This document shows positions 1 to 64,000 of a DNA stretch of 64,000 nt, piece by piece. This DNA comes from Chloroflexota bacterium. GTDB taxonomy: Bacteria; Chloroflexota; Limnocylindria; P2-11E. The DNA lies in contig VBDU01000080.1 of NCBI GenBank assembly GCA_005883625.1, positions 41,453 through 105,452 on the forward strand, written 5' to 3'. Below the pieces are notes generated by a model that had not been told where the DNA came from, did not search any database, and was given only the letters and a program-made list of their open reading frames with translations. Position 1 is the first letter of the stretch. Each line of letters begins with the position of its first letter. The position numbers were made by a program, and so were the translations under genes.

Positions 1-818
1 AGGGGAGCTTCGTGCTCGACGCCGAGGTGCTGGCGATCAAGGACGACCGCGCGATCCCGTTCACCCGCTTCCAGCGCCGGCTCGGCCGGAAGAACGTGAG
101 CGAGGAGCTTCGCAGCGCGCTGCCCGCGACCCTCATCGTGTTCGACGTCCTCGAGCGCGACGGCCGCGCGCTCCTCGAGCTGCCGCTCGACGAGCGACAA
201 ACCATCCTGCGGGCGCTCCCACTCACGGGGCCGCTCGTCTTCGCGCGGCAGCTGCGGCTTGCCGAAAGCGGCGAGGAGCTCGTCGCCCGGCTCGATCGTG
301 AGTTCGAGGCGGCGAGGGCCCGCGGGAACGAGGGGCTCATGGTGAAGGACCCGCGCTCGCGCTACCGGCCGGGCCGGCGAGGCATGGAGTGGCTGAAGGT
401 CAAGCGCGCACTGCGAAGCCTCGACGTGGTCGTGACCGCGGTCGAGTGGGGACACGGCAAGAGGCGCGAGGTCCTCTCCGACTACACGTTCGCGGTGCGC
501 GACGGCGAGCGGCTCCTCAACGTCGGGAAGGCCTACTCGGGACTCACCGACAAGGAGATCGCGGAGATGACCCGGCACTTCCTCGCGACGACCGTGCGCG
601 ACTACGGACGCGTGCGCCTCGTCGTTCCCGAGACGGTCATCGAGGTCGCCTTCGACCAGATCCAGCGGAGCGACCGTCACGAGTCGGGCTACGCCCTTCG
701 CTTCCCGCGCATCGTTCGGCTGCGGCCGGACAAGCCCGTGGCCGAGATCGACACGCTCGACACGGTGCGCGGGATCGCGGCGGACCTCGACCCGACGGCG
801 CCTGAGCGAGAGTCATAA
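1..818 (+). CDS. ATP-dependent DNA ligase, C-terminal part (LigD/LigC-like); 5' end lies outside the window
   Basis: Reading frame is open from the window start. Ligase motifs EGLMVKD...RGMEWLKVK and an OB-fold region are present. Confidence 0.75.
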   Translation, partial: GSFVLDAEVLAIKDDRAIPFTRFQRRLGRKNVSEELRSALPATLIVFDVLERDGRALLELPLDERQTILRALPLTGPLVFARQLRLAESGEELVARLDREFEAARARGNEGLMVKDPRSRYRPGRRGMEWLKVKRALRSLDVVVTAVEWGHGKRREVLSDYTFAVRDGERLLNVGKAYSGLTDKEIAEMTRHFLATTVRDYGRVRLVVPETVIEVAFDQIQRSDRHESGYALRFPRIVRLRPDKPVAEIDTLDTVRGIAADLDPTAPERES

Positions 819-828
819 TCCGCGCGAG

Positions 829-2010
829 ATGCCGCCGAGCGAGGCACAACAGCTCGAAACGCTTCTCGAGCTCCAGCGGGACGTCGCCCTCGAAGCGAAC
901 ATCGACCGTGTCCTCGAACGCATCGCCGCCACCGCGAAGGCGATGCTCGACGCGGACCGCGCGACACTCTACGTCGTCGACCAAGGACGGAACGAGATCT
1001 GGTCCCGCGTGCTCACCGAGGGCGAGGTCCCCGAAGGCGTCGAGCCCGTACGCGAGATACGTCTCCCCCTCGACGGTCGCAGTCTCGCGGCCGAGGTCGC
1101 CCGGACGGGCCACGTGCTGCGGATCGACGATCCGTACGACGATCCGCGGTTCGACCCGAGCGTCGACGCTCGGACGGGCTATCGCACGCGATCGATCCTG
1201 GTCGTGCCGATCGAATCACGGGACCGCCGCCGTATCGGCGTGCTCCAGGCGGTGAACCATCACGACGGGCCGTTTCGCGCCGAGGACGAGCGGTACGCGC
1301 AGGCGCTGGCGACCGAGGCGGATATCGCGCTGGAGTACGTCCAGCTCTCCGGCGACCTGGCCGTCGAGCGGCTCCGCGTGGTGAAGGTCGCCGAAGAGGA
1401 GCGCCACCGCCTCGCGCGCGACCTCCACGACGGCGTGGCGCAGACGCTGGCGAACGCGGCGCTCGGCATCGAGCTCGCGCAGCGGCGCGCACGGCAGGAT
1501 CTCGGCGCGGCGCTCGCCGACCTCGAGCAGCTCCGAGGCCGGCTCGTCGAGTCGCAGAAGGGCCTGCGCGACATCCTCTTCGCCCTCCGCCCGCTCGCGC
1601 TCGAGGAGGGCGGGCTCGGCCCGGCCGTGCGCGCGCTCGCCGACCGCATCAACGGGACGAATGGCTCGAGCGTCGTCGCGCGCCGGATCGACGCGAAGCG
1701 CCGGCTCGCGCCGGAGGTCGAGGCGGGCGCCTTCACCGTCATCCGCGAGGCGGCAAACAACGCGATCAAGACCGGCCGCGCGCCGCACGTCTCGCTCGAC
1801 GTCTACGAAGACGCCGGAGCGGTCGTCGCGCTCGTCGAGGACGACGGCCGCGGCTTCGACGTCGCGTCGACGCTCGCGACCTACGCGGACCGCGGCAGCC
1901 TCGGTCTCCTGCAGATGCGCGAGTCGGCGCGCCTCATCGGCGCTCAGCTCTCCTTCGACTCGAGCCCGGGCCAGGGGACGCGCGTCCGCCTCCGGATCCC
2001 GGTGTCATGA
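829..2010 (+). CDS. GAF-domain sensor histidine kinase (HisKA_3/NarL-type dimerisation box plus HATPase_c)
   Basis: N-terminal GAF-like region. H-box HRLARDLHDGVAQTL; C-terminal ATPase motifs (DDGRGFD, GLGL). Confidence 0.8.
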   Translation: MPPSEAQQLETLLELQRDVALEANIDRVLERIAATAKAMLDADRATLYVVDQGRNEIWSRVLTEGEVPEGVEPVREIRLPLDGRSLAAEVARTGHVLRIDDPYDDPRFDPSVDARTGYRTRSILVVPIESRDRRRIGVLQAVNHHDGPFRAEDERYAQALATEADIALEYVQLSGDLAVERLRVVKVAEEERHRLARDLHDGVAQTLANAALGIELAQRRARQDLGAALADLEQLRGRLVESQKGLRDILFALRPLALEEGGLGPAVRALADRINGTNGSSVVARRIDAKRRLAPEVEAGAFTVIREAANNAIKTGRAPHVSLDVYEDAGAVVALVEDDGRGFDVASTLATYADRGSLGLLQMRESARLIGAQLSFDSSPGQGTRVRLRIPVS

Positions 2011-3122
2011 AGCAGCCGGACGCGAAGGATGAGACCGCCTCGGAGGCGGAGCGGCGCCGCATCCCCGGTCGCCGCGCGAGCGACACCGCGGTCTTCGACC
2101 AGGTCGCGTTCGAGGAGGCGTTCGTCGCGCTCACCGATGGCATCCTCCTCACCGACGCCGCCGGGAGGATCACGAGCGCGAACCCCGCCGCCTTCCGCAT
2201 CCTCGGCGAGGACGCGCTCCTCGACGGCGTCTTCGAGGACCTCCTCCTCGTGAGCGGCGCCACGACGGTGCAGGACACCGACCACCTCGTGCGGCGCGCG
2301 TGGTTCCCGCGAGAAGAGCGCATGGGCGTCCTCGAGATCGTGACGACGCCCCTCCTCGGGGGCCGCAAGCTCCACACGGTGCGCGACGTGACCGCGCAGG
2401 CGGAGCTCCTGCGGCTCAAGGAGGAGTTCCTCATGGAAGTCGCGCACGAGCTCCGTACGCCGATCGCGGCCCTCTCGGCGTCCCTCGATCTGGTCTTCGA
2501 GGACGCGCTCACGATGTCGCGCGAGGAGCTCCAGACCCTTGCGGGCACGCTCCGCCGGAGCGCGCTCCGCCTGGAGCACCTGGTCGAGAACCTGCTGGAC
2601 GCCGGGAGCATCGAGGCCGGGACGTTCCAGGTCCGCGTTCTGCCAACGAGCCTTCGCCAGACGCTTTCGGACATGCTCGCCCTCGTGCAGCCGATGCTCG
2701 ACGCGAAGGCCCAGACGCTCCGGATCGAGCTCGCTACAGGTGCCGACCACGTGCTCGCCGACCCGCGCCGAACGACCCAGGTCTTCGCGAACCTCATCAC
2801 GAACGCCAGCAAATACGCGCCTGAGGGCACGCCGGTCACGATCCGAGCGGTCACGGCGGGCGGGTTCGTCCGGGTCACCGTCGCGGACAAGGGGCCAGGC
2901 ATCCCGGCGGACGAGCAGGCACGCCTGTTCCAGCGGTTCTTCCGCTCCCGGAACGTCCGCGAGCAGGCGGGCGGCCTGGGCCTCGGGCTGTCGATCTGTC
3001 GGGCCATCATCCACGCGCAGGGCGGGGACATTTCGATCGAGAGCGCACCGGACCGCGGCACTTCGGTACACTTCACACTCCCAAAGGCGCGGCAGCTCGC
3101 TGAGGAGGCTGATATCTCTTGA
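2007..3122 (+). CDS. PAS-domain sensor histidine kinase (cytoplasmic)
   Basis: PAS-like N-terminus, H-box ELRTPIAAL, N/G1/G2 boxes (NASKYAP, DKGPGIP, GGLGLGLSI). ATGA overlap with the upstream kinase. Confidence 0.8.
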   Translation: MKQPDAKDETASEAERRRIPGRRASDTAVFDQVAFEEAFVALTDGILLTDAAGRITSANPAAFRILGEDALLDGVFEDLLLVSGATTVQDTDHLVRRAWFPREERMGVLEIVTTPLLGGRKLHTVRDVTAQAELLRLKEEFLMEVAHELRTPIAALSASLDLVFEDALTMSREELQTLAGTLRRSALRLEHLVENLLDAGSIEAGTFQVRVLPTSLRQTLSDMLALVQPMLDAKAQTLRIELATGADHVLADPRRTTQVFANLITNASKYAPEGTPVTIRAVTAGGFVRVTVADKGPGIPADEQARLFQRFFRSRNVREQAGGLGLGLSICRAIIHAQGGDISIESAPDRGTSVHFTLPKARQLAEEADIS

Positions 3123-3847
3123 AGCTCTTGGTCGTCGACGACGACCGCGACCTCGTGGAGCTTCTCGAATACGCGCTTCGCCGGGAGGGGTACGACGTCG
3201 TGCGCGCGTACGACGGCGAGGCCGCCGTCGAGGCGGTGAACCGCGACCACCCCGACCTCGTGATCCTCGACATCAACCTGCCCAAGCTCGCCGGCTTCGT
3301 CGTCCTCGAACGGATCCGTCACGTCGACGAGCACGTCGCCGTGCTCATGCTCTCAGCGCGCCAGGACGAAAGCGACGTCCTGCGGGGGCTCCAGCTCGGC
3401 GCCGACGACTACATCACGAAGCCGTTCCGCCCGAAGGAGCTCGTCGCGCGCGTCAAGGCGATCCTCCGCCGTTCGGTGCGCACGCGCGGCCGGCCGGCCC
3501 CGTCCATCTACAAGACCGGCGACCTTATCCTCGACGAGGCGACGCACCAGGTGCGTGCGGCCGACGTGCCTGTGCACCTCTCCCCGACCGAGTTCAAGCT
3601 GCTGCGGCATTTCATGGCTAACCCCGGACGCGTGCTCACGCAGGAAGAGATCCTCGAAGGCGTCTGGGGATACGACGCGGACGTGGGCGGCGACCTCGTG
3701 AAGCTCAACGTAAGCCGGCTGCGACGAAAGCTCGGCGCCGATGGGAAGCCGCGCGACGTGATACAGACCGTCCCCGGCGTCGGCTACCTCTTCCGCGGCG
3801 CTGACGGCGGCGTCCAACGTGAGGAAGCTCGGCCCCGCGCTACCTAG
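3119..3847 (+). CDS. OmpR-family response regulator (REC plus winged helix)
   Basis: MKLLVVDDD...D55-like DLPKL; C-terminal trans_reg_C motifs. TTG start overlapping the kinase stop. Confidence 0.85.
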   Translation: MKLLVVDDDRDLVELLEYALRREGYDVVRAYDGEAAVEAVNRDHPDLVILDINLPKLAGFVVLERIRHVDEHVAVLMLSARQDESDVLRGLQLGADDYITKPFRPKELVARVKAILRRSVRTRGRPAPSIYKTGDLILDEATHQVRAADVPVHLSPTEFKLLRHFMANPGRVLTQEEILEGVWGYDADVGGDLVKLNVSRLRRKLGADGKPRDVIQTVPGVGYLFRGADGGVQREEARPRAT

Positions 3848-5118
3848 TCGGCGACCTCGCTGAGACGGCGGCGCGTGGCCTCGAGATCGACCGAGTTCGA
3901 GAACACGGGATAGACGGCGAAGCCCGTCGCCTTCGAGATCGCGTCGACCGCCGAGGGGTTTGGCTGCGGGAGTGCGACCGTGAGCACCTGGCCTTCGCGG
4001 CCGACGACGAGCACGTTCCACTCGGACGCGAGCGTCCGCGGGATCAACGTCTGCAGCTCGCGCGTGGCGAGGCGAGCCGGCTCGGCGAGGTAGGGCGCGG
4101 GCGGAAGCGCGATCGCCCGCGAGCGCATCGCACCGTTGGGCCCATCCGCGAAGCTGTGCTCCCACACGCGGATCCCGCCACCCGACTGCTTCGCGCGGTA
4201 CATCGCCGTGTCCGCGGTCTCGACCAGCGTCGCGGCGTCGCCCGCCGGGCGCGGGAACGTGGCGACGCCGATCGAGAGGCCGAGACGCTCGCCCGCGGCG
4301 ATGAGCTCCTCCGGCAGCGAGACGCTCTCGGCCTTTTCGAGGATCCGGCGCGCGACGCGTGATGCGGCTTCGGTGTCGGCGTCGGGCAGGATCACGGCGA
4401 ACTCGTCGCCGCCGTAGCGCGTCGGCACGTCGTACAGGCGGACGGCCTGCTTGATCGCTGACGCGACGGCCTTGAGGACGAGGTCGCCGACACGATGTCC
4501 GTACCGGTCGTTGTATTGCTTGAACCGGTCCACGTCGATCATGAGGAGCGCGAGCAGATGCTCCGCGCGCAGCGCCCGGTTCGCCTCCGCCTCGAGCCGG
4601 CGATCGAAGTGGCGGCGGTTGAAGAGCCACGTGAGCGGGTCGGTCTCGGCGAGGCGCTGCAGGGCCTCGCCCTGCTCCTGCTGTACGAGGACCGCGCCGA
4701 TGTGCGACGCGAGCAGCTCGAGCGTCGCGAGGTCTTGCATCTCGAAGGGCTGCCCGTCCTCGCGCTCGGTGACGTTCAGGACGCCGCGCGGCTCGTCGTC
4801 GATGACGATCGGTACGCTGATGAACGACTCGGAGCGGTAGCGACTGTCGCCCGCCGCCCGCATCGGGGCATCGGCAGCGGCGCGGACGAGCAAGGGCCGG
4901 CGCGACGCGACGACGTGTCCAACGACGCCCTCGCCGGGGCGGATCCGTACCTCGCGCATGACCTCGTCCGCCAGACCGCGCGCGCGCGCGATCACGAACT
5001 CGCTCGAGCCGCCCTCGCGCAAGACCAGCGAGGCCCGCTCTCCACGAACGAGGTCCGTGGCGACCCTAAAAATGGAGTCGAGCAGATCCTGAGCTCGACG
5101 CTCCGTCGCGCTCTCCAC
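3844..5118 (-). CDS. GAF-GGDEF diguanylate cyclase with C-terminal T2SSE_N/MshEN-like domain
   Basis: GAF N-terminus, RYGGDEF active-site motif, C-terminal LIPRTLASEWNVLVVGREGQVLTVALPQPNP..FAVYPVFS resembling the GspE N-terminal fold. Confidence 0.75.
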   Translation of the reverse strand: MESATERRAQDLLDSIFRVATDLVRGERASLVLREGGSSEFVIARARGLADEVMREVRIRPGEGVVGHVVASRRPLLVRAAADAPMRAAGDSRYRSESFISVPIVIDDEPRGVLNVTEREDGQPFEMQDLATLELLASHIGAVLVQQEQGEALQRLAETDPLTWLFNRRHFDRRLEAEANRALRAEHLLALLMIDVDRFKQYNDRYGHRVGDLVLKAVASAIKQAVRLYDVPTRYGGDEFAVILPDADTEAASRVARRILEKAESVSLPEELIAAGERLGLSIGVATFPRPAGDAATLVETADTAMYRAKQSGGGIRVWEHSFADGPNGAMRSRAIALPPAPYLAEPARLATRELQTLIPRTLASEWNVLVVGREGQVLTVALPQPNPSAVDAISKATGFAVYPVFSNSVDLEATRRRLSEVAD

Positions 5119-5293
5119 GTTTCCCCTCTCCTGCGTCCAACCCGACCGGCGGGGCAGGCAGGCTATTTCGGGCCCACGCTGCTTCGCGATCCGGTCGCCG
5201 GGAGTGTCGGCCGCTCCTACCGTCGGAACAAGCGGGCCTTGTATCGGACCGCGGTCAGAGCAGGATCAGGTGACTCCGCTCCCGCGTTGTCTG

Positions 5294-6013
5294 TTAAGTC
5301 TTTTGCACCGCGAGCACGACCTTTGTCGGTTTGTCCACGCCAGGTGCGTTCTCGAGCGAAACCGCGGCGCCATCTCCGGGCGCGAACGGCGCGCTCAACA
5401 CCACGGTGAACACCCCGTTGGCATCCGCGGTACCCGCCGGGATCGCGGCCTGGCCGCGTAGCACCCACGCTTCCCACGTCTTTCCGGAGGGCGGAGCGGG
5501 AAGCCGCAGGACGAGATACGGCGAACCCTGCGGTGGGATGACGAGCGCGCCGCGCGCGTCCGGCGCATCGGGCGTCGCCGCGAGCGCCACGACTCGGCCC
5601 TCGGCGACGCCGGCGAGGGCGCGCGCGTAGGCGTCCGCATCGCGTCGCGTCTGGCCCACCACCGCGAAGGCAATGACGAGAAGGGCGACCAGCGCGACCG
5701 GCACCACGAGCGGCACGGGGCGGGCCAGGAGCGAGCGCAGCGCGGTGGTCCACGTCGCAGTCCCCACACCCCGCGCGCCGCGCTCGCGCAACACGATCTT
5801 CGTCCGCAGCCCCGCCGGCGGCTCGCGCGTCGCGGCGAGCGCGGCGACGTCGAAGAGCGCCTCGCGATGCGCCGCGACCTCGCGCGCGCACGTGTCGCAT
5901 CGCGCGACATGCGTCTCCACCTCGCGCGCTTCCGCGGCATCGAGCGCGCCGAGCGCGAACGCCGGGAGGTCGTCGGTCGGATGCCGCTGCATGCGGACCG
6001 TCTCGTCGCTCAT
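5294..6013 (-). CDS. Zinc-binding anti-sigma factor (RskA-like) with transmembrane segment
   Basis: HVARCDTCAREVAAH zinc motif, single TM helix, periplasmic C-domain. ATGA overlap with the sigma gene. Confidence 0.7.
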   Translation of the reverse strand: MSDETVRMQRHPTDDLPAFALGALDAAEAREVETHVARCDTCAREVAAHREALFDVAALAATREPPAGLRTKIVLRERGARGVGTATWTTALRSLLARPVPLVVPVALVALLVIAFAVVGQTRRDADAYARALAGVAEGRVVALAATPDAPDARGALVIPPQGSPYLVLRLPAPPSGKTWEAWVLRGQAAIPAGTADANGVFTVVLSAPFAPGDGAAVSLENAPGVDKPTKVVLAVQKT

Positions 6014-6654
6014 GTGTCGCGGGGACTCCGCCCCCGCGTCCCCCCGTCCTCGTCAAGCTCCGCGAGGCGCTCGCGGAGCTTCGCCATCGCGAGCCGCACC
6101 CGGCTCTTCACGGTGCCGAGCGGCGTTCCGGTCCGGGCGGCGATCTCGCGCTGCGAGTAGCCGCCCCAGAAGGCGAGGCCGAGCACGTCGCGCTGCTCCG
6201 CGGGCAGGCCCGCGATCGCCTCGCGCACGCGCTCGGCGCGCAGGCGCGCCAACACGCGCTCGTCCACACGTCCCTCGGCGGTGAGATCGAATGCGGCGTC
6301 GATCATCGTCTCGCGCTCCAGTCGCTTGCCCTTCGTCCGGCGCCAGTCGATGGCGGCATTGCGACAGATCGCGAGCAGCCACGTGCGCACCGATCCGCGC
6401 TCCGCGCGATAGCTTCGCGCCTGGCGCCAGACGGAGTGGAATGCATCCTGGGTGACCTCTTCCGCGGCCTCGGGACTTGCGACCATGCGGAACAGGACGC
6501 CGAAGGCGACGCGACCGTACCGGTCGTAGAGCTCGCCGAGCGCCTCGGCGTCTCCCGCGGCGATCCGCTCGATGAGCCGCATGTCATCCGACCCTTTGTC
6601 GGCCCTTACGACATCGGCGGCATTCTCGGATGACCGGGACCTGTCGACCGGCAC
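6010..6654 (-). CDS. ECF (sigma-70 family) RNA polymerase sigma factor; the real start is probably the internal Met near 6582
   Basis: Region 2 and region 4 motifs (FDVLFRMV..; GYSQREIAARTGTPLGTVKSR). Confidence 0.8.
   Translation of the reverse strand: MPVDRSRSSENAADVVRADKGSDDMRLIERIAAGDAEALGELYDRYGRVAFGVLFRMVASPEAAEEVTQDAFHSVWRQARSYRAERGSVRTWLLAICRNAAIDWRRTKGKRLERETMIDAAFDLTAEGRVDERVLARLRAERVREAIAGLPAEQRDVLGLAFWGGYSQREIAARTGTPLGTVKSRVRLAMAKLRERLAELDEDGGTRGRSPRDT
6019..6045. repeat. G/C hairpin repeat (GCGGGG-loop-CCCCGC plus C-run) inside the ECF sigma 3' end
   Basis: Inverted G-run/C-run, then TCCCCCC. Encodes the Gly/Arg/Pro-rich C-terminal tail. Confidence 0.5.
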
Positions 6655-6655
6655 A

Positions 6656-9600
6656 TTATTGCCACTCGCGGGCGGCGATCTTCACGAAGAGGCGAAGCCC
6701 GTCGAGCCGTTTGGCCAGGACGGAGATGACGCCGTCCACCGTCTGCAGCGCGCCCGCGACGACGATCGCCGATTCGCTGTCCAGGACGCGCTTGTACCGC
6801 TGGTACGTCGCCGGACGGATGATCACGTTCGCCATCCCTGTCTCGTCCTCGAGTGAGAGGAACACGTGGCCTTTCGCGGTCTCGGGGTGCTGTTTCACCA
6901 CCACGGCCCCGGCGATGTGGACGAGCTCGCCGTGACGATGGTCTGCCAGATCGCAGGCGCGAAGGACCCCGCGCCTTTGAAGGTCGTCGCGGTAGAAGTG
7001 CATCACCTGCGGGCCGGTCGGGATGCCGGTGATGCGGTAATCGAGCGCGGTCCGCTCTTGCTCGCCGAGCGCGGGCAGCGCCGGCGCCTCGGTCGTGGGG
7101 AGCGCGAGCGCGCGCCTGGCGTACGAGGGCGAGGTCCGATGCGCATCGCGCGCGCGCCAGAGGAGCGCGCGGCGCGGCTCGCCGAAGCGATCGAACGCGC
7201 CGACGAGCGCGAGATTCCGCAGCGCTTCCTCCTTGAGGCCGGCGCGTGCTGCGAAATCGTCGAAACCCCTGAACGGTCCGCCGCGCCCGCGCTCCTCGAC
7301 GATCGCCTTCGCCTCCGCATCGCCGAGTCCCTTCACGCTCTCGAGCCCGAGCCTCACGTCGTGAACGCGACATGTCCGATGGGCCGCGATCGTCCGCGAT
7401 GTGTCGACTGGATGCGCCGACGAGGCCGCCGAGGCTTCTCGGGATGTCTCGCGTGCTCGCGGGTCCCTTCTCCCCGTCCTGTCGGATGGCTCGGAGCCCC
7501 TGACGGCCGGCTCGCTGGGGGAGAGTCCCGCTCCGCCGCGAGACACCCCTCGCGCCTCGTCAGCCCCGTCGGCACCGGCTCAGTCCCACAGCTCGACAAT
7601 CGCTTTCGCAGAAGACTCGTTCACTTCGACCGGCAGGATCGCGACGCCGTGTCTCTTCGCATCCCCCGCGATAACAGCAGGGCTGTAGAAGCCCATGGGT
7701 TGATTGTTTAGGAGCGCGACATAGAACTCGGCGGGGTAGTAGAGCTTGAGGTGCGCGGTGTGATACGCGGTGAGCGCGAACGCGGCCGCGTGGCTCTTGC
7801 AGAACCCGAACTCCGCGAACCCCGCGATCTGGTGGAAGATCTCGTTCGCGGTCTTCTCGTCGACGCCGTTGCGGCGCGCGCCGTCGACGAACGGACCGCG
7901 CAGCCGCTCCATGTCCGCGCTCGAGCGCGCGCGGCTCATCGCGCGCCGCAACAGGTCGGCCGCTGCCGGGGAGAACCCCGCGACGGTCATCGCGACGCGG
8001 AGGATCTGCTCCTGGAAGAGGATGACTCCGAGCGTCTCCTTCAGCACCGGCTCGAGGAGGGGATGCGCGTATCGCACCGGCTCCTTGCCCTGACGCCGGC
8101 GGATGTATGGATTCACCGCGTTCCCCTGCAGCGGACCGGGGCGGATGATCGCGACCTCCACGACGATGTCCGCGAAGCAGCGCGGCCGCACGCGCGGGAG
8201 CGCCTGGGCCTGCGCGCGGCTCTCCACCTGGAACAGGCCGATCGTGTCGACCTCGCAGATGAGGTCGTAGACCGCCGGGTCGTCCATCGGGATCGTGCCG
8301 AGCTCAAGGCGCTCGCCGTGCCGCGCCTCGATGTCCGCGACCGCGTCCTTCACGAGCGACAGCGTCCGCAGGCCGAGGAGGTCCATCTTCACGAGTCCGA
8401 GGTCCTCCACGTCGCGCTTGTCGAACTGCGCGACGTTGCGCCCGGGCATCGTGGCGCGCTCGATCGGCACGGTGTCCACGAGCGGCTGCGCGGTGATGAG
8501 CATGCCGCCGTTGTGGATCGAGAGATGGCGCGGGAAGTCCGCGATGGCGAGCGTCAGCTCGCGGAAGAGCGGAAAGCGCTCCCGCTCCTTCGCGTCGAAG
8601 ATCTCGAGGAGCCCTTCGAGCGTGTCCGGAAGCGCGCGCGGTCCCTCCCAGCCGTGCTCCGCCTCCCGTCCGGGATGCCGGTAGGCCGGATGCATGGCCG
8701 CGCTCGGGTAGATGGTCGGATCGACGTGGTACTGGTCGATCGACTTCGCCATCCGGTCGATCGTCTCCGCGCGGAAGCCGAGCGCCTTGGCGACCTCGCG
8801 CGAGGCGGAGCGCGCCCGGTACGTCACCACGTTGCAGACCATCGCCGCGTAGCGCTCGCCGTACTTCGCGTAGACGTACTGGATGACCTCCTCGCGGTCG
8901 TTCGTCGCGATGTCGAGGTCGATGTCGGGCATGGTCCGCGAGTCCTCGGTGAGGAAGCGCTCGAAGAGGAGGTCGTGCTTGATCGGGTCGACCTTCGTGA
9001 TGTCGAGGACGTACGCGACGATCGAGTCCGCCGCCGAGCCCCTGCCCTGCGCCGGGATCCGGCGCTCCTTGCAGAAGCGGACGATGTCCCAGTTGATGAG
9101 GAAGAACTCCGCAAGCCCCGTACGGTCGATCACGTCGAGCTCGTGCGCGAGCTGCCGCGAGACGGCCGGCGTGATGCGCGGGTAGCGCTCGCGCGCGCCC
9201 TCCTGGCAGAGGGCATAGAGGAAGGAGAACGCCGTGTGGCCTTCGGGGACCGGGAAGCCCGGGAGGCGGTCCTTCCCCACGAACGTCGAGGGGGCGTCGC
9301 CCCCTCGAACCCCCGGTCCCAGGCCGAGGAGATCGTCGGCGCACGCGTCCGCGATGACGCGCGCGTTCCGGAACGCCTCATCGAAGCGGTCCAGGCGCTG
9401 ACGGAGCGAGACCTCGTCCTTCAGCCAGTACTCGCCGTTCGGCTTGAGCGCCTTCCCCGCCTCGTCGAGCGTGAGCCCGAGATCGATGCAGCGCAGGACG
9501 TCATGGAGCCGCCGCCCCTCCGGGCGCGCGTAGTGGACGTTGTTCGTGACGACGCACCCGAGCCCCTGCTCCCCAGCGAGCGAGGCGAGCGTGTCGCAGA

Positions 9601-10114
9601 TCACGGGATCGTCGGGATCGAGGTGATCGGAGAGCTCGACGTAGCAGCGCTCGCCGAAGACCGAGGCCAGCCGGGCGAGCGTCTCGCGCGCCGCGTCGAG
9701 GTCGCCCGAGCGGACCGCGCGCGGCACCGCCCCGTGGGCGCAGCCAGTAAGCGCGAAGAGCCCCGCGGCGTTCTCGCGGACGAGCGCGAACGTCGCGCGC
9801 GGCTTGGTCTTCTCGCCCGCGAGCTGCGCCGCCGAGATGATCCGGCAGAGGCTCGTCCAGCCCTGACGATCGCGGGCGATGACGACGAGGTGCCCGGCGT
9901 CCAGCAGGTGCAGCTCGGCGCCGTAGAGCGGCTTGAGGCCGCGCTCTCTGGCCGCGTTCGCGAACCGCACCGCGCCGTAGAGGCCGTTCGTGTCGGTGAG
10001 GGCGAGCGCGTCCATGCCCGCGTCGGCCGCCGCGTCGACGAGGTCGCCCACGTCTGACGCGCCGTCGAGGAAGCTGGAGTTGCTGTGGCAGTGCAGCTCG
10101 ACCCAGCCAGGCAT
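6656..10114 (-). CDS. dnaE2: Error-prone DNA polymerase DnaE2/ImuC, interrupted by an in-frame TGA at 7580-7582 (same frame continues for 296 more codons)
   Basis: PHP domain MPGWVELHCHSNSSFLDGAS, Pol III alpha palm/fingers, then HhH (VKGLGDAEAKAI) and OB fold after the stop. Both segments share one frame (codon first bases are 1 mod 3). Confidence 0.85.
9287..9316. repeat. G/C hairpin repeat (CGAGGGGGC-GTC-GCCCCCTCG, then AACCCCCGG), in-frame inside dnaE2
   Basis: 9-bp perfect stem, 3-nt loop. Translated as GPGVRGGDAPS. Confidence 0.6.
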
Positions 10115-10150
10115 CCGCGCTCCCCACCGCTCCCCCGGCCCGGAGCGTCT

Positions 10151-10166
10151 TAGAACGTTTGTTCTA
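10151..10166. promoter_or_regulatory. Candidate LexA (SOS) operator TAGAACGTTTGTTCTA, 37 nt upstream of the dnaE2 start
   Basis: Perfect palindrome TAGAAC-N4-GTTCTA (Gram-positive GAAC-N4-GTTC type). The same half-sites recur at 14661-14676. Confidence 0.6.
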
Positions 10167-10194
10167 GACTATCTGAGCCCGGGAATGGGCGCGA

Positions 10195-12058
10195 TCAGGA
10201 CTTGCCCGGCGTGACCGTGGCGCTTGCCGAGGCAGGACCCGAGGCGAGGGTGCCGTCGCTGGCGATCACGCTGACCGTGATGACATCCTCGTTGCTCCCG
10301 TTCCCCTTCACCGACAGGTCGTAGCTGTCGGTCGTCGCCGAGGTGGTCGTCGTGCGCCTCACGACACCGTTCAGCCGCCAGGTGTACGTGAAAGTGAGCG
10401 GATCACGGTCGAGGTCCTGGCCGGCGGCCGTGGCGACGAGCACCGTGCGCGTCGTCGGCTTCGTCGTGTTGAGCGAGACGCCCACGGTCGGGGCCGAGTT
10501 CACGATCGTCGCGCTCGCCGAGGCCGCCCCGCTCACCAGCGTCCCGTCCGACGCGGTGACCTCCACGACCAGGGTGTCGCCGTGATCGCCGTTCCCGGCG
10601 ACACCGAGGTCGAAGCTGTCCGACGTATTTGGTCCCGACGCCGTCTTGCGGACGAGGCCGTTGATCTTCCAAGTGAACGAGTACGTGAGGACATCGCCGT
10701 CCGCGTCCGCGCCGACCGCGGTCGCGGTCACGACCAGGTTCGTGGCGGGTGCGTTCATCTCCAGGGTCACGCTCACCGTCGGCGCGCTGTCCGCAACGAC
10801 GACAGAGGCACTCGCGGTCGAGCTCAGCTGTCCATCGCTCGCGGTGACGGTCACGCTGATCGTGTCGCCGCGGTCGCCGTTACCGGCGACCGATAGATCG
10901 AGCGAGGAGGTCGGGGTCGTACGCGGCCACGATCGCCTGGACGATGTCATTCGTCCGCGGCGTCGACGGGCTGAAGGCGACGCTCGCGATTACCGGCGCG
11001 TGGTTCGCCAGATCGAGCGCCACCAGCGTGCTGTCGAACGTCGCCAGCGTGTTGTAGTTGCCCATATACAGCCGGCCGTCGGCATGGAACAAGGGCGGGC
11101 CCGGCTCGAAGTTCAGTCCCCCGATCGTCTCGGCGACGTCGAACGTCGTGTCGTCGAGCGCGTAGACGCGCCACCCGGATCCGTCCGTGACGTAGATGCG
11201 ATGCCTCGCCGGCGCCAGCGCGAGCCCCATGGGGAAGCCCGGCACCGACGTGGCGTGCAGCGTGGCGAACGTGTCGGGATCGAGGACGTAGAAGGCGGAT
11301 CCCGGGAAAGGCGGACCTTTCGGGTCCGATCCGGCGATGTAGATGCGCTGATCCGTCGGATCGACCGCCAGAGCGAAGCGGAGTGCGGTCGCGAAAGGCA
11401 CCTCCGCGAGCGTCGACAGGTCACGGTCGTCGGCAACGACCAGCACCGGTCGGGTTTCGTCCGCCGTCGTCAGATAGAGATGGTGCCGTCCGGGATCCAC
11501 GGCGACATCGAACCAGGCCCCGTTGAGGGGGCCGGGCTTCGTCGCGACGACCGTGAGCGTGCTCGTGTCGACGACCGCGAGCGACCGCCCTCCGACGTAG
11601 AGGCGGCCGGCGGCGGAGTCAAGCGCGAGACCGATCCCTCCCACAGCGAGGCTCGCGAGCATCGCGCCCGTATCCAGATCGAAGACGTCAAGCGAGACCT
11701 TGTCACCGCTATGGGTCGAGTTCGACGTATACAGTCGCCGCGTGCTCTGATCAGCGAGCACGAAGTTGGCGCTGAGGGTTGTCGTGATGCTCGCAACCAG
11801 GCCGGTCGCCGGATCCACGACCGAAACACGTCCCGTGCCGTCCGGCGCGACGGTCTCGCTGTTCGACACGTAGACCTTCCCGGTCGCGGGATCCGTAGCC
11901 AGGCCGAGGGGCGCCCGCAGCACAGGCCACTTCGCCCTGATCGTCGCGGCGCGCGCGGGCCCGGGTATCGCGACGGCGAGCGCGAGCACGAGGGTGATAC
12001 AGACGGGGACCGTGAGGCGGCGCATGTCTGCGGAACGCTGCCCGAGCGCGTGCGACAA
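10195..12058 (-). CDS. Secreted YVTN/NHL-type beta-propeller protein with three or four tandem Ig-like repeats of about 80 aa; frame switch between about 10880 and 10950
   Basis: Signal peptide MRRLTVPVCITLVLALAVA, YVTN repeats, then repeats SAPTV..V.ATA.G.D.D.D.LT...TW..NG continuing in another frame (ORFs 10880..12058 and 10195..10950). Confidence 0.6.
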
Positions 12059-12631
12059 CGCGAGTGGGAAGGAAGTCCCAATCGATGACCCTCATGGCCA
12101 CGGTGCGCCTGTTCGGCTGTCGCCGTCGGCCGCGTACTATCCCGGCCATGCGAACGCTGTACGGACGAAGGCTCGTCGAGGTGGCACCGACCCGAACACG
12201 CTCGCCATCGCGCTCGACGCGAGCACCGACAGGCTCATCGATGGTGCACGCCTGGCCCGGCGACACGGCGTGCCGAACGTCCTCTTCGTGGTCTCCTCCG
12301 TCGAGCGGCTCCCGGAACTGCTCGGCGGGATCGCCGATGAGGCGACGATCCACTTCCCCTGGGGGTCGCTGCTGCGGGGTGTGACCTGCGGCGACGAGGC
12401 GGTGCTCGCACCGCTGGCGCACCTGCTGCGCACCGGCGGCCGGCTCGAGCTCGTCCTGCAGGCGAGCGACGTCGCCGTGGACGCGTTCGAGCGGCACTGC
12501 CTCGTGCTCTGCGAACGACGCCCGGCGACGGCCGCGGAGGTCACGAGGACGAGATCGAGCTGGGCGAAACGGCTCGGGATCGGCCCGCAGCGTCCCGCGT
12601 TCGTGTTCCGCTTCGAGCGGATCCGCGAGCG

Positions 12632-12880
12632 TTAGTCCATGACCCGCTGCAGCCACCAGGCGCCGGTCCGCCGATCGCCGTACACGTCGCACACGAGGCC
12701 GTCGGCCGTGCGGAGCGTGAGGTAGTCGCGCGCGACGCCGTCCTTCCACCAGTCGGCCTCGACGCGCCAGCGCCGCATCGTCTCCACGACCGTGTGCCGC
12801 TGGCCGGCGACGAGCAGCCCCACGAGATCGCCCTCGTCCCACACCAGACGCGCCGGAAGGGGTTCCGCGAAGAGCCTCAT
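12632..12880 (-). CDS. Small Trp-rich hypothetical protein (82 aa) translationally coupled to imuB (ATGA overlap)
   Basis: MRLFAEPLPARLVWDEGDLVGLLVAGQRHTVVETMRRWRVEADWWKDG... has diverse composition, unlike the artefact frames. Its start overlaps the imuB stop. Confidence 0.5.
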   Translation of the reverse strand: MRLFAEPLPARLVWDEGDLVGLLVAGQRHTVVETMRRWRVEADWWKDGVARDYLTLRTADGLVCDVYGDRRTGAWWLQRVMD

Positions 12881-13875
12881 CTCGTCACCTCCACCCATTC
12901 GGTCGCGCGTTCGGGGAGCCTCGCCTCGGCGTCGACGACCCGCGGTCTGAGCACCACACCCTCCCCGAGCTTCGCGCGCAGGTAGCGCGCGGTCGCGATC
13001 GCCTCCTCCCAGCGAGCGCCGTCGGGGGCGAAGAGCCCGATCTGCCGGCCGCGCGCGGGCTCCGCTTCGACGACGCCGAGCGCGCAGCCCGTCACGTGGC
13101 CGAGGTCGTCGCGCTCCTCGAGCGCCCAGCGCAGCGAGCGGAGGAGCGCCGCGCTCTCCCGCGCCGGCGGAAGGATCGTGCGGTCGATGCGCAGGGGCGC
13201 CGCGCCCTCGCGTACGAGACGGAGGTCGAGCCGCAGCGCGGCGAGGCCGTCGGTCGCGAGCCGCGCCTCGACCTCGTCGACGGCGCCGCGGAGCGCGAAG
13301 ACGAGCTGCTCGCGCGAGACGATGGCGTCGTCCCACACGCGACGGACGAGGATGCGCCGCGGCGGCGCATCGGCCCGGACGAGGTCGCCGTACTCGCCGC
13401 GCGCGAGGGCGTGCGCCCGCGCGACCGCGCTGCCGAACCGGTCGAACACCGCGGCGCGCGGCAGGGCCGCGAAATCGCCGATCGTGCGCAGGCCGAGGAG
13501 CGCGAGCTCGTCCCGGACCTTCTCCTCGAGCGGCACGATGTCGAGCGAGAGCGGCGCGAGATAGCTCTGGCCGTCGCTCACCGCGCGGAGCTCGCCCGGC
13601 GGGGTCCGCTCCGCGAGGACGCGCGCGACGAACGGCGCTGGCGCGATCCCGATCGAGACGAACGCATCCGCGCGTTCGCACCGCGCGAGGATCCGCCGCG
13701 CGACCACCGGCGGTGCGCCGAGGAGTCGATCCGTCCCCGCGAGGTCGCAGGCGAACGCGCCGGGCGCGAGCACTCCGACCCGCGGCAATGCGCCGCGCAA
13801 CGTGGCGAGGAGCCGTTCGTGGAGCGACGCGCTCGCGTCGCGCGCGACGACGGCGAGCGTGACCGGACCCGTCAC
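12877..13875 (-). CDS. imuB: ImuB-like Y-family polymerase homologue (compact form)
   Basis: IGIAPAPFVARV and HhH LALLGLRTIGDFAALP. Located directly downstream of imuA. Confidence 0.7.
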   Translation of the reverse strand: MTGPVTLAVVARDASASLHERLLATLRGALPRVGVLAPGAFACDLAGTDRLLGAPPVVARRILARCERADAFVSIGIAPAPFVARVLAERTPPGELRAVSDGQSYLAPLSLDIVPLEEKVRDELALLGLRTIGDFAALPRAAVFDRFGSAVARAHALARGEYGDLVRADAPPRRILVRRVWDDAIVSREQLVFALRGAVDEVEARLATDGLAALRLDLRLVREGAAPLRIDRTILPPARESAALLRSLRWALEERDDLGHVTGCALGVVEAEPARGRQIGLFAPDGARWEEAIATARYLRAKLGEGVVLRPRVVDAEARLPERATEWVEVTR

Positions 13876-14651
13876 GAGGCAGCCGCTTCGGCGAGCCCGG
13901 CGCGCCTGCCGAGGTCGGTGGCCGCGGCACCCAGCGCTGGCACCGCGAAGAGCGCACGCTTGTCGAGGGGGCTGTGCCCCCTCGGACCCCCCACTTCGAA
14001 CGTCCAGCCCACGGTCCGCTCGAACCGTCGCTCCCAGGACACACGCTCGAACGTGCAGGTCGGTATGGCCACGCGACGCCCGCGGTCCTCGCTCACCACG
14101 AGGAGCGCCGCAGGCGAGCCGCGAACGCTCGGAAGGACCGGCGCGAGCTCGTCGCTGCCGATCCCGGCGAACGCAGGGCCGGTGTCGACGACGACGAGGC
14201 GAAAGCCTTCGCTGCGCAGGCTCGCCGACGCGGCAAGCGCCGCGGCGCCGGCGGATCGCGCGCGGACGACGACGAGCCGCTCGAGATCGACGCCGGAGCG
14301 AACGGCGGCGAGCGGGTCGAGCGAGGCAGAAGGGTCGATCCAGGCGACCATGCCGCCCGTGCGTTGCGCGGTGGCGACGACCCGGAACGCGAGCGAGAGC
14401 TTTCCCACGCTCGTCGGACCGACGAACGCCAGCGGCTCACCCGCGGCAAGGCCGCCGCCGGTCACGAGATCGAGCGAAGTCCCGGTCGGAAGCGCAAGCT
14501 CGTCGCGGTGACGCTCGCTGGCGCCGCCGCGGGCGAGTGCATGCGTGCCGTACCGCCCTTCGATGCGCGCGATGGCCCTGGCCAGCCCGGTCGATCCCAC
14601 GGCGCTCCCCTGTGCTTCGCTCCGTTCTGTGGCCTGGGCGGCTGGCCCCAT
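13872..14651 (-). CDS. imuA: ImuA (RecA/SulA-like SOS cell-division-inhibitor family); likely start at the internal Met (ORF extends to 14705)
   Basis: GEPLAFVGPTSVGKLSLAF...GMVAWIDPSASLDP...LVVVD, a RecA-fold remnant typical of ImuA. The LexA box sits just upstream of the Met. Confidence 0.7.
   Translation of the reverse strand: MGPAAQATERSEAQGSAVGSTGLARAIARIEGRYGTHALARGGASERHRDELALPTGTSLDLVTGGGLAAGEPLAFVGPTSVGKLSLAFRVVATAQRTGGMVAWIDPSASLDPLAAVRSGVDLERLVVVRARSAGAAALAASASLRSEGFRLVVVDTGPAFAGIGSDELAPVLPSVRGSPAALLVVSEDRGRRVAIPTCTFERVSWERRFERTVGWTFEVGGPRGHSPLDKRALFAVPALGAAATDLGRRAGLAEAAAS
13965..13992. repeat. G/C hairpin repeat (GAGGGGGC-TGT-GCCCCCTC, then GGACCCCCC), inside the imuA 3' end
   Basis: 8-bp stem, 3-nt loop. 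Same architecture as 63344-63369. Confidence 0.6.
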
Positions 14652-14660
14652 CCAGACTGT

Positions 14661-14676
14661 TAGAACGGATGTTCTA
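14661..14676. promoter_or_regulatory. Candidate LexA (SOS) operator TAGAACGGATGTTCTA in the imuA promoter region
   Basis: Same TAGAAC-N4-GTTCTA palindrome as at 10151. Lies between divergent imuA and the small Zn-ribbon ORF. Confidence 0.6.
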
Positions 14677-14766
14677 CAATATGGAGGCACGACAGGGACT
14701 GTCAAGTCGTCGTGGGCAGGGAGGCGTTACAAAGCGTGGCCGCATTCATGCAGCCCTCCCGTCCAA

Positions 14767-14988
14767 ATGGGCGGAACGGCTCCCGGTCGCTGTAGCGATT
14801 GCGGGAACGATGCGTACATCCAGCTGGCGGGTGAGGCAGAGATGCTCTGCGCCCACTGCTACGGCAAGCGCATGGGCATCGCTCCGTCGCCCGGGCGCAA
14901 GGGCGGCGAGGCTGCCCCCAAGCCGACCACCGCGAGGGAAGCGGCTTCGCCGGCGCTGCGACGCCTCAGCCGGAGGTCTTCGCTCTAG
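14767..14988 (+). CDS. Small zinc-ribbon protein (CxxC...CxxC), divergent from imuA and sharing its LexA-box region
   Basis: MGGTAPGRCSDCGNDAYIQLAGEAEMLCAHCYGKRMG...; 73 aa. No strong ribosome-binding site. Confidence 0.4.
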   Translation: MGGTAPGRCSDCGNDAYIQLAGEAEMLCAHCYGKRMGIAPSPGRKGGEAAPKPTTAREAASPALRRLSRRSSL

Positions 14989-16328
14989 GAGCTCGCCCCG
15001 CGCGCGACCGCGTGCGGGCGCGTCGCGGCCATGGCCTCCCTGAGCGCGGTTACGCGAAGCGCGGCGTACCCGGCGAGCAGCGTCACGAGGACACCGCCCG
15101 CGAGGAATGCGTTGTTGATGCCGGCGAACGTCCCCACCGATCCGAGCAGCATCTGGCCGAGCGGCATGAAGCCCATGAAGACCATCGTGTTCACGCTCAT
15201 GACCCGCCCGCGGATCGCGTCGGGCGTCCGGGTCTGCATAAGGGTGTTCGCCATCCCGAGGTAGACCATCACCGCGAGGCTCGTGAGTCCCACGAAGACC
15301 ATCGCGCCGACGACCGAATGCTGGGCGCCGAAGAACATAAGAAGTACCCCGTGCGCGAGGGCGGCGCCCACGAGGAGCGCCCCGCGACGCCGCCAGGCGC
15401 CGAGCGACGCGGTGATGAGGGCACCGACGAGCGCCCCGCCCCCCGAGGCCGCGAGCAGCAATGAGAGCTCGAGCGCGCCGACGCCGAGGAACTGCGCCTC
15501 CGCGGGCAGGAGCTGGATGTAGGGCCGAGTGAAGAGCGCGGTCGCGACGCTGAGCACGACGACCCAGCGGAGGACCGGATCGCCGCGGATGAACGAGAGG
15601 CCCTCGCGGATCGATTCGAGCAGCGGACGGCGAACGCTTGCGTCGACGGGCTGCGGCCGCATCAGGAAGAGGGCGACCACGATCGCGAGATACGAGACGG
15701 CGTTGAGGAGCATGAGCCCGCCGACACCGAACGGGATGATGAGGACGCCGCCGAGCAGCGGGCCGACGAGCGTGGCGCCGTTGAACGCGGCCGAGTTGAG
15801 GCCGATGGCGCTCATGAGCTCGCGGTCGGAGACGAGGCGCGGGACCATCGCCTGACGGCTCGGCGCGTCGAACGAGAAGATGATCGAGTTCATCGCGCTC
15901 AACAGGACGATCTCCACGATGTTGATGTGCTCGGAGATCGTGAGCGCGGCGAGGATCGCGGCGACGATCGCGGCACTCGTCTGCGTCACGAGGAGCAGCC
16001 GCCGCCGGTCCGCGCGGTCGGCCACGGCGCCGCCGAAGAGCCCGAACGCGAGCCCTGGAACCGCCCGCGAAAGGCCGACGAGTCCGAGATAGAAAGGAGC
16101 CAGGTGCGGGACGCCATCCTTGATCGCGAGCTGCACGACGAGCCAGCCGAGACCGAACTGCTGCATCCACGTCCCGATGTTCGAGACGACGAGCCCGATC
16201 CAGAAGAGACGGAAGTCGCGGTATTCGAGCGCCGCGAGCGCCGAGGTGCGTCCTGGTTCGGCTGCGGCGGCCTCATCGAGGCCTTCCGTCTCGAGGGCCG
16301 GAGCGAGGCGCTCCTTCTGTGTCGCCAT
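14985..16328 (-). CDS. MFS transporter (EntS/DHA3-like exporter)
   Basis: 12-TM pattern, N-terminal FRLFWIGLVVSNIGTWMQ motif. Confidence 0.85.
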   Translation of the reverse strand: MATQKERLAPALETEGLDEAAAAEPGRTSALAALEYRDFRLFWIGLVVSNIGTWMQQFGLGWLVVQLAIKDGVPHLAPFYLGLVGLSRAVPGLAFGLFGGAVADRADRRRLLLVTQTSAAIVAAILAALTISEHINIVEIVLLSAMNSIIFSFDAPSRQAMVPRLVSDRELMSAIGLNSAAFNGATLVGPLLGGVLIIPFGVGGLMLLNAVSYLAIVVALFLMRPQPVDASVRRPLLESIREGLSFIRGDPVLRWVVVLSVATALFTRPYIQLLPAEAQFLGVGALELSLLLAASGGGALVGALITASLGAWRRRGALLVGAALAHGVLLMFFGAQHSVVGAMVFVGLTSLAVMVYLGMANTLMQTRTPDAIRGRVMSVNTMVFMGFMPLGQMLLGSVGTFAGINNAFLAGGVLVTLLAGYAALRVTALREAMAATRPHAVARGASS

Positions 16329-16393
16329 GCGGTGGAATCAGTGTGCGGGGTCGCGCGATGAGGCGCGTTGCAGCCGGGTCACTCCTCGTTCTG

Positions 16394-16486
16394 CGAGAGT
16401 GCATGGGAGTCGAACCCACCACGGAACGCAAGCGCCCCGTCAACGGTTTTGAAGACCGAGGAGCTCACCGGAGCCCCCGCACTCTC
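16394..16486 (-). tRNA. selC: tRNA-Sec (selC), anticodon UCA
   Basis: 8-bp acceptor GAGAGTGC/GCACTCTC, anticodon loop CUUCAAA, long variable arm, T-arm GGGTTCGACTCCC, discriminator G. Strong similarity to E. coli selC in the D/anticodon and T arms. Confidence 0.7.
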
Positions 16487-16537
16487 GGAAAGGATCCTGG
16501 ATGGGCAGTCTACGGGCGGGTCTAGTCTGTTCGGCGC

Positions 16538-17733
16538 ATGGCTCCCCCGGTCCTCTACGCGAAGAGCGGCGATGTCCACGTCGCGTACACGGTCCGCGGC
16601 AGCGGGCCGGATCTGGTCTGGTGCCCCGGCAGCCTCTCGCACCAGGAGCTCTGGCCGCAGATACCGGAATTCGCCAGGCTCGTCGACGGGCCCGCGCAAT
16701 TCGCGCGGGTGCTCTTCTTCGACAAGCGCGGCACCGGCATGTCAGACCGGCCGGCGGGCATCCCGACCCTCGAGGAGCGCATCGACGACATCCGCGCGGT
16801 CATGGATGCCGCACAGAGCGGGCGCGCCCACATCTTCGGCGTCTCGGAGGGCGGCTCCATGGCGTGCCTCTTCGCGGCGACGTATCCAGAGCGAACGCGC
16901 TCGCTGATCCTCTACGGCACGCGCCCGCGCTGGACCCGCGCGCCCGACTATCCGTGGGGGCCCACCGCCGAGGAGGCCGAGGCGAGCCTCCAGGGGACGA
17001 TCGCGGACGGCTTCAAGACGGACTACACCAGCGACTTCATGCGGAAGTGGCTCGGGCCGGGGCTGCGCGACGATGCGGAATTCATCGAGCACTTCGAGCG
17101 CCTGCGGCGGATGTCGAAGATCTCGCGTCGCGCATACCCGACGCCCGGGTCGTCGAGGTCCCGGGGGAGGGTCACCTCGTGGGCGAGAGCGGTCCCGAGA
17201 TCATGAGGATCCTGAGGGAATGGGTGACCGAGGTCACCGAGACGATCCCGAGCAAGCGTTTCCTCGCGACCATCCTGTTCGTCGATCTGGTGCGCTCGAC
17301 TGAGCGCGTGGCCCAGCTGGGCGACGGCGCCTGGCGAGACCTCCTCGCGCGCTACTACGCCGAGGCGCGCCGCGAGCTGGCGATCTACGGCGGGGTGGAG
17401 GTCGACACGGCCGGCGACGGGCTGCTCGCGCACTTCGACGGACCGGGACGCGCAGTCAAGTGCGCGGGCGCGATCGAGCGGGCCGTCCGCGGGCTCGGTC
17501 TCGAGGCGCGCGCGGGCGTGCACACGGGCGAAGTGGAGCGGGACCAGGGCGCGCTGCGCGGCATCGCGGTGCACACCGCGGCGCGCATCGCCGCCCAGGC
17601 GGGCGCGAACGAGATCCTGGTCTCGAGCACGGTACGCGACCTCGTCGCCGGATCCGGCCTCGTGTTCCTCGATCGCGGCGCCCACGAGCTGAAGGGGATC
17701 GAAGGCCCCAGGCAGCTGCTCGCGGTCGGTTAG
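16538..17733 (+). CDS. Alpha/beta hydrolase fused to a class III adenylate/guanylate cyclase domain; frameshift near 17105-17115
   Basis: GVSEGGS nucleophile elbow in ORF 16538..17206. The hydrolase catalytic-His region (VPGEGHLV) and the cyclase domain are in ORF 16501..17733, the +1 frame. Confidence 0.7.
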
Positions 17734-17760
17734 CCACCGAGCGCGAGGGCGGCCCGCGCC

Positions 17761-18708
17761 TCAGGGAAGCAGCGTCGGCAGCACCCGCGCGAAGCCATCC
17801 GCGAGCGGACGCGCGCGCCAGCCCAGCTCCCGCTCCGCCTTCGCGCTCGAGGCGAGGTAGGTCACGCCGGCGAGGACGCGCAGGCTCTCCGCGTCTTGAC
17901 CGAGCACCGCCGTCATGCTGGCGGCGAGGCGCAGCAGCGGCGGCGGCACCGCCAGGCGCGGCGCGGGGATGCCGCAGACCCGCTCGGCGATCCGTAGCGC
18001 CTCAACGAGCGTGTGCGGCGGACCGGCGATGACGTAGCTCTCGCCGGCGCGACCGCGCTCCATCGCGCGGACGTGGCCGTCGACCGTGTCGTCGACATAA
18101 CCCCAGCAGTACGCGCTCCCGCCCGGGACCGCGGGCAAGCGGCGACGCACGTAGGCGTCGAGGACGGGACGCATCGGGCTGTGGTCGCCCTCGCCGTAGA
18201 TGACGCCGGGCTGGACGATCACGAGCGGCAGGCCGCTCCGCATGAGCGGCTCCGCGACCTCGTAGTGCGCGACGTGCTTCGTCCGGTCGTACTCGCTCGC
18301 GAACGGGCCGCTCGCGCGAGAGGTCTCGTCGACGAGGCGGCCGCGCGTGTCGCCGAAGACCGCGACCGTGCTCGTGTACACGCCCTTCGCGACGCCGAGC
18401 TCGCGCATGGCCTCGAGGACGTTCCGCGTGCCCTCAACGTTGATGCGGTAGGCCTGATCGCGGCCGCGCGCGCCGATCCGGTACCACGCGGCGCAGTGGA
18501 AGAGGCGCTCGGCGCCGGCCATCGCGCGGCGGACGCTCTCGCGGTCCGTGACGTCGCCCAGCTCGCAGCGCACGCCGAGCACGCGCAGCTCGGTGGCGCC
18601 GTCGGGGTCGCGCACGAGCGCGACGACCGTATCGCCGGCGTCGCGGAGACGGCGAACGAGCCGTCCGCCAAGGAATCCGGTCGCGCCCGTGACGAAGTAT
18701 CGCGTCGT
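17761..18708 (-). CDS. NAD-dependent epimerase/dehydratase (SDR); no canonical start codon upstream of the Rossmann motif
   Basis: The frame reads NRTTTRYFVTGATGFLGGRLVRRL after an in-frame TAG at 18718-18720. Only ACC/ACG/CGA codons precede the motif. Confidence 0.7.
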   Translation of the reverse strand, partial: TTRYFVTGATGFLGGRLVRRLRDAGDTVVALVRDPDGATELRVLGVRCELGDVTDRESVRRAMAGAERLFHCAAWYRIGARGRDQAYRINVEGTRNVLEAMRELGVAKGVYTSTVAVFGDTRGRLVDETSRASGPFASEYDRTKHVAHYEVAEPLMRSGLPLVIVQPGVIYGEGDHSPMRPVLDAYVRRRLPAVPGGSAYCWGYVDDTVDGHVRAMERGRAGESYVIAGPPHTLVEALRIAERVCGIPAPRLAVPPPLLRLAASMTAVLGQDAESLRVLAGVTYLASSAKAERELGWRARPLADGFARVLPTLLP

Positions 18709-18733
18709 GGTTCGGTTCTACCATCCCGCCGCT

Positions 18734-20599
18734 ATGCGCAGCGAAGACACCGAACGGAGCGAACGGCTTCGGAGCGTCGATCTCGCGTCCGGTCTGGACC
18801 GCGTCGCGCTCGCCCGGCTCGCGGCTTACATGACGCCGCTCGCCTTCGCGGCGGGAGAGCTGCTCTGCGCCGAGGGCGACGCCGCCGACGCGCTCTTCAT
18901 CGTCGTCCGCGGCCGCTTTTCCGTGCACGTGGGCCGCGACGGCGACGAGCGTCGCGTGAACACGATCGGGCCCGGGCACTACGTCGGCGAGCTCGCGCTC
19001 CTCGTCGACGAGCCGCGCACCGCGACGATCCGCGCCGAGACCGCGGCCGAGGTGCTCCGCCTCGAGCGCCAGCAGTTCCTCGAGCTGCTCGATCGAGACG
19101 CACCCGCCGCGAAAGCGGTCGCGGCGACGCTCGCGCGGCGGCTGCAGCGGCGCGATGCGGGCGTCGGGCGCGACGAAGGCGAACCGGTCCCGCTGCGCAT
19201 TCCCGCGCAGGCGGCGCGACCGGGGCGCCGCCCCGCGGCGAAGGTCGCCGGACTCGTCCTCGCGGGCGCGCTGATCGTCGCGGCGTTCGTGCCGTTCGTC
19301 GACCTCGCGCAATGGAAATTCGCCCTCCTCCTCCTCGCCGCCGTGACCCTGTGGGTCACCGAGCCGGTGCCGAACGTCGTCGTCTCGCTGGGCCTCGTCA
19401 TCACGTGGATCCTCTCGGGCATCGTGCCGCCGTACGCCACCCTCACGGGCTTCGCGTCGATGAGCTGGGTCTTCGTCGTCTCGGTGCTCGGGATCGCGAG
19501 CGCGGTCGCGCGATCGGGTCTCCTCCTGCGCGTCGGCCTCCTGCTCATCGAGCGGGTGCCCGCGCGGGTCGGCTGGCAGTCGGCGGCGTTCATCGGCACC
19601 GGCATCATCCTCACGCCGCTGCTGCCGCTCGCGCTCGCGCGCGCGGCGATCACCGGCCCGCTCGCCGAAGGCGTCGCCGACGCGCTGCGGCTGCGCGAGC
19701 GAAGCCCGGCGTCGGCCGTCATCGGCCTCTCCGCCTGGATCGGCTCCGGTCCGTTCATCTTCCTGTTCCTGAACGGCTCCCCGGTCTGTCTGCTGGGCTG
19801 GAGCCTCATGCCGCTCGCGGCGCAGGATCGCTTCACCTGGCTCCAGTGGTTCGTGGCGGCCGCACCGCTCGGCGTGATCCTCGCCGCAGGGTGTTTCGGG
19901 GCGCTTCGCGTCTTCCACCGCTCGGAGGCGATCGTGGGTCCTTCGCGTGGCCCGCTCCGGCTCCAGCAGGCGGTCCTCGGGCCTCTCTCGCGGCGCGAGC
20001 TCGCGCTCTGCGCGATCGTCGCGCTCATGATCGTCGGCTGGATCCTCGCGCCGCGGCTCCTCATCCATCCCGGACTCGTCGCGCTCGCCGCGTTCATCGC
20101 GATGATGGTCGTGACCGGCGCGTCGAACCTCGGCACGATCGACTGGGACTACCTCGTCTTCTACGGGGTCGCGCTCACGGTCGCGAACATCGCGGAGGGG
20201 CTACGGCTCGACCGCATCGTCGGCGAGAACGCCGCCCTCGCACTCGCTCAGGCGGGCATCGGCGGGCCGGCGTTCGTGCTCCTGGCGGGCGTCCTCACGA
20301 TCGCCGCCCGGTCGCTCCTCGCCGCCGACCAGGCGATCCTCCTGCTGTCCCTGGCGCTCATCCCGGTCGCGACCGCCGTCGGCGTGCACCCGTGGCTCGC
20401 CGTCGTCGCCATCCTCGCGCTCGGCCTCAGCTGGCACGTGCCCGCGCAGTCACCCGAGTACCTGGTCGCCTACGGCGCGACCCACGGCCGCCTCTACACG
20501 CACGGCGACGCACGCCGGATGGCGTTCGCCTACGACGCGATCGCGCTCGCCGGTCTCGCGGTCTGCCTTCCGTACTGGAGCGCGCTCGGACTCCTGTAG
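18734..20599 (+). CDS. Cyclic-nucleotide-binding domain fused to a multi-TM anion/citrate-type permease (SLC13/ArsB-like)
   Basis: cNMP motif GELALLVDEPRTATIRA followed by about 12 TM helices. The ORF-track start at 18548 overlaps the divergent epimerase gene; the real start is ATG 18734. Confidence 0.75.
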   Translation: MRSEDTERSERLRSVDLASGLDRVALARLAAYMTPLAFAAGELLCAEGDAADALFIVVRGRFSVHVGRDGDERRVNTIGPGHYVGELALLVDEPRTATIRAETAAEVLRLERQQFLELLDRDAPAAKAVAATLARRLQRRDAGVGRDEGEPVPLRIPAQAARPGRRPAAKVAGLVLAGALIVAAFVPFVDLAQWKFALLLLAAVTLWVTEPVPNVVVSLGLVITWILSGIVPPYATLTGFASMSWVFVVSVLGIASAVARSGLLLRVGLLLIERVPARVGWQSAAFIGTGIILTPLLPLALARAAITGPLAEGVADALRLRERSPASAVIGLSAWIGSGPFIFLFLNGSPVCLLGWSLMPLAAQDRFTWLQWFVAAAPLGVILAAGCFGALRVFHRSEAIVGPSRGPLRLQQAVLGPLSRRELALCAIVALMIVGWILAPRLLIHPGLVALAAFIAMMVVTGASNLGTIDWDYLVFYGVALTVANIAEGLRLDRIVGENAALALAQAGIGGPAFVLLAGVLTIAARSLLAADQAILLLSLALIPVATAVGVHPWLAVVAILALGLSWHVPAQSPEYLVAYGATHGRLYTHGDARRMAFAYDAIALAGLAVCLPYWSALGLL

Positions 20600-20618
20600 G
20601 TCGCGGTCGCGAGTCGCG

Positions 20619-21347
20619 CTACAGACGCGTCTCGACGAGCAGGATCTCCGCGCCGTCCGGCCCCGCCGCGATCGCGATCTCGTCCTCGTCGCGGATCTTC
20701 GCCGCGCCCCCCTCGTCGAGCTCGGGACCAGCGAGCGAGCCGTGCACGACGAAGAGATAAGCGCCGAAGCCGCGCCGCAAGCGGTGACGCGCCGTGCGGC
20801 CCGCGTCGAGGAGGCCCGCGTACACCGCGGCGTCCTGGTGGACCGTCACGGCGTCGGTGGCGCGCGGCGCGTCCGGGGCGCCGTAGCCGTCGGCCGGGAC
20901 GAGGACCGCCTTCAAGACGTTGCGCCGCGACTCCTCGCTGAAGGAGCGCTGCTCGATGCTCGGCTCGAGCCCGCGGCGTGACGGGATGATCCACATCTGG
21001 ATGAACCGCATGGGCTCGATCTTCGACCCGTTGCGCTCGGAGTGCTGCATCCCCGAGCCGAGCGTCGCGCGCTGGACCGAGCCGGGCGGCAGGATGCCGC
21101 CGTTCCCGCGCGAGTCGGCGTGCTCGAAGGTGCCCTCCGCGACGTAGGTGATGCCCTCGATGTCGCGGTGGGGATGCATGGGCCACGCGGCGCCCGGCAC
21201 GAGCGTGTCGTCGTTGAACACGCGAAGGTCGCCGAAGCCCATGTTCGCTTCGTCCCAGTACTGGTCGAAGCTGAAGTGCCAGTACGCGCTGAACCAGCCG
21301 CCTTCGGCGTGGAACAACGACCCCCGCGGTCGCGCCTGGATGGTCAT
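20619..21347 (-). CDS. Pirin-family cupin protein
   Basis: HPHRDIEGITYV...WIIPS motifs. Start ATG at 21347 (MTIQARP). Confidence 0.85.
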   Translation of the reverse strand: MTIQARPRGSLFHAEGGWFSAYWHFSFDQYWDEANMGFGDLRVFNDDTLVPGAAWPMHPHRDIEGITYVAEGTFEHADSRGNGGILPPGSVQRATLGSGMQHSERNGSKIEPMRFIQMWIIPSRRGLEPSIEQRSFSEESRRNVLKAVLVPADGYGAPDAPRATDAVTVHQDAAVYAGLLDAGRTARHRLRRGFGAYLFVVHGSLAGPELDEGGAAKIRDEDEIAIAAGPDGAEILLVETRL

Positions 21348-21382
21348 CGCGTTCGTGGCCCGCCGACGCGGGCCCCCAAGCC

Positions 21383-21727
21383 TTAGGCGGCCTGGCCGAG
21401 ATGCGGCTGGAGCTGCTGCAGCAGACGCTCCTTGGGCATGTAGCCCACGAGACGCTGCGCCTCGCGACCGTTCTTGAACAGGATCATCGTCGGGATCGCG
21501 CGGACGCCGAAGCGACCCGCGGTCACGGGGTTCGCATCGACGTCGAGCTTGGCGATCTTGATCTTCTCGCCCTGCTCGCTCGCGATCTCCTCGAGGACCG
21601 GCCCGACCATGCGGCAAGGGCCGCACCAGGTCGCCCAGAAGTCCACGAGCACGGGCGTATCCGACTTGAGCACGTCCTGCTCGAAGCTCTGGTCGTTCAC
21701 CACCTGCGGCTTTGCCATCTCGGTCAC
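21383..21727 (-). CDS. trxA: Thioredoxin
   Basis: WCGPC active site, 114 aa. Confidence 0.9.
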
Positions 21728-21734
21728 GCCTCCT

Positions 21735-24182
21735 CTACCACCTGAACGCCAGCTGCTGGCCCATTTGTTCCACTGCAGGTTCGAGGCCCAGAACGGCTTC
21801 CAAGCCGTCCAGGCCGGCCTCCGGGCGAGTGGCCCAGGACCGCAGCGGGCCCCACTTTACGAAGCGCCAGGCTCGCCGTCGAACGAGGTCCGCGAGGGCC
21901 GGGGAACGGCGCAGCTTGACCTCGGCCAGGGGCCGGCGCTCGTCCGCGATCGCGAGGAAGCGGAAGACGCGGTCCTCGTCCGGGATGGATTCGCCGATAC
22001 CCGCCACGCTGCGGTGCAGCCGCGCCGTCCACTCGAGCTGCCAGCAGAAGACCATGCGGCCGCGGTCGTGCCACAGCACGTCCACGTACTCCAGGGCGTC
22101 GGCGGTCTGGCGCGTGAGCTGCGCGACGCGGGCGGCACGCTCGGCCTCGGTGAGGAGATCGGCGAGGACCGCGCCGCGATCGGCGAGGCCTGCGGGCAGC
22201 GCGCGCCGCTCGAGGTCGCGCCCGACGTGGACCTTGAAGCCGAGGCGCCGGCCGACGTCGACGAGCTGCGCGGCGAGGAGCGTCTGGTCGGCCTGCCGGC
22301 GCACCAGGCCGTCCTCGTCGCGCAGGCGCCACCGTCCGTCGTCGCCCTGGCGACCGTAGGCGGCGATGCACCGCTCGACGAGCTCGCGGTCGGGCGTCTC
22401 GATGCCGCGAAACAGCCCGTAGCTCCGGCGGAGGAGCGCGCGCGTCTCGACGTCGCGCGCCGACGAGAGAAGCCCCCAGACCGCCCACTCGACGCGATCG
22501 TCGAGCGGCGTCGTGTCGACCGGCTCCGTGAGCGCGTAGAGCGTCGTCTCGGCACGGTGCTCCGCGTTCGCGCCGTCGAGCGTCAGGCGTGTGATGCCGG
22601 AACGACGGCCGTCGGCGAGCGCCGAACGGAAGTGATCGAGGAACTGCTCGAGCTCCGAGACGCCGCTCGCCCGCGCGAGCGCGAGCGGCGCGAGCAGGCG
22701 CCGGGCGCCAAGGGACTCGAGCGCCGCGACCCCGGCGATGTCGGTGCCCGCGGGCTCGCCGCGCGTCACGATCGCGTCGCGCACCCCGGCGCGGATCGCG
22801 TCCTCGATCGCGGCCGCGTCCGCCGCGGGCTGATCGCGCAAGAGCGGGACGTCGCGGTCGAAGTCGCAGAGCGCCGCGGCGCCGCTTCCCCCGCCCACCG
22901 TCGCGAGTGCGTCGCGCTGGTAGACGATGCCGCGGAGGCGGTAACCCGCGCCGGCCGCGGCGAGGACGACCGCGGCGACGCTCGCCAGATCGGCATGCGG
23001 GACGTACACGACCGCGGGCGCCTCGGGACGCGAGCCGCGGTGCCCGTCGATGAGCGCGGCGCGCATCGTGCGGAGCAGGCGCTCGCGCGCAACGACGCGT
23101 CCCTCGCCAGAGTCGGGGGGCTTCACCCCCCGGCCCCCGAGAAGGACGATGCTGGCGACGGCGGCCCATCCGCCGAGCACGTCTTCGACGGGCGCCTGGC
23201 AGAGGACGAGGTCGGCGTCGCCCGCGTCGAGCGCGATGGTGCCGGCGCGAGCGCGCGCGGGCGGCGTGTGGTGCGCGAGCCATGCGACGAGCTCGCGGAC
23301 CGTGCGCTCGAACTCGAGCCACACGTTGATCTCGCGCGACTGGGCGGCGTGCGATCGGCGCGCGCGCCCCTTCTCGAGGCGGAGCGGAGAGCCGTGCCCG
23401 GCGAGCGCGTTCAGCCGGCTGCCGCCCAGGAGCACCTCGATGAAGCAGAGCTTGAGGAAGTCCGACACTCCGGGGGGTCTGAGGGGGGCGCTGCCCCCCT
23501 CAACTGTTGTCTCGATCGCGCGCAGCGTCGCCATGAGGGCGGTGAGGTTGCGCGGCGTGTAGAGCGCGGCGACGCTCTCGCCGAGGGCCTGCGCCGCGGG
23601 GTCGGGGCCGAAGCGCTCGACGAGCTGCCAGTACGCCATCCCGCGGGCCTCGCATCGGCGCGCCGACTCCGCGTCGGCATCGGTCGTGGCCTCGATCAGC
23701 AGGGCGCGGCCGTCGCGCGCGCAGATCCCGCAGCGGAACGCCTTCTTCGTCGGCGCTTGGGCGTCGCGGTCCCACAGGAACGCCTCGACGATGACCGGGC
23801 CGCGGCACGTGGCGCAGGTCGAACCGTAGAGCTCACGCATCCCGACGCGATGCGGCGTGCCGACGAGCGCGCTCTCGCCGACGCGGTCGAGCGCAGCGAG
23901 GATCTCGTCGCCGCGCGGAGCCGTCGCGACGACCAGGCGCGCCCATTCGCCGAGACGCTCCCGCGAGCGCGCGATGCCGCGCCGGTCGGCGGCCTCCGCG
24001 GCGTCGGCCGCCGACCACGGATGCCCGAGCGGGTCGAGGACGATCCCCCGACGCGGCGAGTACGCGGACGCGTAGAGCGCTGCGAGCGCCGAGGGGAAGG
24101 CGGTGCCGAAGCGGTCGAGAGGCCGCGGGAGCGGGAGCGTGTCCAGCGGGACGATGGACCGGACGCGCTCACCCTGGCTCAA
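21735..24182 (-). CDS. Large (about 815 aa) uncharacterised protein with an internal CxxC...CxxC zinc ribbon; TTG start overlapping the upstream stop (TTGA)
   Basis: CATCRGPV...[10 protein letters not shown], long non-repetitive sequence. No recognised catalytic motif. Confidence 0.5.
23114..23140. repeat. G/C hairpin repeat (CGGGGGG-CTTCA-CCCCCCG, then GCCCCCGA), inside the large hypothetical gene
   Basis: 7-bp stem. Encodes GG..PP-like peptide. Confidence 0.55.
23481..23501. repeat. G/C hairpin repeat (GAGGGGGGC-GCT-GCCCCCCTC), inside the large hypothetical gene
   Basis: 9-bp stem, 3-nt loop. Confidence 0.55.
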
Positions 24183-25993
24183 GGCAACGTGAAGAGTACG
24201 GCCCTCCTCGCGTCCACGACCACGCCGACGGTCTTCCCGTCGCGCGAGACGACGACGTCCTGCACGGTGCCGCCCGCGCCGAGCTCCTCTATCGCTCCGT
24301 CCGAAGGCGCGATCGCGATGAGCCGGTCGACCCCGTCGACCACGACCGCCCGGCGACCGACCGCGAGCCGCCGGCCGTCCGTGAACGTCGTCGTCCAGCG
24401 GCGCGAGCCGTCGGGCGCGAACGACGTGAGCGAGGTCTGATCGAGGAGGTACAGCGTCGCGTCGGTGCCGAACGCGATCTCGCGGACCGGCGACGCGAGC
24501 CGCGTCACCGTCTTCGCGTCGGCGAGCGAGACGCGATAGGTGCCCTGGTCGGTGATCGCGGCGACCGTCTTCCCGGCGCGATCGACCGTGAGCGCTCTCC
24601 CGGCCCCGGGGATCCGCGCCAGCGCGCGCAGCGCGCCGTCGCGGCCGGGCCGGAAGATCTCGACGTCGTAGCCGCCGCCGCTCGTCGTGCCGACAAGGAC
24701 GTCGCCGGCGTCGGTCACCGCGACCTGCGCGCCCGCCGCGGGCGTGACGATCGGGAAGGGGTCGCCGAGCGGCACGCCGTCCGGGGCGCGGCCGCCGATC
24801 ACCCCGGCGCCGCCGGAGGGCTCGCCCGTCGGTCCTTTTGAGGTCGCGACGAAGAGCCGCGTGGTCGGCACGAACAGGAGCTGCGTCGCCACGTTGTTGA
24901 AGCGCATCGGCGTGCCGACGACCTGCCCGGCGGGCGCCGTCAGGAACGTGAGCGTCTGGCCGCCGAGCGCGAAGAACCGAGCGTCGTCCGAGAAGGCGAG
25001 CGCGCTCATCCCGGCAAAGGACTGCGGCAGCGCGCGCAGCGTGTCGGCGGGATCGAACAGCGCGGCCTGCCCGCCGTCCGAGCCGGTGAGGATCCACGTA
25101 CCGTCGTCCGACAGGGCGATCCGGCGCGCCGCCGGGGCGCTTTCAAGGACCCGGGAGGGCTCTCGCCACAGCTCGGCGTCCGGGACGGGTCCGCTCCGCG
25201 CGAACGTGTACGACTGGTCCTGGCTCACAAGGCTCACGATCCCCTGGCTCGCGAGCTTCGCGACGACTTGGGCCGCGGCGTCTGCGTCGGGGTACGGGCC
25301 GAGACGCACGACGAACGGCGCGGTCCGCGTGAGGGCGGCGTTCTGAGGGGAGCCAATGGCCTTGAGCGCCTGTTCCGCGTCCGCGACGGTCGTGTACGGA
25401 CCGACGGTGACGGTGTGCTTCGTCGCCGCGCTCGCGGTGACCACGAACGACGTGCCCCGAGCGATCGCGCTCTCGAGGACGTCGTCACGAGGAAGCGCGG
25501 TCGACAGATCGCGCAATCGCTGCCAGCCGGCGGTGACGTGGCTGATGACCCGCGCGAACGCGGCGGGGTCGACGGCGTCGGCGTACGACTGCGCGTCTCG
25601 GCCGAGGTCGGTGAGGCCGTCGGCGAGGGTGACGAGCTTGTCGCGGATCGGGCCGGCGCGGTCCACCGCCGCCCCGACGACGCCGGCGCTATACGCGGAG
25701 ATCGTGTTCGCCGCGCCGCGCGCGACGACGCCGTAGCGCGCGGGGGTGACGGTCCGCGCCTTCGCGCTCGAGAGCGCGCCGGCGAGCCCGTAGTCGTACG
25801 CGGCGAACTGCAGGAGGATCGCGCCGGCGTCGCGCGCGAGCTTCGTGCCGGCCTCGGCGTCGCGCGACGGCGCGACCTTCAGCGGAGCTTCAGTGCACGC
25901 GCCGAAGAGGAAGATCGCAGCGATCGTGAGGATTGCGATGGCCGGGGGCGTGCGGGGGGTCCGAGGGGGGCGGAGCCCCCATCGACCGATCAC
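24179..25993 (-). CDS. Lipoprotein with SPOR-like domain and C-terminal beta-propeller (PQQ/WD40-like)
   Basis: Hydrophobic leader AIAILTIAAIFLFGAC, TVTVGPYTTVADAEQALKAIG (SPOR-like), repeated xGxxxV/TxDG blades. GTGA overlap with the upstream TPR gene. Confidence 0.6.
   Translation of the reverse strand: MIGRWGLRPPRTPRTPPAIAILTIAAIFLFGACTEAPLKVAPSRDAEAGTKLARDAGAILLQFAAYDYGLAGALSSAKARTVTPARYGVVARGAANTISAYSAGVVGAAVDRAGPIRDKLVTLADGLTDLGRDAQSYADAVDPAAFARVISHVTAGWQRLRDLSTALPRDDVLESAIARGTSFVVTASAATKHTVTVGPYTTVADAEQALKAIGSPQNAALTRTAPFVVRLGPYPDADAAAQVVAKLASQGIVSLVSQDQSYTFARSGPVPDAELWREPSRVLESAPAARRIALSDDGTWILTGSDGGQAALFDPADTLRALPQSFAGMSALAFSDDARFFALGGQTLTFLTAPAGQVVGTPMRFNNVATQLLFVPTTRLFVATSKGPTGEPSGGAGVIGGRAPDGVPLGDPFPIVTPAAGAQVAVTDAGDVLVGTTSGGGYDVEIFRPGRDGALRALARIPGAGRALTVDRAGKTVAAITDQGTYRVSLADAKTVTRLASPVREIAFGTDATLYLLDQTSLTSFAPDGSRRWTTTFTDGRRLAVGRRAVVVDGVDRLIAIAPSDGAIEELGAGGTVQDVVVSRDGKTVGVVVDARRAVLFTLP
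25955..25970. repeat. G/C hairpin repeat (GGGGGGC-GGA-GCCCCC) at the TPR/SPOR gene junction
   Basis: Preceded by GCGGGGGG. Encodes the Arg/Pro-rich leader of the SPOR lipoprotein ORF. Confidence 0.5.
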
Positions 25994-26862
25994 TCTTCGG
26001 CTTCGTCCTCCGTCTCCTCGTCCTCCTCGGCCTCGATGGCGATCGGCTCGTCGTGGGAGTCGGACTCGTCGAGCACCTCGTCGGCGGCGGGCGTCTCTTC
26101 CTCCGCCTCTTCGGCCTCTTCGGACTCGACCTCTTCGTCGGTGTCCCGGCCGTAGCGGAAGAACGTCCCGCGCACGTACGCCCGCTCCTTTGTCTCCGCG
26201 GGACGGTGGTGGCCTGGGAACGAGATCCGGCTCGCGTTCTCGGTGCTCTGGAGCACTTCGCGAATCGCGATGCGCGCGCTCTGCGGATCGGTGCTCACGA
26301 TCGCGGCGACGTACTGATTCCCCGTGCGGAGGAGGTCGATGAGGCGCCGCCCGACCTTCGGCTCGAGGAAGCCGAGGAGCTCGCCGTCGCGCGCGTGGAC
26401 GGCGAGGAGGCCTTCCTGCTCGCGGAGCTCGCACTCGGCGCCCGGGCTGTACTTCGCGAGGACGTGCGCCGGGGCGGGGTTCATGAGCCTGAGGATCCCG
26501 GTCTTCCCCATGTCCTCGATGAAGAGCCGGGGCTGCGTCCTGGTCGTCGTCGTGTTCGGCTTGCCTTTGTGCTCGAGGAGGGCGATGACGCGGGCCTGGC
26601 CGCGCAGAGCGATCGAGTTGTAGGGCTCGGTCTTCAGGACCTCGGCGAAGGACACCTTCGCATCCTCGAGCTTGCCCTGCTCGACGAGGGCGCGGCCGAG
26701 GCGGTTCCGGGCCTCGAGGTCGTCGGGCGCCGCCTCGATGATCTTGGCGTTCAGCTCGACGGCGCGGGGCCAATCGGCCTCGAGGGCTGCGGCGGTGGCC
26801 TGGTCGGCCAGGGCGCGAACGCGAAGACCTTGATCAGGGACCCGTGTCACTGGTGCCTCCAA
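25990..26862 (-). CDS. TPR-repeat protein with a highly acidic C-terminal tail
   Basis: TPR helices (LGRALVEQGKLEDAKVSFAEVLK..) and a terminal E/D-rich stretch. Confidence 0.6.
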   Translation of the reverse strand: MEAPVTRVPDQGLRVRALADQATAAALEADWPRAVELNAKIIEAAPDDLEARNRLGRALVEQGKLEDAKVSFAEVLKTEPYNSIALRGQARVIALLEHKGKPNTTTTRTQPRLFIEDMGKTGILRLMNPAPAHVLAKYSPGAECELREQEGLLAVHARDGELLGFLEPKVGRRLIDLLRTGNQYVAAIVSTDPQSARIAIREVLQSTENASRISFPGHHRPAETKERAYVRGTFFRYGRDTDEEVESEEAEEAEEETPAADEVLDESDSHDEPIAIEAEEDEETEDEAEE

Positions 26863-26916
26863 CGCATGAGGGTACGCCCGCGGGAATGGGCGCCTGGGAT
26901 ATGTCGATTGTACTTG

Positions 26917-26976
26917 CTCATCGCGGGCACGCTTCGCTGACAGGGGCCCCTGCCCCTGGGCCCCCGCACCCCCTAG
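26917..26976. repeat. GC-rich repeat element, copy A (CTCATCGCGGGCACGCTTCGCTGACAGGGGCCCCTGCC..GGGCCCCCGCACCCCCTAG)
   Basis: Near-identical to 39493-39567. Contains the self-complementary core CAGGGGCCCCTG. Confidence 0.7.
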
Positions 26977-27000
26977 TCAGCGTTTAACCTTGCGCGCGCA

Positions 27001-28254
27001 ATGCCGTATCTGTCCGAGATCCAGCACCGGACGGTGATCGAACCGAACGGCGACGAGGTGGGGAAGCTCGCGGACGTCGCGGTGGTCCCGCAGGGCCAGT
27101 TCCCCGCGGCCCAGTGGGCGATCCTCGCGACGCGGAACGGCGAGAAGGTGCTGCGCTGGGCCGACCTCGCCCCCGAGATCGGGCACTTCCGGCTGCGCTC
27201 GCGCCTCGCGAACACGCCCGACCAGCAGCTGCCGGCCGAGGCCCTCCGCCTCGCGCGCGACCTTCTCGACAAGCAGATCGTCGATACGCACGGCGCGAAG
27301 GTCGTGCGGGTGAACGACCTCCAGCTCTCGGAGGTCGAAGGCCAGCTGCGGCTGGTCGGCGCGGACGTCGGGATGCGCGGGATCTTCCGGCGGATCGGCG
27401 CGGAGCGTCTGGCCGAGCGCGCCGCCGGGATCGTCGGCCGGAAACTGCCGCGCGGGATCATCCCGTGGCACCTCGTCGAACCCCTGCAATCGGCCGACGC
27501 AGCGGTCCGTCTCACGGTGCCGCACGCGAAGCTCGCGCTCCTGCACCCCGCCGACATCGCCGACATCGTCGAGGAGATGACCGCGGACGAGCGGGTGGCC
27601 GTCTTCGAGCAGCTCGACGCCGAGACCGCGGCCGAGGCGCTCGCCGAGGTCGAGCCGGAGATGCAGGCGGCGATCGTCAGCGACCTCGACGAGGAGCGCG
27701 CCGCCGACATCCTCGAGGAGATGGACCCCGACGAGGCCGCCGACCTCCTCCAGGACCTCCCCGAGGAGCGTCGCGAGGAGCTCGTCGAGCTCATGGAGAA
27801 GGAGGAGAAGCAGGACGTCGAGGAGCTCCTCACCTACGCCGAGGACTCAGCCGGCGGGATCATGACGACCGACTACGTCGCGCTCGCCGGCGGGCTCACC
27901 GCGGCGCAGGCGATCGACGAGCTCCGCGTGCGCAAGCCCGATCCGCAGCTCACCTATTACCTCTACGTCGTGGACGACGAGGGCCGGCTCGAGGGCGTGA
28001 TCTCGCTGCGCGACCTCGTGGTAGCGCCCCCGGAGACGAAGCTGACCGCCGCGATGGATCCCCACGTGCTCAAGGTCGAGGCCGAGACCCCAAAGGAGGA
28101 GGTCGCGTCGCTCATCGCGAAGTACGACCTGCTGGCGCTCCCCGTCGTGGACGCGCGGCGCAAGCTCCTCGGCACGGTGACCGTCGACGACGTCGTCGAG
28201 CTCATGCTCCCGCGCGGCTGGAAGAAGAGGTCGCTTCGGTCGATCGCTAGGTGA
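27001..28254 (+). CDS. PRC-barrel plus MgtE N-domain plus tandem CBS protein (soluble, MgtE sensor half; no TM domain)
   Basis: PRC barrel N-terminus, acidic MgtE_N helix bundle (DEERAADILEEMDPDEAADLLQDL), CBS pair. Overlaps the downstream Nramp gene by 4 nt. Confidence 0.8.
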   Translation: MPYLSEIQHRTVIEPNGDEVGKLADVAVVPQGQFPAAQWAILATRNGEKVLRWADLAPEIGHFRLRSRLANTPDQQLPAEALRLARDLLDKQIVDTHGAKVVRVNDLQLSEVEGQLRLVGADVGMRGIFRRIGAERLAERAAGIVGRKLPRGIIPWHLVEPLQSADAAVRLTVPHAKLALLHPADIADIVEEMTADERVAVFEQLDAETAAEALAEVEPEMQAAIVSDLDEERAADILEEMDPDEAADLLQDLPEERREELVELMEKEEKQDVEELLTYAEDSAGGIMTTDYVALAGGLTAAQAIDELRVRKPDPQLTYYLYVVDDEGRLEGVISLRDLVVAPPETKLTAAMDPHVLKVEAETPKEEVASLIAKYDLLALPVVDARRKLLGTVTVDDVVELMLPRGWKKRSLRSIAR

Positions 28255-29513
28255 TCGCCACGGTCGATCGCCTCAGAACAGGGACCATCAAGCGCCGCCT
28301 CCTTCGGTTCCTCGTGATCGTCGGCCCCGGCATCGTCACCGCGCAGGCGGGAAACGATGCTGGTGGCATCGCGACGTACTCGAGCGTCGGGGCGGCGTAC
28401 GGGTATTCGCTCCTCTGGATGATGGTCGTGATCACACTGTCGCTCGGGATCGTCCAAGAGATGTGCGCCCGGATGGGCGCGGTGACCGGGAAGGGGCTCG
28501 CTGAGCTCATTCGCGAGCGCTTTGGCATCCGCTGGACGCTCGTCGCGATGTTGACCGTCCTTGTCGCGAACGGCGGGGTCGTCGTCAGCGAGTTCGCGGG
28601 CGCGGCAGCCGCGCTCGAGCTCCTCGGAGTGCAGCGCATCGTGACGGTCATCGCCGTGGCGGGCTTCGTCCTGTGGCTCGTCGCTCGCGGAAGCTACCGC
28701 GTCGCCGAGCGCGCTTTCCTCGCCATCTCTCTGGTCTTCCTGGCGTACCCCGTCACCGCGTTCCTCGCCGGTCCCCCGTGGGGCGAGGTGCTCAGAGAGA
28801 CGGCGCTCCCGTCGTTCCGTCTCGAGGGACCCTACCTCTTCCTGTTCGTGGCGACGGTCGGAACGACGATCACGCCGTACATGCAGCTGTTCGCGCAATC
28901 GGCGACCGTGGACAAGGGCGTCACCGTCCAGGAGCTCGGGGCGGCCCGCGCGGACGCCTACATCGGCGCGGTCTTCTCGAACCTCGTGGCGTATTTCATC
29001 ATCGTCGTGACCGCGACGACCCTCTACCCCCAAGGCATCACCGTCCAGACCGCCGCCGACGCCGCGCGCGCCCTCACCCCCCTCGCCGGGGAGCGCGCCG
29101 GTCTGCTGTTCGCGATCGGCCTTTTCGGCGCGTCCGTGCTCGCGGCCGCGGTCTTGCCGCTTGCGACTTCGTACACGATCTGCGGGGCGCTCGGTTGGGA
29201 GCGTCGGCTGGGCACGCGGTTCTCCGACGCTCACCAGTTCTACTCGATCATCGCGTTCCTGGTGGTGATGGGGGCCGCGATCACCCTGCTGCCCGTCCCG
29301 CTCATCCCGCTCATCGTCGGCGCGCAGGTCCTGAACGGATTCCTGCTTCCGGTGATCCTCATCTTCATCTTGCGGCTCGTGAACGACCGCTCGCTCATGG
29401 GCGAGCACGTCAATGGTCCCGTCTATAACGTGCTGGCGTGGGGTACGACCGTGTTCATCGGGGCGCTGTCACTGATCCTGCTCGGCGTCACTTTCCTCGG
29501 TCTGGGCGGCTGA
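28251..29513 (+). CDS. Nramp/SLC11-family transporter with non-canonical metal site (DAGG / TPY in place of DPGN / MPH)
   Basis: GPGIVTAQAGNDAGGIATYSSVGAAYG (TM1) and GTTITPYMQLFAQS (TM6) align to the canonical DPGN and MPH motifs. Confidence 0.8.
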   Translation: MIATVDRLRTGTIKRRLLRFLVIVGPGIVTAQAGNDAGGIATYSSVGAAYGYSLLWMMVVITLSLGIVQEMCARMGAVTGKGLAELIRERFGIRWTLVAMLTVLVANGGVVVSEFAGAAAALELLGVQRIVTVIAVAGFVLWLVARGSYRVAERAFLAISLVFLAYPVTAFLAGPPWGEVLRETALPSFRLEGPYLFLFVATVGTTITPYMQLFAQSATVDKGVTVQELGAARADAYIGAVFSNLVAYFIIVVTATTLYPQGITVQTAADAARALTPLAGERAGLLFAIGLFGASVLAAAVLPLATSYTICGALGWERRLGTRFSDAHQFYSIIAFLVVMGAAITLLPVPLIPLIVGAQVLNGFLLPVILIFILRLVNDRSLMGEHVNGPVYNVLAWGTTVFIGALSLILLGVTFLGLGG

Positions 29514-29571
29514 GTGCGGAGCGTGCCGCTGCGTAGGCACGTCAGAGCCGGCCGAGAGGAGTGATTCCGGC

Positions 29572-30936
29572 TCAGCCCCCGCGGCCGCCTGCGATCGCGG
29601 TGTAAGCGAGTCCCACCGCCGCGAGCCACAGACCGATCGTCGCGAGCCAGCCGAGGACCGCGAGTACCGGCCCGATGCGCTGCTCGCCCATGACTTTTGG
29701 GTTTCGGGCCGCGAGCATGATCAAGACCAGCAGCGGCGGCGCGACGATCCCGTTGACGATCGCGGTATCGAAGAGCGCGTCGACCGGGTTGATGCCGATA
29801 AAGTTCATCGCGATCCCGATCCCCGTCGCGAGGGCGATCACACCGTAGAAGGGCTTTGCCCGGCTCCAATGGGTCTCCAGGCCATAACGCCAGCCGAAGG
29901 CCTCGGCGATGGCGTACGCAGCTGAGCCGGAGAGGATCGGGACCGCGAGGATACCGGCGCCGATCATGCCCGCAGCGAAAAGGATGCCGGCGAAGTCGCC
30001 GGCCAGCGGCCGCAAGGCCTCGGCGGCGTCCGCCGCGCTCTTGATGTCGGTCTTGCCGGCGCGAAAGAGCGTGAGCGCGGTGGCGAGGATGATGAAGTAC
30101 ATCACGAGATTCGAGAAGGCCATCCCGACATTCACGTCGATCGTCGAATAGCGGATCTCGGCCGGAGTAGCACCCTGGCGAGATTCGCGCGTCGTGCGGC
30201 CCATCTCGATCTCCTCCTCGACCTCCTCGCTGGACTGCCAGAAGAAGAGATACGGCGAGATGGTCGTGCCGAGGATCGCGAGGAGGGCGGCCAGGTACGT
30301 CGGGCCGAGGCTGAACGTCGGAATGACCGTCGCCCGTAGCGTCTCGAAGAGGTCGGGACGCACGATGAACGCATCGATCACGTAGGCGAACAGGGCCAGC
30401 GTCAGCCACTTGAACGTGTTGGCGATGAGCCGGTAGCTGCCGAAGATCTGGAGCGCCAAGATACCGAGGGCGACCGGAACGACGAGCCAGACCGCCCGAA
30501 CGCCGGTCAACGAGTCCACGGAGTCGGCGATCGCGCCGAGGTCGGCCCCGACGTTGATGGTGTTCGCGATGAAGAGCAGGAGCACCGAGCCGTAGAGCAG
30601 CGGGCGAGGGTAGTGCTCGCGGAGCACGCCCGCGAGGCCGGCCCCCGAGACCATCCCGACGCGGGCGCAGATGTTCTGGACCGCGGCCATGAGCGGGAAG
30701 GTGAGCAGCGCCGTCCAAAGCGTCTGCAACCCGAGCGTCGCGCCGGCGACCGCATATGTGCCGATGCCGCTCGGATCGTCATCAGACGCGCCGGTGATGA
30801 AGCCAGGTCCAAGGATCTTGCCGATCTTCTTGGCCGGATTGGTCTCGGATCCGATCTCGGCGGCAGTGCCTGCCGTCGCACCGGACGGAGGCGAGTGCGG
30901 GATGACGCGACGGCGAGGTCTCTCGCTCGCGGGCAA
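29572..30936 (-). CDS. Second Nramp/SLC11-family transporter, also non-canonical (DPSG / SPY)
   Basis: GPGFITGASDDDPSGIGTYAVAGA and GTTISPYLFFWQSS. Convergent with the first Nramp gene. Confidence 0.8.
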   Translation of the reverse strand: MPASERPRRRVIPHSPPSGATAGTAAEIGSETNPAKKIGKILGPGFITGASDDDPSGIGTYAVAGATLGLQTLWTALLTFPLMAAVQNICARVGMVSGAGLAGVLREHYPRPLLYGSVLLLFIANTINVGADLGAIADSVDSLTGVRAVWLVVPVALGILALQIFGSYRLIANTFKWLTLALFAYVIDAFIVRPDLFETLRATVIPTFSLGPTYLAALLAILGTTISPYLFFWQSSEEVEEEIEMGRTTRESRQGATPAEIRYSTIDVNVGMAFSNLVMYFIILATALTLFRAGKTDIKSAADAAEALRPLAGDFAGILFAAGMIGAGILAVPILSGSAAYAIAEAFGWRYGLETHWSRAKPFYGVIALATGIGIAMNFIGINPVDALFDTAIVNGIVAPPLLVLIMLAARNPKVMGEQRIGPVLAVLGWLATIGLWLAAVGLAYTAIAGGRGG

Positions 30937-31164
30937 CCTCGCCTAGGCTCCTTTCCGCGTCTGGACCACCGCGGCACACAGGAAGACGTCGGCGCTTCTG
31001 CGAGCCGTTTTGCGTTCGTTCGCGTCGCGGTCAGGTTGACCAGACATCCCCACGTCGGCGATGGTCACCATGCAGAGCGAATACCAGTTCCGGCTGGTCT
31101 CGTCGCGGTGACAGTCCTTGGCTCTAGGTGGCGCGGACCGTACGAGACGTGCGACGCTAGCGCC

Positions 31165-32373
31165 GTGCGACGGCTCGGGGTCCTCGCGCTCGTCTTCGTG
31201 ACCGCCGCGTGCGCCGCGAGACCCGCGCCGACCCCGGCACCACCGTCTTCGTCGCCAACACCGACCGTCGCCGTCGCGACCGGCAGCCCCGCGCCGACGG
31301 CCTCGCCGTCGCCGACCGTGCCGCCCTCGAGCATCAAGTTCGGCCTCGTCGTCGCGGACGCGAGCTCGCTCACGTTCCGACTGCGGCTCGAGAGCGAGGC
31401 CGAGCCCTTCGCCTCGCTCGACGGATCGCTCGCCACCGTCTCGCCCGATGGCCGACGGCTCGCGTACTGGCACCGCGACGCCGGGACGAACGGGACGCAG
31501 GACGACCTGCGGATCCTCGATCTCTTCACCGGAACGCAGTCGCAGATCGTCCGTTTGCAGAACGAGCGCGCCGCGGGCGTCGCGTGGCGCGACGACGCGG
31601 GGGGGCTGCTGTACGCCGCGGCGTCGCCGAACATCGCGGGTGGCGGCGTCGATCCGCCACCGGTCTACACGGCGGTCCGGATCGTGAACTTCGCGACGAA
31701 CCAGGTCAGTGAGGTGAAGCGGCTCGACGCGGCACGCTTCGTCCCGCTTACGTGGCGCGTGACGACGCACGTCCTCTCCGGCGTGAACGCGGGCGAGGGC
31801 GGCGTGCGCACGATCTATCGCTTCAAGGAGGACGGCACGACCGCGGGCGACTCGCCCGCGGACCGCCGCTTCAACGAGGTCGTCGACACGACGCGCGACG
31901 GGACCGCCATCCTCGGCCAGTTCGCGTACGGAGAAGGCGGCAAGACCTTCAGCGGGATCCGGGTCGTCGCGGCCGACGACCCGCGGCCGCTCGCCGAGCG
32001 CGAGCCGCCGGCGGGCGCCTTCCTCGTCCGCGCGCGGTTCCGCGCGGCGACGAGCGATGTCGTCGCGCTCCTTCGGGCGGGCGATCCCTCGCGCTACGTC
32101 ATCGAGCTCTGGCCCACCGGCGTCGGCATCGCGCCGCGCCGCGTGTGGACCGGGACCACGGCGACCGCGGCCAGCGGCGAGCTCCTCGTCCGGTTCGACG
32201 GGAAGGTCGCGTACGTGCGGACCGACGAGTCCGGCACCGGGGTCGGGACCTGGCAGACCGTCGACCTCGAAAGCGGCGCGGGCCTTCAGCTGGCGACGGG
32301 TCAGAACGCGATACCGCGCGGGCCGTCCTTCCTCGTGACCGACGACGCGGTCGCGAAGCTGCGTAAGCCGTAG
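31165..32373 (+). CDS. Secreted lipoprotein of unknown function (Pro/Thr/Ser-rich linker, then beta-rich domain)
   Basis: GTG start. Lipobox LVFVTAAC. Non-repetitive 400-aa body. Confidence 0.5.
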   Translation: MRRLGVLALVFVTAACAARPAPTPAPPSSSPTPTVAVATGSPAPTASPSPTVPPSSIKFGLVVADASSLTFRLRLESEAEPFASLDGSLATVSPDGRRLAYWHRDAGTNGTQDDLRILDLFTGTQSQIVRLQNERAAGVAWRDDAGGLLYAAASPNIAGGGVDPPPVYTAVRIVNFATNQVSEVKRLDAARFVPLTWRVTTHVLSGVNAGEGGVRTIYRFKEDGTTAGDSPADRRFNEVVDTTRDGTAILGQFAYGEGGKTFSGIRVVAADDPRPLAEREPPAGAFLVRARFRAATSDVVALLRAGDPSRYVIELWPTGVGIAPRRVWTGTTATAASGELLVRFDGKVAYVRTDESGTGVGTWQTVDLESGAGLQLATGQNAIPRGPSFLVTDDAVAKLRKP

Positions 32374-32428
32374 CGCCTTCCCCCGTTCGGGGGTTCCCGT
32401 CCGCCGGCCGTAGCGCGAGCCTGCCCGC

Positions 32429-32758
32429 ATGGCGCTCGAGATCGGCATCCCGGTCATCGACCCGTACGGCAGCGTGTTCCGGCTGCTCCGCACCCTGGGA
32501 CTGCCCTTCGGGATGTGGCGCGTCGACGACGCGGCGGAGGCGGCCAACGCTCCGTTCGCGATCCTCGGCGTCTACGGGAAGCCCGATCCGGCGGCCATCG
32601 CGGCGGTCGCGCGACGAGTGCCGACCGTCCTCTATTCGGTCATGGCGCGGCCGTCGTACGACGACGCGATCGCACTGGGGGCGATCGACGTGGTGAGCGA
32701 TGGCATGGCGCCGACCGCCGCGCGCGCCGTCCTGTTGAACGCGCTGGAGCGGCGCTAA
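32429..32758 (+). CDS. Small hypothetical protein
   Basis: 109-aa ORF with balanced composition in an otherwise gene-free interval. Confidence 0.35.
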   Translation: MALEIGIPVIDPYGSVFRLLRTLGLPFGMWRVDDAAEAANAPFAILGVYGKPDPAAIAAVARRVPTVLYSVMARPSYDDAIALGAIDVVSDGMAPTAARAVLLNALERR

Positions 32759-34008
32759 GGGCAGGGCGGCGGTCCGGGACCGCGCAGGCAGTAGCGCGCC
32801 ACGACCGTCCCGGTGAGCAGATCGCTCACGCTTCCCGTCGAGTCATCGCCCCCCGTGGTCGCGAAAAGGCGTGATCCATCCCGCGACCACCAGACCTCGA
32901 GGAAGAACGCGCCTCGCGCCACCTCCCTGGCCGTGCCATCGCGGCCGCGGACGAATACGCCGCTCGGAAGGTTCGCGCCGCAGCAGAACTGCCGTTCCAC
33001 CGTCACGAAGCGGTCGCGCCGCGGATGCCACGCGGCGTCGGCGATCGTGACCTCGGTCGCCTGGGACGTCGGGCGCGGCGGCCGATACAGCTCGGTGCGG
33101 CGGCGAGTCTCGCGGTCGAACAGCGACACGAGGTTGGCCCCGCCGAACGGGTTCTGTCCGGTCCAGACCAGGATCTCGCGGCCATCGCCGAAGTCGACGT
33201 TCGCTCCGCCGACGGCCAGCGCGTCACCGCCGACGATACGGACGGGATCGAGATCCCGGGCGACCCTGCCCTCCGCCGCCGCGACCGGGATGAGGTACAC
33301 CTCACTGACCCCGTCGCCGGCGTTCACACGGACCGCGAGGGTCTGGCCGTCGGGAGCGAACGCGACGGGGACCGGCGGCGCCCCCGATGCCGAGGGATCG
33401 TCCGCGACGAGGCGCCGCGGCGCGCCGGCGCCCAGCGTCCCGACCCAGACACCGTTCACAGCGGGATCATCGGCCGCGCGGGACAGCGCGTAGCGCGTCC
33501 CGTCCGCCGAAATGACCGCGCGATCGAAGGGCGAGCCGCGATAGAGCTCTCGCGCGTCGCCGGCTTCGGGCCGGAGCAGGAGGACGGTCGACCGCGCGCC
33601 GGGGACGTTCACCGTCAGGAGCACGGCACGGCCGTCGCGGGACGCGCTGGTGAAAAGGTACGGCCCGTCGGCGGGGTTGCCGCCCGCGCCGACGCTCACC
33701 GTGGCCACCTCGGTCGCGGCACCCGCGCCGAGATCGAGGAGGATCACGCGGAAAGTGTCGGCGCCACCCGAGACGACGTAACGGAACTCGCTCGCCGCCG
33801 TCACCTTCCCCATCCGGACGCTCACCTCGCCGACCGCGCGCGACGCCGCGGCGGTCGCTGAGCCGCCGGCCGTGGCCGACCCGGTCGGCGCGGCGGTCGC
33901 CGCGATCGGCTGGCCCGGTGGGACCTCGGCGCGCATCAGGGAGAGCGCACCGGCCACGATGACGACCACACCGATCACGGCCGCGAAGACGCTCGCGGCG
34001 CGGCTCAC
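32755..34008 (-). CDS. Membrane-anchored beta-propeller (TolB/WD40-like) protein
   Basis: N-terminal TM helix. Repeated DG..xA blades (ISADGTRYAL, FAPDGQTLAV, WSRDGSRLFA). Confidence 0.5.
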   Translation of the reverse strand: MSRAASVFAAVIGVVVIVAGALSLMRAEVPPGQPIAATAAPTGSATAGGSATAAASRAVGEVSVRMGKVTAASEFRYVVSGGADTFRVILLDLGAGAATEVATVSVGAGGNPADGPYLFTSASRDGRAVLLTVNVPGARSTVLLLRPEAGDARELYRGSPFDRAVISADGTRYALSRAADDPAVNGVWVGTLGAGAPRRLVADDPSASGAPPVPVAFAPDGQTLAVRVNAGDGVSEVYLIPVAAAEGRVARDLDPVRIVGGDALAVGGANVDFGDGREILVWTGQNPFGGANLVSLFDRETRRRTELYRPPRPTSQATEVTIADAAWHPRRDRFVTVERQFCCGANLPSGVFVRGRDGTAREVARGAFFLEVWWSRDGSRLFATTGGDDSTGSVSDLLTGTVVARYCLRGPGPPPCP

Positions 34009-34193
34009 CGGGGCTCGGGCAGGACTCCGCCGAACGCGTCGAGGTAGCGGTCCGGGTTCTCCTGGAAGATCCGCTTACAGCGCTCGCGGTCGAACGCGTA
34101 GATGAGCGCCTCGTAGCGGATCCGGATCGCCTCCGGGCCGAGCGTCGCGCCGCAGATCACGCAGCGCGGCTCGGGTGTCGTCGCACTCATGCC
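34005..34193 (-). CDS. YHS-domain small metal-binding protein
   Basis: MSATTPEPRCVICGATLG...YAFDRERCKRIFQENPDRYL matches the YHS CxxC...Y.F.S..C pattern. Confidence 0.5.
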   Translation of the reverse strand, partial: GMSATTPEPRCVICGATLGPEAIRIRYEALIYAFDRERCKRIFQENPDRYLDAFGGVLPEPR

Positions 34194-34645
34194 GGCTCCA
34201 GCTCGAGCAGCGGCTGGTGGGCGCGCACGAGCTGGCCGTTCTCGGCGAAGATGCGCCGTACCCGGCCGGTGGCGGTCGCACGGATCTCGTTGAAGAGCTT
34301 CATCGCCTCGATGAGACCGATGACGTCGCCCTGCGTCACCTGCGAGCCGATCTGCACGTACGGCTGCGTCTGCGGCGAGGGCGAGCGGTAAAAGAGGCCC
34401 GTGAGCGGCGCGTTCACCGTCGGCAGCTCGCTCGCGGGCGCCTGCGCGACCGTGGCCGCGACGGGGACCGATCCCGACGGCTGCGGCGCGGGCGAGACGA
34501 CTGACCCGGCGCCGTCCTTGGAGACCCGCACGCGGACGCCGCCGCGGCGCACCTCGATCTCGCGGACGTCCTCGTTCGCGAGCCGTTCGAGCAGCTCCGC
34601 AGCGAGCGCGTTCGCATCCGCGCGGACCTTTTTGGGGTCTGGCAT
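34187..34645 (-). CDS. accB: Biotin carboxyl carrier protein (BCCP) of acetyl-CoA carboxylase
   Basis: C-terminal biotinyl domain with the EAMKL motif. Pro/Ala linker. Confidence 0.85.
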   Translation of the reverse strand: MPDPKKVRADANALAAELLERLANEDVREIEVRRGGVRVRVSKDGAGSVVSPAPQPSGSVPVAATVAQAPASELPTVNAPLTGLFYRSPSPQTQPYVQIGSQVTQGDVIGLIEAMKLFNEIRATATGRVRRIFAENGQLVRAHQPLLELEPA

Positions 34646-35901
34646 TACGCCGCCTCGTCCCAGCGCCGCATGACGAGCGCGACGTTGTGTCCCCCGAACC
34701 CCATCGAATTCGAGAGCGAGAGATCCACGGACGCCTTACGCGACGCGTTCGGGACGTAGTCGAGATCGCACTCGGGATCGGGCACTTCCTGGTTGATCGT
34801 CGGCGGCAGCATGCCGTCACGCATCGCGAGCACACAGATCCCCGCCTCGATCGCACCAGCCGCACCGAGGGTGTGGCCCGTCATCGATTTCGTCGACGAG
34901 ATCGGCAGCCGCCGCGCGTGATCGCCGAAGACCGTTTTGAGCGCCGCGGTCTCAGCACCGTCGTTCGCCGGCGTCGACGTGCCGTGCGCGTTCACGTAGC
35001 CGATCTTCGCGGGATCGGCGCCCGCGTCCGCGATCGCCATCTGCATCGCGCGGACCGCGCCCTCGCCACCCGGCGGGGGCGCGGTGACGTGGAATGCGTC
35101 CGACGAGACGCCGTAGCCAACGACCTCGGCGAGGATCCGCGCGCCGCGCGAGCGGGCGTGGTCGAGCCCTTCGAGGACGAGGCACGCCGCGCCTTCGCTG
35201 AACACGAAGCCGTCGCGCTCCTTGTCGAACGGCCGCGACGCCTTCTCGGGTGCGTCGTTCCGGCGCGAGATGGCGTGCGCCTGGTTGAACGCGGCGATGG
35301 CGACCGGTATGAGCCCGGCCTCGGCGCCGCCCGCCAGCATCACGTCGGCCTGACCGCGCCGGATCGTCTCTGTCGCCTCGCCCACGGAGTGCCCGCTCGA
35401 CGCGCACGCGGAGACGTGGCCCATGTTCGGACCCTTCGCGCCGAACTTCATCGCGATCTCGCCCGCCGCCATGTCGATGATCATCATCGGGATCATGAAT
35501 GCGGAGACCCGTCGCGGGTCGGCCGCGTGCGACAGGATGTTGTCGACGAGCGTCTCGACCCCGCCGATCCCGGAGCCGAAGGCGACGCCCACGCGGGGGG
35601 CGAGCTCCGGCGTGATCTGGAGCTTGGCGTCCCCGAGCGCCTGCGTCGCGACGGCGACCGCGAACTGCACGAACCGGTCGGCGCGGCGCATCTCCTTGCG
35701 GTCCATGTACTCGAGGGGGTCGAAGTCGCCGACCTCTCCGGCGATCGTGGTCTCGAGCCCGGTCGGATCGAACCGTGTGATCTGCCCGATCCCGCTCCTG
35801 CCGGCGAGGAGGCCCTCCCAGCTCTTCTCAACGGACGAGCCGAGGGGGGTGATCATGCCGATGCCGGTGATGACGACGCGACGCCGCTCTCCGTTGCGCA
35901 T
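34645..35901 (-). CDS. fabF: 3-oxoacyl-ACP synthase II
   Basis: KAS II active-site Cys (GHVSACASSGH region) and His motifs (NAHGTSTP, GHTLGAAG). Confidence 0.9.
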   Translation of the reverse strand: MRNGERRRVVITGIGMITPLGSSVEKSWEGLLAGRSGIGQITRFDPTGLETTIAGEVGDFDPLEYMDRKEMRRADRFVQFAVAVATQALGDAKLQITPELAPRVGVAFGSGIGGVETLVDNILSHAADPRRVSAFMIPMMIIDMAAGEIAMKFGAKGPNMGHVSACASSGHSVGEATETIRRGQADVMLAGGAEAGLIPVAIAAFNQAHAISRRNDAPEKASRPFDKERDGFVFSEGAACLVLEGLDHARSRGARILAEVVGYGVSSDAFHVTAPPPGGEGAVRAMQMAIADAGADPAKIGYVNAHGTSTPANDGAETAALKTVFGDHARRLPISSTKSMTGHTLGAAGAIEAGICVLAMRDGMLPPTINQEVPDPECDLDYVPNASRKASVDLSLSNSMGFGGHNVALVMRRWDEAA

Positions 35902-35928
35902 GCTGATGAGTCTAGATTTCGGGGCGAG

Positions 35929-36447
35929 CTAGAGCGACTGGAGCCGGGCGATCTGTCCCGCCTCGAGGGCCGCGCTCCACGCGAGGATGACGAAGCCCGA
36001 AGCCAGGAGCGCGACCTCGGGCAGGGTGAAGCGCAGGTCGCGGAGATGCCGGACACGCACGAGCCGCCGGTCGGTCAGCCGGCGCTGGCGCCAGAGGGTG
36101 GCGTTCGCGAGCACGGCGGCGACGATGAAGTACGCGAGCATCTCGCGGACCCCGGCGTGCGTCAGCAGGACCGCGGGGTCGAGCGGCATCGCGCGAGCAC
36201 CTGGGATGACCAGGACGAACGAATTCGTGCCGAGCGCCAGGCCGAAGCGGACGAGCCATGTCCACGGCGCGAAGTAGCCGAGCGAGATCGGGCCAACGCT
36301 GTATGCGCTCGCGATGCTGATCACGCCGAACCCGAGGAGCGAGTTCCAGGCGCCCGCGAAGAAGACGGAACCGATGGCGATCGCGGAGAGGACGCGAATG
36401 AATGGACTGCGGTGCGTGAGCGCTCGAGCCATGACCGACCAACCCAC
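35929..36447 (-). CDS. Integral membrane protein of unknown function
   Basis: 4-5 predicted TM helices. 172 aa. Confidence 0.4.
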   Translation of the reverse strand: MGWSVMARALTHRSPFIRVLSAIAIGSVFFAGAWNSLLGFGVISIASAYSVGPISLGYFAPWTWLVRFGLALGTNSFVLVIPGARAMPLDPAVLLTHAGVREMLAYFIVAAVLANATLWRQRRLTDRRLVRVRHLRDLRFTLPEVALLASGFVILAWSAALEAGQIARLQSL

Positions 36448-36528
36448 CTAGCGCAAACGCTAACGTCGGCCAATAGCAAACGGAACCGCTCCTTCGTAGT
36501 GACAGAGACGCGAGCGCCGAGCTTGTCG

Positions 36529-37317
36529 CTAGTTTGAGACCGCGATCCCGTCGAGCGTCGTACCAGCGGCGTGGACCTCGCGCTCGGCGAACGTGCGCAT
36601 AGTGATCGCTCGGCCACGGCCTTCGACGCGCCAGGCGCCGGCCTCCTCGACGACTGCGGTGTCCTCGTCGATCCCCAGGCCGCGCAGCCCGACCGGCCAG
36701 TGCTCGATCCAGTCGTTGACCCGCTCGGGTGGGAAACCGGTCAGGAGATCGAAGTGCGGGATCACGAACAGCCCGGGGAGCATCCCGAGCCCGTCCCGGA
36801 TCGAAACGGACCGCGGGAACCCCTTGTCGTCGAACTGGTCGGGCGCATAGCTCTTCTCGCCGAGCATCATCGCGCCGGCGCTCGAGCCGGCCAGGATCGC
36901 GCCCTCGCGATTGCGCGCCAGGACCGATCGCCAGAACGGCGTGTTCTCGAGCACGCCGATCGCGTACTGGGGGCGGCCGCCGGAGAAGTAGATCCAGTCG
37001 GCCCGGCGGACCTCGCGCTCCCAGCGCGGATCGTGGGCGTCCTCGCGGCGAACGACCATCACACCGACGGCGTCCGCGCCGAGGGCGGTGAAGTGCGCGA
37101 TCCCGTTGTCGGCCCAGGCCGACGGCGTCTCCTCCTCGCCGGACGCGGTCGGCACGATCGCCACGAACGGGCGTGCCTTCGGAATCGTGGCGAGGATCCG
37201 CCGATCGAGGTCGTCCATGACCGGCGTGAACTCGCCCGAGCCGAGAAGCACGAGGCGACCTCGCCTCACGCGCTCTTTCCGACGAGCAGATCGGGCCGGC
37301 CGTGGAAGCGCTTCCAC
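36529..37317 (-). CDS. Peptidase S51 family (cyanophycinase/peptidase E-like class I glutamine-amidotransferase fold)
   Basis: GGRPQY...AILAGSSAGAMMLGE nucleophile motif (GxSAGA). Confidence 0.7.
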   Translation of the reverse strand: MEALPRPARSARRKERVRRGRLVLLGSGEFTPVMDDLDRRILATIPKARPFVAIVPTASGEEETPSAWADNGIAHFTALGADAVGVMVVRREDAHDPRWEREVRRADWIYFSGGRPQYAIGVLENTPFWRSVLARNREGAILAGSSAGAMMLGEKSYAPDQFDDKGFPRSVSIRDGLGMLPGLFVIPHFDLLTGFPPERVNDWIEHWPVGLRGLGIDEDTAVVEEAGAWRVEGRGRAITMRTFAEREVHAAGTTLDGIAVSN

Positions 37318-46396: not shown

Positions 46397-47394
46397 ATCC
46401 GCATCCGCAGGAACAGATCGCGAACAGACCCTCGCGCCCACCACGGGCGCCGCGGCGCGGGCGCCTCGTTCGGCGGCTCCAGGATCGTGCCGAACGCGCG
46501 GAAGCGCTCGTACCGAGTCGAAAGGAGGTCCGCGACCGGGACGCGCGCGAGACGATCGAGCTGCGCGACGAGCGCGGTCTTGATCGCTCGCGTCGTCGCG
46601 TCGTGGTCCGTGTGGGCACCACCCGCCGGCTCGGGGATGAGCGCGTCCACGACGCCGAGCTCCAGAAGATCAGGTGCGGCGAGCCGCATCGCCTGCGCCG
46701 CGCGCTCTGCCTCGGTGGCGCTCCGGAACAGGATGGCCGCGGCACCCTCCGGCGAGATGACCGAGTAGATCGAGTTCTCGAGCGCGAGGACGATGTCGCC
46801 GACGCCGAGCGCGAGGGCGCCGCCTGAGCCGCCTTCGCCGAGCACGACGACGACGATCGGCGTCGCCAGGGTCGTCAGCGCGCGGATGGCGGACGCGATC
46901 GACTCGGCCTGCCCGCGCTCCTCGCCCTCCGGTCCCGGGTACGCGCCCGGTGTATCCACCAGCGTGACAAGCGGCAGATGGAACTTCTCGGCGACGCGGT
47001 AGAGCCGGATCGCCTTGCGGTACCCCTCGGGATGCGGCATGCCGAAGTTCCGCTGGATGTTCTCCTCGGTCGAGGCACCCTTCTGCTGACCGACCACCAC
47101 GACCGGCCGGCCGTCGAGCTCCGCGATGCCCCCGACGATCGCGGGATCGTCGCGGAACGAGCGGTCGCCGTGCAGCTCCTGGAATCGCTCGAAGGCGCCG
47201 GCGATGACCTCGAGCGCGTGCGGCCGCGTGATGTTCCGCGCGGTCTGGACCGCCATCCACGGGGTCGTGCGCCGCGCGGTCATCTCGGAGGCATCGACGA
47301 TGAGGCCCGCGTCCGCCGCGAGATGCCCGTTACCGGCCGTGGACCCGGGCGCAGGGGGGCGAAGCCCGCCAACGATGCGATCGATCATCGACAT
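46393..47394 (-). CDS. accA: Acetyl-CoA carboxylase carboxyltransferase alpha subunit
   Basis: Crotonase-fold CT-alpha motifs. Confidence 0.85.
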   Translation of the reverse strand: MSMIDRIVGGLRPPAPGSTAGNGHLAADAGLIVDASEMTARRTTPWMAVQTARNITRPHALEVIAGAFERFQELHGDRSFRDDPAIVGGIAELDGRPVVVVGQQKGASTEENIQRNFGMPHPEGYRKAIRLYRVAEKFHLPLVTLVDTPGAYPGPEGEERGQAESIASAIRALTTLATPIVVVVLGEGGSGGALALGVGDIVLALENSIYSVISPEGAAAILFRSATEAERAAQAMRLAAPDLLELGVVDALIPEPAGGAHTDHDATTRAIKTALVAQLDRLARVPVADLLSTRYERFRAFGTILEPPNEAPAPRRPWWARGSVRDLFLRMRI

Positions 47395-47395
47395 G

Positions 47396-48247
47396 TCACA
47401 GGCTCCAGCGGAGGTCCTGGCCGGCGACCCGGAAGGCGTTCAGGAAGAATCCGATCCGCTCCTTGAGCTGGTCCCGCGGGACGACCTGATCGACGAACCC
47501 GTGCTCGAGGAGGAACTCCGCGCGCTGGAACCCGGTCGGCAGCTTCTCGCCGATCGTCTCGCTGGTCACGCGCGCGCCGGAGAAGCCGATGAGCGCTCCC
47601 GGCTCCGCGAGGACGATGTCGCCGAGCGACGCGAACGAGGCGAGCACGCCGCCCGTCGTGGGGTCGGTGAGCACAGTGACGAACGGGATGCCGGCGGCGT
47701 CGAGGCGCGCGATCGCGCCGATCGTCTTGGCCATCTGCATGAGCGCGATCGTGCCCTCCTGCATCCGCGCGCCGCCGGAGGCCGCGACGATGACGAGCGG
47801 CTTGCGCTCCGCGAGCGCCCGCTCGGCGGCGCGGGTGACCTTCTCGCCCACGACGCCGCCCATCGAGCCGCCCATGAACTCGAAGTCCATCACCGCGAGC
47901 ACGACGGGGATCCCCGCGAGCGCCGCGTCTCCGGTGATGACCGCGTCGCGGCGCCCGGTCTTCGCCTGCGCGGCCGCGATCCGCTCGGGATACGGCTTGC
48001 TGTCGACGAAGCCGAGCGGATCGGTCGAGGAGAGATCGGCGTCGGTCTCCCTGAACGAGCGCGGGTCCGCCAGGATCTCGACGCGCTCCTTCGCCCCGAG
48101 CTTGAAGTGGTGCCCGCACTTCGTGCACACGTTGAGGTTCCGCGCGAGCTGCTTGTTGAACAGCATCTCGCCGCAGCTCGGGCACTGCGTCCAGAGGTGC
48201 GAGGGGAATTCCTTCGGCCTTCTGCCGAACGGGTTGCGAAGCCTCAT
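47396..48247 (-). CDS. accD: Acetyl-CoA carboxylase carboxyltransferase beta subunit; likely start at the internal Met, since the ORF-track N-terminus reads through a hairpin repeat
   Basis: N-terminal Zn ribbon CPSCG...CTKCGHH. CT-beta motifs. Confidence 0.85.
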   Translation of the reverse strand: MRLRNPFGRRPKEFPSHLWTQCPSCGEMLFNKQLARNLNVCTKCGHHFKLGAKERVEILADPRSFRETDADLSSTDPLGFVDSKPYPERIAAAQAKTGRRDAVITGDAALAGIPVVLAVMDFEFMGGSMGGVVGEKVTRAAERALAERKPLVIVAASGGARMQEGTIALMQMAKTIGAIARLDAAGIPFVTVLTDPTTGGVLASFASLGDIVLAEPGALIGFSGARVTSETIGEKLPTGFQRAEFLLEHGFVDQVVPRDQLKERIGFFLNAFRVAGQDLRWSL

Positions 48248-48249
48248 GC

Positions 48250-48285
48250 GTCGGGGGGGCAAAGCCCCCCCGACCCCCCAAAGGT
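48250..48285. repeat. G/C hairpin repeat (GTCGGGGGGGC-AAA-GCCCCCCCGAC, then CCCCCCAAAGG) between degV and accD
   Basis: 11-bp perfect stem, 3-nt loop. Confidence 0.65.
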
Positions 48286-49145
48286 CATACCTCTTCCGAA
48301 CGGTACCAGCAGAGTCCAATGAGTCCCGGACCTCCGCGCGCGCCGATGACCGGACCGGCCTCGGCCACCCAGTGCTCCACGCAGTGGAAGCGCTGCTGGA
48401 CCCAGTCCGCGAGCGCGAGCGCGCGCTCCGGATCGTTCGTGTGCACCGTGCAGGCGTTGATGCGCGACCCGGGCGGGACCCGCCCCTCGATGAGCTCCTT
48501 CAGGCGCGCCGTGGCCTTCTCGCGCGTGCGGATGCGGTCGACGGCCTGCACTTTCCCGTCATCGATCTCGAGGATCGGCTTCACCGCGAGGAGCGACCCG
48601 AAGAGCGCCGCGCCGCCGGAGATCCTGCCCGACCGCTTGAGGTACTCGAGCACGTCCGCCGCGGCGAGGATGTGCACCTTGCCGGCCAGGCGGCGCGCGA
48701 GCGCGGTGGCCTCGTCGAACGAGTGACCGTCGCGTCGCGCCCGGGCACAGGCGGTCGCGATGAGCGAGATCGCGCCCGCCACGGAGCGCGAATCGACGAC
48801 CTCGATCCGAGCGTCGGAGAGCTGCTGACCCGTGGTGCTCGCGACCGAGTACGTGCCCGAAAGCTCGCTCGCGATCGTGATGACGATCATCTTGCGGATG
48901 CCCTCGCGGACGATCCGGTCGTATATGTCGCGGCATTCGCCCATCGACGGTTGCGACGTCCCCGGCTTCACGTCGGGGGCGGCGATCTTTGCGTAGAACT
49001 CCTCGGCGGTCAGGTCGACGCCCGCGGTGTATGACTCGTTCCCGATGTCGACGTGCAGCGGCAGATGCCGGATGTCGAGCTCGGCACCCATGCCCGGAGG
49101 GAACGAGGCGGTGCCGTCGACGACGATCGCGAACCGCTCGGCCAT
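48285..49145 (-). CDS. DegV-family fatty-acid-binding protein
   Basis: MAERFAIVVDGTASFPP N-terminus, DegV fold. TGATG junction with birA. Confidence 0.85.
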   Translation of the reverse strand: MAERFAIVVDGTASFPPGMGAELDIRHLPLHVDIGNESYTAGVDLTAEEFYAKIAAPDVKPGTSQPSMGECRDIYDRIVREGIRKMIVITIASELSGTYSVASTTGQQLSDARIEVVDSRSVAGAISLIATACARARRDGHSFDEATALARRLAGKVHILAAADVLEYLKRSGRISGGAALFGSLLAVKPILEIDDGKVQAVDRIRTREKATARLKELIEGRVPPGSRINACTVHTNDPERALALADWVQQRFHCVEHWVAEAGPVIGARGGPGLIGLCWYRSEEV

Positions 49146-49146
49146 C

Positions 49147-49906
49147 AGAGCGGCCGGACCTCGCCCGTGACGATGCGTTCGCGTCCGGCCGGTCCCTGTA
49201 CGATCAGCGCGCCCGTCGCGTCGACGTCGACGGCGGTCCCGACGAGCGGCGGCCGGCCGCCGCGCGCGACCTCGACCGGCCGGCCGAGGAGCGTCGCGCG
49301 GGCGCGCCACTCCTCGAGCGCGTCGGCGCGGGCGCCGCCGGCGGCGACGCGATCGAGCTCGGCACTGAGCGCCGCGAGGAGCGCGAGCCGGTCGACGTCG
49401 TGTCCCGCGATCGCGAGCGAGGTCGCGTGCTCGCGGATCTCCGGGAGGTGGTCGTCGCGCAGCTGGTGGACGTTGACGCCGATACCGAGCACGAGCGAGC
49501 CCCCCTGCTGGTCCGTCGCGGCGTGCGCGAGCGCGCCGGCGATCTTGCCCCCCTCGACCTCGACGTCGTTCGGCCATTTTAGGCGTGCGTTCGCGGCCCC
49601 GAGGCGCGCGAGCGCGCGCGCGACCGCGACTCCCGCGAGCAGCACGAACAGCCCCGGCGCGGCCGGCGCGGGCCGGAAGATCCAGGAGGCGAGAAGGCTC
49701 ATGCCACGCGGCGCGTGCCAGGCGCGGCCCTGCGTCCCGCGCCCCGCGGTCTGCTCGTCGGCGACGACGATGCCCGCGATCGCTCCCGCGTCCACGAGCG
49801 CGCGCGCGCGGTCCTGCGTCGAAGCGAGTGAGGTGTGGAACTCGATCTCGCGGCCCAGCTCCCTCGAGAGCGCGCTCCGGACCGCGGGTATCGCGAGCAG
49901 CGGCAG
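49147..49906 (-). CDS. birA: Biotin-protein ligase BirA (catalytic and C-terminal domains, no HTH); start codon uncertain (CTG candidates only)
   Basis: GRGRQGRAW-type motif (AGRGTQGRAWHAP). Stop overlaps the degV start. Confidence 0.65.
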
Positions 49907-49914
49907 GCGGTCGG

Positions 49915-50418
49915 CTATCTGTGGACCAGGACCACCGGCACGCGCACGATCTCGTCGATCGATCCGTCGCGCGGGCTCCGCTCGAAGACCTCGACGCTCC
50001 CGAGCGTGTCCACCAGGGGATCGGCGTACGTCGCGGCGATCGTGAACGTGCCGCGCTCGGGCGCGCCGGCGCTCGCGGTCGTGATCCCCTCGGCGAGCGG
50101 CCGTCCGGTGGTGTCGACGATGCGCCAGTTGAGGTTCGCCTCGAACACGCTCGCGTCGCCGCTGATCGTGAGGGGGCTGCTGACCCGGCTGTTCGCGAGC
50201 GGCCGGCGCACGACGATGAAGCCGCGCGCCGAGACGAGCGCCGTGGGCGAGGGCGCTCCGGGCGTGACGCTCACCGTCGGCGACGCCGTGCGTGCGACCG
50301 CCGAGGACGTCAGGGTCGGCGACGGGCCGGGCGCCTGCGAACGAGAGGAGAGAAGGAACACGTTCACGAGGACGATGAACAGGAGGATGAACGCGATAAG
50401 CAGGAGCGCACGCCTCAT
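49915..50418 (-). CDS. Secreted/anchored protein with Gmad2-like Ig domain
   Basis: N-terminal TM/signal LLLIAFILLFIVLVNVFLL; VFEANLNWRIVDTTGRPLAEG..TFTIAATY. Confidence 0.5.
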   Translation of the reverse strand: MRRALLLIAFILLFIVLVNVFLLSSRSQAPGPSPTLTSSAVARTASPTVSVTPGAPSPTALVSARGFIVVRRPLANSRVSSPLTISGDASVFEANLNWRIVDTTGRPLAEGITTASAGAPERGTFTIAATYADPLVDTLGSVEVFERSPRDGSIDEIVRVPVVLVHR

Positions 50419-51317
50419 GCGCGCCGGACCTGCGCCCCCGCCGCGCGCACGCGCACGACGCGTCCCCGCGCGCTCGTCCCGCGATCGTGCGCGGCCTCTT
50501 CCATGGCCGCGACCACGCGCGCGGCGAGCCGCGCCGGAGCGAACGCGACGATCGCCGGTCCCGCGCCGGAGAGCGCGGCGCCGAACGCGCCTGCGCCGCG
50601 CGCAGCCCCGACGACGTCGTCGAGGTCAGGCACGAGCTTCGCGCGCGCGGGTTGATGCAGCCGGTCCGCCATCGCGATCGAAAGGAGCGCACCGTCGGAG
50701 CGCAGCACCGCGGCGAGGAGCGCCGCGGCGTGCGCGAGGTTGAAGACCGCGTCGGCGCGCGAGACGTTCGGCGAGAGGACCGCGCGGGCCGTCTCCGTCT
50801 CGAGCGCCTCCTTGGGGATGAGCAGGCAGATGCGCCACGCCCGCGGGAACGCGATGCGGGTCGCGACCGGGCCGGCGTCGTCGGGGACCGCGACCGTGAA
50901 CGCACCGTAGAGCGCCGCCGCGACGTTGTCGGCGTGGCCTTCGACCTCGCTCGCGACACGCAGCAGCGAGCGCCGATCCAGCGGCTCGCCGAGGAGGGCG
51001 TTCGCCGCGACGACCCCGCCGACGATCGCCGCGGCGCTCGAGCCCAGGCCTCGCCCGACCGGTATCGCGGAGCGCTGCGTGACGTGCTGCGGCGGGAGCG
51101 TCGCCCCCGCGGCCTTCGCGGCGGCACGCGCGCCGACGACGAACAGGTTGTCGTCGCCGGTCGGTACGCCCTCGCCATCGCCGTCGATCGAGACGGCCCA
51201 TGCGCGCGCCGGCCGCACGTCGTACTCCGCGAGAAGCGGGAGGGCGATCGCGAACGAGTCGAATCCGGGGCCGAGATTCGCGCTCGACGCGGGAACGCGG
51301 ACCCGAAGCTCGGTCAC
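50415..51317 (-). CDS. thrB: Homoserine kinase
   Basis: GHMP kinase motifs PASSANLGPGFD and GLGSSAAA. GTGA overlap with thrC. Confidence 0.8.
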   Translation of the reverse strand: MTELRVRVPASSANLGPGFDSFAIALPLLAEYDVRPARAWAVSIDGDGEGVPTGDDNLFVVGARAAAKAAGATLPPQHVTQRSAIPVGRGLGSSAAAIVGGVVAANALLGEPLDRRSLLRVASEVEGHADNVAAALYGAFTVAVPDDAGPVATRIAFPRAWRICLLIPKEALETETARAVLSPNVSRADAVFNLAHAAALLAAVLRSDGALLSIAMADRLHQPARAKLVPDLDDVVGAARGAGAFGAALSGAGPAIVAFAPARLAARVVAAMEEAAHDRGTSARGRVVRVRAAGAQVRRA

Positions 51318-52396
51318 GCGTTGGGGGGGCGATGCCCCCCCATCCCCCCGATCGCTCTGCGTACCGCGTCGGCGCTCGCGTCGACCTCGTCGATCTCGCC
51401 CGCGAGGGTGCGCGCGCGGTCGGGATCCTTGAGCCCGTTCCCGGTGAGCACGCACACCACCTGGCGGACGCCCTCGAGGCCGCCCGCCTTCGCGCGCTTC
51501 CGGAGCCCCGCGATCGCGGCCGCGGAGGCCGGCTCCACGAACACGCCTTCACAACGTGCGGCGAAGCGATATGCAGCGAGGATCTCGTCGTCGCTGACCG
51601 CCTCGATCGCTCCGCCGGACTCGTCCCGAGCCGCGACGGCTCCCTTCCACGACGCGGGGTTGCCGATCCGGATCGCCGTCGCGAGCGTCTCGGGCTCGGC
51701 GATCGGCCGCCCGGACACCAGCGGCGCGGCGCCTTCCGCCTGGTAGCCGAACATCCGGGGGCGGCGCCGCGCCATGCCGGCGCCCGTCGCCTCGACGAAC
51801 CCTTTCCAGTACGCGGTGATGTTCCCCGCGTTGCCGACAGGGATGAAGAGCGCGTCGGGAGCGTCGCCGAGCGCCTCGCACACCTCGAACGCCGCCGTCT
51901 TCTGTCCTTCGAGCCGCAGGGGGTTCACGCTGTTGACGAGCGTCGCCTCGCCCGCCGCGGCGAGCTCCTTCACGACGGCGAGCGCCGCGTCGAAGGGGCC
52001 TCGCACCGATACGATCCGCGCCCCGAAGGCGACCGCCTGCACGAGCTTCCCGAGCGCGACCTGACCCGCGGGCAGGACGACGGTACAGGGGATCTGGGCC
52101 CGCGCCGCGTAGGCCGCGGCGGAAGCGGCGGTGTTGCCGGTCGACGCGCAGAGCACCGCGCGGGCGCCGCCCTCGAGCGCCTTCGCGACCGCTACGACCA
52201 TCCCGCGGTCCTTGAACGAGCCGGTCGGGTTCGCGCCTTCGACCTTGAGCCAGATCTCCGGGACGCCGGTCTCGCGCTCGAGCGAGCGAGCGCGGACGAG
52301 CGGAGTGCCTCCTTCGCCCAGCGTGAGACGCGGTGTGCGTTCGCTGACCGGGAGATATGCCGCGTAACGGTCGATGAGGCAAGGCGCGCCCGGCAC
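51314..52396 (-). CDS. thrC: Threonine synthase
   Basis: PLP-fold, NPTGSFKDRG lysine motif. C-terminal tail runs through a hairpin repeat. Confidence 0.9.
   Translation of the reverse strand: MPGAPCLIDRYAAYLPVSERTPRLTLGEGGTPLVRARSLERETGVPEIWLKVEGANPTGSFKDRGMVVAVAKALEGGARAVLCASTGNTAASAAAYAARAQIPCTVVLPAGQVALGKLVQAVAFGARIVSVRGPFDAALAVVKELAAAGEATLVNSVNPLRLEGQKTAAFEVCEALGDAPDALFIPVGNAGNITAYWKGFVEATGAGMARRRPRMFGYQAEGAAPLVSGRPIAEPETLATAIRIGNPASWKGAVAARDESGGAIEAVSDDEILAAYRFAARCEGVFVEPASAAAIAGLRKRAKAGGLEGVRQVVCVLTGNGLKDPDRARTLAGEIDEVDASADAVRRAIGGMGGHRPPNA
51322..51350. repeat. G/C hairpin repeat (TGGGGGGGC-GAT-GCCCCCCCA, then TCCCCCCG) at the thrC 3' end/thrB start
   Basis: 9-bp stem, 3-nt loop. Encodes the thrC tail GGMGGHRPP. 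Confidence 0.65.
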
Positions 52397-53639
52397 GGGG
52401 CGTCATGGTATCCGCCGATACCATTCCGGCGTGAACTTCTCCTCCCGCGAGCGGCAGCTCCTCTCCACGCTCGTCATCCTGCTCATCATCGTCGCGGCCT
52501 TCCAGATCGTCGCGACGCTCTGGCTCGCCGTGCTGCAGGTCGCCGACGTCGTCCTCATCTTCATCGCGGCCTGGGCGCTCTCGTACCTGCTTTCGCCGCT
52601 CGTGAACCGGATCGACGAGCGCACGCCGCTGAATCGCGCGCTCAGCGTGGTGCTCGTCTACCTGGGGATCGCGATCGTCCTCGCCGGCGTGCTCGCGCTC
52701 GTCGTCCCGGGCCTGGTCGCGCAGCTCAACGACCTCGTCACGCGCGCCCCCGAGTACGGCGACCGCGCGGCGCGCGAGGCCGCCGGTCTCCAAGTCCAGC
52801 TGGAGCGCGCGGGCGTACCCGTGAAGGTGACCGAGCTCTACGGCGCCGTGCCGAGCCGTCTGAGCGAGGTCGCCGGGGCGATCGCGCACGACGCGCTGGG
52901 CGTCGTCTCGGCGACCGCCGCCGTGCTGTTCGACGCGACCCTCGTCCTCATCATCGCGTTCATCATGCTCATCGACGGGGACGCGATCTGGCAGCGTTTC
53001 ACCCGCGCGCTCACACCTGAGCTGCGCAGCGAAGCCGAGCTGCTGCGCCAGAGCGCGGACCGCTCGTTCGGCGGGTTCATCCGGGGCTCGCTGCTCTTGG
53101 GACTCATCTACGGCGTCGCGACGCTCGCCCTCCTCGTCGTGTTCGGCGTGCCGTTCGCGGGAGTCCTGGCGACACTCTCGGGGCTCGCGATGATCATCCC
53201 GTTCTTCGGGCCGATCATCGCCGAGATCCCGGTGCTGCTCGTGACGCTGCTCGGCGCGCCGGATCAGTTCCTCTGGGTGCTCGTCCTCACGCTCGTGCTC
53301 CAGCAGATCGTCCTGAACATCATCGGGCCGCGCCTCATGTCGAACGCGATCGGCATCCATCCGATCTTCGTGTTCCTCGCCCTCCTCCTCGGCTCTCGCA
53401 TCGCCGGGTTCTGGGGAGTCTTCCTCGCGGTCCCCGTCGCCGGGGTCATCAACACCTTCGTGCGATACGCCTACGAGCTCGCGAAGGGACGTCGCGTGCG
53501 GACGCAGGCGGCCTCGCTCATGGACGAGCGCAGGGCGGCCGCCGCGGCCGCGGCGGCGGACGCCCGCGACGCCGAAGCGGAGGCGCGCGAGGCCGCGCGC
53601 GTGGCGCGGGAGGCGAAGCTCACCGCGCGAGGCAAATGA
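52374..53639 (+). CDS. AI-2E/UPF0118-family transporter
   Basis: 8-TM profile with a characteristic C-terminal charged tail. Confidence 0.75.
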   Translation: MRQGAPGTGRHGIRRYHSGVNFSSRERQLLSTLVILLIIVAAFQIVATLWLAVLQVADVVLIFIAAWALSYLLSPLVNRIDERTPLNRALSVVLVYLGIAIVLAGVLALVVPGLVAQLNDLVTRAPEYGDRAAREAAGLQVQLERAGVPVKVTELYGAVPSRLSEVAGAIAHDALGVVSATAAVLFDATLVLIIAFIMLIDGDAIWQRFTRALTPELRSEAELLRQSADRSFGGFIRGSLLLGLIYGVATLALLVVFGVPFAGVLATLSGLAMIIPFFGPIIAEIPVLLVTLLGAPDQFLWVLVLTLVLQQIVLNIIGPRLMSNAIGIHPIFVFLALLLGSRIAGFWGVFLAVPVAGVINTFVRYAYELAKGRRVRTQAASLMDERRAAAAAAAADARDAEAEAREAARVAREAKLTARGK

Positions 53640-54487
53640 CCACTGACGCCGACAAACTGGCGGCCGAAGGTCGCCTGAACAGGGGGGTTGCAGGGGGCCG
53701 GCAAATACTCATCACCAACGACGACGGGATCGAATCGGACGCGCTCGGCCCCCTCACCGACGCGCTCGCCGCGGTCGGCGACGTGGACATCATCGCCCCC
53801 GAGCGGAACTGGAGCGGCGCGAGCCACAGCATCACGCTGTACCGCCCGCTCCGAGTGCGTTCGACCCAGCTCCGTACCGGGCAGAACGCGTACATGACCG
53901 ACGGGTCGCCGACGGACTGCGTCCGTCTTGGCGTGCTCGGCTTCCTCAAGCGCAAACCCGACCTCGTCGTGAGCGGCGTCAACCGCGGCTCGAACCTGGG
54001 CGACGACATCACCTATTCCGGCACGGTCGCCGCGGCGATGGAGGGGCTGCTCTCCGGGCTCCCCTCGATCGCGATCTCGATCGCCGCGTTCGGCGCGAAC
54101 ATCGACTTCGCTCCGTCGGCGGCGTTCGCCGCGCTGCTGGCGCGGAACATCTTCGACAAGGGGTTCGCGCCGGACGCGCTGCTGAACGTGAACGTTCCGG
54201 CCCTGCCGCGCGACGCGATCGCGGGCGTCGAGGTGACGCGCCTCGGTAAGCGCACCTATCGCGACCAGCTCGTGGAGCGTCTCGACCCCTACGGCAATCC
54301 GTATTACTGGGTCGGCGGGCCCGCGGTGAGCGCCGAGGCCGAGGAGGGGACCGACGTCGCGGCCCTCCGCGCGGGCAAGATCAGCGTGACGCCGATCTAC
54401 CTCGACCTCACGAATCACTCGCTCATCGCGGGGCTCGCGAAGTGGGACTGGGGCTGGTCGGGTCCGGTGGAGGTCGCGGCGGACTAG
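53636..54487 (+). CDS. surE: 5'/3'-nucleotidase SurE
   Basis: ILITNDDGIESDAL N-terminal metal-binding motif. Confidence 0.85.
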   Translation: MTTDADKLAAEGRLNRGVAGGRQILITNDDGIESDALGPLTDALAAVGDVDIIAPERNWSGASHSITLYRPLRVRSTQLRTGQNAYMTDGSPTDCVRLGVLGFLKRKPDLVVSGVNRGSNLGDDITYSGTVAAAMEGLLSGLPSIAISIAAFGANIDFAPSAAFAALLARNIFDKGFAPDALLNVNVPALPRDAIAGVEVTRLGKRTYRDQLVERLDPYGNPYYWVGGPAVSAEAEEGTDVAALRAGKISVTPIYLDLTNHSLIAGLAKWDWGWSGPVEVAAD

Positions 54488-54710
54488 GGCTCGGCGTCGA
54501 CGCCGAAGCGCTCGGCGGCGACGCCGTCGCGGACGAGCTTCGTGCACAGCCCCGGCACGCAGCCGTTCGTGCGGCAGCGCTCGGTGCACAGGTGCCGGCG
54601 CGCGCAGGCGAGGCAGAAGGCCGCCGGCCGATCGAAGTCGGTGCAGGCGACGCACCGCGCATGGCGTGCCGGGTCGAGCGCGCCGCCGCAGGCGCCGCAG
54701 CGGAGCGCGC
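54484..54710 (-). CDS. Candidate Cys-rich small ORF (11 Cys in about 75 aa; three CxxC pairs) with no canonical start codon
   Basis: Frame +2 after the ABC ATPase stop: LSALRCGACGGALDPARHARCVACTDFDRPAAFCLACARRHLCTERCRTNGCVPGLC... It fills the otherwise unexplained 223-bp gap between convergent genes. Confidence 0.25.
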
Positions 54711-55487
54711 TCAGGGCAGCGCTCCCGGGACGACGACCGGGCGGCCGCCGCGGCGTTCGACCTCGAGGCCCGCGCCGAACACCCGTCCGACGACCTCCGG
54801 CGTGAGCGCGTCGAGCGGCGGCGCATCGACGACGACGCGACCGTGTTCGATGACGACGATCCGCGTCGCGGCGCTCGCCGCGAGGTTCAGATCGTGCAGG
54901 ACGGCGACGACCGCGAGGCCCCGCGTGCGTGCGAGCCGGCGGACGAGCGCGAGCGTCGCCAGCTGGTGGGCGGGGTCCAGGTGCGCGGTCGGCTCGTCGA
55001 GGAGCAGGACGTCTCCCTCCTGGGCGAGCGCCATGGCGAGGACGGCCCGCTGACGCTCGCCGCCCGAGATCTCCGTGATCGTCCGGTCCGCGAGCGCCAG
55101 GAGCGCGAGCTCGTCGAGCGCGCGATCGACTGCCGCGCGGTCGACGGCGGAGGGGCGACCGAACAGCGACAGCCGGGCGGTACGGCCCAGGGCGACGACC
55201 TCCCGCACGGTGAACGGGAAGAGGGTCTCGAATACCTGCGGGACGACCGCGATCCGTCGTGCGATCTCGCGCCGCGCGAGCGACCGGAGGTCGCGGCCGT
55301 CGAGGCGGACATCACCGGACCGCGGGACGAGGAGTCCCGCCAGCGCGCGCAGCAGCGTCGACTTCCCGGCTCCGTTCGGGCCGACCAGGCACACGACCTC
55401 GCCCGCGCCGACGCAGACGTCGCAGTCGTGGAGCACTTCGCGGTCGCGGTATCCGGCGACGACCGCGCGTGCCGCGAGCGCGGTCAT
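54711..55487 (-). CDS. Iron-siderophore/cobalamin-type ABC transporter ATP-binding protein (FecE/BtuD-like)
   Basis: Walker A GPNGAGKST, signature ISGGERQR, Walker B LLLDEP. Confidence 0.85.
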   Translation of the reverse strand: MTALAARAVVAGYRDREVLHDCDVCVGAGEVVCLVGPNGAGKSTLLRALAGLLVPRSGDVRLDGRDLRSLARREIARRIAVVPQVFETLFPFTVREVVALGRTARLSLFGRPSAVDRAAVDRALDELALLALADRTITEISGGERQRAVLAMALAQEGDVLLLDEPTAHLDPAHQLATLALVRRLARTRGLAVVAVLHDLNLAASAATRIVVIEHGRVVVDAPPLDALTPEVVGRVFGAGLEVERRGGRPVVVPGALP

Positions 55488-56482
55488 ACCAGCATCCGCC
55501 GTCGCTGGCGGAGCAGGAGACCGAGGAAGAACGGCCCACCGACAAGCCCGGTGACGACACCGACGGGCAGCTCGGCAGGCGAGAGGACCGTCCGCGCCCC
55601 GATGTCGGCGAGGACGAGCGTCACCGCGCCAAGGAGAAAGCTCGCGGGGACGAGTCGCGCGTGCGCGGCGCCGAGGACCGGCCGGATCGCGTGGGGCACG
55701 ACGAGGCCGACGAAACCGATCACCCCGGCGAGCGCGACCGCGGCGCCCGTGAGCAGCGCGGTGACCGCGAGGATCGCCGCGGTCGAGCGCTCGAGATCCA
55801 CGCCGAGGGTCGCGGCGGTCTCCTCGCCCAGGGCGAACGCGTCGAGACGTCGCGCGAGCGCGATGGCCGCGGCGGTGGCGGCGATGACGATCGCCGCGGC
55901 CACGGCGAGCTCGGTGCCATCGAGTATCGCGACGCCGCCGAGCAGCCACCCGAGGACCGCGCGAAGGCGTAGGACGATGCGATCGCTCGCGACGAGGAGG
56001 AGCGTGACGATCGCCGCGGCGAACGACGAGAGGATGACGCCGGCGAGGAGCACCGTGAGGACGCTCGTACGGCCACCGAGTGACGAGAGTCGCCAGACGA
56101 TCGCCGCCGATGCGAGTGCGCCGAAGAACGCGGCGACCGGAAGAAGCGCGGGCTCCGACGACGCTCCAAGCGCGATCGCGGCGACGGCGCACAGGGAGCC
56201 CCCTGCCGATGTCCCGGTCACGTACGGATCGGCGAGCGGGTTCCGCAAGAGCCCCTGAAGGAGCGCGCCCGCCACCGCGAGTGCGCCGCCGACGATCGCT
56301 GCTCCGAGAACGCGCGGGAGCCGAAGGTCGCGCACGATCGTCGCGTTCGCGGCATCGCCGTTGCCCCAGAGGGCGTTCCACACGTCGCCGGGCGCGATGG
56401 GCACCGCGCCGACGAGGATGCCCGCGAGCACGCTCGCCACGAGGGCGACCGCGAGCGCCACGAGGACGAACGCTGTCCTCAT
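55484..56482 (-). CDS. FecCD-family ABC permease (BtuC-like)
   Basis: About 9 TM helices, FecCD consensus. ATGA overlap with cobC. Confidence 0.85.
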   Translation of the reverse strand: MRTAFVLVALAVALVASVLAGILVGAVPIAPGDVWNALWGNGDAANATIVRDLRLPRVLGAAIVGGALAVAGALLQGLLRNPLADPYVTGTSAGGSLCAVAAIALGASSEPALLPVAAFFGALASAAIVWRLSSLGGRTSVLTVLLAGVILSSFAAAIVTLLLVASDRIVLRLRAVLGWLLGGVAILDGTELAVAAAIVIAATAAAIALARRLDAFALGEETAATLGVDLERSTAAILAVTALLTGAAVALAGVIGFVGLVVPHAIRPVLGAAHARLVPASFLLGAVTLVLADIGARTVLSPAELPVGVVTGLVGGPFFLGLLLRQRRRMLV

Positions 56483-57021
56483 CGCGGCGCCGGCGCGACG
56501 TCGAGCTCGACGACGCTCAGCTGCGCGGGCGCGAGGTCGATCGGGAGGCACGTGCCTTCGAGCAGCGCACGCGCCACGAACGCGTGGGTCACGAGGATCG
56601 TGTCGCCTTCGCGATCGCGCAGCTCCTCCCGCAGCGCGGTCGCGCGAGCGCGGCAGTCGCTCCAGCTCTCTCCCTCGGGCCAGCCCGCCGGGACTCCGCC
56701 GGACGCGAGGGTCGCGCCGAGGTCGGGCCAGCGGCGCGCCAGCTCCGCGAACGACAGCCCCTCGGCCGCGCCGAAATCGATCTCCCGAAGGCGCTCGTCG
56801 ACCCAGAAGGGGCCGCCGCGAGCGATCAGCGCGGCCGTCTCGACCGCGCGGCGCAGCGGGCTGGTACGCACCAACGCGCCGCCGGCGATGGACGCGAGCC
56901 GAGACCCGAGCGCCGTCGCATCCCTCCGGCCGGCGCTCGTGAGCGGCACGTCGGTGCGGCCGCAGTATCGCCGGCCCGTCCAGGCGGTGCGCGCGTGCCG
57001 CACGACGTAGAGCCGGGTCAC
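56479..57021 (-). CDS. cobC: Histidine-phosphatase-family alpha-ribazole phosphatase
   Basis: RHARTAW catalytic motif. Located in the cobalamin operon. Confidence 0.7.
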   Translation of the reverse strand: MTRLYVVRHARTAWTGRRYCGRTDVPLTSAGRRDATALGSRLASIAGGALVRTSPLRRAVETAALIARGGPFWVDERLREIDFGAAEGLSFAELARRWPDLGATLASGGVPAGWPEGESWSDCRARATALREELRDREGDTILVTHAFVARALLEGTCLPIDLAPAQLSVVELDVAPAPR

Positions 57022-57525
57022 GCGCGCGCCTTCAGTGCCAGCGCGACCCCGGCGACGATGAGCGTCACCGTCTCGGCCTCCTTTGCGACGGCCTGATTGA
57101 TCCGCCCGAGCTCGTCGCGGAATCGGCGGCCCCCGGCGCTCGCCGGCACGAGGCCGTGGCCGACCTCGTCGCTCACGACGATCACCGGCGCATCTCGCCG
57201 CCGGAGCGCCGCCGCGGCCCGTTCCCACGCGGCCCCGGGATCGGCGCCGTCCTCGAGCGATGCGGCGACCCAGAGCGTGAGCGAGTCGAGAAGGAGGACG
57301 TGATCGCCCACGGCGGCGGCGAGCGTGACCGCGATCTCGCGCTCGGCATCGAGCGTCTGCCAGGCCTGCGGCCGCCGGCGGCGGTGCGCCGCGATGCGCA
57401 TGTCGAGCTCCGGGTCGCCCGGCCACGCGGTCGCGACGAACGTCACGCGGTCACCACCCAGCGTGCGCGCGCGCTCGAGCGCGAACGCGCTCTTCCCGCT
57501 CGCCGTGCCGCCAAGGACGAGATGA
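57018..57525 (-). CDS. cobU: Adenosylcobinamide kinase/guanylyltransferase CobU; P-loop N-terminus is in a different frame from the body (frameshift in a GCGCGCGC run near 57462-57475)
   Basis: HLVLGGTASGKSAFALERA in frame +2 ends at a TGA. The frame of the body reads RTLGGDRVTFVATAWPGD... Confidence 0.65.
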
Positions 57526-57528
57526 AGC

Positions 57529-59004
57529 TCAGCCAGGTGTGGTCAGGCCGGTCGCGCGCAGCAGCGCCGCGAGGTCGACCGCTCCGCGGAACCAGCGCGC
57601 GACCTCGCCGTACGGATCGGGCGGGAGCGCGCGGGGCTGGAACGTGAGGCCGCGACGCCTCGCGAGCGTGCCGAGGATCGATTCGCGCACGCGCTCGACG
57701 CCGAACAACCCATGCACGTAGGTGCCGAGGATTCGTCCGTCGGCGCTCACCGCGCCGTCGGTCACACGTTCGCCGTCCGGCCGCACGAGCTCGGCGAACG
57801 GCGCGGCACCGTCGCGCTCGGTCTCGCCGACATGAAGCTCGTACCCGGCGAGGTCCGTCTCCGCGAGCCCCGCGAAGGCGCCGCCGCTCCGGACGCGTCC
57901 GGTGACCGGAACGGTCCGCTTCGGTCCAGCGAACGTCGTCCGTACCGGCAGGAGCCCGAGCCCGCGCGCCTCGCCTGGGCTGCCATCGACGCCGGAGGGG
58001 TCCGCGAGGGTCCGGCCGAGCATCTGGAAGCCTCCACAGATCCCGATCAGCGGCACGCCGGCATCGGCGAGCGCGACGACGCGCGGGCCGAGGCCGCTCG
58101 CGCGAAGCCACTCGAGATCGGCGAGCGTCGATTTGCTTCCCGGAAGGACGACGAGGTCCGGAGCTCCGAGCGCCGCGGGTTCGCGGACGTAGCGAACGCC
58201 AGCGCCGGCGGCGGCGAGCGCGGAGAGGTCGTCGAAGTTGCTGATCCGCGGGTAGCGGACGACGGCGACGTCGAGCGGCCCACCGTGCGCCGGCGCGTCC
58301 AGCGAGAGCGAGTCCTCGGGCGGCACCGGCAGGTCCTCGCGATAGGGCAGGACGCCAAGCACCGGCAGGCCGCTCCGCCGCCGAAGCGCGCGCACGCCGG
58401 AGGCGAAGAGCGCCCGATCGCCGCGGAACTTGTTCACGAGGAGCCCTCTGACGAGCGCGCGGTCGGAGGGACGGAGCAGCGCGAGGGTGCCGAGGACCTG
58501 CGCGAAGACGCCGCCACGCTCGATGTCGGCGACGAGCAACACCGCCGCATCGGCTGCTTTCGCCACGCGCATGTTCGCGAGATCGCTGGCCCGCAGATTG
58601 ATCTCCGCCGGGCTGCCCGCGCCCTCGATGACGATCACCTCGAACTCGGCCCGCAGCTCGCGCAGCGCCGCAGCGATCACCGGCCAGAGCTCGTTCCGCC
58701 GCGTCCAGTGATCGCGCGCGTGGACCGTTCCGCGCGCGCGGCCGAGCACGACGAGCTGGCTCCGCTCGTCGCCCTCCGGCTTGAGCAGGATCGGGTTCAT
58801 CGCGGCACGCGGGGTCACGCCCGCCGCCTCGGCCTGCGCCGCCTGCGCCCGCCCGATCTCCTCCCCGGCGGGCGTGACCGCGGCGTTCAGCGACATGTTC
58901 TGCGCCTTGAAGGGCGCGACGCGCCAGCCCTCGTCGTGGAGCACGCGACAGAGCGCGGTCGCGATGACGCTCTTGCCGACCGACGATGCCGTCCCCTGCA
59001 CCAT
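57529..59004 (-). CDS. cobQ: Cobyric acid synthase
   Basis: MVQGTASSVGKS P-loop N-terminus; C-terminal GATase domain (GICGGFQMLG). Confidence 0.85.
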   Translation of the reverse strand: MVQGTASSVGKSVIATALCRVLHDEGWRVAPFKAQNMSLNAAVTPAGEEIGRAQAAQAEAAGVTPRAAMNPILLKPEGDERSQLVVLGRARGTVHARDHWTRRNELWPVIAAALRELRAEFEVIVIEGAGSPAEINLRASDLANMRVAKAADAAVLLVADIERGGVFAQVLGTLALLRPSDRALVRGLLVNKFRGDRALFASGVRALRRRSGLPVLGVLPYREDLPVPPEDSLSLDAPAHGGPLDVAVVRYPRISNFDDLSALAAAGAGVRYVREPAALGAPDLVVLPGSKSTLADLEWLRASGLGPRVVALADAGVPLIGICGGFQMLGRTLADPSGVDGSPGEARGLGLLPVRTTFAGPKRTVPVTGRVRSGGAFAGLAETDLAGYELHVGETERDGAAPFAELVRPDGERVTDGAVSADGRILGTYVHGLFGVERVRESILGTLARRRGLTFQPRALPPDPYGEVARWFRGAVDLAALLRATGLTTPG

Positions 59005-59024
59005 CACGCAGGCGGCGAGCGCCC

Positions 59025-60045
59025 TCACGAGCGCGCCTCCGCGCGCAGGCCGGCGAGCGCCGCGACGAGGACCTCCTGCTCCCCGGGGGGCCGGACCGCG
59101 ACGCGTAGATGCTCCGGCAGACCGAAGCTCGCGCACCAGCGCACCGCGATGCGCCGGTGGGCCAGAGCGCGAACGATGCCCTCGGCACGAGACCCCGCAT
59201 GCGCGAGGACGAACGGCGCCTCGCTCGGGACCGCCTCGAGACCGTGCGCCGCGAGCGCGCGCACGAGGCGCTCGCGCCACGCGGCGATCGTCAGCCGCGC
59301 GTCCGCTCCGAGATCCCATGAGGAGACCGCGGCCGCGGCGCACGCGTGCGCGCCTGGGCTCCAGGGATCGCGATGCGCGCGCAGCGAGGCGATGCGGTCG
59401 CGCCGCGCGACCACGTAGCCCACCCGCAGACCGGGCGCGGCAAGGATCTTCGTGAGCGAACGGACGAGCATGGCGTCGCCACCCGCGATGAGGTCGGCCG
59501 CCGGGACCGACTCCCCCGCGAACGGCGCGAACGACTGGTCGATCACAAGGCGCGTCCGTGGCGGCAGCGCGGCGAGGATCGCACGCATCTCCTCGGGCGC
59601 GAGCCGCCGTCCCGTCGGGTTGTTCGGATCGCAGACGAACGCGAGGGCCCACGACCGCGACGAGAGCGCCGCGGCGAACCGCTCCACCGGCGGCACGAAG
59701 GCCGGCGCCTCGGCGCGGATCTCGGCCGTCGCGCCGCCGCGCAGCGCGACGAGGCGCGCGTACTCCCCATAGGTCGGCCCGAGCACGAGCGCTCCGCCGG
59801 CGGCCCCAGCGACGATGAGCCGGAGGGCCTCGGTCGCCCCCGCGGTGAGGAGGACGCACCCTTCCTCGACGCCGGCGTCCGCCGCGAGGTGCCGTTCGGC
59901 TTCGCGCGGATCGAGGTCGGCGTAGGCGCCGTAACCGGCGCCCGCAACGGCGTCCCGTACCGCCTGGGGGGTCCCGCACGGGTTCGGGCTCGCGCTGAGC
60001 TCGAGCCAGCCGCGCGGCGCGCCACCGTGCGCCGCCGGGACGGTC
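59025..60045 (-). CDS. cobD: L-threonine-O-3-phosphate decarboxylase (class I/II aminotransferase fold)
   Basis: PLP-lysine region LTKILAAPGLRVGY. GTGA overlap with cbiB. Confidence 0.8.
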
Positions 60046-60952
60046 ACGATCGCACCCAGCGGTAGCTCGCGAGAACGCCGACGGTCACGAGCGCCGCGGC
60101 CACCGCCACGAGGCGCCGGGCGCGCGCGATGTCGGCGGGTCGTGGGTCGCGATCGCCGCCGAAGGCGTAGTGATCGCCCTTCGCGAGGCGCACGCCGAGC
60201 GCGCCGGCCGCCGCGGCCATCGGCCAGCCCGCGTTCGGGCTCGCTGCCCGCGCGTGCTCCCGCACCGCGACTCGCCCCGCCCGCGTGGCGGCGTCGCGCG
60301 TGATCGCCGCGCCGGCGACGAGCGCGGCGGCGCTGAGCCGTGCGGGGAGGAGGTTGAGAAGATCGTCGAGCCGCGCGGCCGCCTTCCCGACGTGCTCGTA
60401 CCGACCGTGGTAGCCGACCATGGCGTCCGCGGTGTTCACCGCGCGATACGCGAGCGCCCCGGGAAGACCGGCGACGCGATAGAAGACGAGCGGCGCGACG
60501 TACGAGTCGCAGAGGTTCTCCGCCAGCGACTCGATGGCCGCGGACGCGATCTCCTGGGCGGAGAGGTCGCTCGTCGGCCGACTCACGAGCGCCACGCATT
60601 CGCGCCGCGCGGTCGCGAGATCGTCGGCGAGCAGGGCGCGTTCGACGCGCCGTCCCGCCGCGAGGAGCGCGCGCAGCGCGAACGAGCTCTTGAGCGTCCA
60701 CGCGGTCGCGAGCGCGCGGAGCGGCCCCGGTCGCAGCCTGCCGATCGCGACGCCGGCGAGCGCCGCGAACGTCGCCGGCGCGAGCGCGAGGAGCACACCG
60801 AACGACGTCGCGCGCGCCGGGTCCGCGGGCGCGAGACGCTCGAGGCCGCTGACGAGCCGTCCCATGCCAACGACCGGATGGAGCCGCGCGGGTGGCTCGC
60901 CGAAGGCAAGGTCGACGCCGAGAGCGATGGACCACGCGGCCGCGGCGCTCAC
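60044..60952 (-). CDS. cbiB: Adenosylcobinamide-phosphate synthase
   Basis: CbiB/CobD membrane-protein consensus. 4-nt overlap with the cobS stop. Confidence 0.8.
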   Translation of the reverse strand: MSAAAAWSIALGVDLAFGEPPARLHPVVGMGRLVSGLERLAPADPARATSFGVLLALAPATFAALAGVAIGRLRPGPLRALATAWTLKSSFALRALLAAGRRVERALLADDLATARRECVALVSRPTSDLSAQEIASAAIESLAENLCDSYVAPLVFYRVAGLPGALAYRAVNTADAMVGYHGRYEHVGKAAARLDDLLNLLPARLSAAALVAGAAITRDAATRAGRVAVREHARAASPNAGWPMAAAAGALGVRLAKGDHYAFGGDRDPRPADIARARRLVAVAAALVTVGVLASYRWVRS

Positions 60953-61683
60953 CGCGCGGCGAGGAACACGAGCTGCGCCGCGAACGACAGCTCGCCGGCC
61001 GCCCCGCAGACATCGCCGGTCACGCCCCCCAGACGCGAGCGCGCGAAGAGGCCGACGGCCAGCGCGACGGCCGCGGCGGCCCCGATCAGGGCGAGACCGG
61101 ATCCGAGCAGAAGCGGCAGGACGACCAGCGCGACCAGGGCGGTCGCAATGACGAGGTCGACGGGGCCGGCGGCGGCACGGAACGTCGCCGCAAGTCCCTC
61201 GCTGCGGGCGGCCGGGAACGCGACGAGCGCGACCGCCATGGCCCAGCGGGAGCTCGCGCAACCGGCGATCAGAGCGGGCGCGCGGATCGACCGCGGAATG
61301 GCGGCGAGCGAGGCGACCTCGAGCAGCAGCACGAGCGTCACCGCCGCGACCGCGAACGCCCCCGTATGGCTATCGCGCATGACCTCGAGCCGCCGCGCTC
61401 GGCCACCGCTCGCGAACAGCCCGTCGGCCGAGTCCGCGAGCCCGTCCAGATGCAGACCGCCCGAGAGGAGCGCGAGGAGACCGACGTCGAGCACCGACGC
61501 GACGGTCGGCGGGAGGGGCACGGTCGCGACCGCATCGAACGCGGCGACGATCGCCCCGAGGAGCGCTCCGACGAGCGGGAAGTACGCGACGGAGCGACCC
61601 AGCGTCGACGCTCTCGCGGTGTTGAGCGGCGACGGAATGACCGTGAGCAGACCGAGCGCGGCGAAGGGGGCGACGACCCGCAC
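60949..61683 (-). CDS. cobS: Cobalamin 5'-phosphate synthase
   Basis: Polytopic membrane protein with LDGLADSADGLF motif. Confidence 0.85.
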   Translation of the reverse strand: MRVVAPFAALGLLTVIPSPLNTARASTLGRSVAYFPLVGALLGAIVAAFDAVATVPLPPTVASVLDVGLLALLSGGLHLDGLADSADGLFASGGRARRLEVMRDSHTGAFAVAAVTLVLLLEVASLAAIPRSIRAPALIAGCASSRWAMAVALVAFPAARSEGLAATFRAAAGPVDLVIATALVALVVLPLLLGSGLALIGAAAAVALAVGLFARSRLGGVTGDVCGAAGELSFAAQLVFLAAR

Positions 61684-62244
61684 TCAGAACTCGACGCCGC
61701 GTTGGGCGACGATCCCCTGCTGGAACGGATGCTTCACCAGACGCATCTCGGTCACGAGATCGGCGCGGTCGACGATCTCCGCGGGGGCGTCCCGGCCGGT
61801 GAGGATGAGGTGCTCCTTCTCCGGCTTGGCCGCGACGAGGGCCAGGACCTGGTCGAGCGTCACGAGGTCCGCCTTGATCGCGCCCAGGATCTCGTCGAGG
61901 ACGACGACATCGAACTCACCGGAGGTGATCGCCTGTTCGGCCTCGACGAGCCCGGCCTGCGCCGCGGCCACGTGCTCCTCCATCGGGATCCGAGGATCGC
62001 GGAGGCGCTCGATCGTGAAGCCGCGCCCAGCGCGCACGATCTCGAAGAAGGGGGCCAGCGGCTTCACCGCCTCGAGCTCGCCCGTCTTCCAGCTGCCCTT
62101 GATGAACTGGATCACCCGGACGCGCATCCGGTTCCCGGCCGCGCGCAGGGCCAGGCCCATCGCCGCCGTCGTCTTCCCCTTACCGTTGCCCGTGAAGACG
62201 ATCACGAGGCCCTTCCGCTTTTTCTCGCGCGGCGCCTCCGTCAC
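61684..62244 (-). CDS. cobO: Cob(I)yrinic acid a,c-diamide adenosyltransferase
   Basis: GLVIVFTGNGKGKTTAA P-loop. GTGA overlap with the substrate-binding-protein stop. Confidence 0.85.
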   Translation of the reverse strand: MTEAPREKKRKGLVIVFTGNGKGKTTAAMGLALRAAGNRMRVRVIQFIKGSWKTGELEAVKPLAPFFEIVRAGRGFTIERLRDPRIPMEEHVAAAQAGLVEAEQAITSGEFDVVVLDEILGAIKADLVTLDQVLALVAAKPEKEHLILTGRDAPAEIVDRADLVTEMRLVKHPFQQGIVAQRGVEF

Positions 62245-63182
62245 GGCGTGCCGAACAGCTCGGGGTGGATGATCTTCGCGTAGGCCTCGAACCCGAGCAC
62301 GAGGCGCGGCCCGGGCCGGCTCACGAGGTCGTCGTCGATCGGATAGATCGCCCGGTTGCGGACCGCGGGGATCCCCGACCAGCCCGGCCGCGCGACCACC
62401 TGCTCGGGCGTCGCGCCGAAGCGGAAGTCCGCGAGCACCACGATCTCCGGGCCGCGAGCGACGACCTGCTCCGCCGAGAGCTGCGGGAACTTCGTGGGCG
62501 CGTCGGCCGCGACGTTCACGCCTCCGCACGTGGTGATGATCGAATCGATGAAGTTGCGCGGTCCCGCGACGAAGATCCGCGCCGGGTCCGTCGAGTCGAC
62601 CTCGTGCAGGACGCGCGGCTGCGAGGTCGCCTGCTTCGCCTTCGTGCCGATCGCGTCGATCCGAGCGCGCATGTCGGCGACGACCTGCATCGCCTTCTGC
62701 TCGCGATCGAACATCTGGCCGACCGCGCGGATGTTCTTGTACACGCCCTCGACGTCGGTCGGATCGAAGATGAAGAGCGGCTGCCCGAGCTGGTCGAGCT
62801 GCGCCGGCAGATTCCCCGACGTGATCGCCAGGATGAGGTCGGGCTTGAGGGCGACGATCTTCTCCGGGCTCGTGCGGACGCCGCCGAGCTTCGGTAGGGA
62901 CTTCGCTTCTGCGGGGAAATCGGAGAAGTCATCGGTGGCGACGATCCGGTCGCCGGCGCCAAGGGCGAACACGATCTCCGTGGCGCTCGGCGCGAACGAG
63001 ACCACGCGGGCGGGCGCGGCCGCGAGCGTGAGGGTCTTCCCGCGGTCGTCGGTGACCGAGAGGGGGTAATGGGCGGCGCTCGCGGTCGGGCTCGCGGGCG
63101 CGGCGGCAGGCGCGGCACAGGCACCGAGGACGAAGAGGAGGACCGCGAGCAACGCGAAGATCCGACGTGACATCTGGCGCAC
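62241..63182 (-). CDS. Periplasmic substrate-binding lipoprotein of a cobalamin/siderophore-type ABC transporter (BtuF/FecB-like)
   Basis: GTG start, lipobox LFVLGAC. Class III substrate-binding-protein fold motifs (RVVSFAPSATEIVFALG). Confidence 0.8.
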   Translation of the reverse strand: MRQMSRRIFALLAVLLFVLGACAAPAAAPASPTASAAHYPLSVTDDRGKTLTLAAAPARVVSFAPSATEIVFALGAGDRIVATDDFSDFPAEAKSLPKLGGVRTSPEKIVALKPDLILAITSGNLPAQLDQLGQPLFIFDPTDVEGVYKNIRAVGQMFDREQKAMQVVADMRARIDAIGTKAKQATSQPRVLHEVDSTDPARIFVAGPRNFIDSIITTCGGVNVAADAPTKFPQLSAEQVVARGPEIVVLADFRFGATPEQVVARPGWSGIPAVRNRAIYPIDDDLVSRPGPRLVLGFEAYAKIIHPELFGTP

Positions 63183-63194
63183 CCCTTTCTCGCG

Positions 63195-63325
63195 AAGGTG
63201 TGTCGGCCGCGAGCGGGAGAGCCAGGCGACCCGAGTTCGGACCAGCGTCCGTCACGGTGGCGCGACCCTGCCGGAGTTGCACCGGCTTCGCTGGGACCCC
63301 GCGTATTCAATTGTCGGTCGGGGGC
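63195..63325 (-). ncRNA. Cobalamin (adenosylcobalamin) riboswitch in the leader of the operon
   Basis: RNA reads ...AGCGAAGCCGGUGCAACUCCGGCAGGGUCGCGCCACCGUGACGG...GGUCCGAAC...CGCCUGG. This matches the CCGGUG-AA-UCCGG and B12-box (GCCACUG-like) consensus. The ribosome-binding site AAAGGGG precedes the GTG start. Confidence 0.65.
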
Positions 63326-63369
63326 TCCGCCCCCAGGTCGAAGGGGGCTCTGCCCCCCTCGGACCCCCC
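63320..63369. repeat. Two tandem G/C hairpin repeats (GGGGGC-TCC-GCCCCC and GGGGGC-TCT-GCCCCCC, then TCGGACCCCCC) upstream of the riboswitch
   Basis: Same unit as 13965-13992. Confidence 0.6.
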
Positions 63370-63372
63370 GCC

Positions 63373-63642
63373 TTACGCGGGGACGTGCTCCGTGGTGTAC
63401 CGGACGCTATCGGCGAGATGCGCCCCGAACACGCGCTGGAGCGTCATGACGTGCGCGCAGAGACCGGAGGTCCTGAAGTGATCGCACTCGCAGGACCACT
63501 CATCCCCGTGCAGTGAGACGGCGTGCGTGCCGTTGTCGCCGCGAAAGGCGATATCGAAGCTCTTGAGGCTGATCCGCTCGGGCTCCTCGGCATACCGCTT
63601 CGCCTTCTCGATCTTGGAGATGAGGCTCGAGTACATGAGCAT
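63373..63642 (-). CDS. Small SWIM-type zinc-finger protein (89 aa); the longer 206-aa ORF-track form is probably an over-extension
   Basis: WSCECDHFRTSGLCAHV (CxCx..CxH). Confidence 0.45.
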   Translation of the reverse strand: MLMYSSLISKIEKAKRYAEEPERISLKSFDIAFRGDNGTHAVSLHGDEWSCECDHFRTSGLCAHVMTLQRVFGAHLADSVRYTTEHVPA

Positions 63643-63718
63643 CCTCCGCACCGATTCGTGTTCCGGCTCCGCGCCGGACGAGGCCACTATATGCCGCTCG
63701 CATATCCTTGGCCCGACC

Positions 63719-64000
63719 GTGGAAAGCTCCCCTATTTCCCGCGAGATCGCCGGCCTCCTCGACTCGTACCAGCCGCTGGTCTCGTTCATGGGTGAGTACG
63801 ACCGGGCGGCGCAGAAGCCGGGCGTCGCCGACCTCACCGTCGGGAATCCGCAGGAAATGCCGCTCGCCCAGTTCGTCGCCGCGCTCCGCACGTGGATCGA
63901 GCCCAGGGCGAAGGACCACTTCGCGTACAAGATGAACGTGCCGGCCGCCCAGCGGGCCGTGATCGCGGGTCTGCGCGAGCGCCGCGGCGTCACCTACGCG
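63719..64000 (+). CDS. PLP-dependent aminotransferase (class I/II), N-terminal fragment running off the window
   Basis: Open frame without a stop: ...ADLTVGNPQEMPLAQFVAALRTWIEPRAKDHFAYKMNVPAAQRAV... Candidate GTG start at 63719. Confidence 0.5.
   Translation, partial: MESSPISREIAGLLDSYQPLVSFMGEYDRAAQKPGVADLTVGNPQEMPLAQFVAALRTWIEPRAKDHFAYKMNVPAAQRAVIAGLRERRGVTYA

Follow-up and report, generated by a model that had tools for sequence, protein, structure and literature searches.

Short G/C hairpin repeats of one family located within and between the genes of a Candidatus Limnocylindria bacterium

In a 64-kb stretch of DNA (hereafter the window) from an uncultured Ca. Limnocylindria bacterium (Chloroflexota; soil, 71.5% GC), short G/C hairpins recur both between genes and in frame within them, and the question is whether these are copies of a single repeat and, if so, how they come to lie inside genes. 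A preliminary description listed eleven coordinates and proposed that they form one family. All eleven carry the sequence described, although those at 6019 and 46209 are weak or atypical, and the gene identities given with them are right according to Pfam and gene calls. These repeats of about 30 bases constitute one family, as supported by a consensus extending beyond the stem and by matches to a covariance model.

The hairpins are far more abundant than expected. A regular-expression search for G5-8/N3-8/C5-8 finds 10 in the window, against a mean of 0.26–0.53 in Markov simulations (100 each at orders 1, 3 and 5; simulated maximum 3). Copy number explicable by GC content had been the obvious objection, and the shuffled models answer it at 10 versus 0.3–0.5. 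The G5+ and C5+ runs in the window (50 and 67, respectively) are as numerous as expected, and the excess, 20- to 40-fold under each Markov null of order 5 or lower, therefore lies in the pairing of runs and not in the runs themselves. The mirror order, with the C-run first, is present just twice, once at a junction of two units, and half of the ten perfect hairpins in the window with stems of at least 9 bp are members of the family.

Eight or nine of the hairpins share the oriented consensus GTC(GA)-G5-7C-NNN-GC5-7-(TC)G-GAC-C5-6, with the consensus tail TCGGACCCCC. A GTC lies no more than 7 nt upstream of the stem in 12 of 22 copies, where about 2.8 are expected; C at position -6 is not enriched. 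The arms are mostly matched in length from copy to copy: (5,5), (5,5), (6,6), (6,6), (7,7), (7,7), (5,5), (5,6), (5,6) and (5,6). The architecture first proposed for all eleven sites holds with three departures: the copy at 6019 has just a G4 run, that at 63320 is without its own C-run, and that at 46209 combines a 6-nt loop with an odd spacer. The units starting at 9282, 13959, 23470, 25952 and 63335 are canonical. Covariance model R1, trained on 20 copies, scores eight window copies at E values of 1e-3 to 1e-6 and recovers the weak copy at 6013–6048, which is outside the training set (E=0.027); 63320 gives a bare-hairpin match (16.5 bits, E=0.38) and 46211 a very weak one (~9.7 bits, E ~6). 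There is no base covariation in the stems and the repeat sequence itself is conserved, as expected of a repeat rather than of an evolving structural RNA. Two further sites are possibly related or decayed: a G4 copy, CAGGGGC-CCCT-GCCCCTG-GG-CCCCC-GCA-CCCCC (26935–26968, +; 14.8 bits, E=0.76), in the divergent intergenic region before mgtE, and an intergenic copy, GCAGGGGC-GG-GCCCCC-GCA-CCCCC (39537–39568, +; 13.3 bits, E=1.4). Density in the 64 kb counted is about one copy per 6 kb, from which any genome-wide number is an extrapolation.

Eight of the 11 copies (~70%) overlap ORFs, and translations confirm that several are in frame within real genes as Gly/Arg/Pro-rich loops or tails. Five lie deep within ORFs, and in-gene copies fall outside Pfam domains. 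The unit in dnaE2 (-), CGTCGA-GGGGGC-GTC-GCCCCC-TCGAA-CCCCC (9282–9317, +; R1 46.4 bits), encodes GPGVRGGDAPST at approximately aa 265–277, between the PHP and palm domains; it is confined to orthologues of at least 96% identity, the remainder having YDTNTPRAEAS, and its residues lie opposite gaps when aligned to Taq Pol III alpha. In the imuA-like RecA-fold gene (13872–14705, -), the unit TGTCGA-GGGGGC-TGT-GCCCCC-TCGGA-CCCCCC (13959–13994, +; 46.6 bits) follows the RecA domain (Pfam) and encodes GGPRGHSPLD; the window's VGGPRGHSPLDKRA corresponds to VGRPFASDRA in orthologue L045, a net gain of 4 aa. The gene for an 815-aa protein (-) contains two copies. The first, a short-spacer unit, GTC-GGGGGGC-TTCA-CCCCCC-GG-CCCCC (23108–23141, +; 31.4 bits), encodes a 10-aa peptide and leaves the length identical in all orthologues; its loop codon AAG is Lys also in L052/L111 and L076 and Arg in more distant orthologues, its arms differ from those of the copy-less L052 mostly at synonymous sites, and the relatives with this hairpin, whether intact or decaying, are all at least 75% identical. 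The second, GTTGA-GGGGGGC-AGC-GCCCCCC-TCAGA-CCCCCC (23470–23506, -; 40 bits), is on the sense strand and encodes a 12-aa peptide in a segment of 21 codons, versus 14 in orthologues lacking the unit (+7 codons); L048/49/51 have a decayed form of it, and L050/L097/L047/L053 a tandem expansion. The atypical copy GT-GGGGGC-GGAA-CCCCCC-ACACCG-CCCCC (46203–46243, +; regular expression, weak partial R1 match, translation) is in the linker of a 141-aa biotinyl-carrier (BCCP)-like protein (45971–46396, -), before the Biotin_lipoyl domain (Pfam, aa 85–138).

Gene boundaries are another common location: six of the 11 copies are between genes or within 40 nt of a boundary, regions that account for 15% of the window's length (P=0.003). 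Gene junctions are overlapped by three copies. The weak G4 unit (GTCGCGGGGACTCCGCCCCCGCGTCCCCCC; 6013–6048, +; translation, Pfam and gene calls) encodes the final ~12 codons of an ECF sigma gene (6010–6582, -) whose stop overlaps the anti-sigma start (ATGA). At the thrC end, the short-spacer unit CGTT-GGGGGGGC-GAT-GCCCCCCC-AT-CCCCCC (51317–51352, +; 40.1 bits) forms the last 11 codons (GGMGGHRPPNA) and abuts the thrB start (GTGA overlap); thrC of L128, from the same soil, 89% identical and without the unit, ends in VLAES with an ATGA overlap, so that the window has an additional 24 nt or 8 aa, and L129 has a partial tandem duplication of this tail. The unit GTCGAT-GGGGGC-TCC-GCCCCCC-TCGGA-CCCCCC (25952–25988, -; 42.7 bits) is directly 3′ of the stop of a 286-aa TPR gene and, by translation, falls in the signal-peptide n-region of the called SPOR lipoprotein ORF (604 aa), within its first ~14 codons; in distant orthologues the N-terminus is shorter (window about +10 aa) and the spacer 4–20 nt, and L097/L102 have two tandem units. 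Three copies are intergenic. The short-spacer unit CGTC-GGGGGGGC-AAA-GCCCCCCC-GAC-CCCCC (48247–48282, +; 39.3 bits, translation, gene calls) starts 2 nt past the degV TGA, ahead of accD, and forms a perfect stem of 11 bp (-29.6 kcal/mol, z -3.65). The bare hairpin GTC-GGGGGC-TCC-GCCCCC (63317–63334, +) is head-to-tail with GTCGAA-GGGGGC-TCT-GCCCCCC-TCGGA-CCCCCC (63335–63371, +; 46.1 bits), which follows the stop of an 87-aa ORF (-) after 2 nt and shortly precedes an AdoCbl riboswitch (63174–63314, -); folded together the two give -39.9 kcal/mol.

The copies are unevenly distributed among relatives. The surroundings of orthologues of the 815-aa gene, 388 kb in all, contain 21 copies; relatives with 75% identity or more account for 18 of these, and ~290 kb from relatives of at most 70% identity contain three; density differs more than 10-fold between close relatives. 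Sixteen loci from ten other Limnocylindria/Chloroflexota MAGs, every one of them with an exact motif match, contain no copy besides that match. Unit peptides of dnaE2, imuA, the 815-aa protein and thrC are absent from orthologues, in agreement with the lineage-specific origin predicted for them, and the orthologue comparisons (which also took in the lipoprotein N-terminus) show the copies tested to be lineage-specific and, as judged from these alignments, recently gained.

We favor, with a probability of about 0.6, the interpretation that the window hairpins are non-autonomous palindromic repeats of ~27–36 nt, of the REP or small-RPE kind, that have multiplied in one Candidatus Limnocylindria lineage. 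The earlier proposal of a mobile element tolerating in-frame insertion stands as to in-frame tolerance, but clean insertion is not seen: net length changes at the compared sites are 0 (23115), +9, +12, +21, +24 and about +30 nt, usually less than a unit, 0–33 nt of older sequence have been replaced, and the compared copies have neither target-site duplications nor a clean empty/filled pair. These comparisons show that a new copy usually overwrites a short target stretch rather than adding cleanly. Copying of new units into the chromosome would occur at the level of DNA; each unit presents a nearly pure G:C stem of 8–12 bp, a free 3-nt loop and a C5-6 tail, with a 5′ GTC that can pair with the 3′ GAC. 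HUH/Y1 transposases such as RAYTs usually act on a hairpin with an adjacent single-stranded tail, and by analogy an enzyme of this type may write the copies. Pfam-annotated gene calls covering the window include no transposase (Y1/RAYT or other), and mobility is therefore something we infer; none of the strain-level indels separating assemblies of 99.5% identity affects a unit, so no ongoing movement has been caught. Once present, copies are shown to decay through point changes and slippage of the runs (L048/49/51, L053, L046), and to undergo partial tandem duplication of the 3′ arm and tail (tandem or partial duplicates in L050/L097, L097/L102, L129 and L118). Eight of the 10 units contain no stop codon in any of the six frames, net length is divisible by three in all versions seen, and in every frame the peptides are small and flexible (Gly/Pro/Arg/Ser/Ala), from which it would follow that copies persist where such peptides are harmless. 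Tolerant sites would be inter-domain loops, linkers, signal-peptide n-regions and C-terminal tails, together with the few bases between operon genes where stop/start overlaps are kept. The in-gene copies are most likely neutral passengers.

Repeats within genes were known before, and this one is a variant related in kind to bacterial REP elements. Its nearest known counterparts are the GTAG/CGTC-tagged REPs and the Rickettsia RPEs. REPs are documented within genes, including DnaE2 and repair genes, at 7–9 aa per single unit, and no dedicated transposase is known for the CGTC-tagged REPs, among which RPE-4 and RPE-6 are counted (PMC3733652, Di Nocera, De Gregorio and Rocco 2013). Like that superfamily, the window repeat is a palindrome of ~26–36 nt with a short tag, a GC-rich stem of 8–9 bp or more, a variable loop of 3–5 nt, a short tail and many dispersed copies, favoring ORF 3′ ends and operon junctions with occasional tandem or paired units. 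It differs in that the stem is G5-7C/GC5-7, not ATTCCCGC-like, and lacks A:T at its first two pairs, the GTC tag is able to pair with GAC, a C5-6 run follows (G)GAC in the tail where those REPs have CCA, the proportion of copies overlapping ORFs is unlike that of classical REPs, and the host belongs to a Chloroflexota class outside that survey (PMC3733652). Rickettsia RPEs are likewise lineage-specific in-frame palindromes that encode short peptides in tolerant regions of genes; however, classic RPE-1 is 100–150 bp and AT-rich, the hosts are unrelated, and RPEs are described as insertions whereas the window repeat partly replaces ancestral sequence.

Replacement also fits a different origin, in which biased repair or replication rewrites 20–40 nt of tolerant sequence into a hairpin in place, with template switching or fold-back at codons for Gly (GGN GGN) or Pro (CCN CCN), or short-patch copying between copies, as candidate routes. 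Every event replaces sequence and none is purely additive; the 23115 copy keeps its ancestral length and a Lys loop codon common to copy-less relatives; the QGALPPAAP site (L047-L052) flips between perfect and imperfect hairpins through synonymous changes alone; and in an independent L062 hairpin the 5′ arm GGGGGGCTT corresponds to the ancestral GGC GGC CTG, with just the 3′ arm added. One arm also partly matches ancestral sequence in imuA and the lipoprotein N-terminus, a likeness compatible with transposition and no less with in-place formation or microhomology-guided copying. A precedent for such formation is cyanobacterial HIP1 (GCGATCGC), a short palindrome hyper-abundant in coding and intergenic DNA that arises by substitution in place and not by transposition (PMC5861425, PMC4390886), much as at least one window copy (23115) seems to have done; it is, however, 8 bp long, has neither loop nor tail, occurs about once per kb and is linked to orphan methyltransferases, whereas the window unit is ~30 nt with hairpin geometry and most copies change local length. 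Against this origin, unrelated loci share non-stem sequence (GTCGA..., ...TCGGACCCCCC), which local fold-back would not give, ancestral thrC and dnaE2 have no G-rich seed, and the resemblance of proto-sites to the unit, ~60–70% over 10–27 nt, is low for homologous conversion and might arise by chance at 71% GC. We consider it unlikely, while giving it real weight.

It is less probable still that the hairpins are selected RNA or DNA signals acting in mRNA 3′-end protection, U-tract-independent termination, translational coupling where operon genes meet, or ribosome pausing between domains. Hairpin formation by the unit is certain, predicted folding being very stable (-18 to -30 kcal/mol), and copies are enriched at gene ends, fitting exactly between stop and next start at degV/accD, thrC/thrB, sigma/anti-sigma and TPR/lipoprotein. 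Copies in relatives likewise occupy the frr/uppS and pntAA/pntAB junctions, and exact-motif searching finds some junction positions identical in two or three MAGs. Nevertheless, copies are in both orientations relative to transcription, stems lack compensatory changes, copies decay freely in relatives, the same junctions are without copies in most relatives, and nearly half lie deep within ORFs, where termination would be harmful. Intergenic copies resemble intrinsic (Rho-independent) terminators as GC-rich hairpins just past stop codons, but neither strand has a T-tract after any of the copies, as reported at the outset, and classical terminators are rejected. Even as passengers, these stable gene-end hairpins may incidentally alter mRNA 3′-end stability or translational coupling. 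The quadruplex potential suggested alongside the hairpin is unlikely: most single units have two G-runs on one strand, and the complementary arm competes strongly, the hairpin being worth -18 to -30 kcal/mol.

It is very improbable that the motif is a palindromic duplex bound by a protein dimer, in the manner of matS, parS or Noc/SlmA sites, or a sequence of the DNA-uptake type maintained in large numbers. The palindrome has a free 3-nt center, several host genes function in genome maintenance (dnaE2 and imuA; an Lhr-like helicase and an RNase H-like protein with internal copies in relatives), and the hairpin core is also present in other phyla. However, run length ranges from 5 to 7 with the arms still matched, which shifts the half-site spacing and suits a hairpin and not a rigid dimer site; a tail on one side alone makes the element asymmetric; density varies more than 10-fold between close relatives; and viral contigs have no hits. 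Neisseria dRS3 (classed as CGTC-1; PMC3733652) and DNA uptake sequence pairs are similarly short and highly iterated, frequently arranged as inverted pairs close to gene ends, and occur within genome-maintenance genes, but the window copies are hairpins with fixed 3-nt spacing and sharply variable density, with no evidence of competence-linked selection.

Chance in a GC-rich genome with Gly and Pro codons, or a G-quadruplex motif, could appeal to unremarkable run numbers and to fairly common GGG and CCC codons, but is effectively refuted by the Markov nulls, the shared flanks and the rare mirror order. In the genome's codon usage, GGG accounts for 24% of Gly and CCC for 33% of Pro.

A scan for G5-8 and C5-8 runs separated by 3–8 nt identifies 10 sites in the 64-kb window (71.5% G+C), whereas Markov simulations of order 1, 3 and 5 yield means of 0.53, 0.37 and 0.26 with a maximum of 3. 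The hairpin repeats are well above chance and, as the preliminary description had proposed, form a family; the sequence it described is present at all 11 of its positions. The total numbers of G5+ and C5+ runs are ordinary (50 and 67), so the excess lies in the pairing of the runs; the mirror order, with the C-run first, occurs twice in the window, one occurrence being the joint of two units.

When the copies are oriented and aligned, the consensus is seen to extend past the stem, to GTC(GA)-G5-7C-NNN-GC5-7-(TC)G-GAC-C5-6, and is common to 11–13 copies in the 64 kb. In 12 of 22 non-redundant copies a GTC is located at most 7 nt 5′ of the G-run (about 2.8 expected), and the arms are equal in length within each copy, ranging from 5 to 7. 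Units are 27–36 nt long with perfect stems of 7–11 bp, and RNA folding of each gives a minimum free energy of −18 to −30 kcal/mol. A covariance model trained on 20 copies finds eight window copies at E-values of 1e-3 to 1e-6, recovers a weak copy at 6013–6048 that was outside the training set (E=0.027), and suggests that 26935–26968 and 39537–39568 are two decayed relatives of the family. There is no base covariation among the 20 aligned copies because the core pairs are invariant; the outer pairs of the stem are intact in about half of them. None of the copies matched Rfam, either across the whole window at the gathering threshold or in the region 62900–64000 (two copies) at E up to 1; the motif has no match in the viral contigs scanned, and our literature search found nothing on Limnocylindria together with palindromes. 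The longest perfect hairpin in the window, at 6055–6081, has a 12-bp stem (AAGCTCCGCGAG GCG CTCGCGGAGCTT) and lies in the coding sequence of the sigma factor, separated by 10 nt from the weak copy at 6013–6048; its sequence is unrelated to the repeat family.

Five of the 11 copies are deep in open reading frames: one in dnaE2 between the PHP and palm domains, one in imuA on the C-terminal side of the RecA fold, two in the gene of an 815-aa protein, and one in the linker of a biotinyl-carrier-like protein. Three overlap gene ends or junctions. One occupies the final codons of an ECF sigma gene, which overlaps the anti-sigma gene at ATGA; another makes up the 3′-terminal 11 codons of thrC, which overlaps thrB at GTGA; and the third covers the first ~14 codons of a SPOR lipoprotein ORF, directly 3′ of the stop of the upstream TPR gene. 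The remaining three are intergenic, one between degV and accD and two placed head-to-tail, with a small ORF on one side and an AdoCbl riboswitch on the other. The gene names originally assigned are borne out by Pfam and by independent gene calls. Positions that are intergenic or within 40 nt of a gene boundary account for six of the 11 copies, as against 15% of the window (P=0.003), and both orientations relative to transcription are seen. Several properties would account for the tolerance of copies in genes: the copies lie outside Pfam domains, those at junctions preserve the stop/start overlap (ATGA becoming GTGA or TTGA), and eight of 10 units lack stop codons in all six frames. The encoded peptides vary with frame and strand (VEGAPPPRTP, RGGSAPSDP, GGPRGHSPL and GRGVKPPDS are examples). 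An argument that GGG and CCC are disfavoured codons was dropped, as they make up 24% of Gly and 33% of Pro codons.

Comparison with orthologues indicates that every copy so compared (those in dnaE2, imuA, thrC and the 815-aa gene and at the lipoprotein N-terminus) is lineage-specific, and the alignments of dnaE2, imuA, thrC and the 815-aa gene bear out the preliminary description on this point. In dnaE2, GLGPGVRGGDAPST is confined to orthologues that are at least 96% identical. Of the 22 more distant ones aligned, 21 have YDTNTPRAEAS or a closely similar sequence at the position, and the remaining one (L046) contains a decayed unit of its own in this loop; the extra residues align to gaps of Taq Pol III alpha. 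In imuA the window has VGGPRGHSPLDKRA where its relative L045 has VGRPFASDRA, and thrC ends in ...VRRAIGGMGGHRPPNA in the window. An 89% relative found in the same soil has the ending ...VRRVLAES, and another relative carries a partial tandem duplicate. Among 80 orthologous metagenome loci of the 815-aa gene, the first site (23470–23506) spans 14 codons in unit-free relatives and 21 in the window, and is decayed in some other relatives and expanded to 35–48 codons in others. The lipoprotein N-terminus is ~10 codons longer in the window than in distant relatives, and strains of 95–98% identity have two tandem units there. Copy density tracks relatedness: there is about 1 copy per 6 kb in the window and three in ~290 kb of relatives of 70% identity or less, while 16 8-kb loci from ten other Limnocylindria/Chloroflexota MAGs have no copy besides the exact motif match that defines each. 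The closest named relatives of the window proteins are Chloroflexota, Candidatus Limnocylindria, and matches at 100% identity are from soil metagenome scaffolds (ENA CRIT18-1).

The dnaE2 gene of the window has an in-frame TGA after codon 844 (7580–7586, minus strand), giving ELWD* where the 1152-aa orthologue P0001 has ELCDG; it derives from three clustered substitutions relative to the 99.83%-identical scaffold L127, the frame is unchanged for the rest of the gene, and either the gene is a pseudogene in this strain or the TGA could be an artefact of the assembly consensus. DnaE2 orthologues range from 1098 to 1156 aa through many Gly/Pro/Arg/Ser-rich indels in one linker (P0001 residues ~842–905; columns 858–940 of the orthologue alignment, and also columns 486–500), and these are possibly decayed repeats. 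DnaE2 of O. terrae and DnaE of R. conorii have reported REP insertions at places that are similar by residue number.

Net length changes associated with the copies are 0, +9, +12, +21, +24 and ~+30 nt, all divisible by three and mostly shorter than a unit. Filled and empty sites differ by the replacement of 0–33 nt of target, most new copies overwrite part of it, and no target-site duplications are seen in these comparisons. Gene calls across the window, annotated with Pfam, include no transposase, whether Y1_Tnp or of another family, and comparison with 99.5%-identical assemblies reveals several indels of 75–136 nt together with scaffold gaps, none of the indels bearing a unit. What these comparisons show is thus multiplication and turnover of the copies, and not the act of movement or the enzyme responsible. 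Of the interpretation first offered, an in-frame, lineage-specific, hairpin-forming repeat family stands, and simple insertion, demonstrated mobility and G4 formation are not supported.

The indels between near-identical assemblies are at five places, all within genes and with no obvious flanking repeats: assemblies 99.5–99.98% identical to the window have an extra 75, 96, 136 and ~110 nt near 10899–10905, 12181–12184, 17116 and 36345–36349, respectively, and L132 lacks ~77–82 nt at 58986–59063. True deletions in strains or artefacts of assembly could account for them. A seeming 72-nt insertion in the near-identical assembly L003 was discarded, as it includes an N-gap.

We consider the best explanation, with a probability of roughly 60%, to be that one Limnocylindria lineage has amplified a palindromic repeat of REP-like kind, selfish or neutral. 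REPs are palindromes of ~14–40 nt that form stem-loops and occur in many, mostly extragenic copies (PMC12306157, PMC3733652); the units here fit in size and palindromic character (27–36 nt, stable stem-loop) but not in location, only three of 11 being intergenic. In the scheme of Di Nocera et al. (PMC3733652), REPs fall into two superfamilies, GTAG- and CGTC-tagged. A unit consists of a tag, a stem of 8–9 bp, a loop of 4–5 nt and a tail of 3 nt, and the 3′ ends of ORFs are preferred locations; intragenic copies contribute 7–9 aa per unit, and many are in replication/repair genes including DnaE2. The CGTC REPs, in which the small Rickettsia RPE-4 and RPE-6 are classed, have no dedicated transposase, and are characterized by a terminal tetranucleotide that is unpaired, CGTC (or TGTC/CCTC), A:T pairs at stem positions one and two, and a tail that fits CCA (PMC3733652).

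The family shares REP architecture and behaviour, but several of the defining CGTC details fail. First, the stem sequence differs, GA-GGGGGC forming 8 bp with a G:C first pair and no basal A:T. Second, the loop has 3 nt (5 with the closing pair included), and the tail is GGA/GAC followed by C5-6. The tag is less clear-cut: it is GTC (consensus GTCGA), with C at −6 in 8 of 22 copies, a background level, and since this GTC can pair with the GAC of the tail it is not clearly unpaired. We therefore class the family as working like a REP or a small RPE, outside the CGTC families. Nor does it resemble GTAG REPs or REPIN-RAYT systems, having neither the GTAG tag nor a Y1_Tnp gene among the window gene calls. 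Rickettsia palindromic elements are likewise in-frame in ORFs and absent from orthologues, as are the copies in dnaE2, imuA, the first site of the 815-aa gene and thrC, a likeness of behaviour only with no sequence relationship.

A REP-like identity would extend such palindromic repeats to an abundant uncultured class of soil bacteria, as an extreme case in which the majority of copies overlap protein-coding sequence. The units lengthen ORFs, shift apparent starts and stops and add low-complexity Gly/Pro/Arg peptides, which can mislead annotation, the alignment of orthologues and the prediction of domains. The filled/empty series, with replacement and not clean insertion, provides raw material on the origin of REPs for which no transposase is known, and the copies, which change fast, are markers by which strains in metagenomes can be typed.

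The main rival, which we regard as unlikely, is that the copies form in place through biased repair or template switching. The second site of the 815-aa gene (23115; 23108–23141) is pertinent here, as its length is identical in every orthologue, its arms differ mostly synonymously from the closest unit-free relative, and the Lys codon forming its loop is also found in the relatives L052/L111 and L076; the nearest precedent for a copy formed at fixed length is HIP1 of cyanobacteria (PMC5861425, PMC4390886). In several events one arm is partly like the older sequence, and in the thrC and dnaE2 events there is no such likeness. Simple insertion, as originally envisaged, fits neither this unchanged length nor the replacement of up to 33 nt without target-site duplication.

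Exact matches to GGGGGC-NNN-GCCCCC(C)-TCGGACCCCC, searched for with each species represented by one genome, number 40 loci: 16 in ten Limnocylindria/Chloroflexota MAGs, nine in one Azospirillaceae MAG (as part of a larger composite repeat), seven in other Alphaproteobacteria/Pseudomonadota, two in Methylomirabilota, five in Streptomyces and one in Kutzneria. By a rough estimate from composition, the Streptomyces matches are near chance level and the Chloroflexota and alphaproteobacterial matches far above it. Copies are at the same position in two or three Limnocylindria MAGs at the frr/uppS junction, the pntAA tail and a DUF58-like protein; being ascertained by the exact motif, they say little about selection. 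In the Azospirillaceae MAG PL23b_bin.89 (L006, L009, L010, L014, L020, L025, L030, L031) the hairpin with its TCGGACCCCC forms part of a longer composite repeat (...CCGTTCGGGGGGCGCTGCCCCCTCGGACCCCCGCAAGGGGGGGCACCCCCCTTGACCCCCAC), and in Rhodobacterales (L022, L033, L037) it is followed by GAGGTATTT.

A more speculative proposal, and to our minds an improbable one, is that the unit is no transposon but a self-propagating sequence state, in which templated repair or fold-back overwrites 20–40 nt of tolerant DNA, coding or non-coding. The ImuA-ImuB-DnaE2 or end-joining machinery encoded by these genomes could be involved, and the recognised feature may be the layout of the three runs. One strand has a G-run followed by two C-runs and its complement two G-runs followed by a C-run, an order that for both strands matches the textbook intramolecular triplex. 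On this view the module in Alphaproteobacteria, Methylomirabilota and actinomycetes would reflect shared mechanism and not shared descent.

Other known kinds of element do not fit: a MITE has terminal inverted repeats and inserts cleanly with target-site duplication, whereas this family replaces sequence without duplication; an intrinsic terminator requires a U-tract, and no T-run follows any copy on either strand, as noted in the preliminary description; and a G-quadruplex requires four runs of at least three Gs, whereas single units have two on one strand and only the double unit at 63317–63371 has three. The sites at 26935–26968 and 39537–39568, with the 815-aa orthologue of L047 and the DnaE2 protein P0013, may belong to a second hairpin family, of a G4 type with runs of four Gs (CAGGGGCCCCTGCCCCTGG...). 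The latter two, which are unrelated proteins on different contigs, have the 11-aa SLRAQGPLPLG in common, suggesting that the G4-type repeat also lands in coding sequence.

Several other features of the window were noted. The 815-aa protein, which has no Pfam match, belongs to a three-gene cluster (21735–26850, minus strand) conserved across Limnocylindria metagenome contigs, with a TPR protein having an acidic tail (286 aa) and the SPOR-domain lipoprotein (604 aa). The AdoCbl (B12) riboswitch (63174–63314, minus strand; 47.5 bits, slightly below the Rfam gathering score of 50; E=2.3e-7) is upstream of a Peripla_BP_2 gene and cob operon, and the two head-to-tail hairpin units adjoin its 5′ side. 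A tRNA-Sec gene is located at 16393–16486 (minus strand; Rfam 75.2 bits), for which ARAGORN gives the anticodon TCA.

Follow-up and report, generated by a model that had tools for sequence, protein, structure and literature searches.

The error-prone DNA polymerase gene dnaE2 (imuC) of a soil Chloroflexota bacterium, carried in the window, by which is meant the whole stretch of 64,000 nucleotides analysed here, is interrupted by a single in-frame TGA that, on comparison with related sequences, is private to the window sequence. The stop is read as a non-programmed, strain-private and very recent lesion at the foot of a palindromic insert; a real multi-nucleotide mutation is tentatively preferred as its origin, at slightly under an even chance. 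The principal rival is an error in the consensus, and readings in which the stop is used, conserved or recoded fare much worse.

The gene lies on the minus strand. Its N-terminal open reading frame spans 844 codons and ends with the residues ...AIVELWD, followed directly by the TGA; the open reading frame and its translation confirm the break as the initial annotation had placed it. Past the TGA the same frame holds 307 sense codons (7579..6659) before it is closed by TAA at 6658..6656. The continuation is open as had been claimed; the length of 296 codons given for it counts from the first in-frame GTG, which follows the 11 codons AGADGADEARG. The description of both halves as well formed also stands. 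By Pfam, PHP, DNA_pol3_alpha and DNA_pol3_finger domains make up the N-terminal part, and the C-terminal part has HHH_6 and an OB fold; the NCBIfam model for error-prone DNA polymerase, NF004225, fits the former as far as model position 806 (881 bits) and picks up again in the latter at 808-1037 (187 bits). The two scores together exceed the model's cut-off of 939 bits, which neither half reaches alone. Taken across both halves, the domain order (PHP, pol III alpha, fingers, HhH, OB) is that of the DnaE2/ImuC subfamily, in a gene that the TGA at 7582..7580 deprives of a single uninterrupted reading frame. Among the genes adjoining dnaE2/imuC there are no ImuB/IMS matches, and the imuA/imuB mutasome cassette is not seen at the locus. 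Features of the region are collected in Table 1.

Table 1. Features of the interrupted dnaE2/imuC gene and its surroundings, in window coordinates
Feature	Position	Strand	Match or distance
Rest of insert, clade motif HPVDTSRTIAAHRTCR, second strand HDVRLG, HhH, OB fold, TAA	6656..7579	minus	NF004225 808-1037
162-nt imperfect palindrome, single long hairpin; outer arms 7416-7435 and 7554-7573	7414..7575	minus	
First in-frame GTG past the stop, 11 codons on; GAGG 8 nt upstream, within the 5' arm of the hairpin	7544..7546	minus	
In-frame TGA; GGC (Gly) in L082 and L001	7580..7582	minus	
Window-private cluster of three substitutions, at 7580, 7582 and 7586	7580..7586	minus	
N-terminal 844 codons of dnaE2/imuC: PHP, palm/thumb (DNA_pol3_alpha), fingers, first beta-hairpin strand of the HhH domain (...AKAIVEL)	7583..10114	minus	Pfam, NF004225
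Upstream neighbour, no family assigned	10195-10950		
Upstream neighbour, beta-propeller-like	10880-12058		
ECF sigma / anti-sigma (RskA) pair	downstream of dnaE2/imuC		
tRNA-Sec	16393..16486	minus	75.2 bits; 8.8 kb from the TGA

The segment behind the stop had been described as a low-complexity linker. It does not link two domains: it is a translated 162-nt palindromic insert in the loop of the HHH_6 beta-hairpin. The insert folds with a minimum free energy of -120.6, against -90.9 +/- 4.5 for shuffled sequences (z = -6.67; 0 of 200 shuffles as stable), and is the most structured of 1596 segments of 180 nt taken across the stretch. The hairpin, of about -110 to -120 kcal/mol, starts 4-6 nt 3' of the TGA, and the base of its stem, GCCGACG...CGTCGGC, contains GACG/CGTC. 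At the protein level the gene carries an insert of about 70 residues between NF004225 model positions 806 and 808. The palindrome is translated in frame as a loop, predicted to be disordered, that connects the two beta-strands with which the HhH (beta-binding) domain opens. In the AlphaFold model the strands are residues 188-191 and 267-270, and insert residues 196-247, which they flank, have a pLDDT below 50; the equivalent loop in E. coli alpha comprises residues 818-831. A search of the 64-kb window and of about 1 Mb of other loci gave no second copy of the insert. A tandem-repeat origin was considered and rejected, the insert holding just a weak 9-nt repeat of 2.2 copies.

The same loop varies widely in other lineages. 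Among 81 protein relatives it is 30-91 residues long, and all 81 read through it; the dnaE2 genes of GTDB species representatives are likewise open across the loop (80/80). Relatives with a short loop (L002-L005) lack the insert and show a loop fold of z >= 0, while other lineages carry unrelated hairpin inserts at this place, with z from -2.7 to -7.5. Over 37 loops drawn from many phyla, 21 have z < -2, against 3 of 71 control segments of the same genes. Several Acidobacteriota inserts (L069, L020, L047, L053, L043 and others) are multi-copy repeats with copies elsewhere within or between loci. Some inserts may instead have grown in place, as hinted by L086, which matches L089 and L090 except for a further palindrome at the tip of the hairpin, and by L088, in which the 3' arm of the insert mirrors pre-existing 5' sequence. 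The reading frame is kept by the inserts at every locus examined, and they are thus normally translated, not skipped. By these comparisons the loop appears to be one that tolerates almost any sequence and in which hairpin-forming DNA has accumulated across phyla. One beta-hairpin loop of ImuC/DnaE2 collects translated, hairpin-forming inserts in Chloroflexota, Acidobacteriota and, judging by long loops, Dormibacterota.

Near-identical strains carry no stop. A JGI contig (L082) aligns to the window gaplessly over 8700 nt at 99.37% identity, and its dnaE2 is an intact gene of 1152 codons reading ...ELCDGAGADG...; an independent metagenome contig, the ENA scaffold L001 (about 99.4% identical to the window), reads ...ELCDGTGADG..., and the proteins P0002 and P0070 also have LCDG at the position of the stop. 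Where L082 and L001 have TGC GAC GGC, encoding Cys-Asp-Gly, the window has TGG GAC TGA, its three changes all being transversions within 7 nt. A three-way comparison finds six window-private differences in 7380 shared bases, half of them at 7580-7586, and the other SNPs among these strains are mostly transitions (22 of 28). With the cluster excluded, the window gene differs from that of L082 at five positions in 3459 nt; four of the five are synonymous, and hence the gene is otherwise free of decay. The hairpin and the downstream GTG are equally present in the intact, Gly-codon alleles of the sister strains. Given the Gly codon in near-identical strains, the want of decay and the lack of support for selenocysteine, the initial annotation was right to rank a recent nonsense mutation or a base-call error above recoding.

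Searches for the TGA allele in a second sample found none in the protein and metagenome collections, which are incomplete and so give weak evidence; a metagenome pattern scan recovered the Gly allele alone (L082). Neither the exact 844-residue product nor the product of a neighbouring gene is on record. A search with the last 300 residues gave no protein ending in ELWD, again weak evidence from a collection that returns no full-length DnaE2.

If the mutation is real, TGC GAC GGC would have become TGG GAC TGA by three substitutions in 7 nt of an otherwise intact dnaE2/imuC, just where the 162-nt REP/RPE-type palindromic insert has its 5' foot. Translation would stop after residue 844, leaving a polymerase core that lacks both the HhH and the OB domain. 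Ordinary low-level read-through of UGA could still yield some full-length protein, and a separate 296-residue HhH-OB fragment could start, through translational coupling, at the GTG 11 codons downstream. The two pieces might still come together, given that the break falls in a loop predicted to be disordered; failing that, the gene would be a pseudogene in the making. As to how the changes arose, a templated (quasi-palindrome) origin was rejected, since no window-allele k-mer of at least 8 nt occurs elsewhere within 6501-8700 and the hairpin energy is equal for both alleles (-120.9 vs -122.0 kcal/mol); among the three changes, an extra base pair arises from the G-to-U change alone.

It is also quite possible that the true sequence is TGC GAC GGC and that the TGA is a sequencing or assembly artefact, the consensus having taken in either miscalls induced by the hairpin or a minor k-mer path that was erroneous. 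The three clustered transversions lie beyond the hairpin, 5-11 nt from its end at 7575 and 7-13 nt from the outer arm 7554-7573, and such a cluster is unlike the natural variation of these strains. According to a report on Illumina data (PMC3141275), inverted repeats and GGC motifs are the two triggers of runs of miscalls, and sequence-specific miscalls begin just beyond strong inverted repeats; the intact allele, ...GACGGCGCCGG..., is GGC-rich. The remainder of dnaE2/imuC is pristine, and other assemblies are damaged at or near the insert. Yet the changes fit no simple dephasing, only one of the three matching a neighbouring base, and the assembly is otherwise clean, with zero indels against L082 in 8.7 kb. 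K-mers with many supporting reads are, moreover, normally retained by De Bruijn assemblers. Between the window and L082, eight of nine GGCGCC sites are identical, as are 15/15 GCCGGC and 84/84 CCGG sites, which rules out an effect of a methylation motif or a systematic error across a motif. A real mutation and a consensus error cannot be told apart by sequence alone, and reads are needed.

Damage of several kinds is seen at other copies of the loop. P0070, from another dataset, has apparent miscalls, namely G-biased substitutions in the same hairpin arm, together with a frameshifted tail, and several protein fragments terminate within the insert. In L090 (JGI Ga0643825_0072871), whose insert is unrelated to that of the window, an in-frame TAA at locus positions 186-188 has the same codon offset as the window's stop, four codons on from AKAxxE, and a hairpin with z = -6.5 follows 5 nt downstream of it; its relatives L086 and L089 have no stop there. 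Candidates for further natural breaks were discarded: L089, at first sight a second split in the insert, has a deletion and a frameshift upstream, at residues 763-800, and the loop-ending fragments P0206 and P0208 come from genes called in three pieces on contigs of long-read style. In L083 and L084, the three-piece genes have the look of indel-ridden long-read assemblies. A literature search for dnaE2 pseudogenes gave nothing relevant. Palindromes of this kind break assemblies and gene calls, and in-frame stops or frameshifts that adjoin them merit read-level checks before they are given a biological interpretation.

The L090 stop raises an alternative in which the stop is tolerated or functional and is coupled to the hairpin, so that read-through, a hop or coupled re-initiation at the GTG gives a full-length or a two-piece ImuC. 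The one support for such a use of the stop is that the window and L090, whose inserts are unrelated, share an in-frame stop at this codon offset. In both loci an in-frame GTG, preceded by a GAGG-type motif, comes soon after the stop (11 codons on for the window, 8 for L090), and in both the codon before the stop returns four codons past it (GAC TGA GCC GGT GCC GAC in the window, TCC TAA GGT GAC GCG TCC in L090), a pattern of two cases that was spotted post hoc, by looking for it. The break falls within the predicted disordered loop, and bacteria are reported to have in-frame stops that show signs of purifying selection on a wide scale (PMC7918605). Against this, the stop is absent from the 99.4%-identical strains, from L086 and L089 and from 80/80 species-level orthologues; the hairpin and the GTG are present likewise in intact alleles, and the inserts are normally translated, with the frame kept at all loci examined. 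A tolerated stop is accordingly held to be improbable. It is a shade less probable still that the hairpin with its embedded GAGG-GTG drives read-through, a short hop, re-initiation or an on/off switching of the error-prone polymerase. The GTG at 7546..7544 is a possible restart codon for the 296-residue HhH-OB fragment. If stops at the hairpin foot were both genuine and tolerated, they would be a naturally occurring example of a polymerase open to division inside a disordered loop.

It is very improbable that dnaE2 is here divided naturally between two genes as a conserved state, in the manner of the cyanobacterial split dnaE, even with both halves well formed and one further contig (L090) interrupted at the same place. 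It had been proposed that orthologues ending at the stop would point to such a split. L090 is one such case, but 80/80 GTDB orthologues, 81/81 protein relatives that span the loop and the closest strains are all continuous, so that no conserved two-gene split exists. Neither half has an intein or Hint domain in Pfam, and the broken genes of L083 and L084 look to be of the indel-ridden kind described above.

Least probable of all is recoding of the UGA as selenocysteine. The tRNA-Sec gene that had been noted about 9 kb away is indeed present, 8.8 kb off, and indicates that the machinery for selenocysteine exists in the organism; it is not linked to the dnaE2 TGA. A stable hairpin does follow the UGA, and here the earlier statement that no SECIS-like hairpin lies directly 3' needs to be divided: nothing SECIS-like is found, Rfam giving zero family matches over 7350-7650 at E-values up to 10, SECIS families included, but a very stable hairpin of 162 nt begins only 4-6 nt beyond the stop on its 3' side. 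This hairpin is the palindrome itself, identical in Gly-codon alleles, and the 80 nt past the UGA fold like shuffled sequence (z = 0.36). The sister sequences (L082, L001, P0002, P0070) have Gly (GGC) at the site, neither Cys nor Sec, and the site lies in a hypervariable, disordered loop without a catalytic role. An alternative code, with TGA as Gly or Trp, was rejected as well, because TGA behaves as an ordinary stop: it closes 34 of 59 candidate open reading frames and is the commonest stop in the window, the Pfam match of a PALP enzyme gene ending at 51314 is complete ahead of its TGA, and at 28251-28254 a start and a stop codon overlap as ATGA. The locus is best annotated as dnaE2/imuC with a single in-frame stop, whether pseudogene or assembly problem, and not as two genes or as a selenoprotein.

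Known systems with programmed bypass or read-through signals include the T4 gene 60 hop, read-through of the MuLV type and the bacterial SECIS. The window resembles them in having a stop followed within a few nt by a hairpin and a pre-stop codon that recurs downstream; it differs in that the stop is unconserved, being found in the window and L090 only, and in that the palindrome is also present without a stop and is then normally translated. Split-intein DnaE differs too, since the Hint halves are absent at the window junction, where Pfam finds polymerase, HhH and OB domains alone. There is a likeness, too, to ordinary nonsense pseudogenes and leaky UGA codons, UGA being the leakiest stop codon (Belinky et al. 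2021, PMC7918605): the window has a single TGA in an otherwise undegraded gene, although its stop is conserved in no relative and so shows no sign of maintenance.

The gene as a whole has the domain order of DnaE2/ImuC (NF004225), and departs from it in the interrupting stop, in the insert of about 70 residues and in the lack of an adjoining imuA/imuB. The insert itself, judged by sequence and fold, would be a REP/RPE-like intragenic palindromic element, of a kind already reported in dnaE2 genes. REPs tagged by GTAG or CGTC lie inside replication and repair genes, and the proteins so tagged include DnaE2 and, in R. conorii, DnaE (Di Nocera et al. 2013, PMC3733652). Like REPs and like RPEs, the Rickettsia palindromic elements that are inserted in frame in ORFs, the window insert is a short imperfect palindrome that forms a stable hairpin and lies in frame in a surface loop of a functional protein. 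Orthologues from related lineages lack it, and the site is taken by different elements in different lineages. Unlike the Acidobacteriota loop inserts, which are demonstrably copies of multi-copy repeats, the window insert is single-copy within the 64-kb window and about 1 Mb of other loci. The GACG...CGTC at its stem base is not assigned to a described REP family. The cross-phylum inserts in this loop add to what had already been observed of REP elements decorating polymerases of repair.

The gene interrupted by the in-frame TGA is, judging from its sequence, dnaE2/imuC. As initially annotated, an 844-codon frame on the minus strand ends in WD-TGA and the same frame stays open beyond it; the 296-codon downstream ORF was reproduced and begins at the first GTG of that frame, 11 codons past the stop. 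The first part has Pfam matches to PHP, DNA_pol3_alpha and DNA_pol3_finger, the second to HHH_6 and an OB fold, in agreement with the earlier division into PHP, palm and fingers followed by HhH and OB-fold halves. NF004225, the NCBIfam model for error-prone DNA polymerase, covers the first part as far as model position 806; its match resumes at 808, past the first 68 residues of the second part, and the stop lies at the start of this ~70-residue stretch missing from the model.

Coordinates of dnaE2/imuC, its insert and other features of the window
Feature	Position	Strand	Remarks
dnaE2/imuC, first part	from 10114, 844 codons	-	ends ...SSAKAIVELWD, then TGA 7582..7580
dnaE2/imuC, second part	7579..6659, 307 codons, same frame	-	TAA 6658..6656
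Hairpin region	7590 to 7400 (191 nt)		one long predicted hairpin; main stem 7575..7414
Inverted repeat flanking insert	7416-7435 / 7554-7573
Clade loop motif	about 7363-7410		HPVDTSRTIAAHRTCR
Sigma-factor region	5294-6654	-	after dnaE2; ECF sigma factor, then RskA-type anti-sigma factor
Hypervariable region	10616-12184		gene 10880-12058 and flanks, upstream of dnaE2
ORF	10880-12058	-	weak beta-propeller (YncE-like) matches
Methyltransferase gene	11874-12635	+	WarA/KamB/NpmA-like 16S rRNA A1408 methyltransferase match, E = 1.7e-35; 122 bits, under the 305-bit cut-off
tRNA-Sec	16393-16486	-	MFS transporter and alpha/beta-hydrolase genes flank it
Stable coding segment	2380-2580		z = -4.3; branched fold
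Stable coding segment	27190-27390		z = -4.1; branched fold; inverted repeat 27218-27248 / 27329-27359
Two-domain frame	37269-39494	-	class I Cys-tRNA synthetase-type catalytic domain and family 2 glycosyltransferase domain

A natural two-gene split, with orthologues ending at this point, had been entertained and does not hold. All 81 protein relatives with both flanking motifs read through the loop, the segment from LPxDVN to HDVRxG spanning 30 to 91 residues, and in 80/80 dnaE2 loci from GTDB species representatives no stop interrupts the frame between the end of the fingers domain and the C-terminus, loop included; on these comparisons a split is not normal for dnaE2. Fragments ending in the loop in other clades were discounted as three-piece gene calls on contigs resembling indel-rich long-read assemblies. 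Two such loci, L083 (3124-7292; 594 + 448 + 98 residues) and L084 (2164-6409; 665 + 479 + 235 residues), look like products of long-read indel errors rather than biology.

An altered genetic code is excluded because TGA closes 34 of 59 candidate ORFs, more than any other stop in the window, and also terminates genes whose Pfam matches are already complete. Selenocysteine recoding, already rated much less likely in the initial annotation, is very unlikely: the residue aligned to the UGA in relatives is Gly, where Cys or Sec would be expected, and the position falls within a hypervariable loop. The proposed search for a downstream stem-loop did reveal a long hairpin, and as to a SECIS, 7350..7650 gave no match to any Rfam family with E-values allowed up to 10; the fold of the 80 nt following the UGA is no more stable than those of shuffled sequences (z = 0.36). 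The tRNA-Sec gene noted some 9 kb away is indeed present, with no sel genes or obvious selenoprotein gene near it. Selenocysteine and a conserved split are, jointly, most improbable, and the stop is not programmed.

What had been described as a low-complexity linker is in fact a palindromic hairpin insert at the tip of the beta-hairpin with which the HhH domain begins, mapping between E. coli alpha residues 818 and 831. For the intact allele, AlphaFold predicts residues 196-247, which lie between strands 188-191 and 267-270, with pLDDT < 50 and no secondary structure. The hairpin has a predicted minimum free energy of -120.6 kcal/mol, against -90.9 +/- 4.5 for dinucleotide shuffles (z = -6.67), none of 200 shuffles being as stable. 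Among 1596 overlapping 180-nt windows across the 64 kb it ranks first for structure, at the end of a continuous tail; the windows ranking next, picked post hoc, reach a shuffle z near -4, with branched folds. The main stem begins 4-6 nt downstream of the stop, and the hairpin is just as stable with the Gly allele. Nearby, the motif HPxDxSxTIAxHRxCRxH, which includes Cys and His residues, is a conserved clade addition of ~20 residues; distant DnaE2 proteins, with loops of ~4 residues, are without it.

Close relatives carry a sense codon at the site. A protein search recovered P0001, 99% identical and open across the stop. P0001 lies on L001, an ENA scaffold; this and L082, a JGI metagenome contig picked up by a DNA pattern scan, are each about 99.4% identical to the window, L082 aligning over 8700 nt with zero gaps and encoding an uninterrupted dnaE2 of 1152 codons. 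At the stop the window reads TGG GAC TGA GCC, L082 TGC GAC GGC GCC and L001 TGC GAC GGC ACC; protein fragments P0002 and P0070 likewise read LCDG. The 7380 nt common to the three contigs hold six differences private to the window, three of them at 7580, 7582 and 7586. By parsimony, the stop is derived and private to the window. It reflects either a change of three bases within 7 nt or an error in all three; at a background rate of ~0.04%, independent point mutations cannot yield such a cluster. Outside the cluster, the window gene differs from that of L082 at five positions, four synonymous, with no sign of decay downstream of the stop. L001 has dnaE2 defects of its own (an N run at 6891-6900 replacing 31 nt and a 17-nt deletion about 7562).

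A second stop occurs in L090 (JGI Ga0643825_0072871), whose insert belongs to family B. Its frame reads ...AKAVCETAS-TAA-GDASEGAPVLAG..., and the TAA (186-188) is the fourth codon after AKAxxE, the offset at which the window has its TGA (AKAIVELWD-TGA); the hairpin of a different palindromic insert (z = -6.5) follows 5 nt downstream. Its relatives L086 and L089 have sense codons there; L089 has a separate defect (1352-1372), a deletion with frameshift affecting residues 763-800. Such a coincidence of two random nonsense events would be rare, and a role for the hairpin is therefore probable: it might trigger sequencing miscalls, act as a mutation hot spot, or mark a site where a stop is tolerated. 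In each locus an in-frame GTG, accompanied by a GAGG-type motif, also follows soon after the stop (in L090, 8 codons past it, with GAGGGGG upstream), and the codon immediately preceding the stop appears again four codons beyond it. These likenesses, found post hoc in two cases, are leads only.

A real private mutation is given close to an even chance. The assembly is otherwise clean, with no indels relative to L082, motif-wide errors are excluded, and the three changes fit no simple dephasing pattern. A sequencing or assembly artefact is a serious contender, rated somewhat short of even: all three cluster changes are transversions, against 22 transitions among the 28 other SNPs of these strains, the cluster sits just outside a very strong inverted repeat in GGC-rich context, and other datasets are damaged in the same arm (P0070; protein fragments). 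Inverted repeats and GGC motifs are the two triggers reported for sequencing miscalls (PMC3141275). If the mutation is real, the direct product would be a polymerase core without HhH and OB domains, an effect that might be lessened by low-level UGA read-through or by a coupled restart at GTG 7546. That the stop is tolerated or functional is improbable.

Around dnaE2, imuA and imuB are absent as neighbours at the window locus. An RskA-type anti-sigma gene follows the ECF sigma gene in the window and L001, and the dnaE2-sigma order, kept in L001 and L089, may hint at how dnaE2 is regulated in the clade. The upstream region is hypervariable between strains otherwise 99.4% identical: 10616-10908 differs from L082 by 14% and is unalignable beyond, and L001 diverges there too, which suggests a recombination boundary or a fast-evolving surface protein. 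The methyltransferase gene, whose L001 homologue has a Pfam NpmA match, encodes by similarity a relative of aminoglycoside-resistance-type enzymes. The two-domain frame may be a fusion, or it may hold two genes that share a frame.

Hairpin inserts recur well beyond the window. In four further lineages of its clade (Chloroflexota; Limnocylindria according to the source annotations) the same position is occupied by inserts unrelated in sequence, each folding into a single long hairpin (z = -5.1, -2.7, -3.2 and -7.5); two additional inserts score -3.8 and -6.5, and short-loop relatives have loop z >= 0. Among species representatives of several phyla, 37 dnaE2 loops have a mean z of -2.9 (21 below -2, 16 below -3, extreme about -9), compared with -0.18 for 71 length-matched control segments of the same genes (3 below -2, none below -3, extreme -2.85). 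The inserts of the Acidobacteriota loci belong to multi-copy palindromic repeats, which also turn up between genes and, ~300-500 nt deeper in the same dnaE2, at a second insertion site. Such repeats fill the loop in L069 (CACAGAGACACAGAG...CTCTGTGTCTCTGTG), L020, L047, L053, L030, L043 and L033, which comprise Acidobacteriota and other loci. No second copy of the window's insert was found in the window or in the roughly 1 Mb of loci fetched. The alignment gives hints that some of the clade's inserts may have grown in place: L086 matches L089 and L090 except for one additional palindrome at the tip of its hairpin, and in L088 the 3' arm is a mirror of 5' sequence that was there earlier. The two stable coding segments elsewhere in the window, neither a single hairpin, are candidates for additional intragenic palindromic inserts.

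The stop itself is ordinary. REP elements within genes, many of them for replication and repair, were described by Di Nocera et al. 2013 (PMC3733652), who list DnaE2 among REP-tagged proteins and recall the in-frame RPEs of Rickettsia; the window's palindromic in-frame insert is a REP/RPE-like element of this kind, already noted in DnaE2. Two observations go beyond the descriptions found: the recurrence of an in-frame stop at the hairpin foot is unproven, and the filling of the same loop by hairpin-forming inserts in most sampled species across phyla is a modest extension of what is known of such elements.

Follow-up and report, generated by a model that had tools for sequence, protein, structure and literature searches.

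A candidate NrmT-type operon in a soil Chloroflexota joins a soluble PRC-MgtE_N-CBS protein to an Nramp-related transporter

A 64-kb stretch of soil Chloroflexota DNA (Ca. Limnocylindria), hereafter the window, contains a gene for a soluble protein with MgtE-like domains (gene A), a gene for an Nramp-related transporter that directly follows it (gene B) and a gene for a second Nramp-related protein (gene C). All three open reading frames are present at the coordinates collected in Table 1, and the gene calls of the public contigs are identical for each of them.

Table 1. Genes and sequence features of the locus
Feature	Position	Strand	Basis and remarks
Gene A, soluble partner, 417 aa	27001-28254	+	Pfam; PRC - PRC - MgtE_N - CBS - CBS - basic tail
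Tandem PRC-barrel region of A, residues 1-78 and 79-175	27001..27525	+	Pfam PRC, hhalign
MgtE_N (residues 181-282) and CBS pair (285-402) of A	27541..28206	+	Pfam; acidic residues equivalent to TtMgtE Mg2+ sites
Basic C-terminal tail of A, LPRGWKKRSLRSIAR	28207..28251	+	Sequence; occupies place of acidic MgtE plug helix and TM domain
GTGA overlap, 4 nt	28251..28254	+	A stop TGA 28252-28254; B start GTG 28251-28253
Gene B, NRMT-type (type I) Nramp-related transporter, 420 aa	28251-29513	+	Pfam Nramp, E 7.6e-94
Gene C, type II Nramp-related paralogue, 454 aa	29572-30936	-	Pfam Nramp, E 2.2e-78; convergent with B; no partner gene

The original prediction described the product of gene A as a soluble PRC-MgtE_N-CBS protein encoded ahead of an Nramp homologue. 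This description was borne out, as the protein has no hydrophobic segment (the top 19-residue Kyte-Doolittle mean is 1.13) and carries two PRC barrels. Pfam PRC matches residues 1-175 in two stretches with 29.5 bits (gathering score 21.2), and hhalign comparison of the two halves of this region from 63 partner proteins recovers an internal repeat (probability 91%, E 1e-6), with the second barrel of A bearing an insertion of ~22 residues. These are followed by MgtE_N (E 1.3e-30) and two CBS domains (E 1.1e-16). The architecture of an MgtE channel, in which the N domain, the CBS pair and the PF01769 pore reside in one polypeptide, is not present in A, since the protein has no match to PF01769 and its chain stops 15 residues past CBS2. 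Additionally, TIGR00400 scores A at 198 bits, below the cutoff of 232.75, and aligns only over profile positions 26-251 of 450. The closest solved structure is the cytosolic domain of Thermus thermophilus MgtE (2yvy, E 2e-46), on which an AF2 model of A superposes with a TM score of 0.80 and an rmsd of 2.7 A. Mean pLDDT of this model is only 68 because the alignment is shallow (homologues at least 78% identical); the first PRC barrel is modelled as all-beta with a pLDDT of about 70-86, the second barrel is of low confidence, and residues 83-175 and the tail are unreliable. Many partners of other phyla likewise have basic tails akin to that of A (W[KR][KRQ]RLPRLF, RRKRRK).

The proposal that A carries Mg2+-sensing domains of the MgtE type also holds up at the level of individual residues. 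Using the Mg2+ sites of MgtE as published (PMC5882242) and the alignment with 2yvy, the T. thermophilus residues E59, D91, D95, D226, D247 and D250 correspond to E212, D244, D248, D376, D397 and E400 of A. Among 64 partners the D95 equivalent is retained in 63, that of D247 in 56 and that of D91 in 51, while the E59 position is acidic in 55 and the D226 equivalent is Asn in 48. [quoted passage not shown] The ATP-stacking Phe227 of MgtE is replaced by Leu in A and Asn203 by Asp; the former substitution implies that modulation by nucleotide may be lost.

Gene B is assigned by its sequence to the NRMT clade. It aligns with the structurally solved Mg2+/Mn2+ uniporter EleNRMT (7qia) over 402 residues at 349 bits (E 4.6e-103), as compared to ~87 bits (about 1e-23) for its best match to MntH, and groups with EleNRMT in a neighbor-joining (NJ) clade. 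The NCBIfam MntH model gives only 137 bits for B and 99 bits for C against a cutoff of 430. As originally predicted, both transporters retain the TM1 Asp while the DPGN and MPH signatures are replaced. The canonical DPGN and A/CxxMPH metal site gives way in B to N-D-A-G-G in TM1 and G-T-T-I-T-P-Y in TM6. The binding-site signature of NRMTs has been defined as DxxG in TM1 and TxxA/T in TM6, replacing DxxN and A/CxxM (PMC8806188), and B carries it as D36xxG39 and T205xxT208. Gln359 of B corresponds to the TM10 residue Q379 that EleNRMT needs for transport, and the TM3 Glu is also present. EleNRMT carries Mg2+ and Mn2+ without H+ coupling, and mutation of its TM6 Thr (T224A) abolishes Mg2+ transport (PMC8806188). 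The NRMT class is characterized by H+-independent transport of Mg2+ (and Mn2+) that excludes Ca2+. As a homologue of EleNRMT, B would be expected to work as a uniporter of Mg2+ and Mn2+ without H+ coupling, although which of the two, Mg2+ or Mn2+, serves as its substrate is something we infer from sequence.

In contrast, membership of the NRMT clade, which had been suggested for both transporters, appears not to extend to C. C is 38% identical to B (via P0125) and matches 7qia with 190 bits (E 8e-55) and MntH with 77 bits. Its motifs are D-D-D-P-S-G in TM1 and G-T-T-I-S-P-Y in TM6, so that DDPSG and TTISPY stand at the canonical metal site, and at the NRMT signature it reads D-P-S-G and T-T-I-S, where the published wording is TxxA/T. 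The TM10 Gln379 of EleNRMT is Ala in C, with this column split across type II proteins as Q in 18 and A in 17. Subfamily members share the motifs DDDPSG and GTTISPYLFFWQ together with a conserved acidic stretch past TM6, and the clade of C excludes B plus EleNRMT in 30/40 and 41/50 NJ bootstraps. C appears from alignment and tree to be an independent paralogue from a separate, uncharacterised Nramp-related subfamily. Its substrate is presumably a divalent cation that it coordinates differently, and A would not act on it. The motifs of B and C that had looked altered are the consensus of two large subfamilies and are not peculiar to this locus.

The 4-nt overlap of genes A and B that had been predicted is present as GTGA. 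GTG would be the start of B, as it is the earliest start codon of the reading frame, there is no plausible in-frame alternative ahead of TM1 and the public calls agree. Among 60 homologous gene pairs the intergenic gap is 36 nt or less in 28, five of which are ATGA overlaps. Rfam searches detected no M-box (RF00380) in the 64-kb window at the gathering threshold, nor between 26400 and 31600 at E<=5. Since no Rfam family at all, the M-box included, was matched in the vicinity of the three genes, we rejected riboswitch control of the A-B operon. Over 26400-31600, a sigma-70 promoter scan returned no promoter-like site and an intrinsic terminator scan returned a single terminator-like site, which is within chance expectation. 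In three homologous operons from Bacillota (L031, L062 and L070), however, an M-box immediately precedes the partner gene. Such a leader marks Mg2+ specificity in a subset of NRMTs.

A recurrent gene-neighborhood association had been set beforehand as a check on the pairing of A with B, and such an association is indeed seen. A same-strand partner without TM segments accompanies 66 of 80 EleNRMT-type (type I) loci, each from a different species, and is nearly always located immediately upstream of the transporter gene, whereas a partner gene lies nearby at just one of 80 type II loci and none is found at C. Partnered loci span Acidobacteriota, Chloroflexota, Nitrospirota, Desulfobacterota, Bacillota, CPR and archaea. 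Every complete partner has the tandem PRC region, and a partner of ~420 aa with tandem PRC barrels occurs at this locus and at 63 others. By gene neighborhood, the partner is therefore specific to the EleNRMT-type subfamily. Clustering of neighbors at the 80 type II loci revealed no recurrent partner, the only repeated neighbors being Crp/Fnr-like regulators at 10 loci, response regulators at 8 and DedA-like proteins at 8. A candidate fusion of CBS and Nramp regions in one polypeptide (P0290) was rejected as Rosetta-stone evidence of interaction because it results from read-through at a contig end, its linker being junk and its C-terminus frameshifted. Additional domains of other long representatives were not informative.

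Neither the gene association nor the idea of regulation in trans is new, as both were published by Shin et al. (2014; PMC4072509). Their study reported that most NrmT genes have a neighbor encoding the cytoplasmic domain of MgtE, put forward the idea that this MgtE-like partner exerts feedback regulation in trans, raised metal-chaperone activity as an alternative role for it, and established Mg2+ transport for the Clostridium acetobutylicum NrmT. They also analyzed Acp2977 of A. capsulatum, which lies downstream of an MgtE-like fragment without a riboswitch. Acp2977 fully rescued a mutant in Mn2+ uptake, but rescued an Mg2+ mutant partly and only at millimolar Mg2+, and co-expression with Acp2976 in Bacillus subtilis, the single published test of the partner, showed no effect of it (PMC4072509). 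Consequently, since Acp2977 is partnered yet mainly transports Mn2+, the presence of a partner is no proof of Mg2+ specificity. Full-text searches found no literature on partner function after 2014, and no mention of it is made in the 2022 paper on EleNRMT, which was studied without any partner protein. The term "PRC-barrel" is absent from the full text of Shin et al. (PMC4072509), and we found no description of the PRC barrels and basic tail of the partner in the searchable literature. We are highly confident that this soil Chloroflexota locus belongs to the known class of NrmT plus MgtE fragment. What the present comparison adds to the published picture is the 66/80 versus 1/80 linkage, the tandem PRC barrels, the conservation of the clamp, the basic tail and the Bacillota M-boxes.

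The explanation that probably best accounts for the locus as a whole is that A and B form an NrmT-type operon in which A is the cognate Mg2+-sensing subunit of the uniporter B. B would be a uniporter of the LeuT fold, probably independent of H+, through which Mg2+ and, as in EleNRMT, very likely also Mn2+ enter the cell. A would be a version of the cytoplasmic Mg2+ sensor of MgtE (N domain plus CBS pair) from which the pore domain has been lost, with two PRC barrels at its N-terminus and a short tail of basic residues. Docking of A on the cytoplasmic face of B could occur through the PRC barrels, the basic tail or both, regions (residues 83-175 and the tail) that AF2 models poorly. At high cytosolic Mg2+, A would close into a compact Mg2+-bound form and transport would be inhibited. 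Such feedback would act on the protein itself, in an organism whose operon lacks an M-box riboswitch. We give inhibitory gating of B by A in trans about an even chance. A stronger version, which we hold tentatively and at slightly short of even, is that a LeuT-fold uniporter obligately relies for its gating on the PRC-PRC-MgtE_N-CBS protein, a Mg2+ sensor encoded by a gene of its own. The docking module would then consist of the PRC barrels and basic tail, and C, which has no partner, would transport a different cation constitutively.

Several features of the locus could also be read differently. B may be mainly an importer of Mn2+, a transition metal, like its A. capsulatum homologue, with A sensing Mn2+ or some other signal. 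This agrees with the behavior of the partnered and riboswitch-less Acp2977, with transport of Mn2+ by EleNRMT, with the lack of an M-box in the window and with Thr at position 208 of B where EleNRMT has Ala, although TxxA and TxxT are both accepted as NRMT signatures. We nevertheless consider a Mn2+ importer rather unlikely, given that the NRMT signature is complete in B, down to the TM6 Thr on which Mg2+ transport by EleNRMT depends, that A keeps the Mg2+-clamp residues of MgtE, and that homologous operons of PRC partner and NRMT in Bacillota carry Mg2+ riboswitches.

A different question is whether A, though linked to B, acts as something other than an inhibitory gate, such as an activator, a factor for assembly or stability, or a cytoplasmic metal acceptor or chaperone as raised by Shin et al. 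NrmT proteins transport without their partner in heterologous hosts and proteoliposomes, co-expression neither reduced nor enhanced rescue, and A lacks the plug helix, by which sensor and pore are coupled in MgtE. These observations are set against the nature of the conserved residues, which constitute an interdomain Mg2+ clamp and thus a conformational switch rather than a transfer site, against the role of the same module as an inhibitory sensor in MgtE, and against the millimolar affinity of the MgtE sites, which is a poor fit for chaperoning. Such a non-gating role seems to us improbable. The adjacency of A and B could even be devoid of functional meaning, with A an independent CBS-domain protein. 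In line with this, 12 of the 78 type I loci that could be evaluated have no partner within 4 kb. However, a same-strand partner in 66 species from many phyla, set against the single type II case, together with start/stop overlaps and shared M-box leaders, strongly disfavors this view, leaving it a very slight chance of being correct.

The locus itself adds no new principle, but the comparative analysis sharpens the question of what the partner does. The PRC barrels, the retained Mg2+ clamp, the basic tail and the M-box leaders suggest concrete constructs and mutants for tests of gating in trans. If A is indeed an obligate gate of B, an unrelated transporter family would have adopted, in trans, the regulatory half of a family of Mg2+ channels. 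Sensor and transporter would then constitute a two-component system for Mg2+ uptake that is widespread, occurring in Acidobacteriota, Chloroflexota, Nitrospirota, Desulfobacterota, Bacillota, CPR and some archaea. The locus also flags type II as a large Nramp-related subfamily with no assigned substrate.

For completeness, we compare the locus with related systems. The N domain and CBS pair of A are ~41% identical to those of T. thermophilus MgtE (PDB 2YVY/2YVX/2ZY9/5X9G) and have the same fold, with equivalents of D95 and of the residues at sites Mg4, Mg5 and Mg7. However, A differs from MgtE in having neither the plug helix nor the PF01769 pore, in having two additional PRC barrels and a basic tail and, if regulatory, in controlling an unrelated LeuT-fold carrier in trans. 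B shares with EleNRMT of Eggerthella lenta (PDB 7QIA/7QIC/7QJI/7QJJ) an identical TM1 NDAGG as well as the TM6 Thr and TM10 Gln, but has GTTITPY instead of GTTIAPW (Thr for Ala227, Tyr for Trp). Known NrmT operons (C. acetobutylicum Ca_c0685 and A. capsulatum Acp2976/Acp2977) likewise have the transporter immediately downstream of a gene for a TM-less MgtE-domain protein. The present locus resembles the A. capsulatum pair, and not the Clostridium operon, in having no M-box, and differs in its Ca. Limnocylindria host and in that its partner is one unsplit gene. Shin et al. call the partner "small", whereas A is a protein of ~420 aa with tandem PRC barrels. C, like the orphan Nramp-related groups (Cellier's "orphan outgroup" and those of a 2026 BfraNramp preprint), belongs to PF01566 outside of the canonical Nramps and has neither DPGN/MPH nor the proton-pathway signature; it forms its own clade, nearer to EleNRMT than to MntH, and is set beside these groups by description.

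The predicted relationship of A to B is similar to that of KtrA/TrkA to KtrB/TrkH, where a separately encoded cytoplasmic subunit senses a ligand on behalf of a membrane transporter. KtrA and TrkA are soluble gating rings with a proven interaction, and they are built on the RCK fold, whereas A is composed of MgtE_N, CBS and PRC domains.

Gene A encodes a soluble PRC-MgtE_N-CBS protein (the partner), gene B the Nramp-type transporter that follows it, and gene C a convergent Nramp-like paralogue. The same calls for all three genes are found exactly on three public metagenome contigs bearing an identical protein A. Database proteins that are identical or nearly so carry names assigning the window to Candidatus Limnocylindria of the soil Chloroflexota. 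In Pfam, A matches PRC, MgtE_N (residues 181-282, E 1.3e-30) and CBS twice, while both B (E 7.6e-94) and C (E 2.2e-78) match Nramp (PF01566). The maximum 19-residue Kyte-Doolittle mean of A is 1.13, leaving it without a hydrophobic segment, and the same measure gives 10 such segments in B and 9 in C. The original prediction had described A as a protein with no transmembrane helix that carries MgtE_N, a CBS pair and PRC, had its gene overlap that of B by 4 nt, and had quoted altered metal-site motifs in both transporters; these descriptions are borne out by Pfam and hydropathy, by the positions of the stop and start codons at the junction (...GCTAGGTGATCGCC...) and by the motifs themselves (AGNDAGGIA and GTTITPY in B, SDDDPSGIG and GTTISPY in C).

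Coordinates of genes and other features in the window and at homologous type I loci (the EleNRMT-type subfamily, to which B belongs)
Feature	Sequence	Coordinates	Strand	Details
Gene A	window	27001-28254	+	417 aa (ORF list)
Stop codon of A	window	28252-28254	+	TGA
Gene B	window	28251-29513	+	420 aa (ORF list)
Start codon of B	window	28251-28253	+	GTG
Gene C	window	29572-30936	-	454 aa (ORF list)
Motif PYLFFWQxSxEVEE of C	window	~30214-30255	-	residues 228-241
Inverted repeat	window	29545-29573		GAGCCGG...CCGGCTC, 7-bp arms, 15-nt loop
Three consecutive genes	window	21735-26850	-	815, 604 and 286 aa
Selenocysteine tRNA	window	16395-16486	-	Rfam tRNA-Sec, 75 bits, E 1.3e-13
Partner and NRMT	L071, DATJHW010000067.1	2709-5281		labelled Candidatus Saccharimonadales
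Partner, MgtE and NRMT	L076	1109-5245		Chloroflexota MAG
M-box, partner and NRMT	L062	1592-5239		Eubacteriales MAG
PyrR-binding-site match	L033	2487-2589	-	Syntrophales/Smithella
PyrR-binding-site match	L058	2430-2534	-	Syntrophales/Smithella
PyrR-binding-site match	L072	2410-2512	-	Syntrophales/Smithella

Several features surround these genes. The inverted repeat sits in the 58-nt convergent spacer between B and C with its right arm overlapping the C stop codon; it has no T-run and may be a hairpin terminator common to both genes. The group of three consecutive genes is divergent from A, and its products have no confident Pfam family in public records, although the 604-aa product gives a faint SPOR match; the 286-aa product has a long acidic C-terminus. 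The sole Rfam gathering-level match in the 64-kb window is the selenocysteine tRNA, which indicates that this Limnocylindria lineage makes selenoproteins.

B has the fold and the metal site of an NRMT. Among solved structures it is closest to EleNRMT, the Mg2+/Mn2+ uniporter of Eggerthella lenta (7QIA; E 4.6e-103, 349 bits over 402 residues), as compared with ~87 bits for the best canonical MntH. NRMT sites are defined by DxxG in helix 1 and TxxA/T in helix 6, which replace DxxN and A/CxxM (PMC8806188), and the D-A-G-G and T-T-I-T of B fit this definition exactly. B also has the TM3 Glu and the equivalent of EleNRMT Q379, a helix-10 Gln needed for transport. C, which is 38% identical to B, scores 190 bits with EleNRMT versus 77 bits with MntH, and carries Ala and Asp, respectively, in the alignment columns of Q379 and the TM3 Glu. 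A search with B against 1.84 billion cluster representatives returned 809 clusters at E<=1e-30, and a motif table shows two large subfamilies among the full-length matches: type I (NDAGG ... GTTI[A/T/S]P[W/Y]MQFY), which includes B and EleNRMT, and type II (DDDP[S/A]G ... GTTI[S/T]PYLFFWQ), which includes C. The motifs of B and C are thus family consensus rather than local oddities. Neighbour-joining trees, with DraNramp and BfraNramp as root, place B with EleNRMT in a clade of 27 sequences, all type I, from which C is absent in 41/50 and 30/40 bootstrap replicates; C lies in a separate clade with 35 type II sequences among its 39 members. Membership of the NRMT clade, with which the original prediction had called the arrangement consistent, stands on signature, scores and tree for B, the only one of the two to which NRMT status can be assigned with confidence. 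Cellier sets the NRMT group of PF01566 apart from an 'orphan' outgroup. Most likely C acts independently and coordinates its substrate in a different way (TxxS, Asp in TM3, no Gln in TM10). Directly after TM6 and its metal-site break, C also has the acidic stretch FFWQxSxEVEE, part of the nearly invariant type II motif PYLFFWQxSxEVEE, a conserved cytoplasmic acidic cluster in which W233 and E240 are invariant and Q234 and E238 are at least 90% conserved; just beyond it, in the TM6-TM7 loop, C has an insertion of ~13 residues (~residues 242-254) relative to EleNRMT.

A has the sensor fold of MgtE and most of the residues of its Mg2+ clamp. Its C-terminal 240 residues match the cytosolic domain of TtMgtE, the T. 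thermophilus Mg2+ channel (E 2e-46, ~41% identity), and its AlphaFold model (mean pLDDT 68, with 80-93 in the MgtE_N and CBS parts) superimposes on the Mg2+-bound cytosolic domain 2YVY with a TM score of 0.80 and an rmsd of 2.7 A over 230 columns. Site conservation was counted over 63 partners from other species, with totals out of 64. D95 of TtMgtE, which we take to be a Mg2+ ligand, aligns with D248 of A, and Asp occupies this position in 63/64 sequences. By HMMER alignment, the Mg2+-site mutants of PMC5882242 map E59 to E212, D91 to D244, D226 to D376, D247 to D397 and D250 to E400, all mapped equivalents in A being acidic. The D247 and D91 equivalents are retained in 56/64 and 51/64 partners, an acidic residue is present at those of E59 and D250 in 55/64 and 45/64, and the D226 equivalent is mostly Asn (48/64). 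Among the ATP ligands of TtMgtE (PMC5529423), Y170, R187 and D188 are retained in A as Y320, R337 and D338, and N203 and the adenine-stacking F227 are altered to Asp353 and Leu377; since F227A abolishes ATP binding in MgtE (PMC5529423), nucleotide binding by A is uncertain.

What A lacks after CBS2 is the acidic plug helix and the pore domain of MgtE. TIGR00400 covers only profile positions 26-251 of 450, with a score under cutoff, and the protein ends instead in LPRGWKKRSLRSIAR. Similar basic tails (W[KR][KRQ]RLPRLF, RRKRRK) are common to many partners from other phyla. The first 175 residues form a tandem PRC-barrel region: the Pfam PRC match (29.5 bits) falls in two stretches, and a profile-profile comparison of residues 1-78 with 79-175, based on the 63-partner alignment, gives a probability of 91% (E 1e-6), with an insertion of ~22 residues in the second copy. 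AF2 models the first barrel confidently but not the second.

The A and B genes lie on one strand and overlap, and their linkage extends over many phyla. Scanning the type I alignment against one genome per GTDB species gave 80 loci in 80 species of Acidobacteriota, Chloroflexota, Nitrospirota, Desulfobacterota (Syntrophus, Smithella), Bacillota, Planctomycetota, CPR/Patescibacteria and archaea, whose six-frame ORFs within 4 kb were searched using both halves of A. An MgtE_N-CBS ORF without transmembrane segments occurs at 66/80 loci, or 66/78 evaluable ones as two have no upstream sequence, always on the transporter strand, nearly always immediately upstream, and regardless of whether the NRMT has Ala, Thr or Ser at the Met position. 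All partners not cut by a contig end match the whole PRC region, and the estimated gap from partner stop to NRMT start is <=36 nt in 28/60 pairs, including five ATGA overlaps. In contrast, the same analysis of 80 type II loci from metagenomes yielded one MgtE_N-CBS ORF, on the opposite strand, and no other strongly recurrent neighbour. The pairing is thus a specific trait of the EleNRMT-type subfamily and much too frequent for chance, so that a meaningless adjacency of A and B is highly improbable.

Individual loci vary in arrangement. At L071 the partner reaches 74% identity to A and has nearly the same C-terminal tail, but the adjoining NRMT, joined to it by an ATGA overlap, reaches only 48% identity to B; in other Chloroflexota pairs the values are ~45% for the partner and 50-55% for the transporter. 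This suggests a transporter swapped behind a conserved partner, or a mis-binned or chimeric contig. L076 carries on one strand a PRC-MgtE_N-CBS partner, a full-length canonical MgtE (MgtE_N, CBS and PF01769 pore, E 1e-30) and a type I NRMT. The L062 partner, directly upstream of its NRMT, has a 209-aa hydrophobic C-terminal extension with five hydrophobic segments and a weak PF01769 match (E 0.1), and may be an intermediate form linking a PRC-bearing MgtE channel to the soluble partner. In another Chloroflexota MAG (L021) the NRMT is flanked on either side by PRC-MgtE_N-CBS genes, and at L036 the partner is downstream. In three Syntrophales/Smithella loci the other strand carries borderline PyrR-binding-site matches (54-59 bits, gathering score 54) a short way upstream of the partner gene; these matches probably belong to a divergent pyr gene.

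Related operons are under Mg2+-riboswitch control: three Bacillota loci (L031, L062 and L070) have an M-box (108-133 bits) immediately 5' of the partner gene, which ties the whole operon type to Mg2+ homeostasis, and an Rfam search found neither an M-box nor another Rfam element near A, B and C in the window. NrmT was named by Shin et al. 2014 (PMC4072509), who showed that the C. acetobutylicum protein rescues a Mg2+-transport-deficient B. subtilis strain and concluded that high-affinity Mg2+ transport is confined to a subset of NrmT proteins; EleNRMT carries Mg2+ and Mn2+, not Ca2+, without H+ coupling (Ramanadane et al. 2022, PMC8806188). One riboswitch-less pair tested, A. capsulatum Acp2976/2977, has a transporter that fully rescued Mn2+ uptake and partly rescued Mg2+ uptake (PMC4072509), and by this analogy B could be mainly a Mn2+ importer, which we consider unlikely.

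Our locus very probably belongs to the class of NrmT with an MgtE fragment. A putative inhibitory gating of B by A in trans is an evenly balanced proposition, in which A, probably dimerized through its CBS domains like MgtE, would bind B on the cytoplasmic side; because the plug helix is missing, contact would be supplied by the PRC barrels and/or the basic tail. Co-expression of the fragment produced no change in the A. capsulatum pair (PMC4072509), and A may instead be an activator, assembly factor or chaperone, a role that we regard as improbable.

The NRMT identity of B-like proteins, the partner association and the regulatory hypothesis are already known, and the original prediction of Mg2+ uptake gated in trans by a detached sensor correctly re-derives the 2014 proposal. 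Ramanadane et al. 2022 (PMC8806188) contains no discussion of the partner, a full-text literature search found no later work on it after Shin et al. 2014, and the full text of the 2014 paper (PMC4072509) nowhere uses the term 'PRC-barrel'. The comparative additions are modest and not specific to the window, namely a near-universal tandem PRC module and basic tail in the partner, the conservation of the MgtE Mg2+ clamp at residue level and a sharp contrast in partner presence between type I and type II. The locus would not surprise a specialist, and it offers no easier test of the regulatory role than any other NrmT operon. The window is a further case of the NrmT and partner operon, from Limnocylindria and with no riboswitch.

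Follow-up and report, generated by a model that had tools for sequence, protein, structure and literature searches.

The late cob genes of Salmonella (cobUST, cbiB, cbiP, cobD, cobC, and cobA), together with btuFCD of Escherichia coli, encode an enzyme set that was common to the window, which is the whole stretch of Chloroflexota DNA that was analyzed (64 kb). The shared functions are adenosylation, attachment of the aminopropanol arm, nucleotide-loop assembly, and a type II ABC corrinoid importer. The guanylyltransferase step of CobU is needed for nucleotide-loop assembly generally, beyond salvage, and in its absence CobS, CobC, CbiB, and CobD would serve no function. The CobU of the window was a full-length match of similar length (172 aa) to CobU of Salmonella enterica and CobP of Pseudomonas denitrificans (PF02283; PDB 1CBU and 1C9K), with which it shared the N-terminal P-loop GGTASGKS and the HRRRRP segment around residue 51. 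However, its putative start codon was CTG, in place of ATG, GTG, or TTG. For the leader, the nearest system was the AdoCbl riboswitch class (RF01482, in clan CL00101 with RF00174), which includes the AdoCbl riboswitch of Thermoanaerobacter tengcongensis. The leader had the core blocks of this class (GCGAAG-CCGGTG...CCGGCA, GTC.CGCCAC, and GTCGGGTCGCC) as well as its 3′ hairpin with the ribosome-binding site (ACCUUCG.GAGAAAGG), and, like its counterparts in Limnocylindrales relatives, it was placed before a B12 operon led by btuF. Taken whole, we read the locus as a riboswitch-led ten-gene operon with an intact, CTG-started cobU that is translated by coupling, and we give this reading a probability of about 0.72.

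The ten genes were co-directional on the minus strand, running from 63173 to 54711, and their identities were borne out by Pfam and NCBIfam. The features were as follows.

63174–63316, minus strand: predicted AdoCbl-class cobalamin riboswitch, aptamer plus 3′ P13-like hairpin (RF01482, 47.5 bits)
63182–63188, minus strand: Shine-Dalgarno-like AAAGGGG in the 3′ arm of the P13-like hairpin (sequence read)
62241–63173, minus strand: BtuF-like corrinoid-binding protein (PF01497, 125 bits; NCBIfam BtuF, 126.7 bits, below the equivalog cut-off)
61684–62244, minus strand: cobO/cobA, corrinoid adenosyltransferase (TIGR00708, 195 bits, cut-off 168; PF02572)
60949–61683, minus strand: cobS, adenosylcobinamide-GDP ribazoletransferase (TIGR00317, 140.8 bits, cut-off 110; PF02654)
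60044–60952, minus strand: cbiB, adenosylcobinamide-phosphate synthase (TIGR00380, 211.5 bits, cut-off 166; PF03186)
59025–60047, minus strand: cobD-like PLP enzyme, threonine-phosphate decarboxylase family (TIGR01140, 200 bits, below the cut-off of 290; PF00155)
57529–59028, minus strand: cobQ, cobyric acid synthase (NF001989, 576 bits, cut-off 273), with an alternative start at ATG 59004
57534–57536, minus strand: putative cobU start codon CTG, in an 8-nt overlap with the cobQ stop (CTGGCTGA, 57536–57529)
57018–57536, minus strand: cobU, adenosylcobinamide kinase/guanylyltransferase (PF02283, 160.3 bits, cut-off 27; 172 codons)
56479–57021, minus strand: cobC-like histidine phosphatase, alpha-ribazole phosphatase family (PF00300, 135.6 bits; TIGR03162, 100 bits, below the cut-off)
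55484–56482, minus strand: BtuC/FecCD-type permease (PF01032, 292 bits)
54711–55487, minus strand: BtuD/FecE-type ABC ATPase (PF00005 and NCBIfam matches)

The ten genes form one operon that covers corrinoid uptake, adenosylation by CobO, and late cobamide assembly, the last of these comprising CobQ, CobD, CbiB, CobU, CobS, and CobC; in kind it is an ordinary operon for taking up vitamin B12 and completing its assembly, located behind a B12-sensing RNA. The first-pass annotation had described ten co-directional genes with 4-nt overlaps. The genes, their order, and their identities held, but NTGA overlaps of 4 nt were found at only seven of the nine junctions (btuF/cobO, for example, overlapped by GTGA); at cobO/cobS the stop was followed by the start with a gap of 0, and cobQ and cobU overlapped by 8 nt. 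All parts of a BtuFCD-type (type II) importer were present in the operon (PF01497, PF01032, and PF00005), and the equivalog models for BtuF, BtuC, and BtuD matched these genes below their equivalog cut-offs; judging from the gene context, the imported substrate is probably a corrinoid. The BtuF-like protein had a lipoprotein-type signal (…LGAC), and its gene product is named “cobalamin-binding protein” by NCBI. The operon contained neither cobT (lower-ligand activation) nor genes for corrin-ring synthesis, and no second copy of cobU was detected in the 64-kb window.

The leader was reported earlier to match the cobalamin-riboswitch core. A whole-window Rfam scan at the curated gathering thresholds did not return it, and its RF01482 score fell 2.5 bits short of the curated threshold of 50 (E = 1.7e-7, search of 801 nt), a deficit due to the poor alignment of the outer stems; the RF00174 score was hidden by clan competition with RF01482. 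The family similarity itself stood, since a covariance model built from the riboswitches of eight relatives, all above the Rfam thresholds and each leading the same operon, matched 63177–63316 with 57.4 bits (E ~ 1.7e-14), the sole strong match in the 64 kb. The core motifs were invariant and the stems were kept via changes on both sides: RNAalifold gave 12 of 36 pairs with such changes in a small sample of nine sequences, and in the alignment several stem positions were uniform in eight sequences with a compensatory change in one, the odd one being the window. The AdoCbl-class kissing-loop model calls for complementarity between L5 and L13. In the leader, the L5 loop (UCGCG) was complementary to the L13 loop (CGCGA); these loops had G and C, whereas those of relatives had C and A. 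We read the leader as an AdoCbl-class cobalamin riboswitch, for which family membership predicts ligand binding and on/off switching.

The AAAGGGG motif was paired both in the local fold and in the Rfam alignment, and its GGGG lay 8 nt before ATG 63173. The first gene had been said to start at a GTG directly after this motif. This GTG (63182) overlaps the ribosome-binding site, and the identical btuF-like gene of contig L001 is called by NCBI at 310 aa, that is, from the ATG; the start is therefore more probably ATG 63173. The riboswitch 3′ hairpin contains the first gene's ribosome-binding site. With B12 in good supply, the bound ligand would probably keep this site paired and turn btuF translation off, and the chained stop/start overlaps would pass the shut-off on to the downstream genes and lower their translation. 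The main earlier reading was upheld: this is an operon for B12 transport and late assembly, governed by a cobalamin riboswitch and probably controlled at the level of translation.

The cobU gene had been regarded as frameshifted, with its P-loop segment in another frame, and as either a pseudogene or the product of an assembly indel. Instead, it was read in a single frame, (L/M)AELHLVLGGTASGKSAFALERARTLGGDRVTFVATAW...KARA*, unbroken through the GCGCGCGC run, and the P-loop segment HLVLGGTASGKSAFALERA was in the same frame as the rest, with GGTASGKS at residues 9–16. The 172 aa aligned in one stretch to positions 2–168 of 168 in PF02283 and to positions 3–171 of 173 in NCBIfam PRK05800. Residues 6–169 aligned to the solved CobU/CobP structures, ungapped over the N-terminal half including the supposed shift site, and the profile alignment, like that to the structures, had no gap in residues 20–35. 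The score against the NCBIfam equivalog NF004469 was marginally under its cut-off (159.7 versus 161 bits). By family match, the protein is predicted to act as kinase and guanylyltransferase, and NCBI already annotates the 172-aa form with its start at the CTG. Homology did not resume in another frame across an indel; being continuous in one frame, it refuted the frameshifted pseudogene. The earlier view that a broken cobU would affect cobinamide salvage alone was also too narrow by established pathway knowledge.

The absence of a canonical start before the P-loop was borne out: no ATG, GTG, or TTG was present between the in-frame TGA (57539–57537) and the P-loop, because CTG occupies the exact position of the GTG or ATG in relatives. 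The CTG was 8 codons upstream of the P-loop. Among 110 homologous loci, 106 had their nearest ATG, GTG, or TTG 4–17 codons before the P-loop, most often 8–10; the window has CTG, an allowed but weak initiator, at the homologous start position. The cobQ/cobU overlap NTGGCTGA was conserved in Limnocylindrales relatives, and the N-terminal peptide expected from the CTG is (M)AELHLVLGGTASGK. No Shine-Dalgarno motif was found upstream of the CTG. In E. coli reporters, CUG initiation reached 1–2% of AUG (10.1101/063800), and if these figures transfer, cobU expression from CTG would be roughly 50–100-fold below that from ATG. A second, unrelated CTG start of cobU was observed in contig L008 of another Chloroflexota lineage. 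There the ORF was intact, and GAGGG stood 7 nt before the CTG.

Near-identical soil contigs differed at the same base, which gave GTG in L056 and L132 and ATG in L057 and L124–L129. Many samples contributed to the 35 fetched contigs that had the CTG, all with an uninterrupted 172-codon ORF, and one ~99%-identical cluster comprised the haplotypes GTG+CTC, CTG+CTC, CTG+CTT, and ATG+GTC. In the 15 cluster members listed out of 32, shortened CobU calls of 142 or 127 aa occurred in about 80 contigs; 172-aa calls with a canonical start occurred in about seven contigs. Every one of the 30 sampled contigs with shortened calls had CTG, the most frequently assembled start allele. Among the 35 CTG contigs, the 31 N-terminal codons omitted by gene callers varied only by a synonymous change and by E21D, which is conservative. 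Diversity was 0.55% within the CTG class versus 0.61% within the ATG class. When the window was compared with the GTG contig L056, cobU had a pN/pS of 0.18, inside the range of the neighboring genes. For the neighbors CobS, CobC, CbiB, and CobD, pN/pS was 0–0.39 between the window and L001. In such a shallow clade (≤1.1% divergence) intact ORFs and low pN/pS are weak tests of ongoing selection. The start base was one of only three tri-allelic columns among 2022 aligned.

Several other explanations were weighed. A frameshift or assembly indel in the GCGCGCGC run (57455–57480), separating the P-loop part of cobU from the rest, had one argument for it, a mechanical ORF list that begins the gene at GTG 57446 because it takes only ATG, GTG, and TTG. 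The continuous frame, the profile and structure alignments, and the identical sequence in the 35 contigs leave it next to no probability; as these contigs differ in sample, source, and record-naming style, the sequence is not an assembly error. A CobQ–CobU fusion or recoding, through a +1 frameshift at the cobQ stop or read-through of the TGA at 57539–57537, would agree with the overlap of the two frames and with the tRNA-Sec gene present in the window. We consider it extremely improbable, since at this very codon relatives start cobU with an ordinary ATG or GTG and keep the genes separate, no slippery or prfB-like motif was seen (CCU GGC UGA G), the cobU frame upstream of the TGA is merely cobQ out of frame, and TGA is the stop codon throughout the operon. 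It is also very unlikely that the leader is a chance or decayed match with no functional riboswitch. Its sub-threshold score and the empty threshold scan would fit that explanation, as would a folding energy that did not improve on shuffled sequence (z-scores not significant), but they are outweighed by the E-value against RF01482, the strong match with the model from threshold-passing relatives at the same place before the same operon, and the invariant core with both-side changes in the stems. In addition, the leader was 100% identical to that of L001, while each coding gene except btuF differed at several sites.

The remaining explanation is that cobU is in early loss: the change from GTG to CTG silences it, the ORF is intact only for want of time, and the strain would rely on complete cobamides imported through BtuFCD. 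The gene has neither a canonical start nor a Shine-Dalgarno motif, the efficiency of CUG in E. coli is low, the uptake system is in the same operon, and with so little divergence in the clade neither dN/dS nor ORF integrity is decisive. However, the CTG allele is the one most often assembled, with internal diversity on par with the ATG class; none of the 35 contigs had a frameshift or stop, and the 31 N-terminal codons had only two mild changes; the rest of the nucleotide-loop pathway, useless without CobU, is still conserved; and in L008 a good Shine-Dalgarno motif precedes the independent CTG start. We therefore think early loss unlikely. For the intact, coupled cobU that we favor, the CTG would have arisen from the GTG of sister strains by one G-to-C change. 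Close or overlapping stop and start codons favor translational coupling through re-initiation (PMC12548453; PMC6728339). Because no Shine-Dalgarno motif precedes the CTG, we propose that ribosomes ending cobQ most likely re-initiate on the nearby CUG, which would yield a low but non-zero level of CobU. The neighbors that depend on the CobU step stay conserved.

The tri-allelic start base and the independent CTG in another Chloroflexota lineage also raise the question of selection. Selection on CobU dose might hold the ATG, GTG, and CTG alleles in one soil Chloroflexota population, where CTG, read only via re-initiation after cobQ, may be the favored low-expression setting. We offer this tentatively and find it rather doubtful; if true, it would be a natural tuning of enzyme level by start codon in a translationally coupled operon. 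Overall, this is an ordinary B12 operon with a minor start-codon polymorphism, and its main value is a correction, in that a cobU flagged as broken is actually intact. Therefore, cobamide nucleotide-loop assembly should not be counted as lost when the metabolism of this abundant uncultured soil Chloroflexota lineage is reconstructed. The case also exposes an annotation trap: gene callers limited to ATG, GTG, and TTG shorten CobU and remove its P-loop, in at least the 30 contigs sampled out of the roughly 80 with shortened calls. The NCBI pipeline recovers the 172-aa form. The one-base polymorphism is a small, clean natural test case for non-canonical initiation and translational coupling.

Compared with Salmonella and E. 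coli, the window has all of the shared functions in one riboswitch-led, translationally coupled operon, and it has no cobT. The GTG start of lacI in E. coli 8178 has been described as natural start-codon tuning (PMC11445065). Like that lacI, the cobU studied here has a single-base start variant among near-identical strains, which might set protein dose. However, the presumed weak cobU allele is CTG, which is far below GTG in E. coli reporters.

Ten co-directional genes were identified on the minus strand by the ORF list, a start-codon survey, and Pfam and NCBIfam scans, and the gene list and order of the first-pass annotation were correct.

62241–63173 (−), btuF-like, corrinoid-binding protein
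61684–62244 (−), cobO, corrinoid adenosyltransferase
60949–61683 (−), cobS, ribazoletransferase
60044–60952 (−), cbiB, adenosylcobinamide-phosphate synthase
59025–60047 (−), cobD-like, PLP enzyme
57529–59028 (−), cobQ, cobyric acid synthase
57018–57536 (−), cobU, cobinamide kinase/guanylyltransferase
56479–57021 (−), cobC-like, histidine phosphatase
55484–56482 (−), btuC type, FecCD permease
54711–55487 (−), btuD type, ABC ATPase

The 4-nt overlaps claimed for these genes (NTGA) existed at seven of the nine junctions; cobO and cobS were arranged stop-then-start with zero gap, and cobQ and cobU overlapped by 8 nt. A convergent surE gene formed the downstream boundary of the operon. Consensus scans of 54300–63600 turned up nothing promoter-like; just two terminator-like sites were detected, both within genes and at chance level. 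The operon contained neither cobT nor corrin-ring genes, and the window is compatible with both "salvage" and "de novo". The 64-kb window held no second copy of cobU. The cobC-like phosphatase is annotated by NCBI as 249 aa (56479–57228 (−), start GTG 57228), which overlaps cobU by ~210 nt. Started instead at the GTGA-coupled GTG 57021, the protein has 180 aa; this version is the one called by other sources and fits the Pfam domain (beginning at residue 4).

The P-loop of cobU had been placed in a different frame from the remainder, which would imply a pseudogene or an assembly indel. Translation of 57000–57660 in the three minus-strand frames gave one frame that read TGA-PH-L-AELHLVLGGTASGKSAFALERARTLGGDRVTFVATAW...ALKARA-stop. 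This frame was uninterrupted, and thus the P-loop and the remainder share it, the GCGCGCGC run included. The 172-aa CobU matched Pfam CobU in one stretch (positions 2–168 of 168) and NCBIfam PRK05800 at positions 3–171 of 173, and its residues 6–169 matched solved CobU/CobP structures. Together with the presence of the same sequence in 35 contigs, the translation and the profile and structure alignments excluded a frameshift or an assembly indel in the GC run. The cobU frameshift was a misreading.

The accompanying observation that no canonical start precedes the P-loop was borne out, as no ATG, GTG or TTG followed the in-frame TGA. The sole near-cognate codon between this TGA and the P-loop was CTG 57536–57534. 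It was located 8 codons before the P-loop, where homologues start; the nearest canonical start lay 4–17 codons before the P-loop in 106 of 110 related loci, with a mode of 8–10. The 8-nt overlap motif with the stop of the upstream gene, NTGGCTGA, was kept even in the Limnocylindrales relatives. The N-terminal peptide predicted from the CTG is (M)AELHLVLGGTASGK. Starts at GTG 57446 or ATG 57401, which correspond to the 142- and 127-aa automatic products, were rejected because the P-loop would be deleted. A CobQ–CobU fusion by +1 frameshift, TGA read-through and selenocysteine insertion were also rejected, as the relatives have plain starts at this codon and no recoding signal was present.

Three alleles occurred at the first base of this codon. 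It was C in the window and in the near-identical contigs L054, L055, L131, L001, and L130; G, giving a GTG start, in L056 and L132; and A, giving an ATG start, in L057 and L124–L129. More distant homologues opened with VPEL... or VAEL..., i.e., GTG. Among 44 near-identical contigs, the start base was one of only three tri-allelic columns in 2022 aligned; the other two were at window positions 56593 and 57550. The flanking haplotypes suggest the order GTG/CTC, then CTG/CTC, then CTG/CTT. A CTG was also found at the homologous cobU start of an unrelated Chloroflexia MAG with 48% identity (L008, CAVZTA010000012.1, 5983–6534). Its counterpart in the closest relatives, L006 and L007, was an ATG; in L008 the CTG had GAGGG 7 nt upstream and opened an intact 183-codon ORF. 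L008 is an independent CTG-start case for cobU. On the sequence comparisons, the non-canonical CTG start predicted for cobU is real biology and no assembly error. In the GTDB species-representative genomes, no relative exceeded about 50% CobU identity, and the nearest were Limnocylindrales. Exact look-ups with cobQ as called here and with the related protein record P0002 returned no match.

All 30 fetched contigs with shortened gene calls carried CTG. With five contigs fetched earlier, the uninterrupted 172-codon ORF was present in 35 of 35 CTG contigs. The clade is shallow, which makes the tests of ORF, diversity, and pN/pS weak and short of proving translation: the 31 N-terminal codons, which would be left non-coding if translation started at GTG 57446, varied among the 35 contigs by only one synonymous and one conservative change (E21D); sequence diversity in the CTG class (mean 0.55%, maximum 1.1%) was similar to that of the ATG class (0.61%), indicating that the CTG allele is no one-off; and the cobU pN/pS for the window versus L056 (GTG allele) was 0.18, inside the range of the neighboring genes. 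The main rival explanation, that cobU is at an early stage of silencing, is rather unlikely. The CobU guanylyltransferase step is required for nucleotide-loop assembly in general. The cobS, cobC, cbiB, and cobD genes are conserved, yet they would be pointless without this step, which favors a functional cobU. The contig L057 (Ga0209761_1097022, ATG allele, 1.5-kb metagenome contig), in which 101 nt replaced 138 nt of cobU at ~1061–1165, was not accepted as a sign that cobU decays in the population. Its insert encoded an M20-peptidase-like peptide (DMKGGLAAML...) with the breakpoint at the GCGCGC run, and the contig is probably chimeric, since the six other ATG contigs were intact.

The E21D change (window 57474, cobU codon 21, GAG to GAC; contigs L124–L162) was located on haplotypes with CTG and was shared by an ATG-type protein (P0128). 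In a neighbor-joining tree, the CTG alleles formed two groups, one of which was nested among ATG contigs. The shared change and the split groups suggest that alleles of different classes have recombined, or else that resolution is poor.

The start-codon survey found no Shine-Dalgarno sequence before the cobU CTG, which precedes the cobQ stop by 5 nt. Re-initiation after cobQ is thus the most likely route: ribosomes ending cobQ would re-initiate at the CUG and yield a low level of CobU. In E. coli reporters, CUG initiation reaches ~1–2% of that of AUG (10.1101/063800). Translational coupling is favored where stop and start codons overlap or lie close together, with re-initiation by terminating ribosomes as one proposed model (PMC12548453; PMC6728339).

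NCBI called a 172-aa CobU from the CTG codon in three MAGs of the cluster, and the record P0122 (TMG35855.1) equals the CobU of the window once CTG is read as Met. With 15 of the 32 cluster members listed, shortened 142- or 127-aa calls were found on at least ~80 contigs, because those gene callers cannot use CTG, and canonical-start 172-aa calls on at least ~7. The SurE, BtuF-like, and BtuD proteins of the window are already deposited (TMG35829.1, TMG35836.1, and TMG35830.1, respectively).

A curated-threshold Rfam scan of the whole window reported solely a tRNA-Sec gene and did not list a riboswitch. A permissive scan of 62900–63700 placed the AdoCbl riboswitch RF01482 at 63174–63314 (−), over the full model, with 47.5 bits (E = 1.7e-7) against a threshold of 50 bits. 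At the same position, Limnocylindrales relatives of the operon scored 52–62 bits for RF01482, or above threshold for the cobalamin riboswitch RF00174. A covariance model trained only on these relatives, eight in number, gave one strong match in the 64-kb window (63177–63316 (−), 57.4 bits, rough E-value 1.7e-14). The core blocks of the leader were invariant in the nine-sequence alignment. At several stem positions, both sides changed in exactly one sequence while the other eight were uniform; by the alignment, this sequence was the window. Minimum-free-energy folding of both the leader and the P13 region was no better than that of shuffled sequence, so energy-based folding was uninformative. 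We regard the leader as truly belonging to the cobalamin-riboswitch clan, its outer stem being slightly atypical. The riboswitch claim was upheld as to clan membership, but by the refutation criterion set in the first-pass annotation the leader remains formally sub-threshold for RF01482.

The 3′ hairpin of the model includes AAAGGGG (63188–63182), which had been described as directly preceding the GTG of the first gene. GTG 63182 overlaps this ribosome-binding site, and the btuF start is likely ATG 63173, 8 nt 3′ of it, rather than the GTG; the NCBI call for the identical btuF gene of L001 is 310 aa, matching the ATG. The L5 (UCGCG) and L13 (CGCGA) loops were perfectly complementary in the alignment. 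Kissing-loop translational control is known for the AdoCbl riboswitch class, and this complementarity is consistent with it.

Just upstream of the riboswitch, a 98-nt GC-rich segment (63313–63410 (−)) carried two terminator-like hairpins and was missing from the otherwise ~99.5% identical L001 (compare ~4240); the leader downstream of it was 100% identical between the two. The segment holds the stop codon of a small upstream ORF (63373–63672) that matched nothing in Pfam and carries a CxC...CxH SWIM-like motif.

The tRNA-Sec gene was located at 16393–16486 (−) (RF01852, 75.2 bits; ARAGORN anticodon TCA). The adjoining ORF 14985–16328 (−) was an MFS transporter, and the nearby ORFs 16501–17733 (+) and 18013–20760 (+) had no Pfam match. 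A DnaE-type DNA polymerase III alpha gene (6656–10114 (−)) was broken by an in-frame TGA at 7580–7582. ORF 7580–10114 contained the PHP, NTPase, and finger domains, and ORF 6656–7546, in the same frame past the TGA, held the C-terminal part. The gene may be a pseudogene, may be recoded, or may contain a sequencing error.

The operon and its riboswitch are real and ordinary, and the operon proteins already have named NCBI records. The operon joins a BtuFCD-type importer to late cob genes of the Salmonella type behind an AdoCbl riboswitch, which is a standard combination, and the same layout was found in related Chloroflexota. Apart from the segregating ATG/GTG/CTG start polymorphism, in which CTG predominates, nothing about the operon is even mildly unusual; this polymorphism is conceptually similar to documented cases of start-codon tuning such as the GTG start of lacI (PMC11445065).
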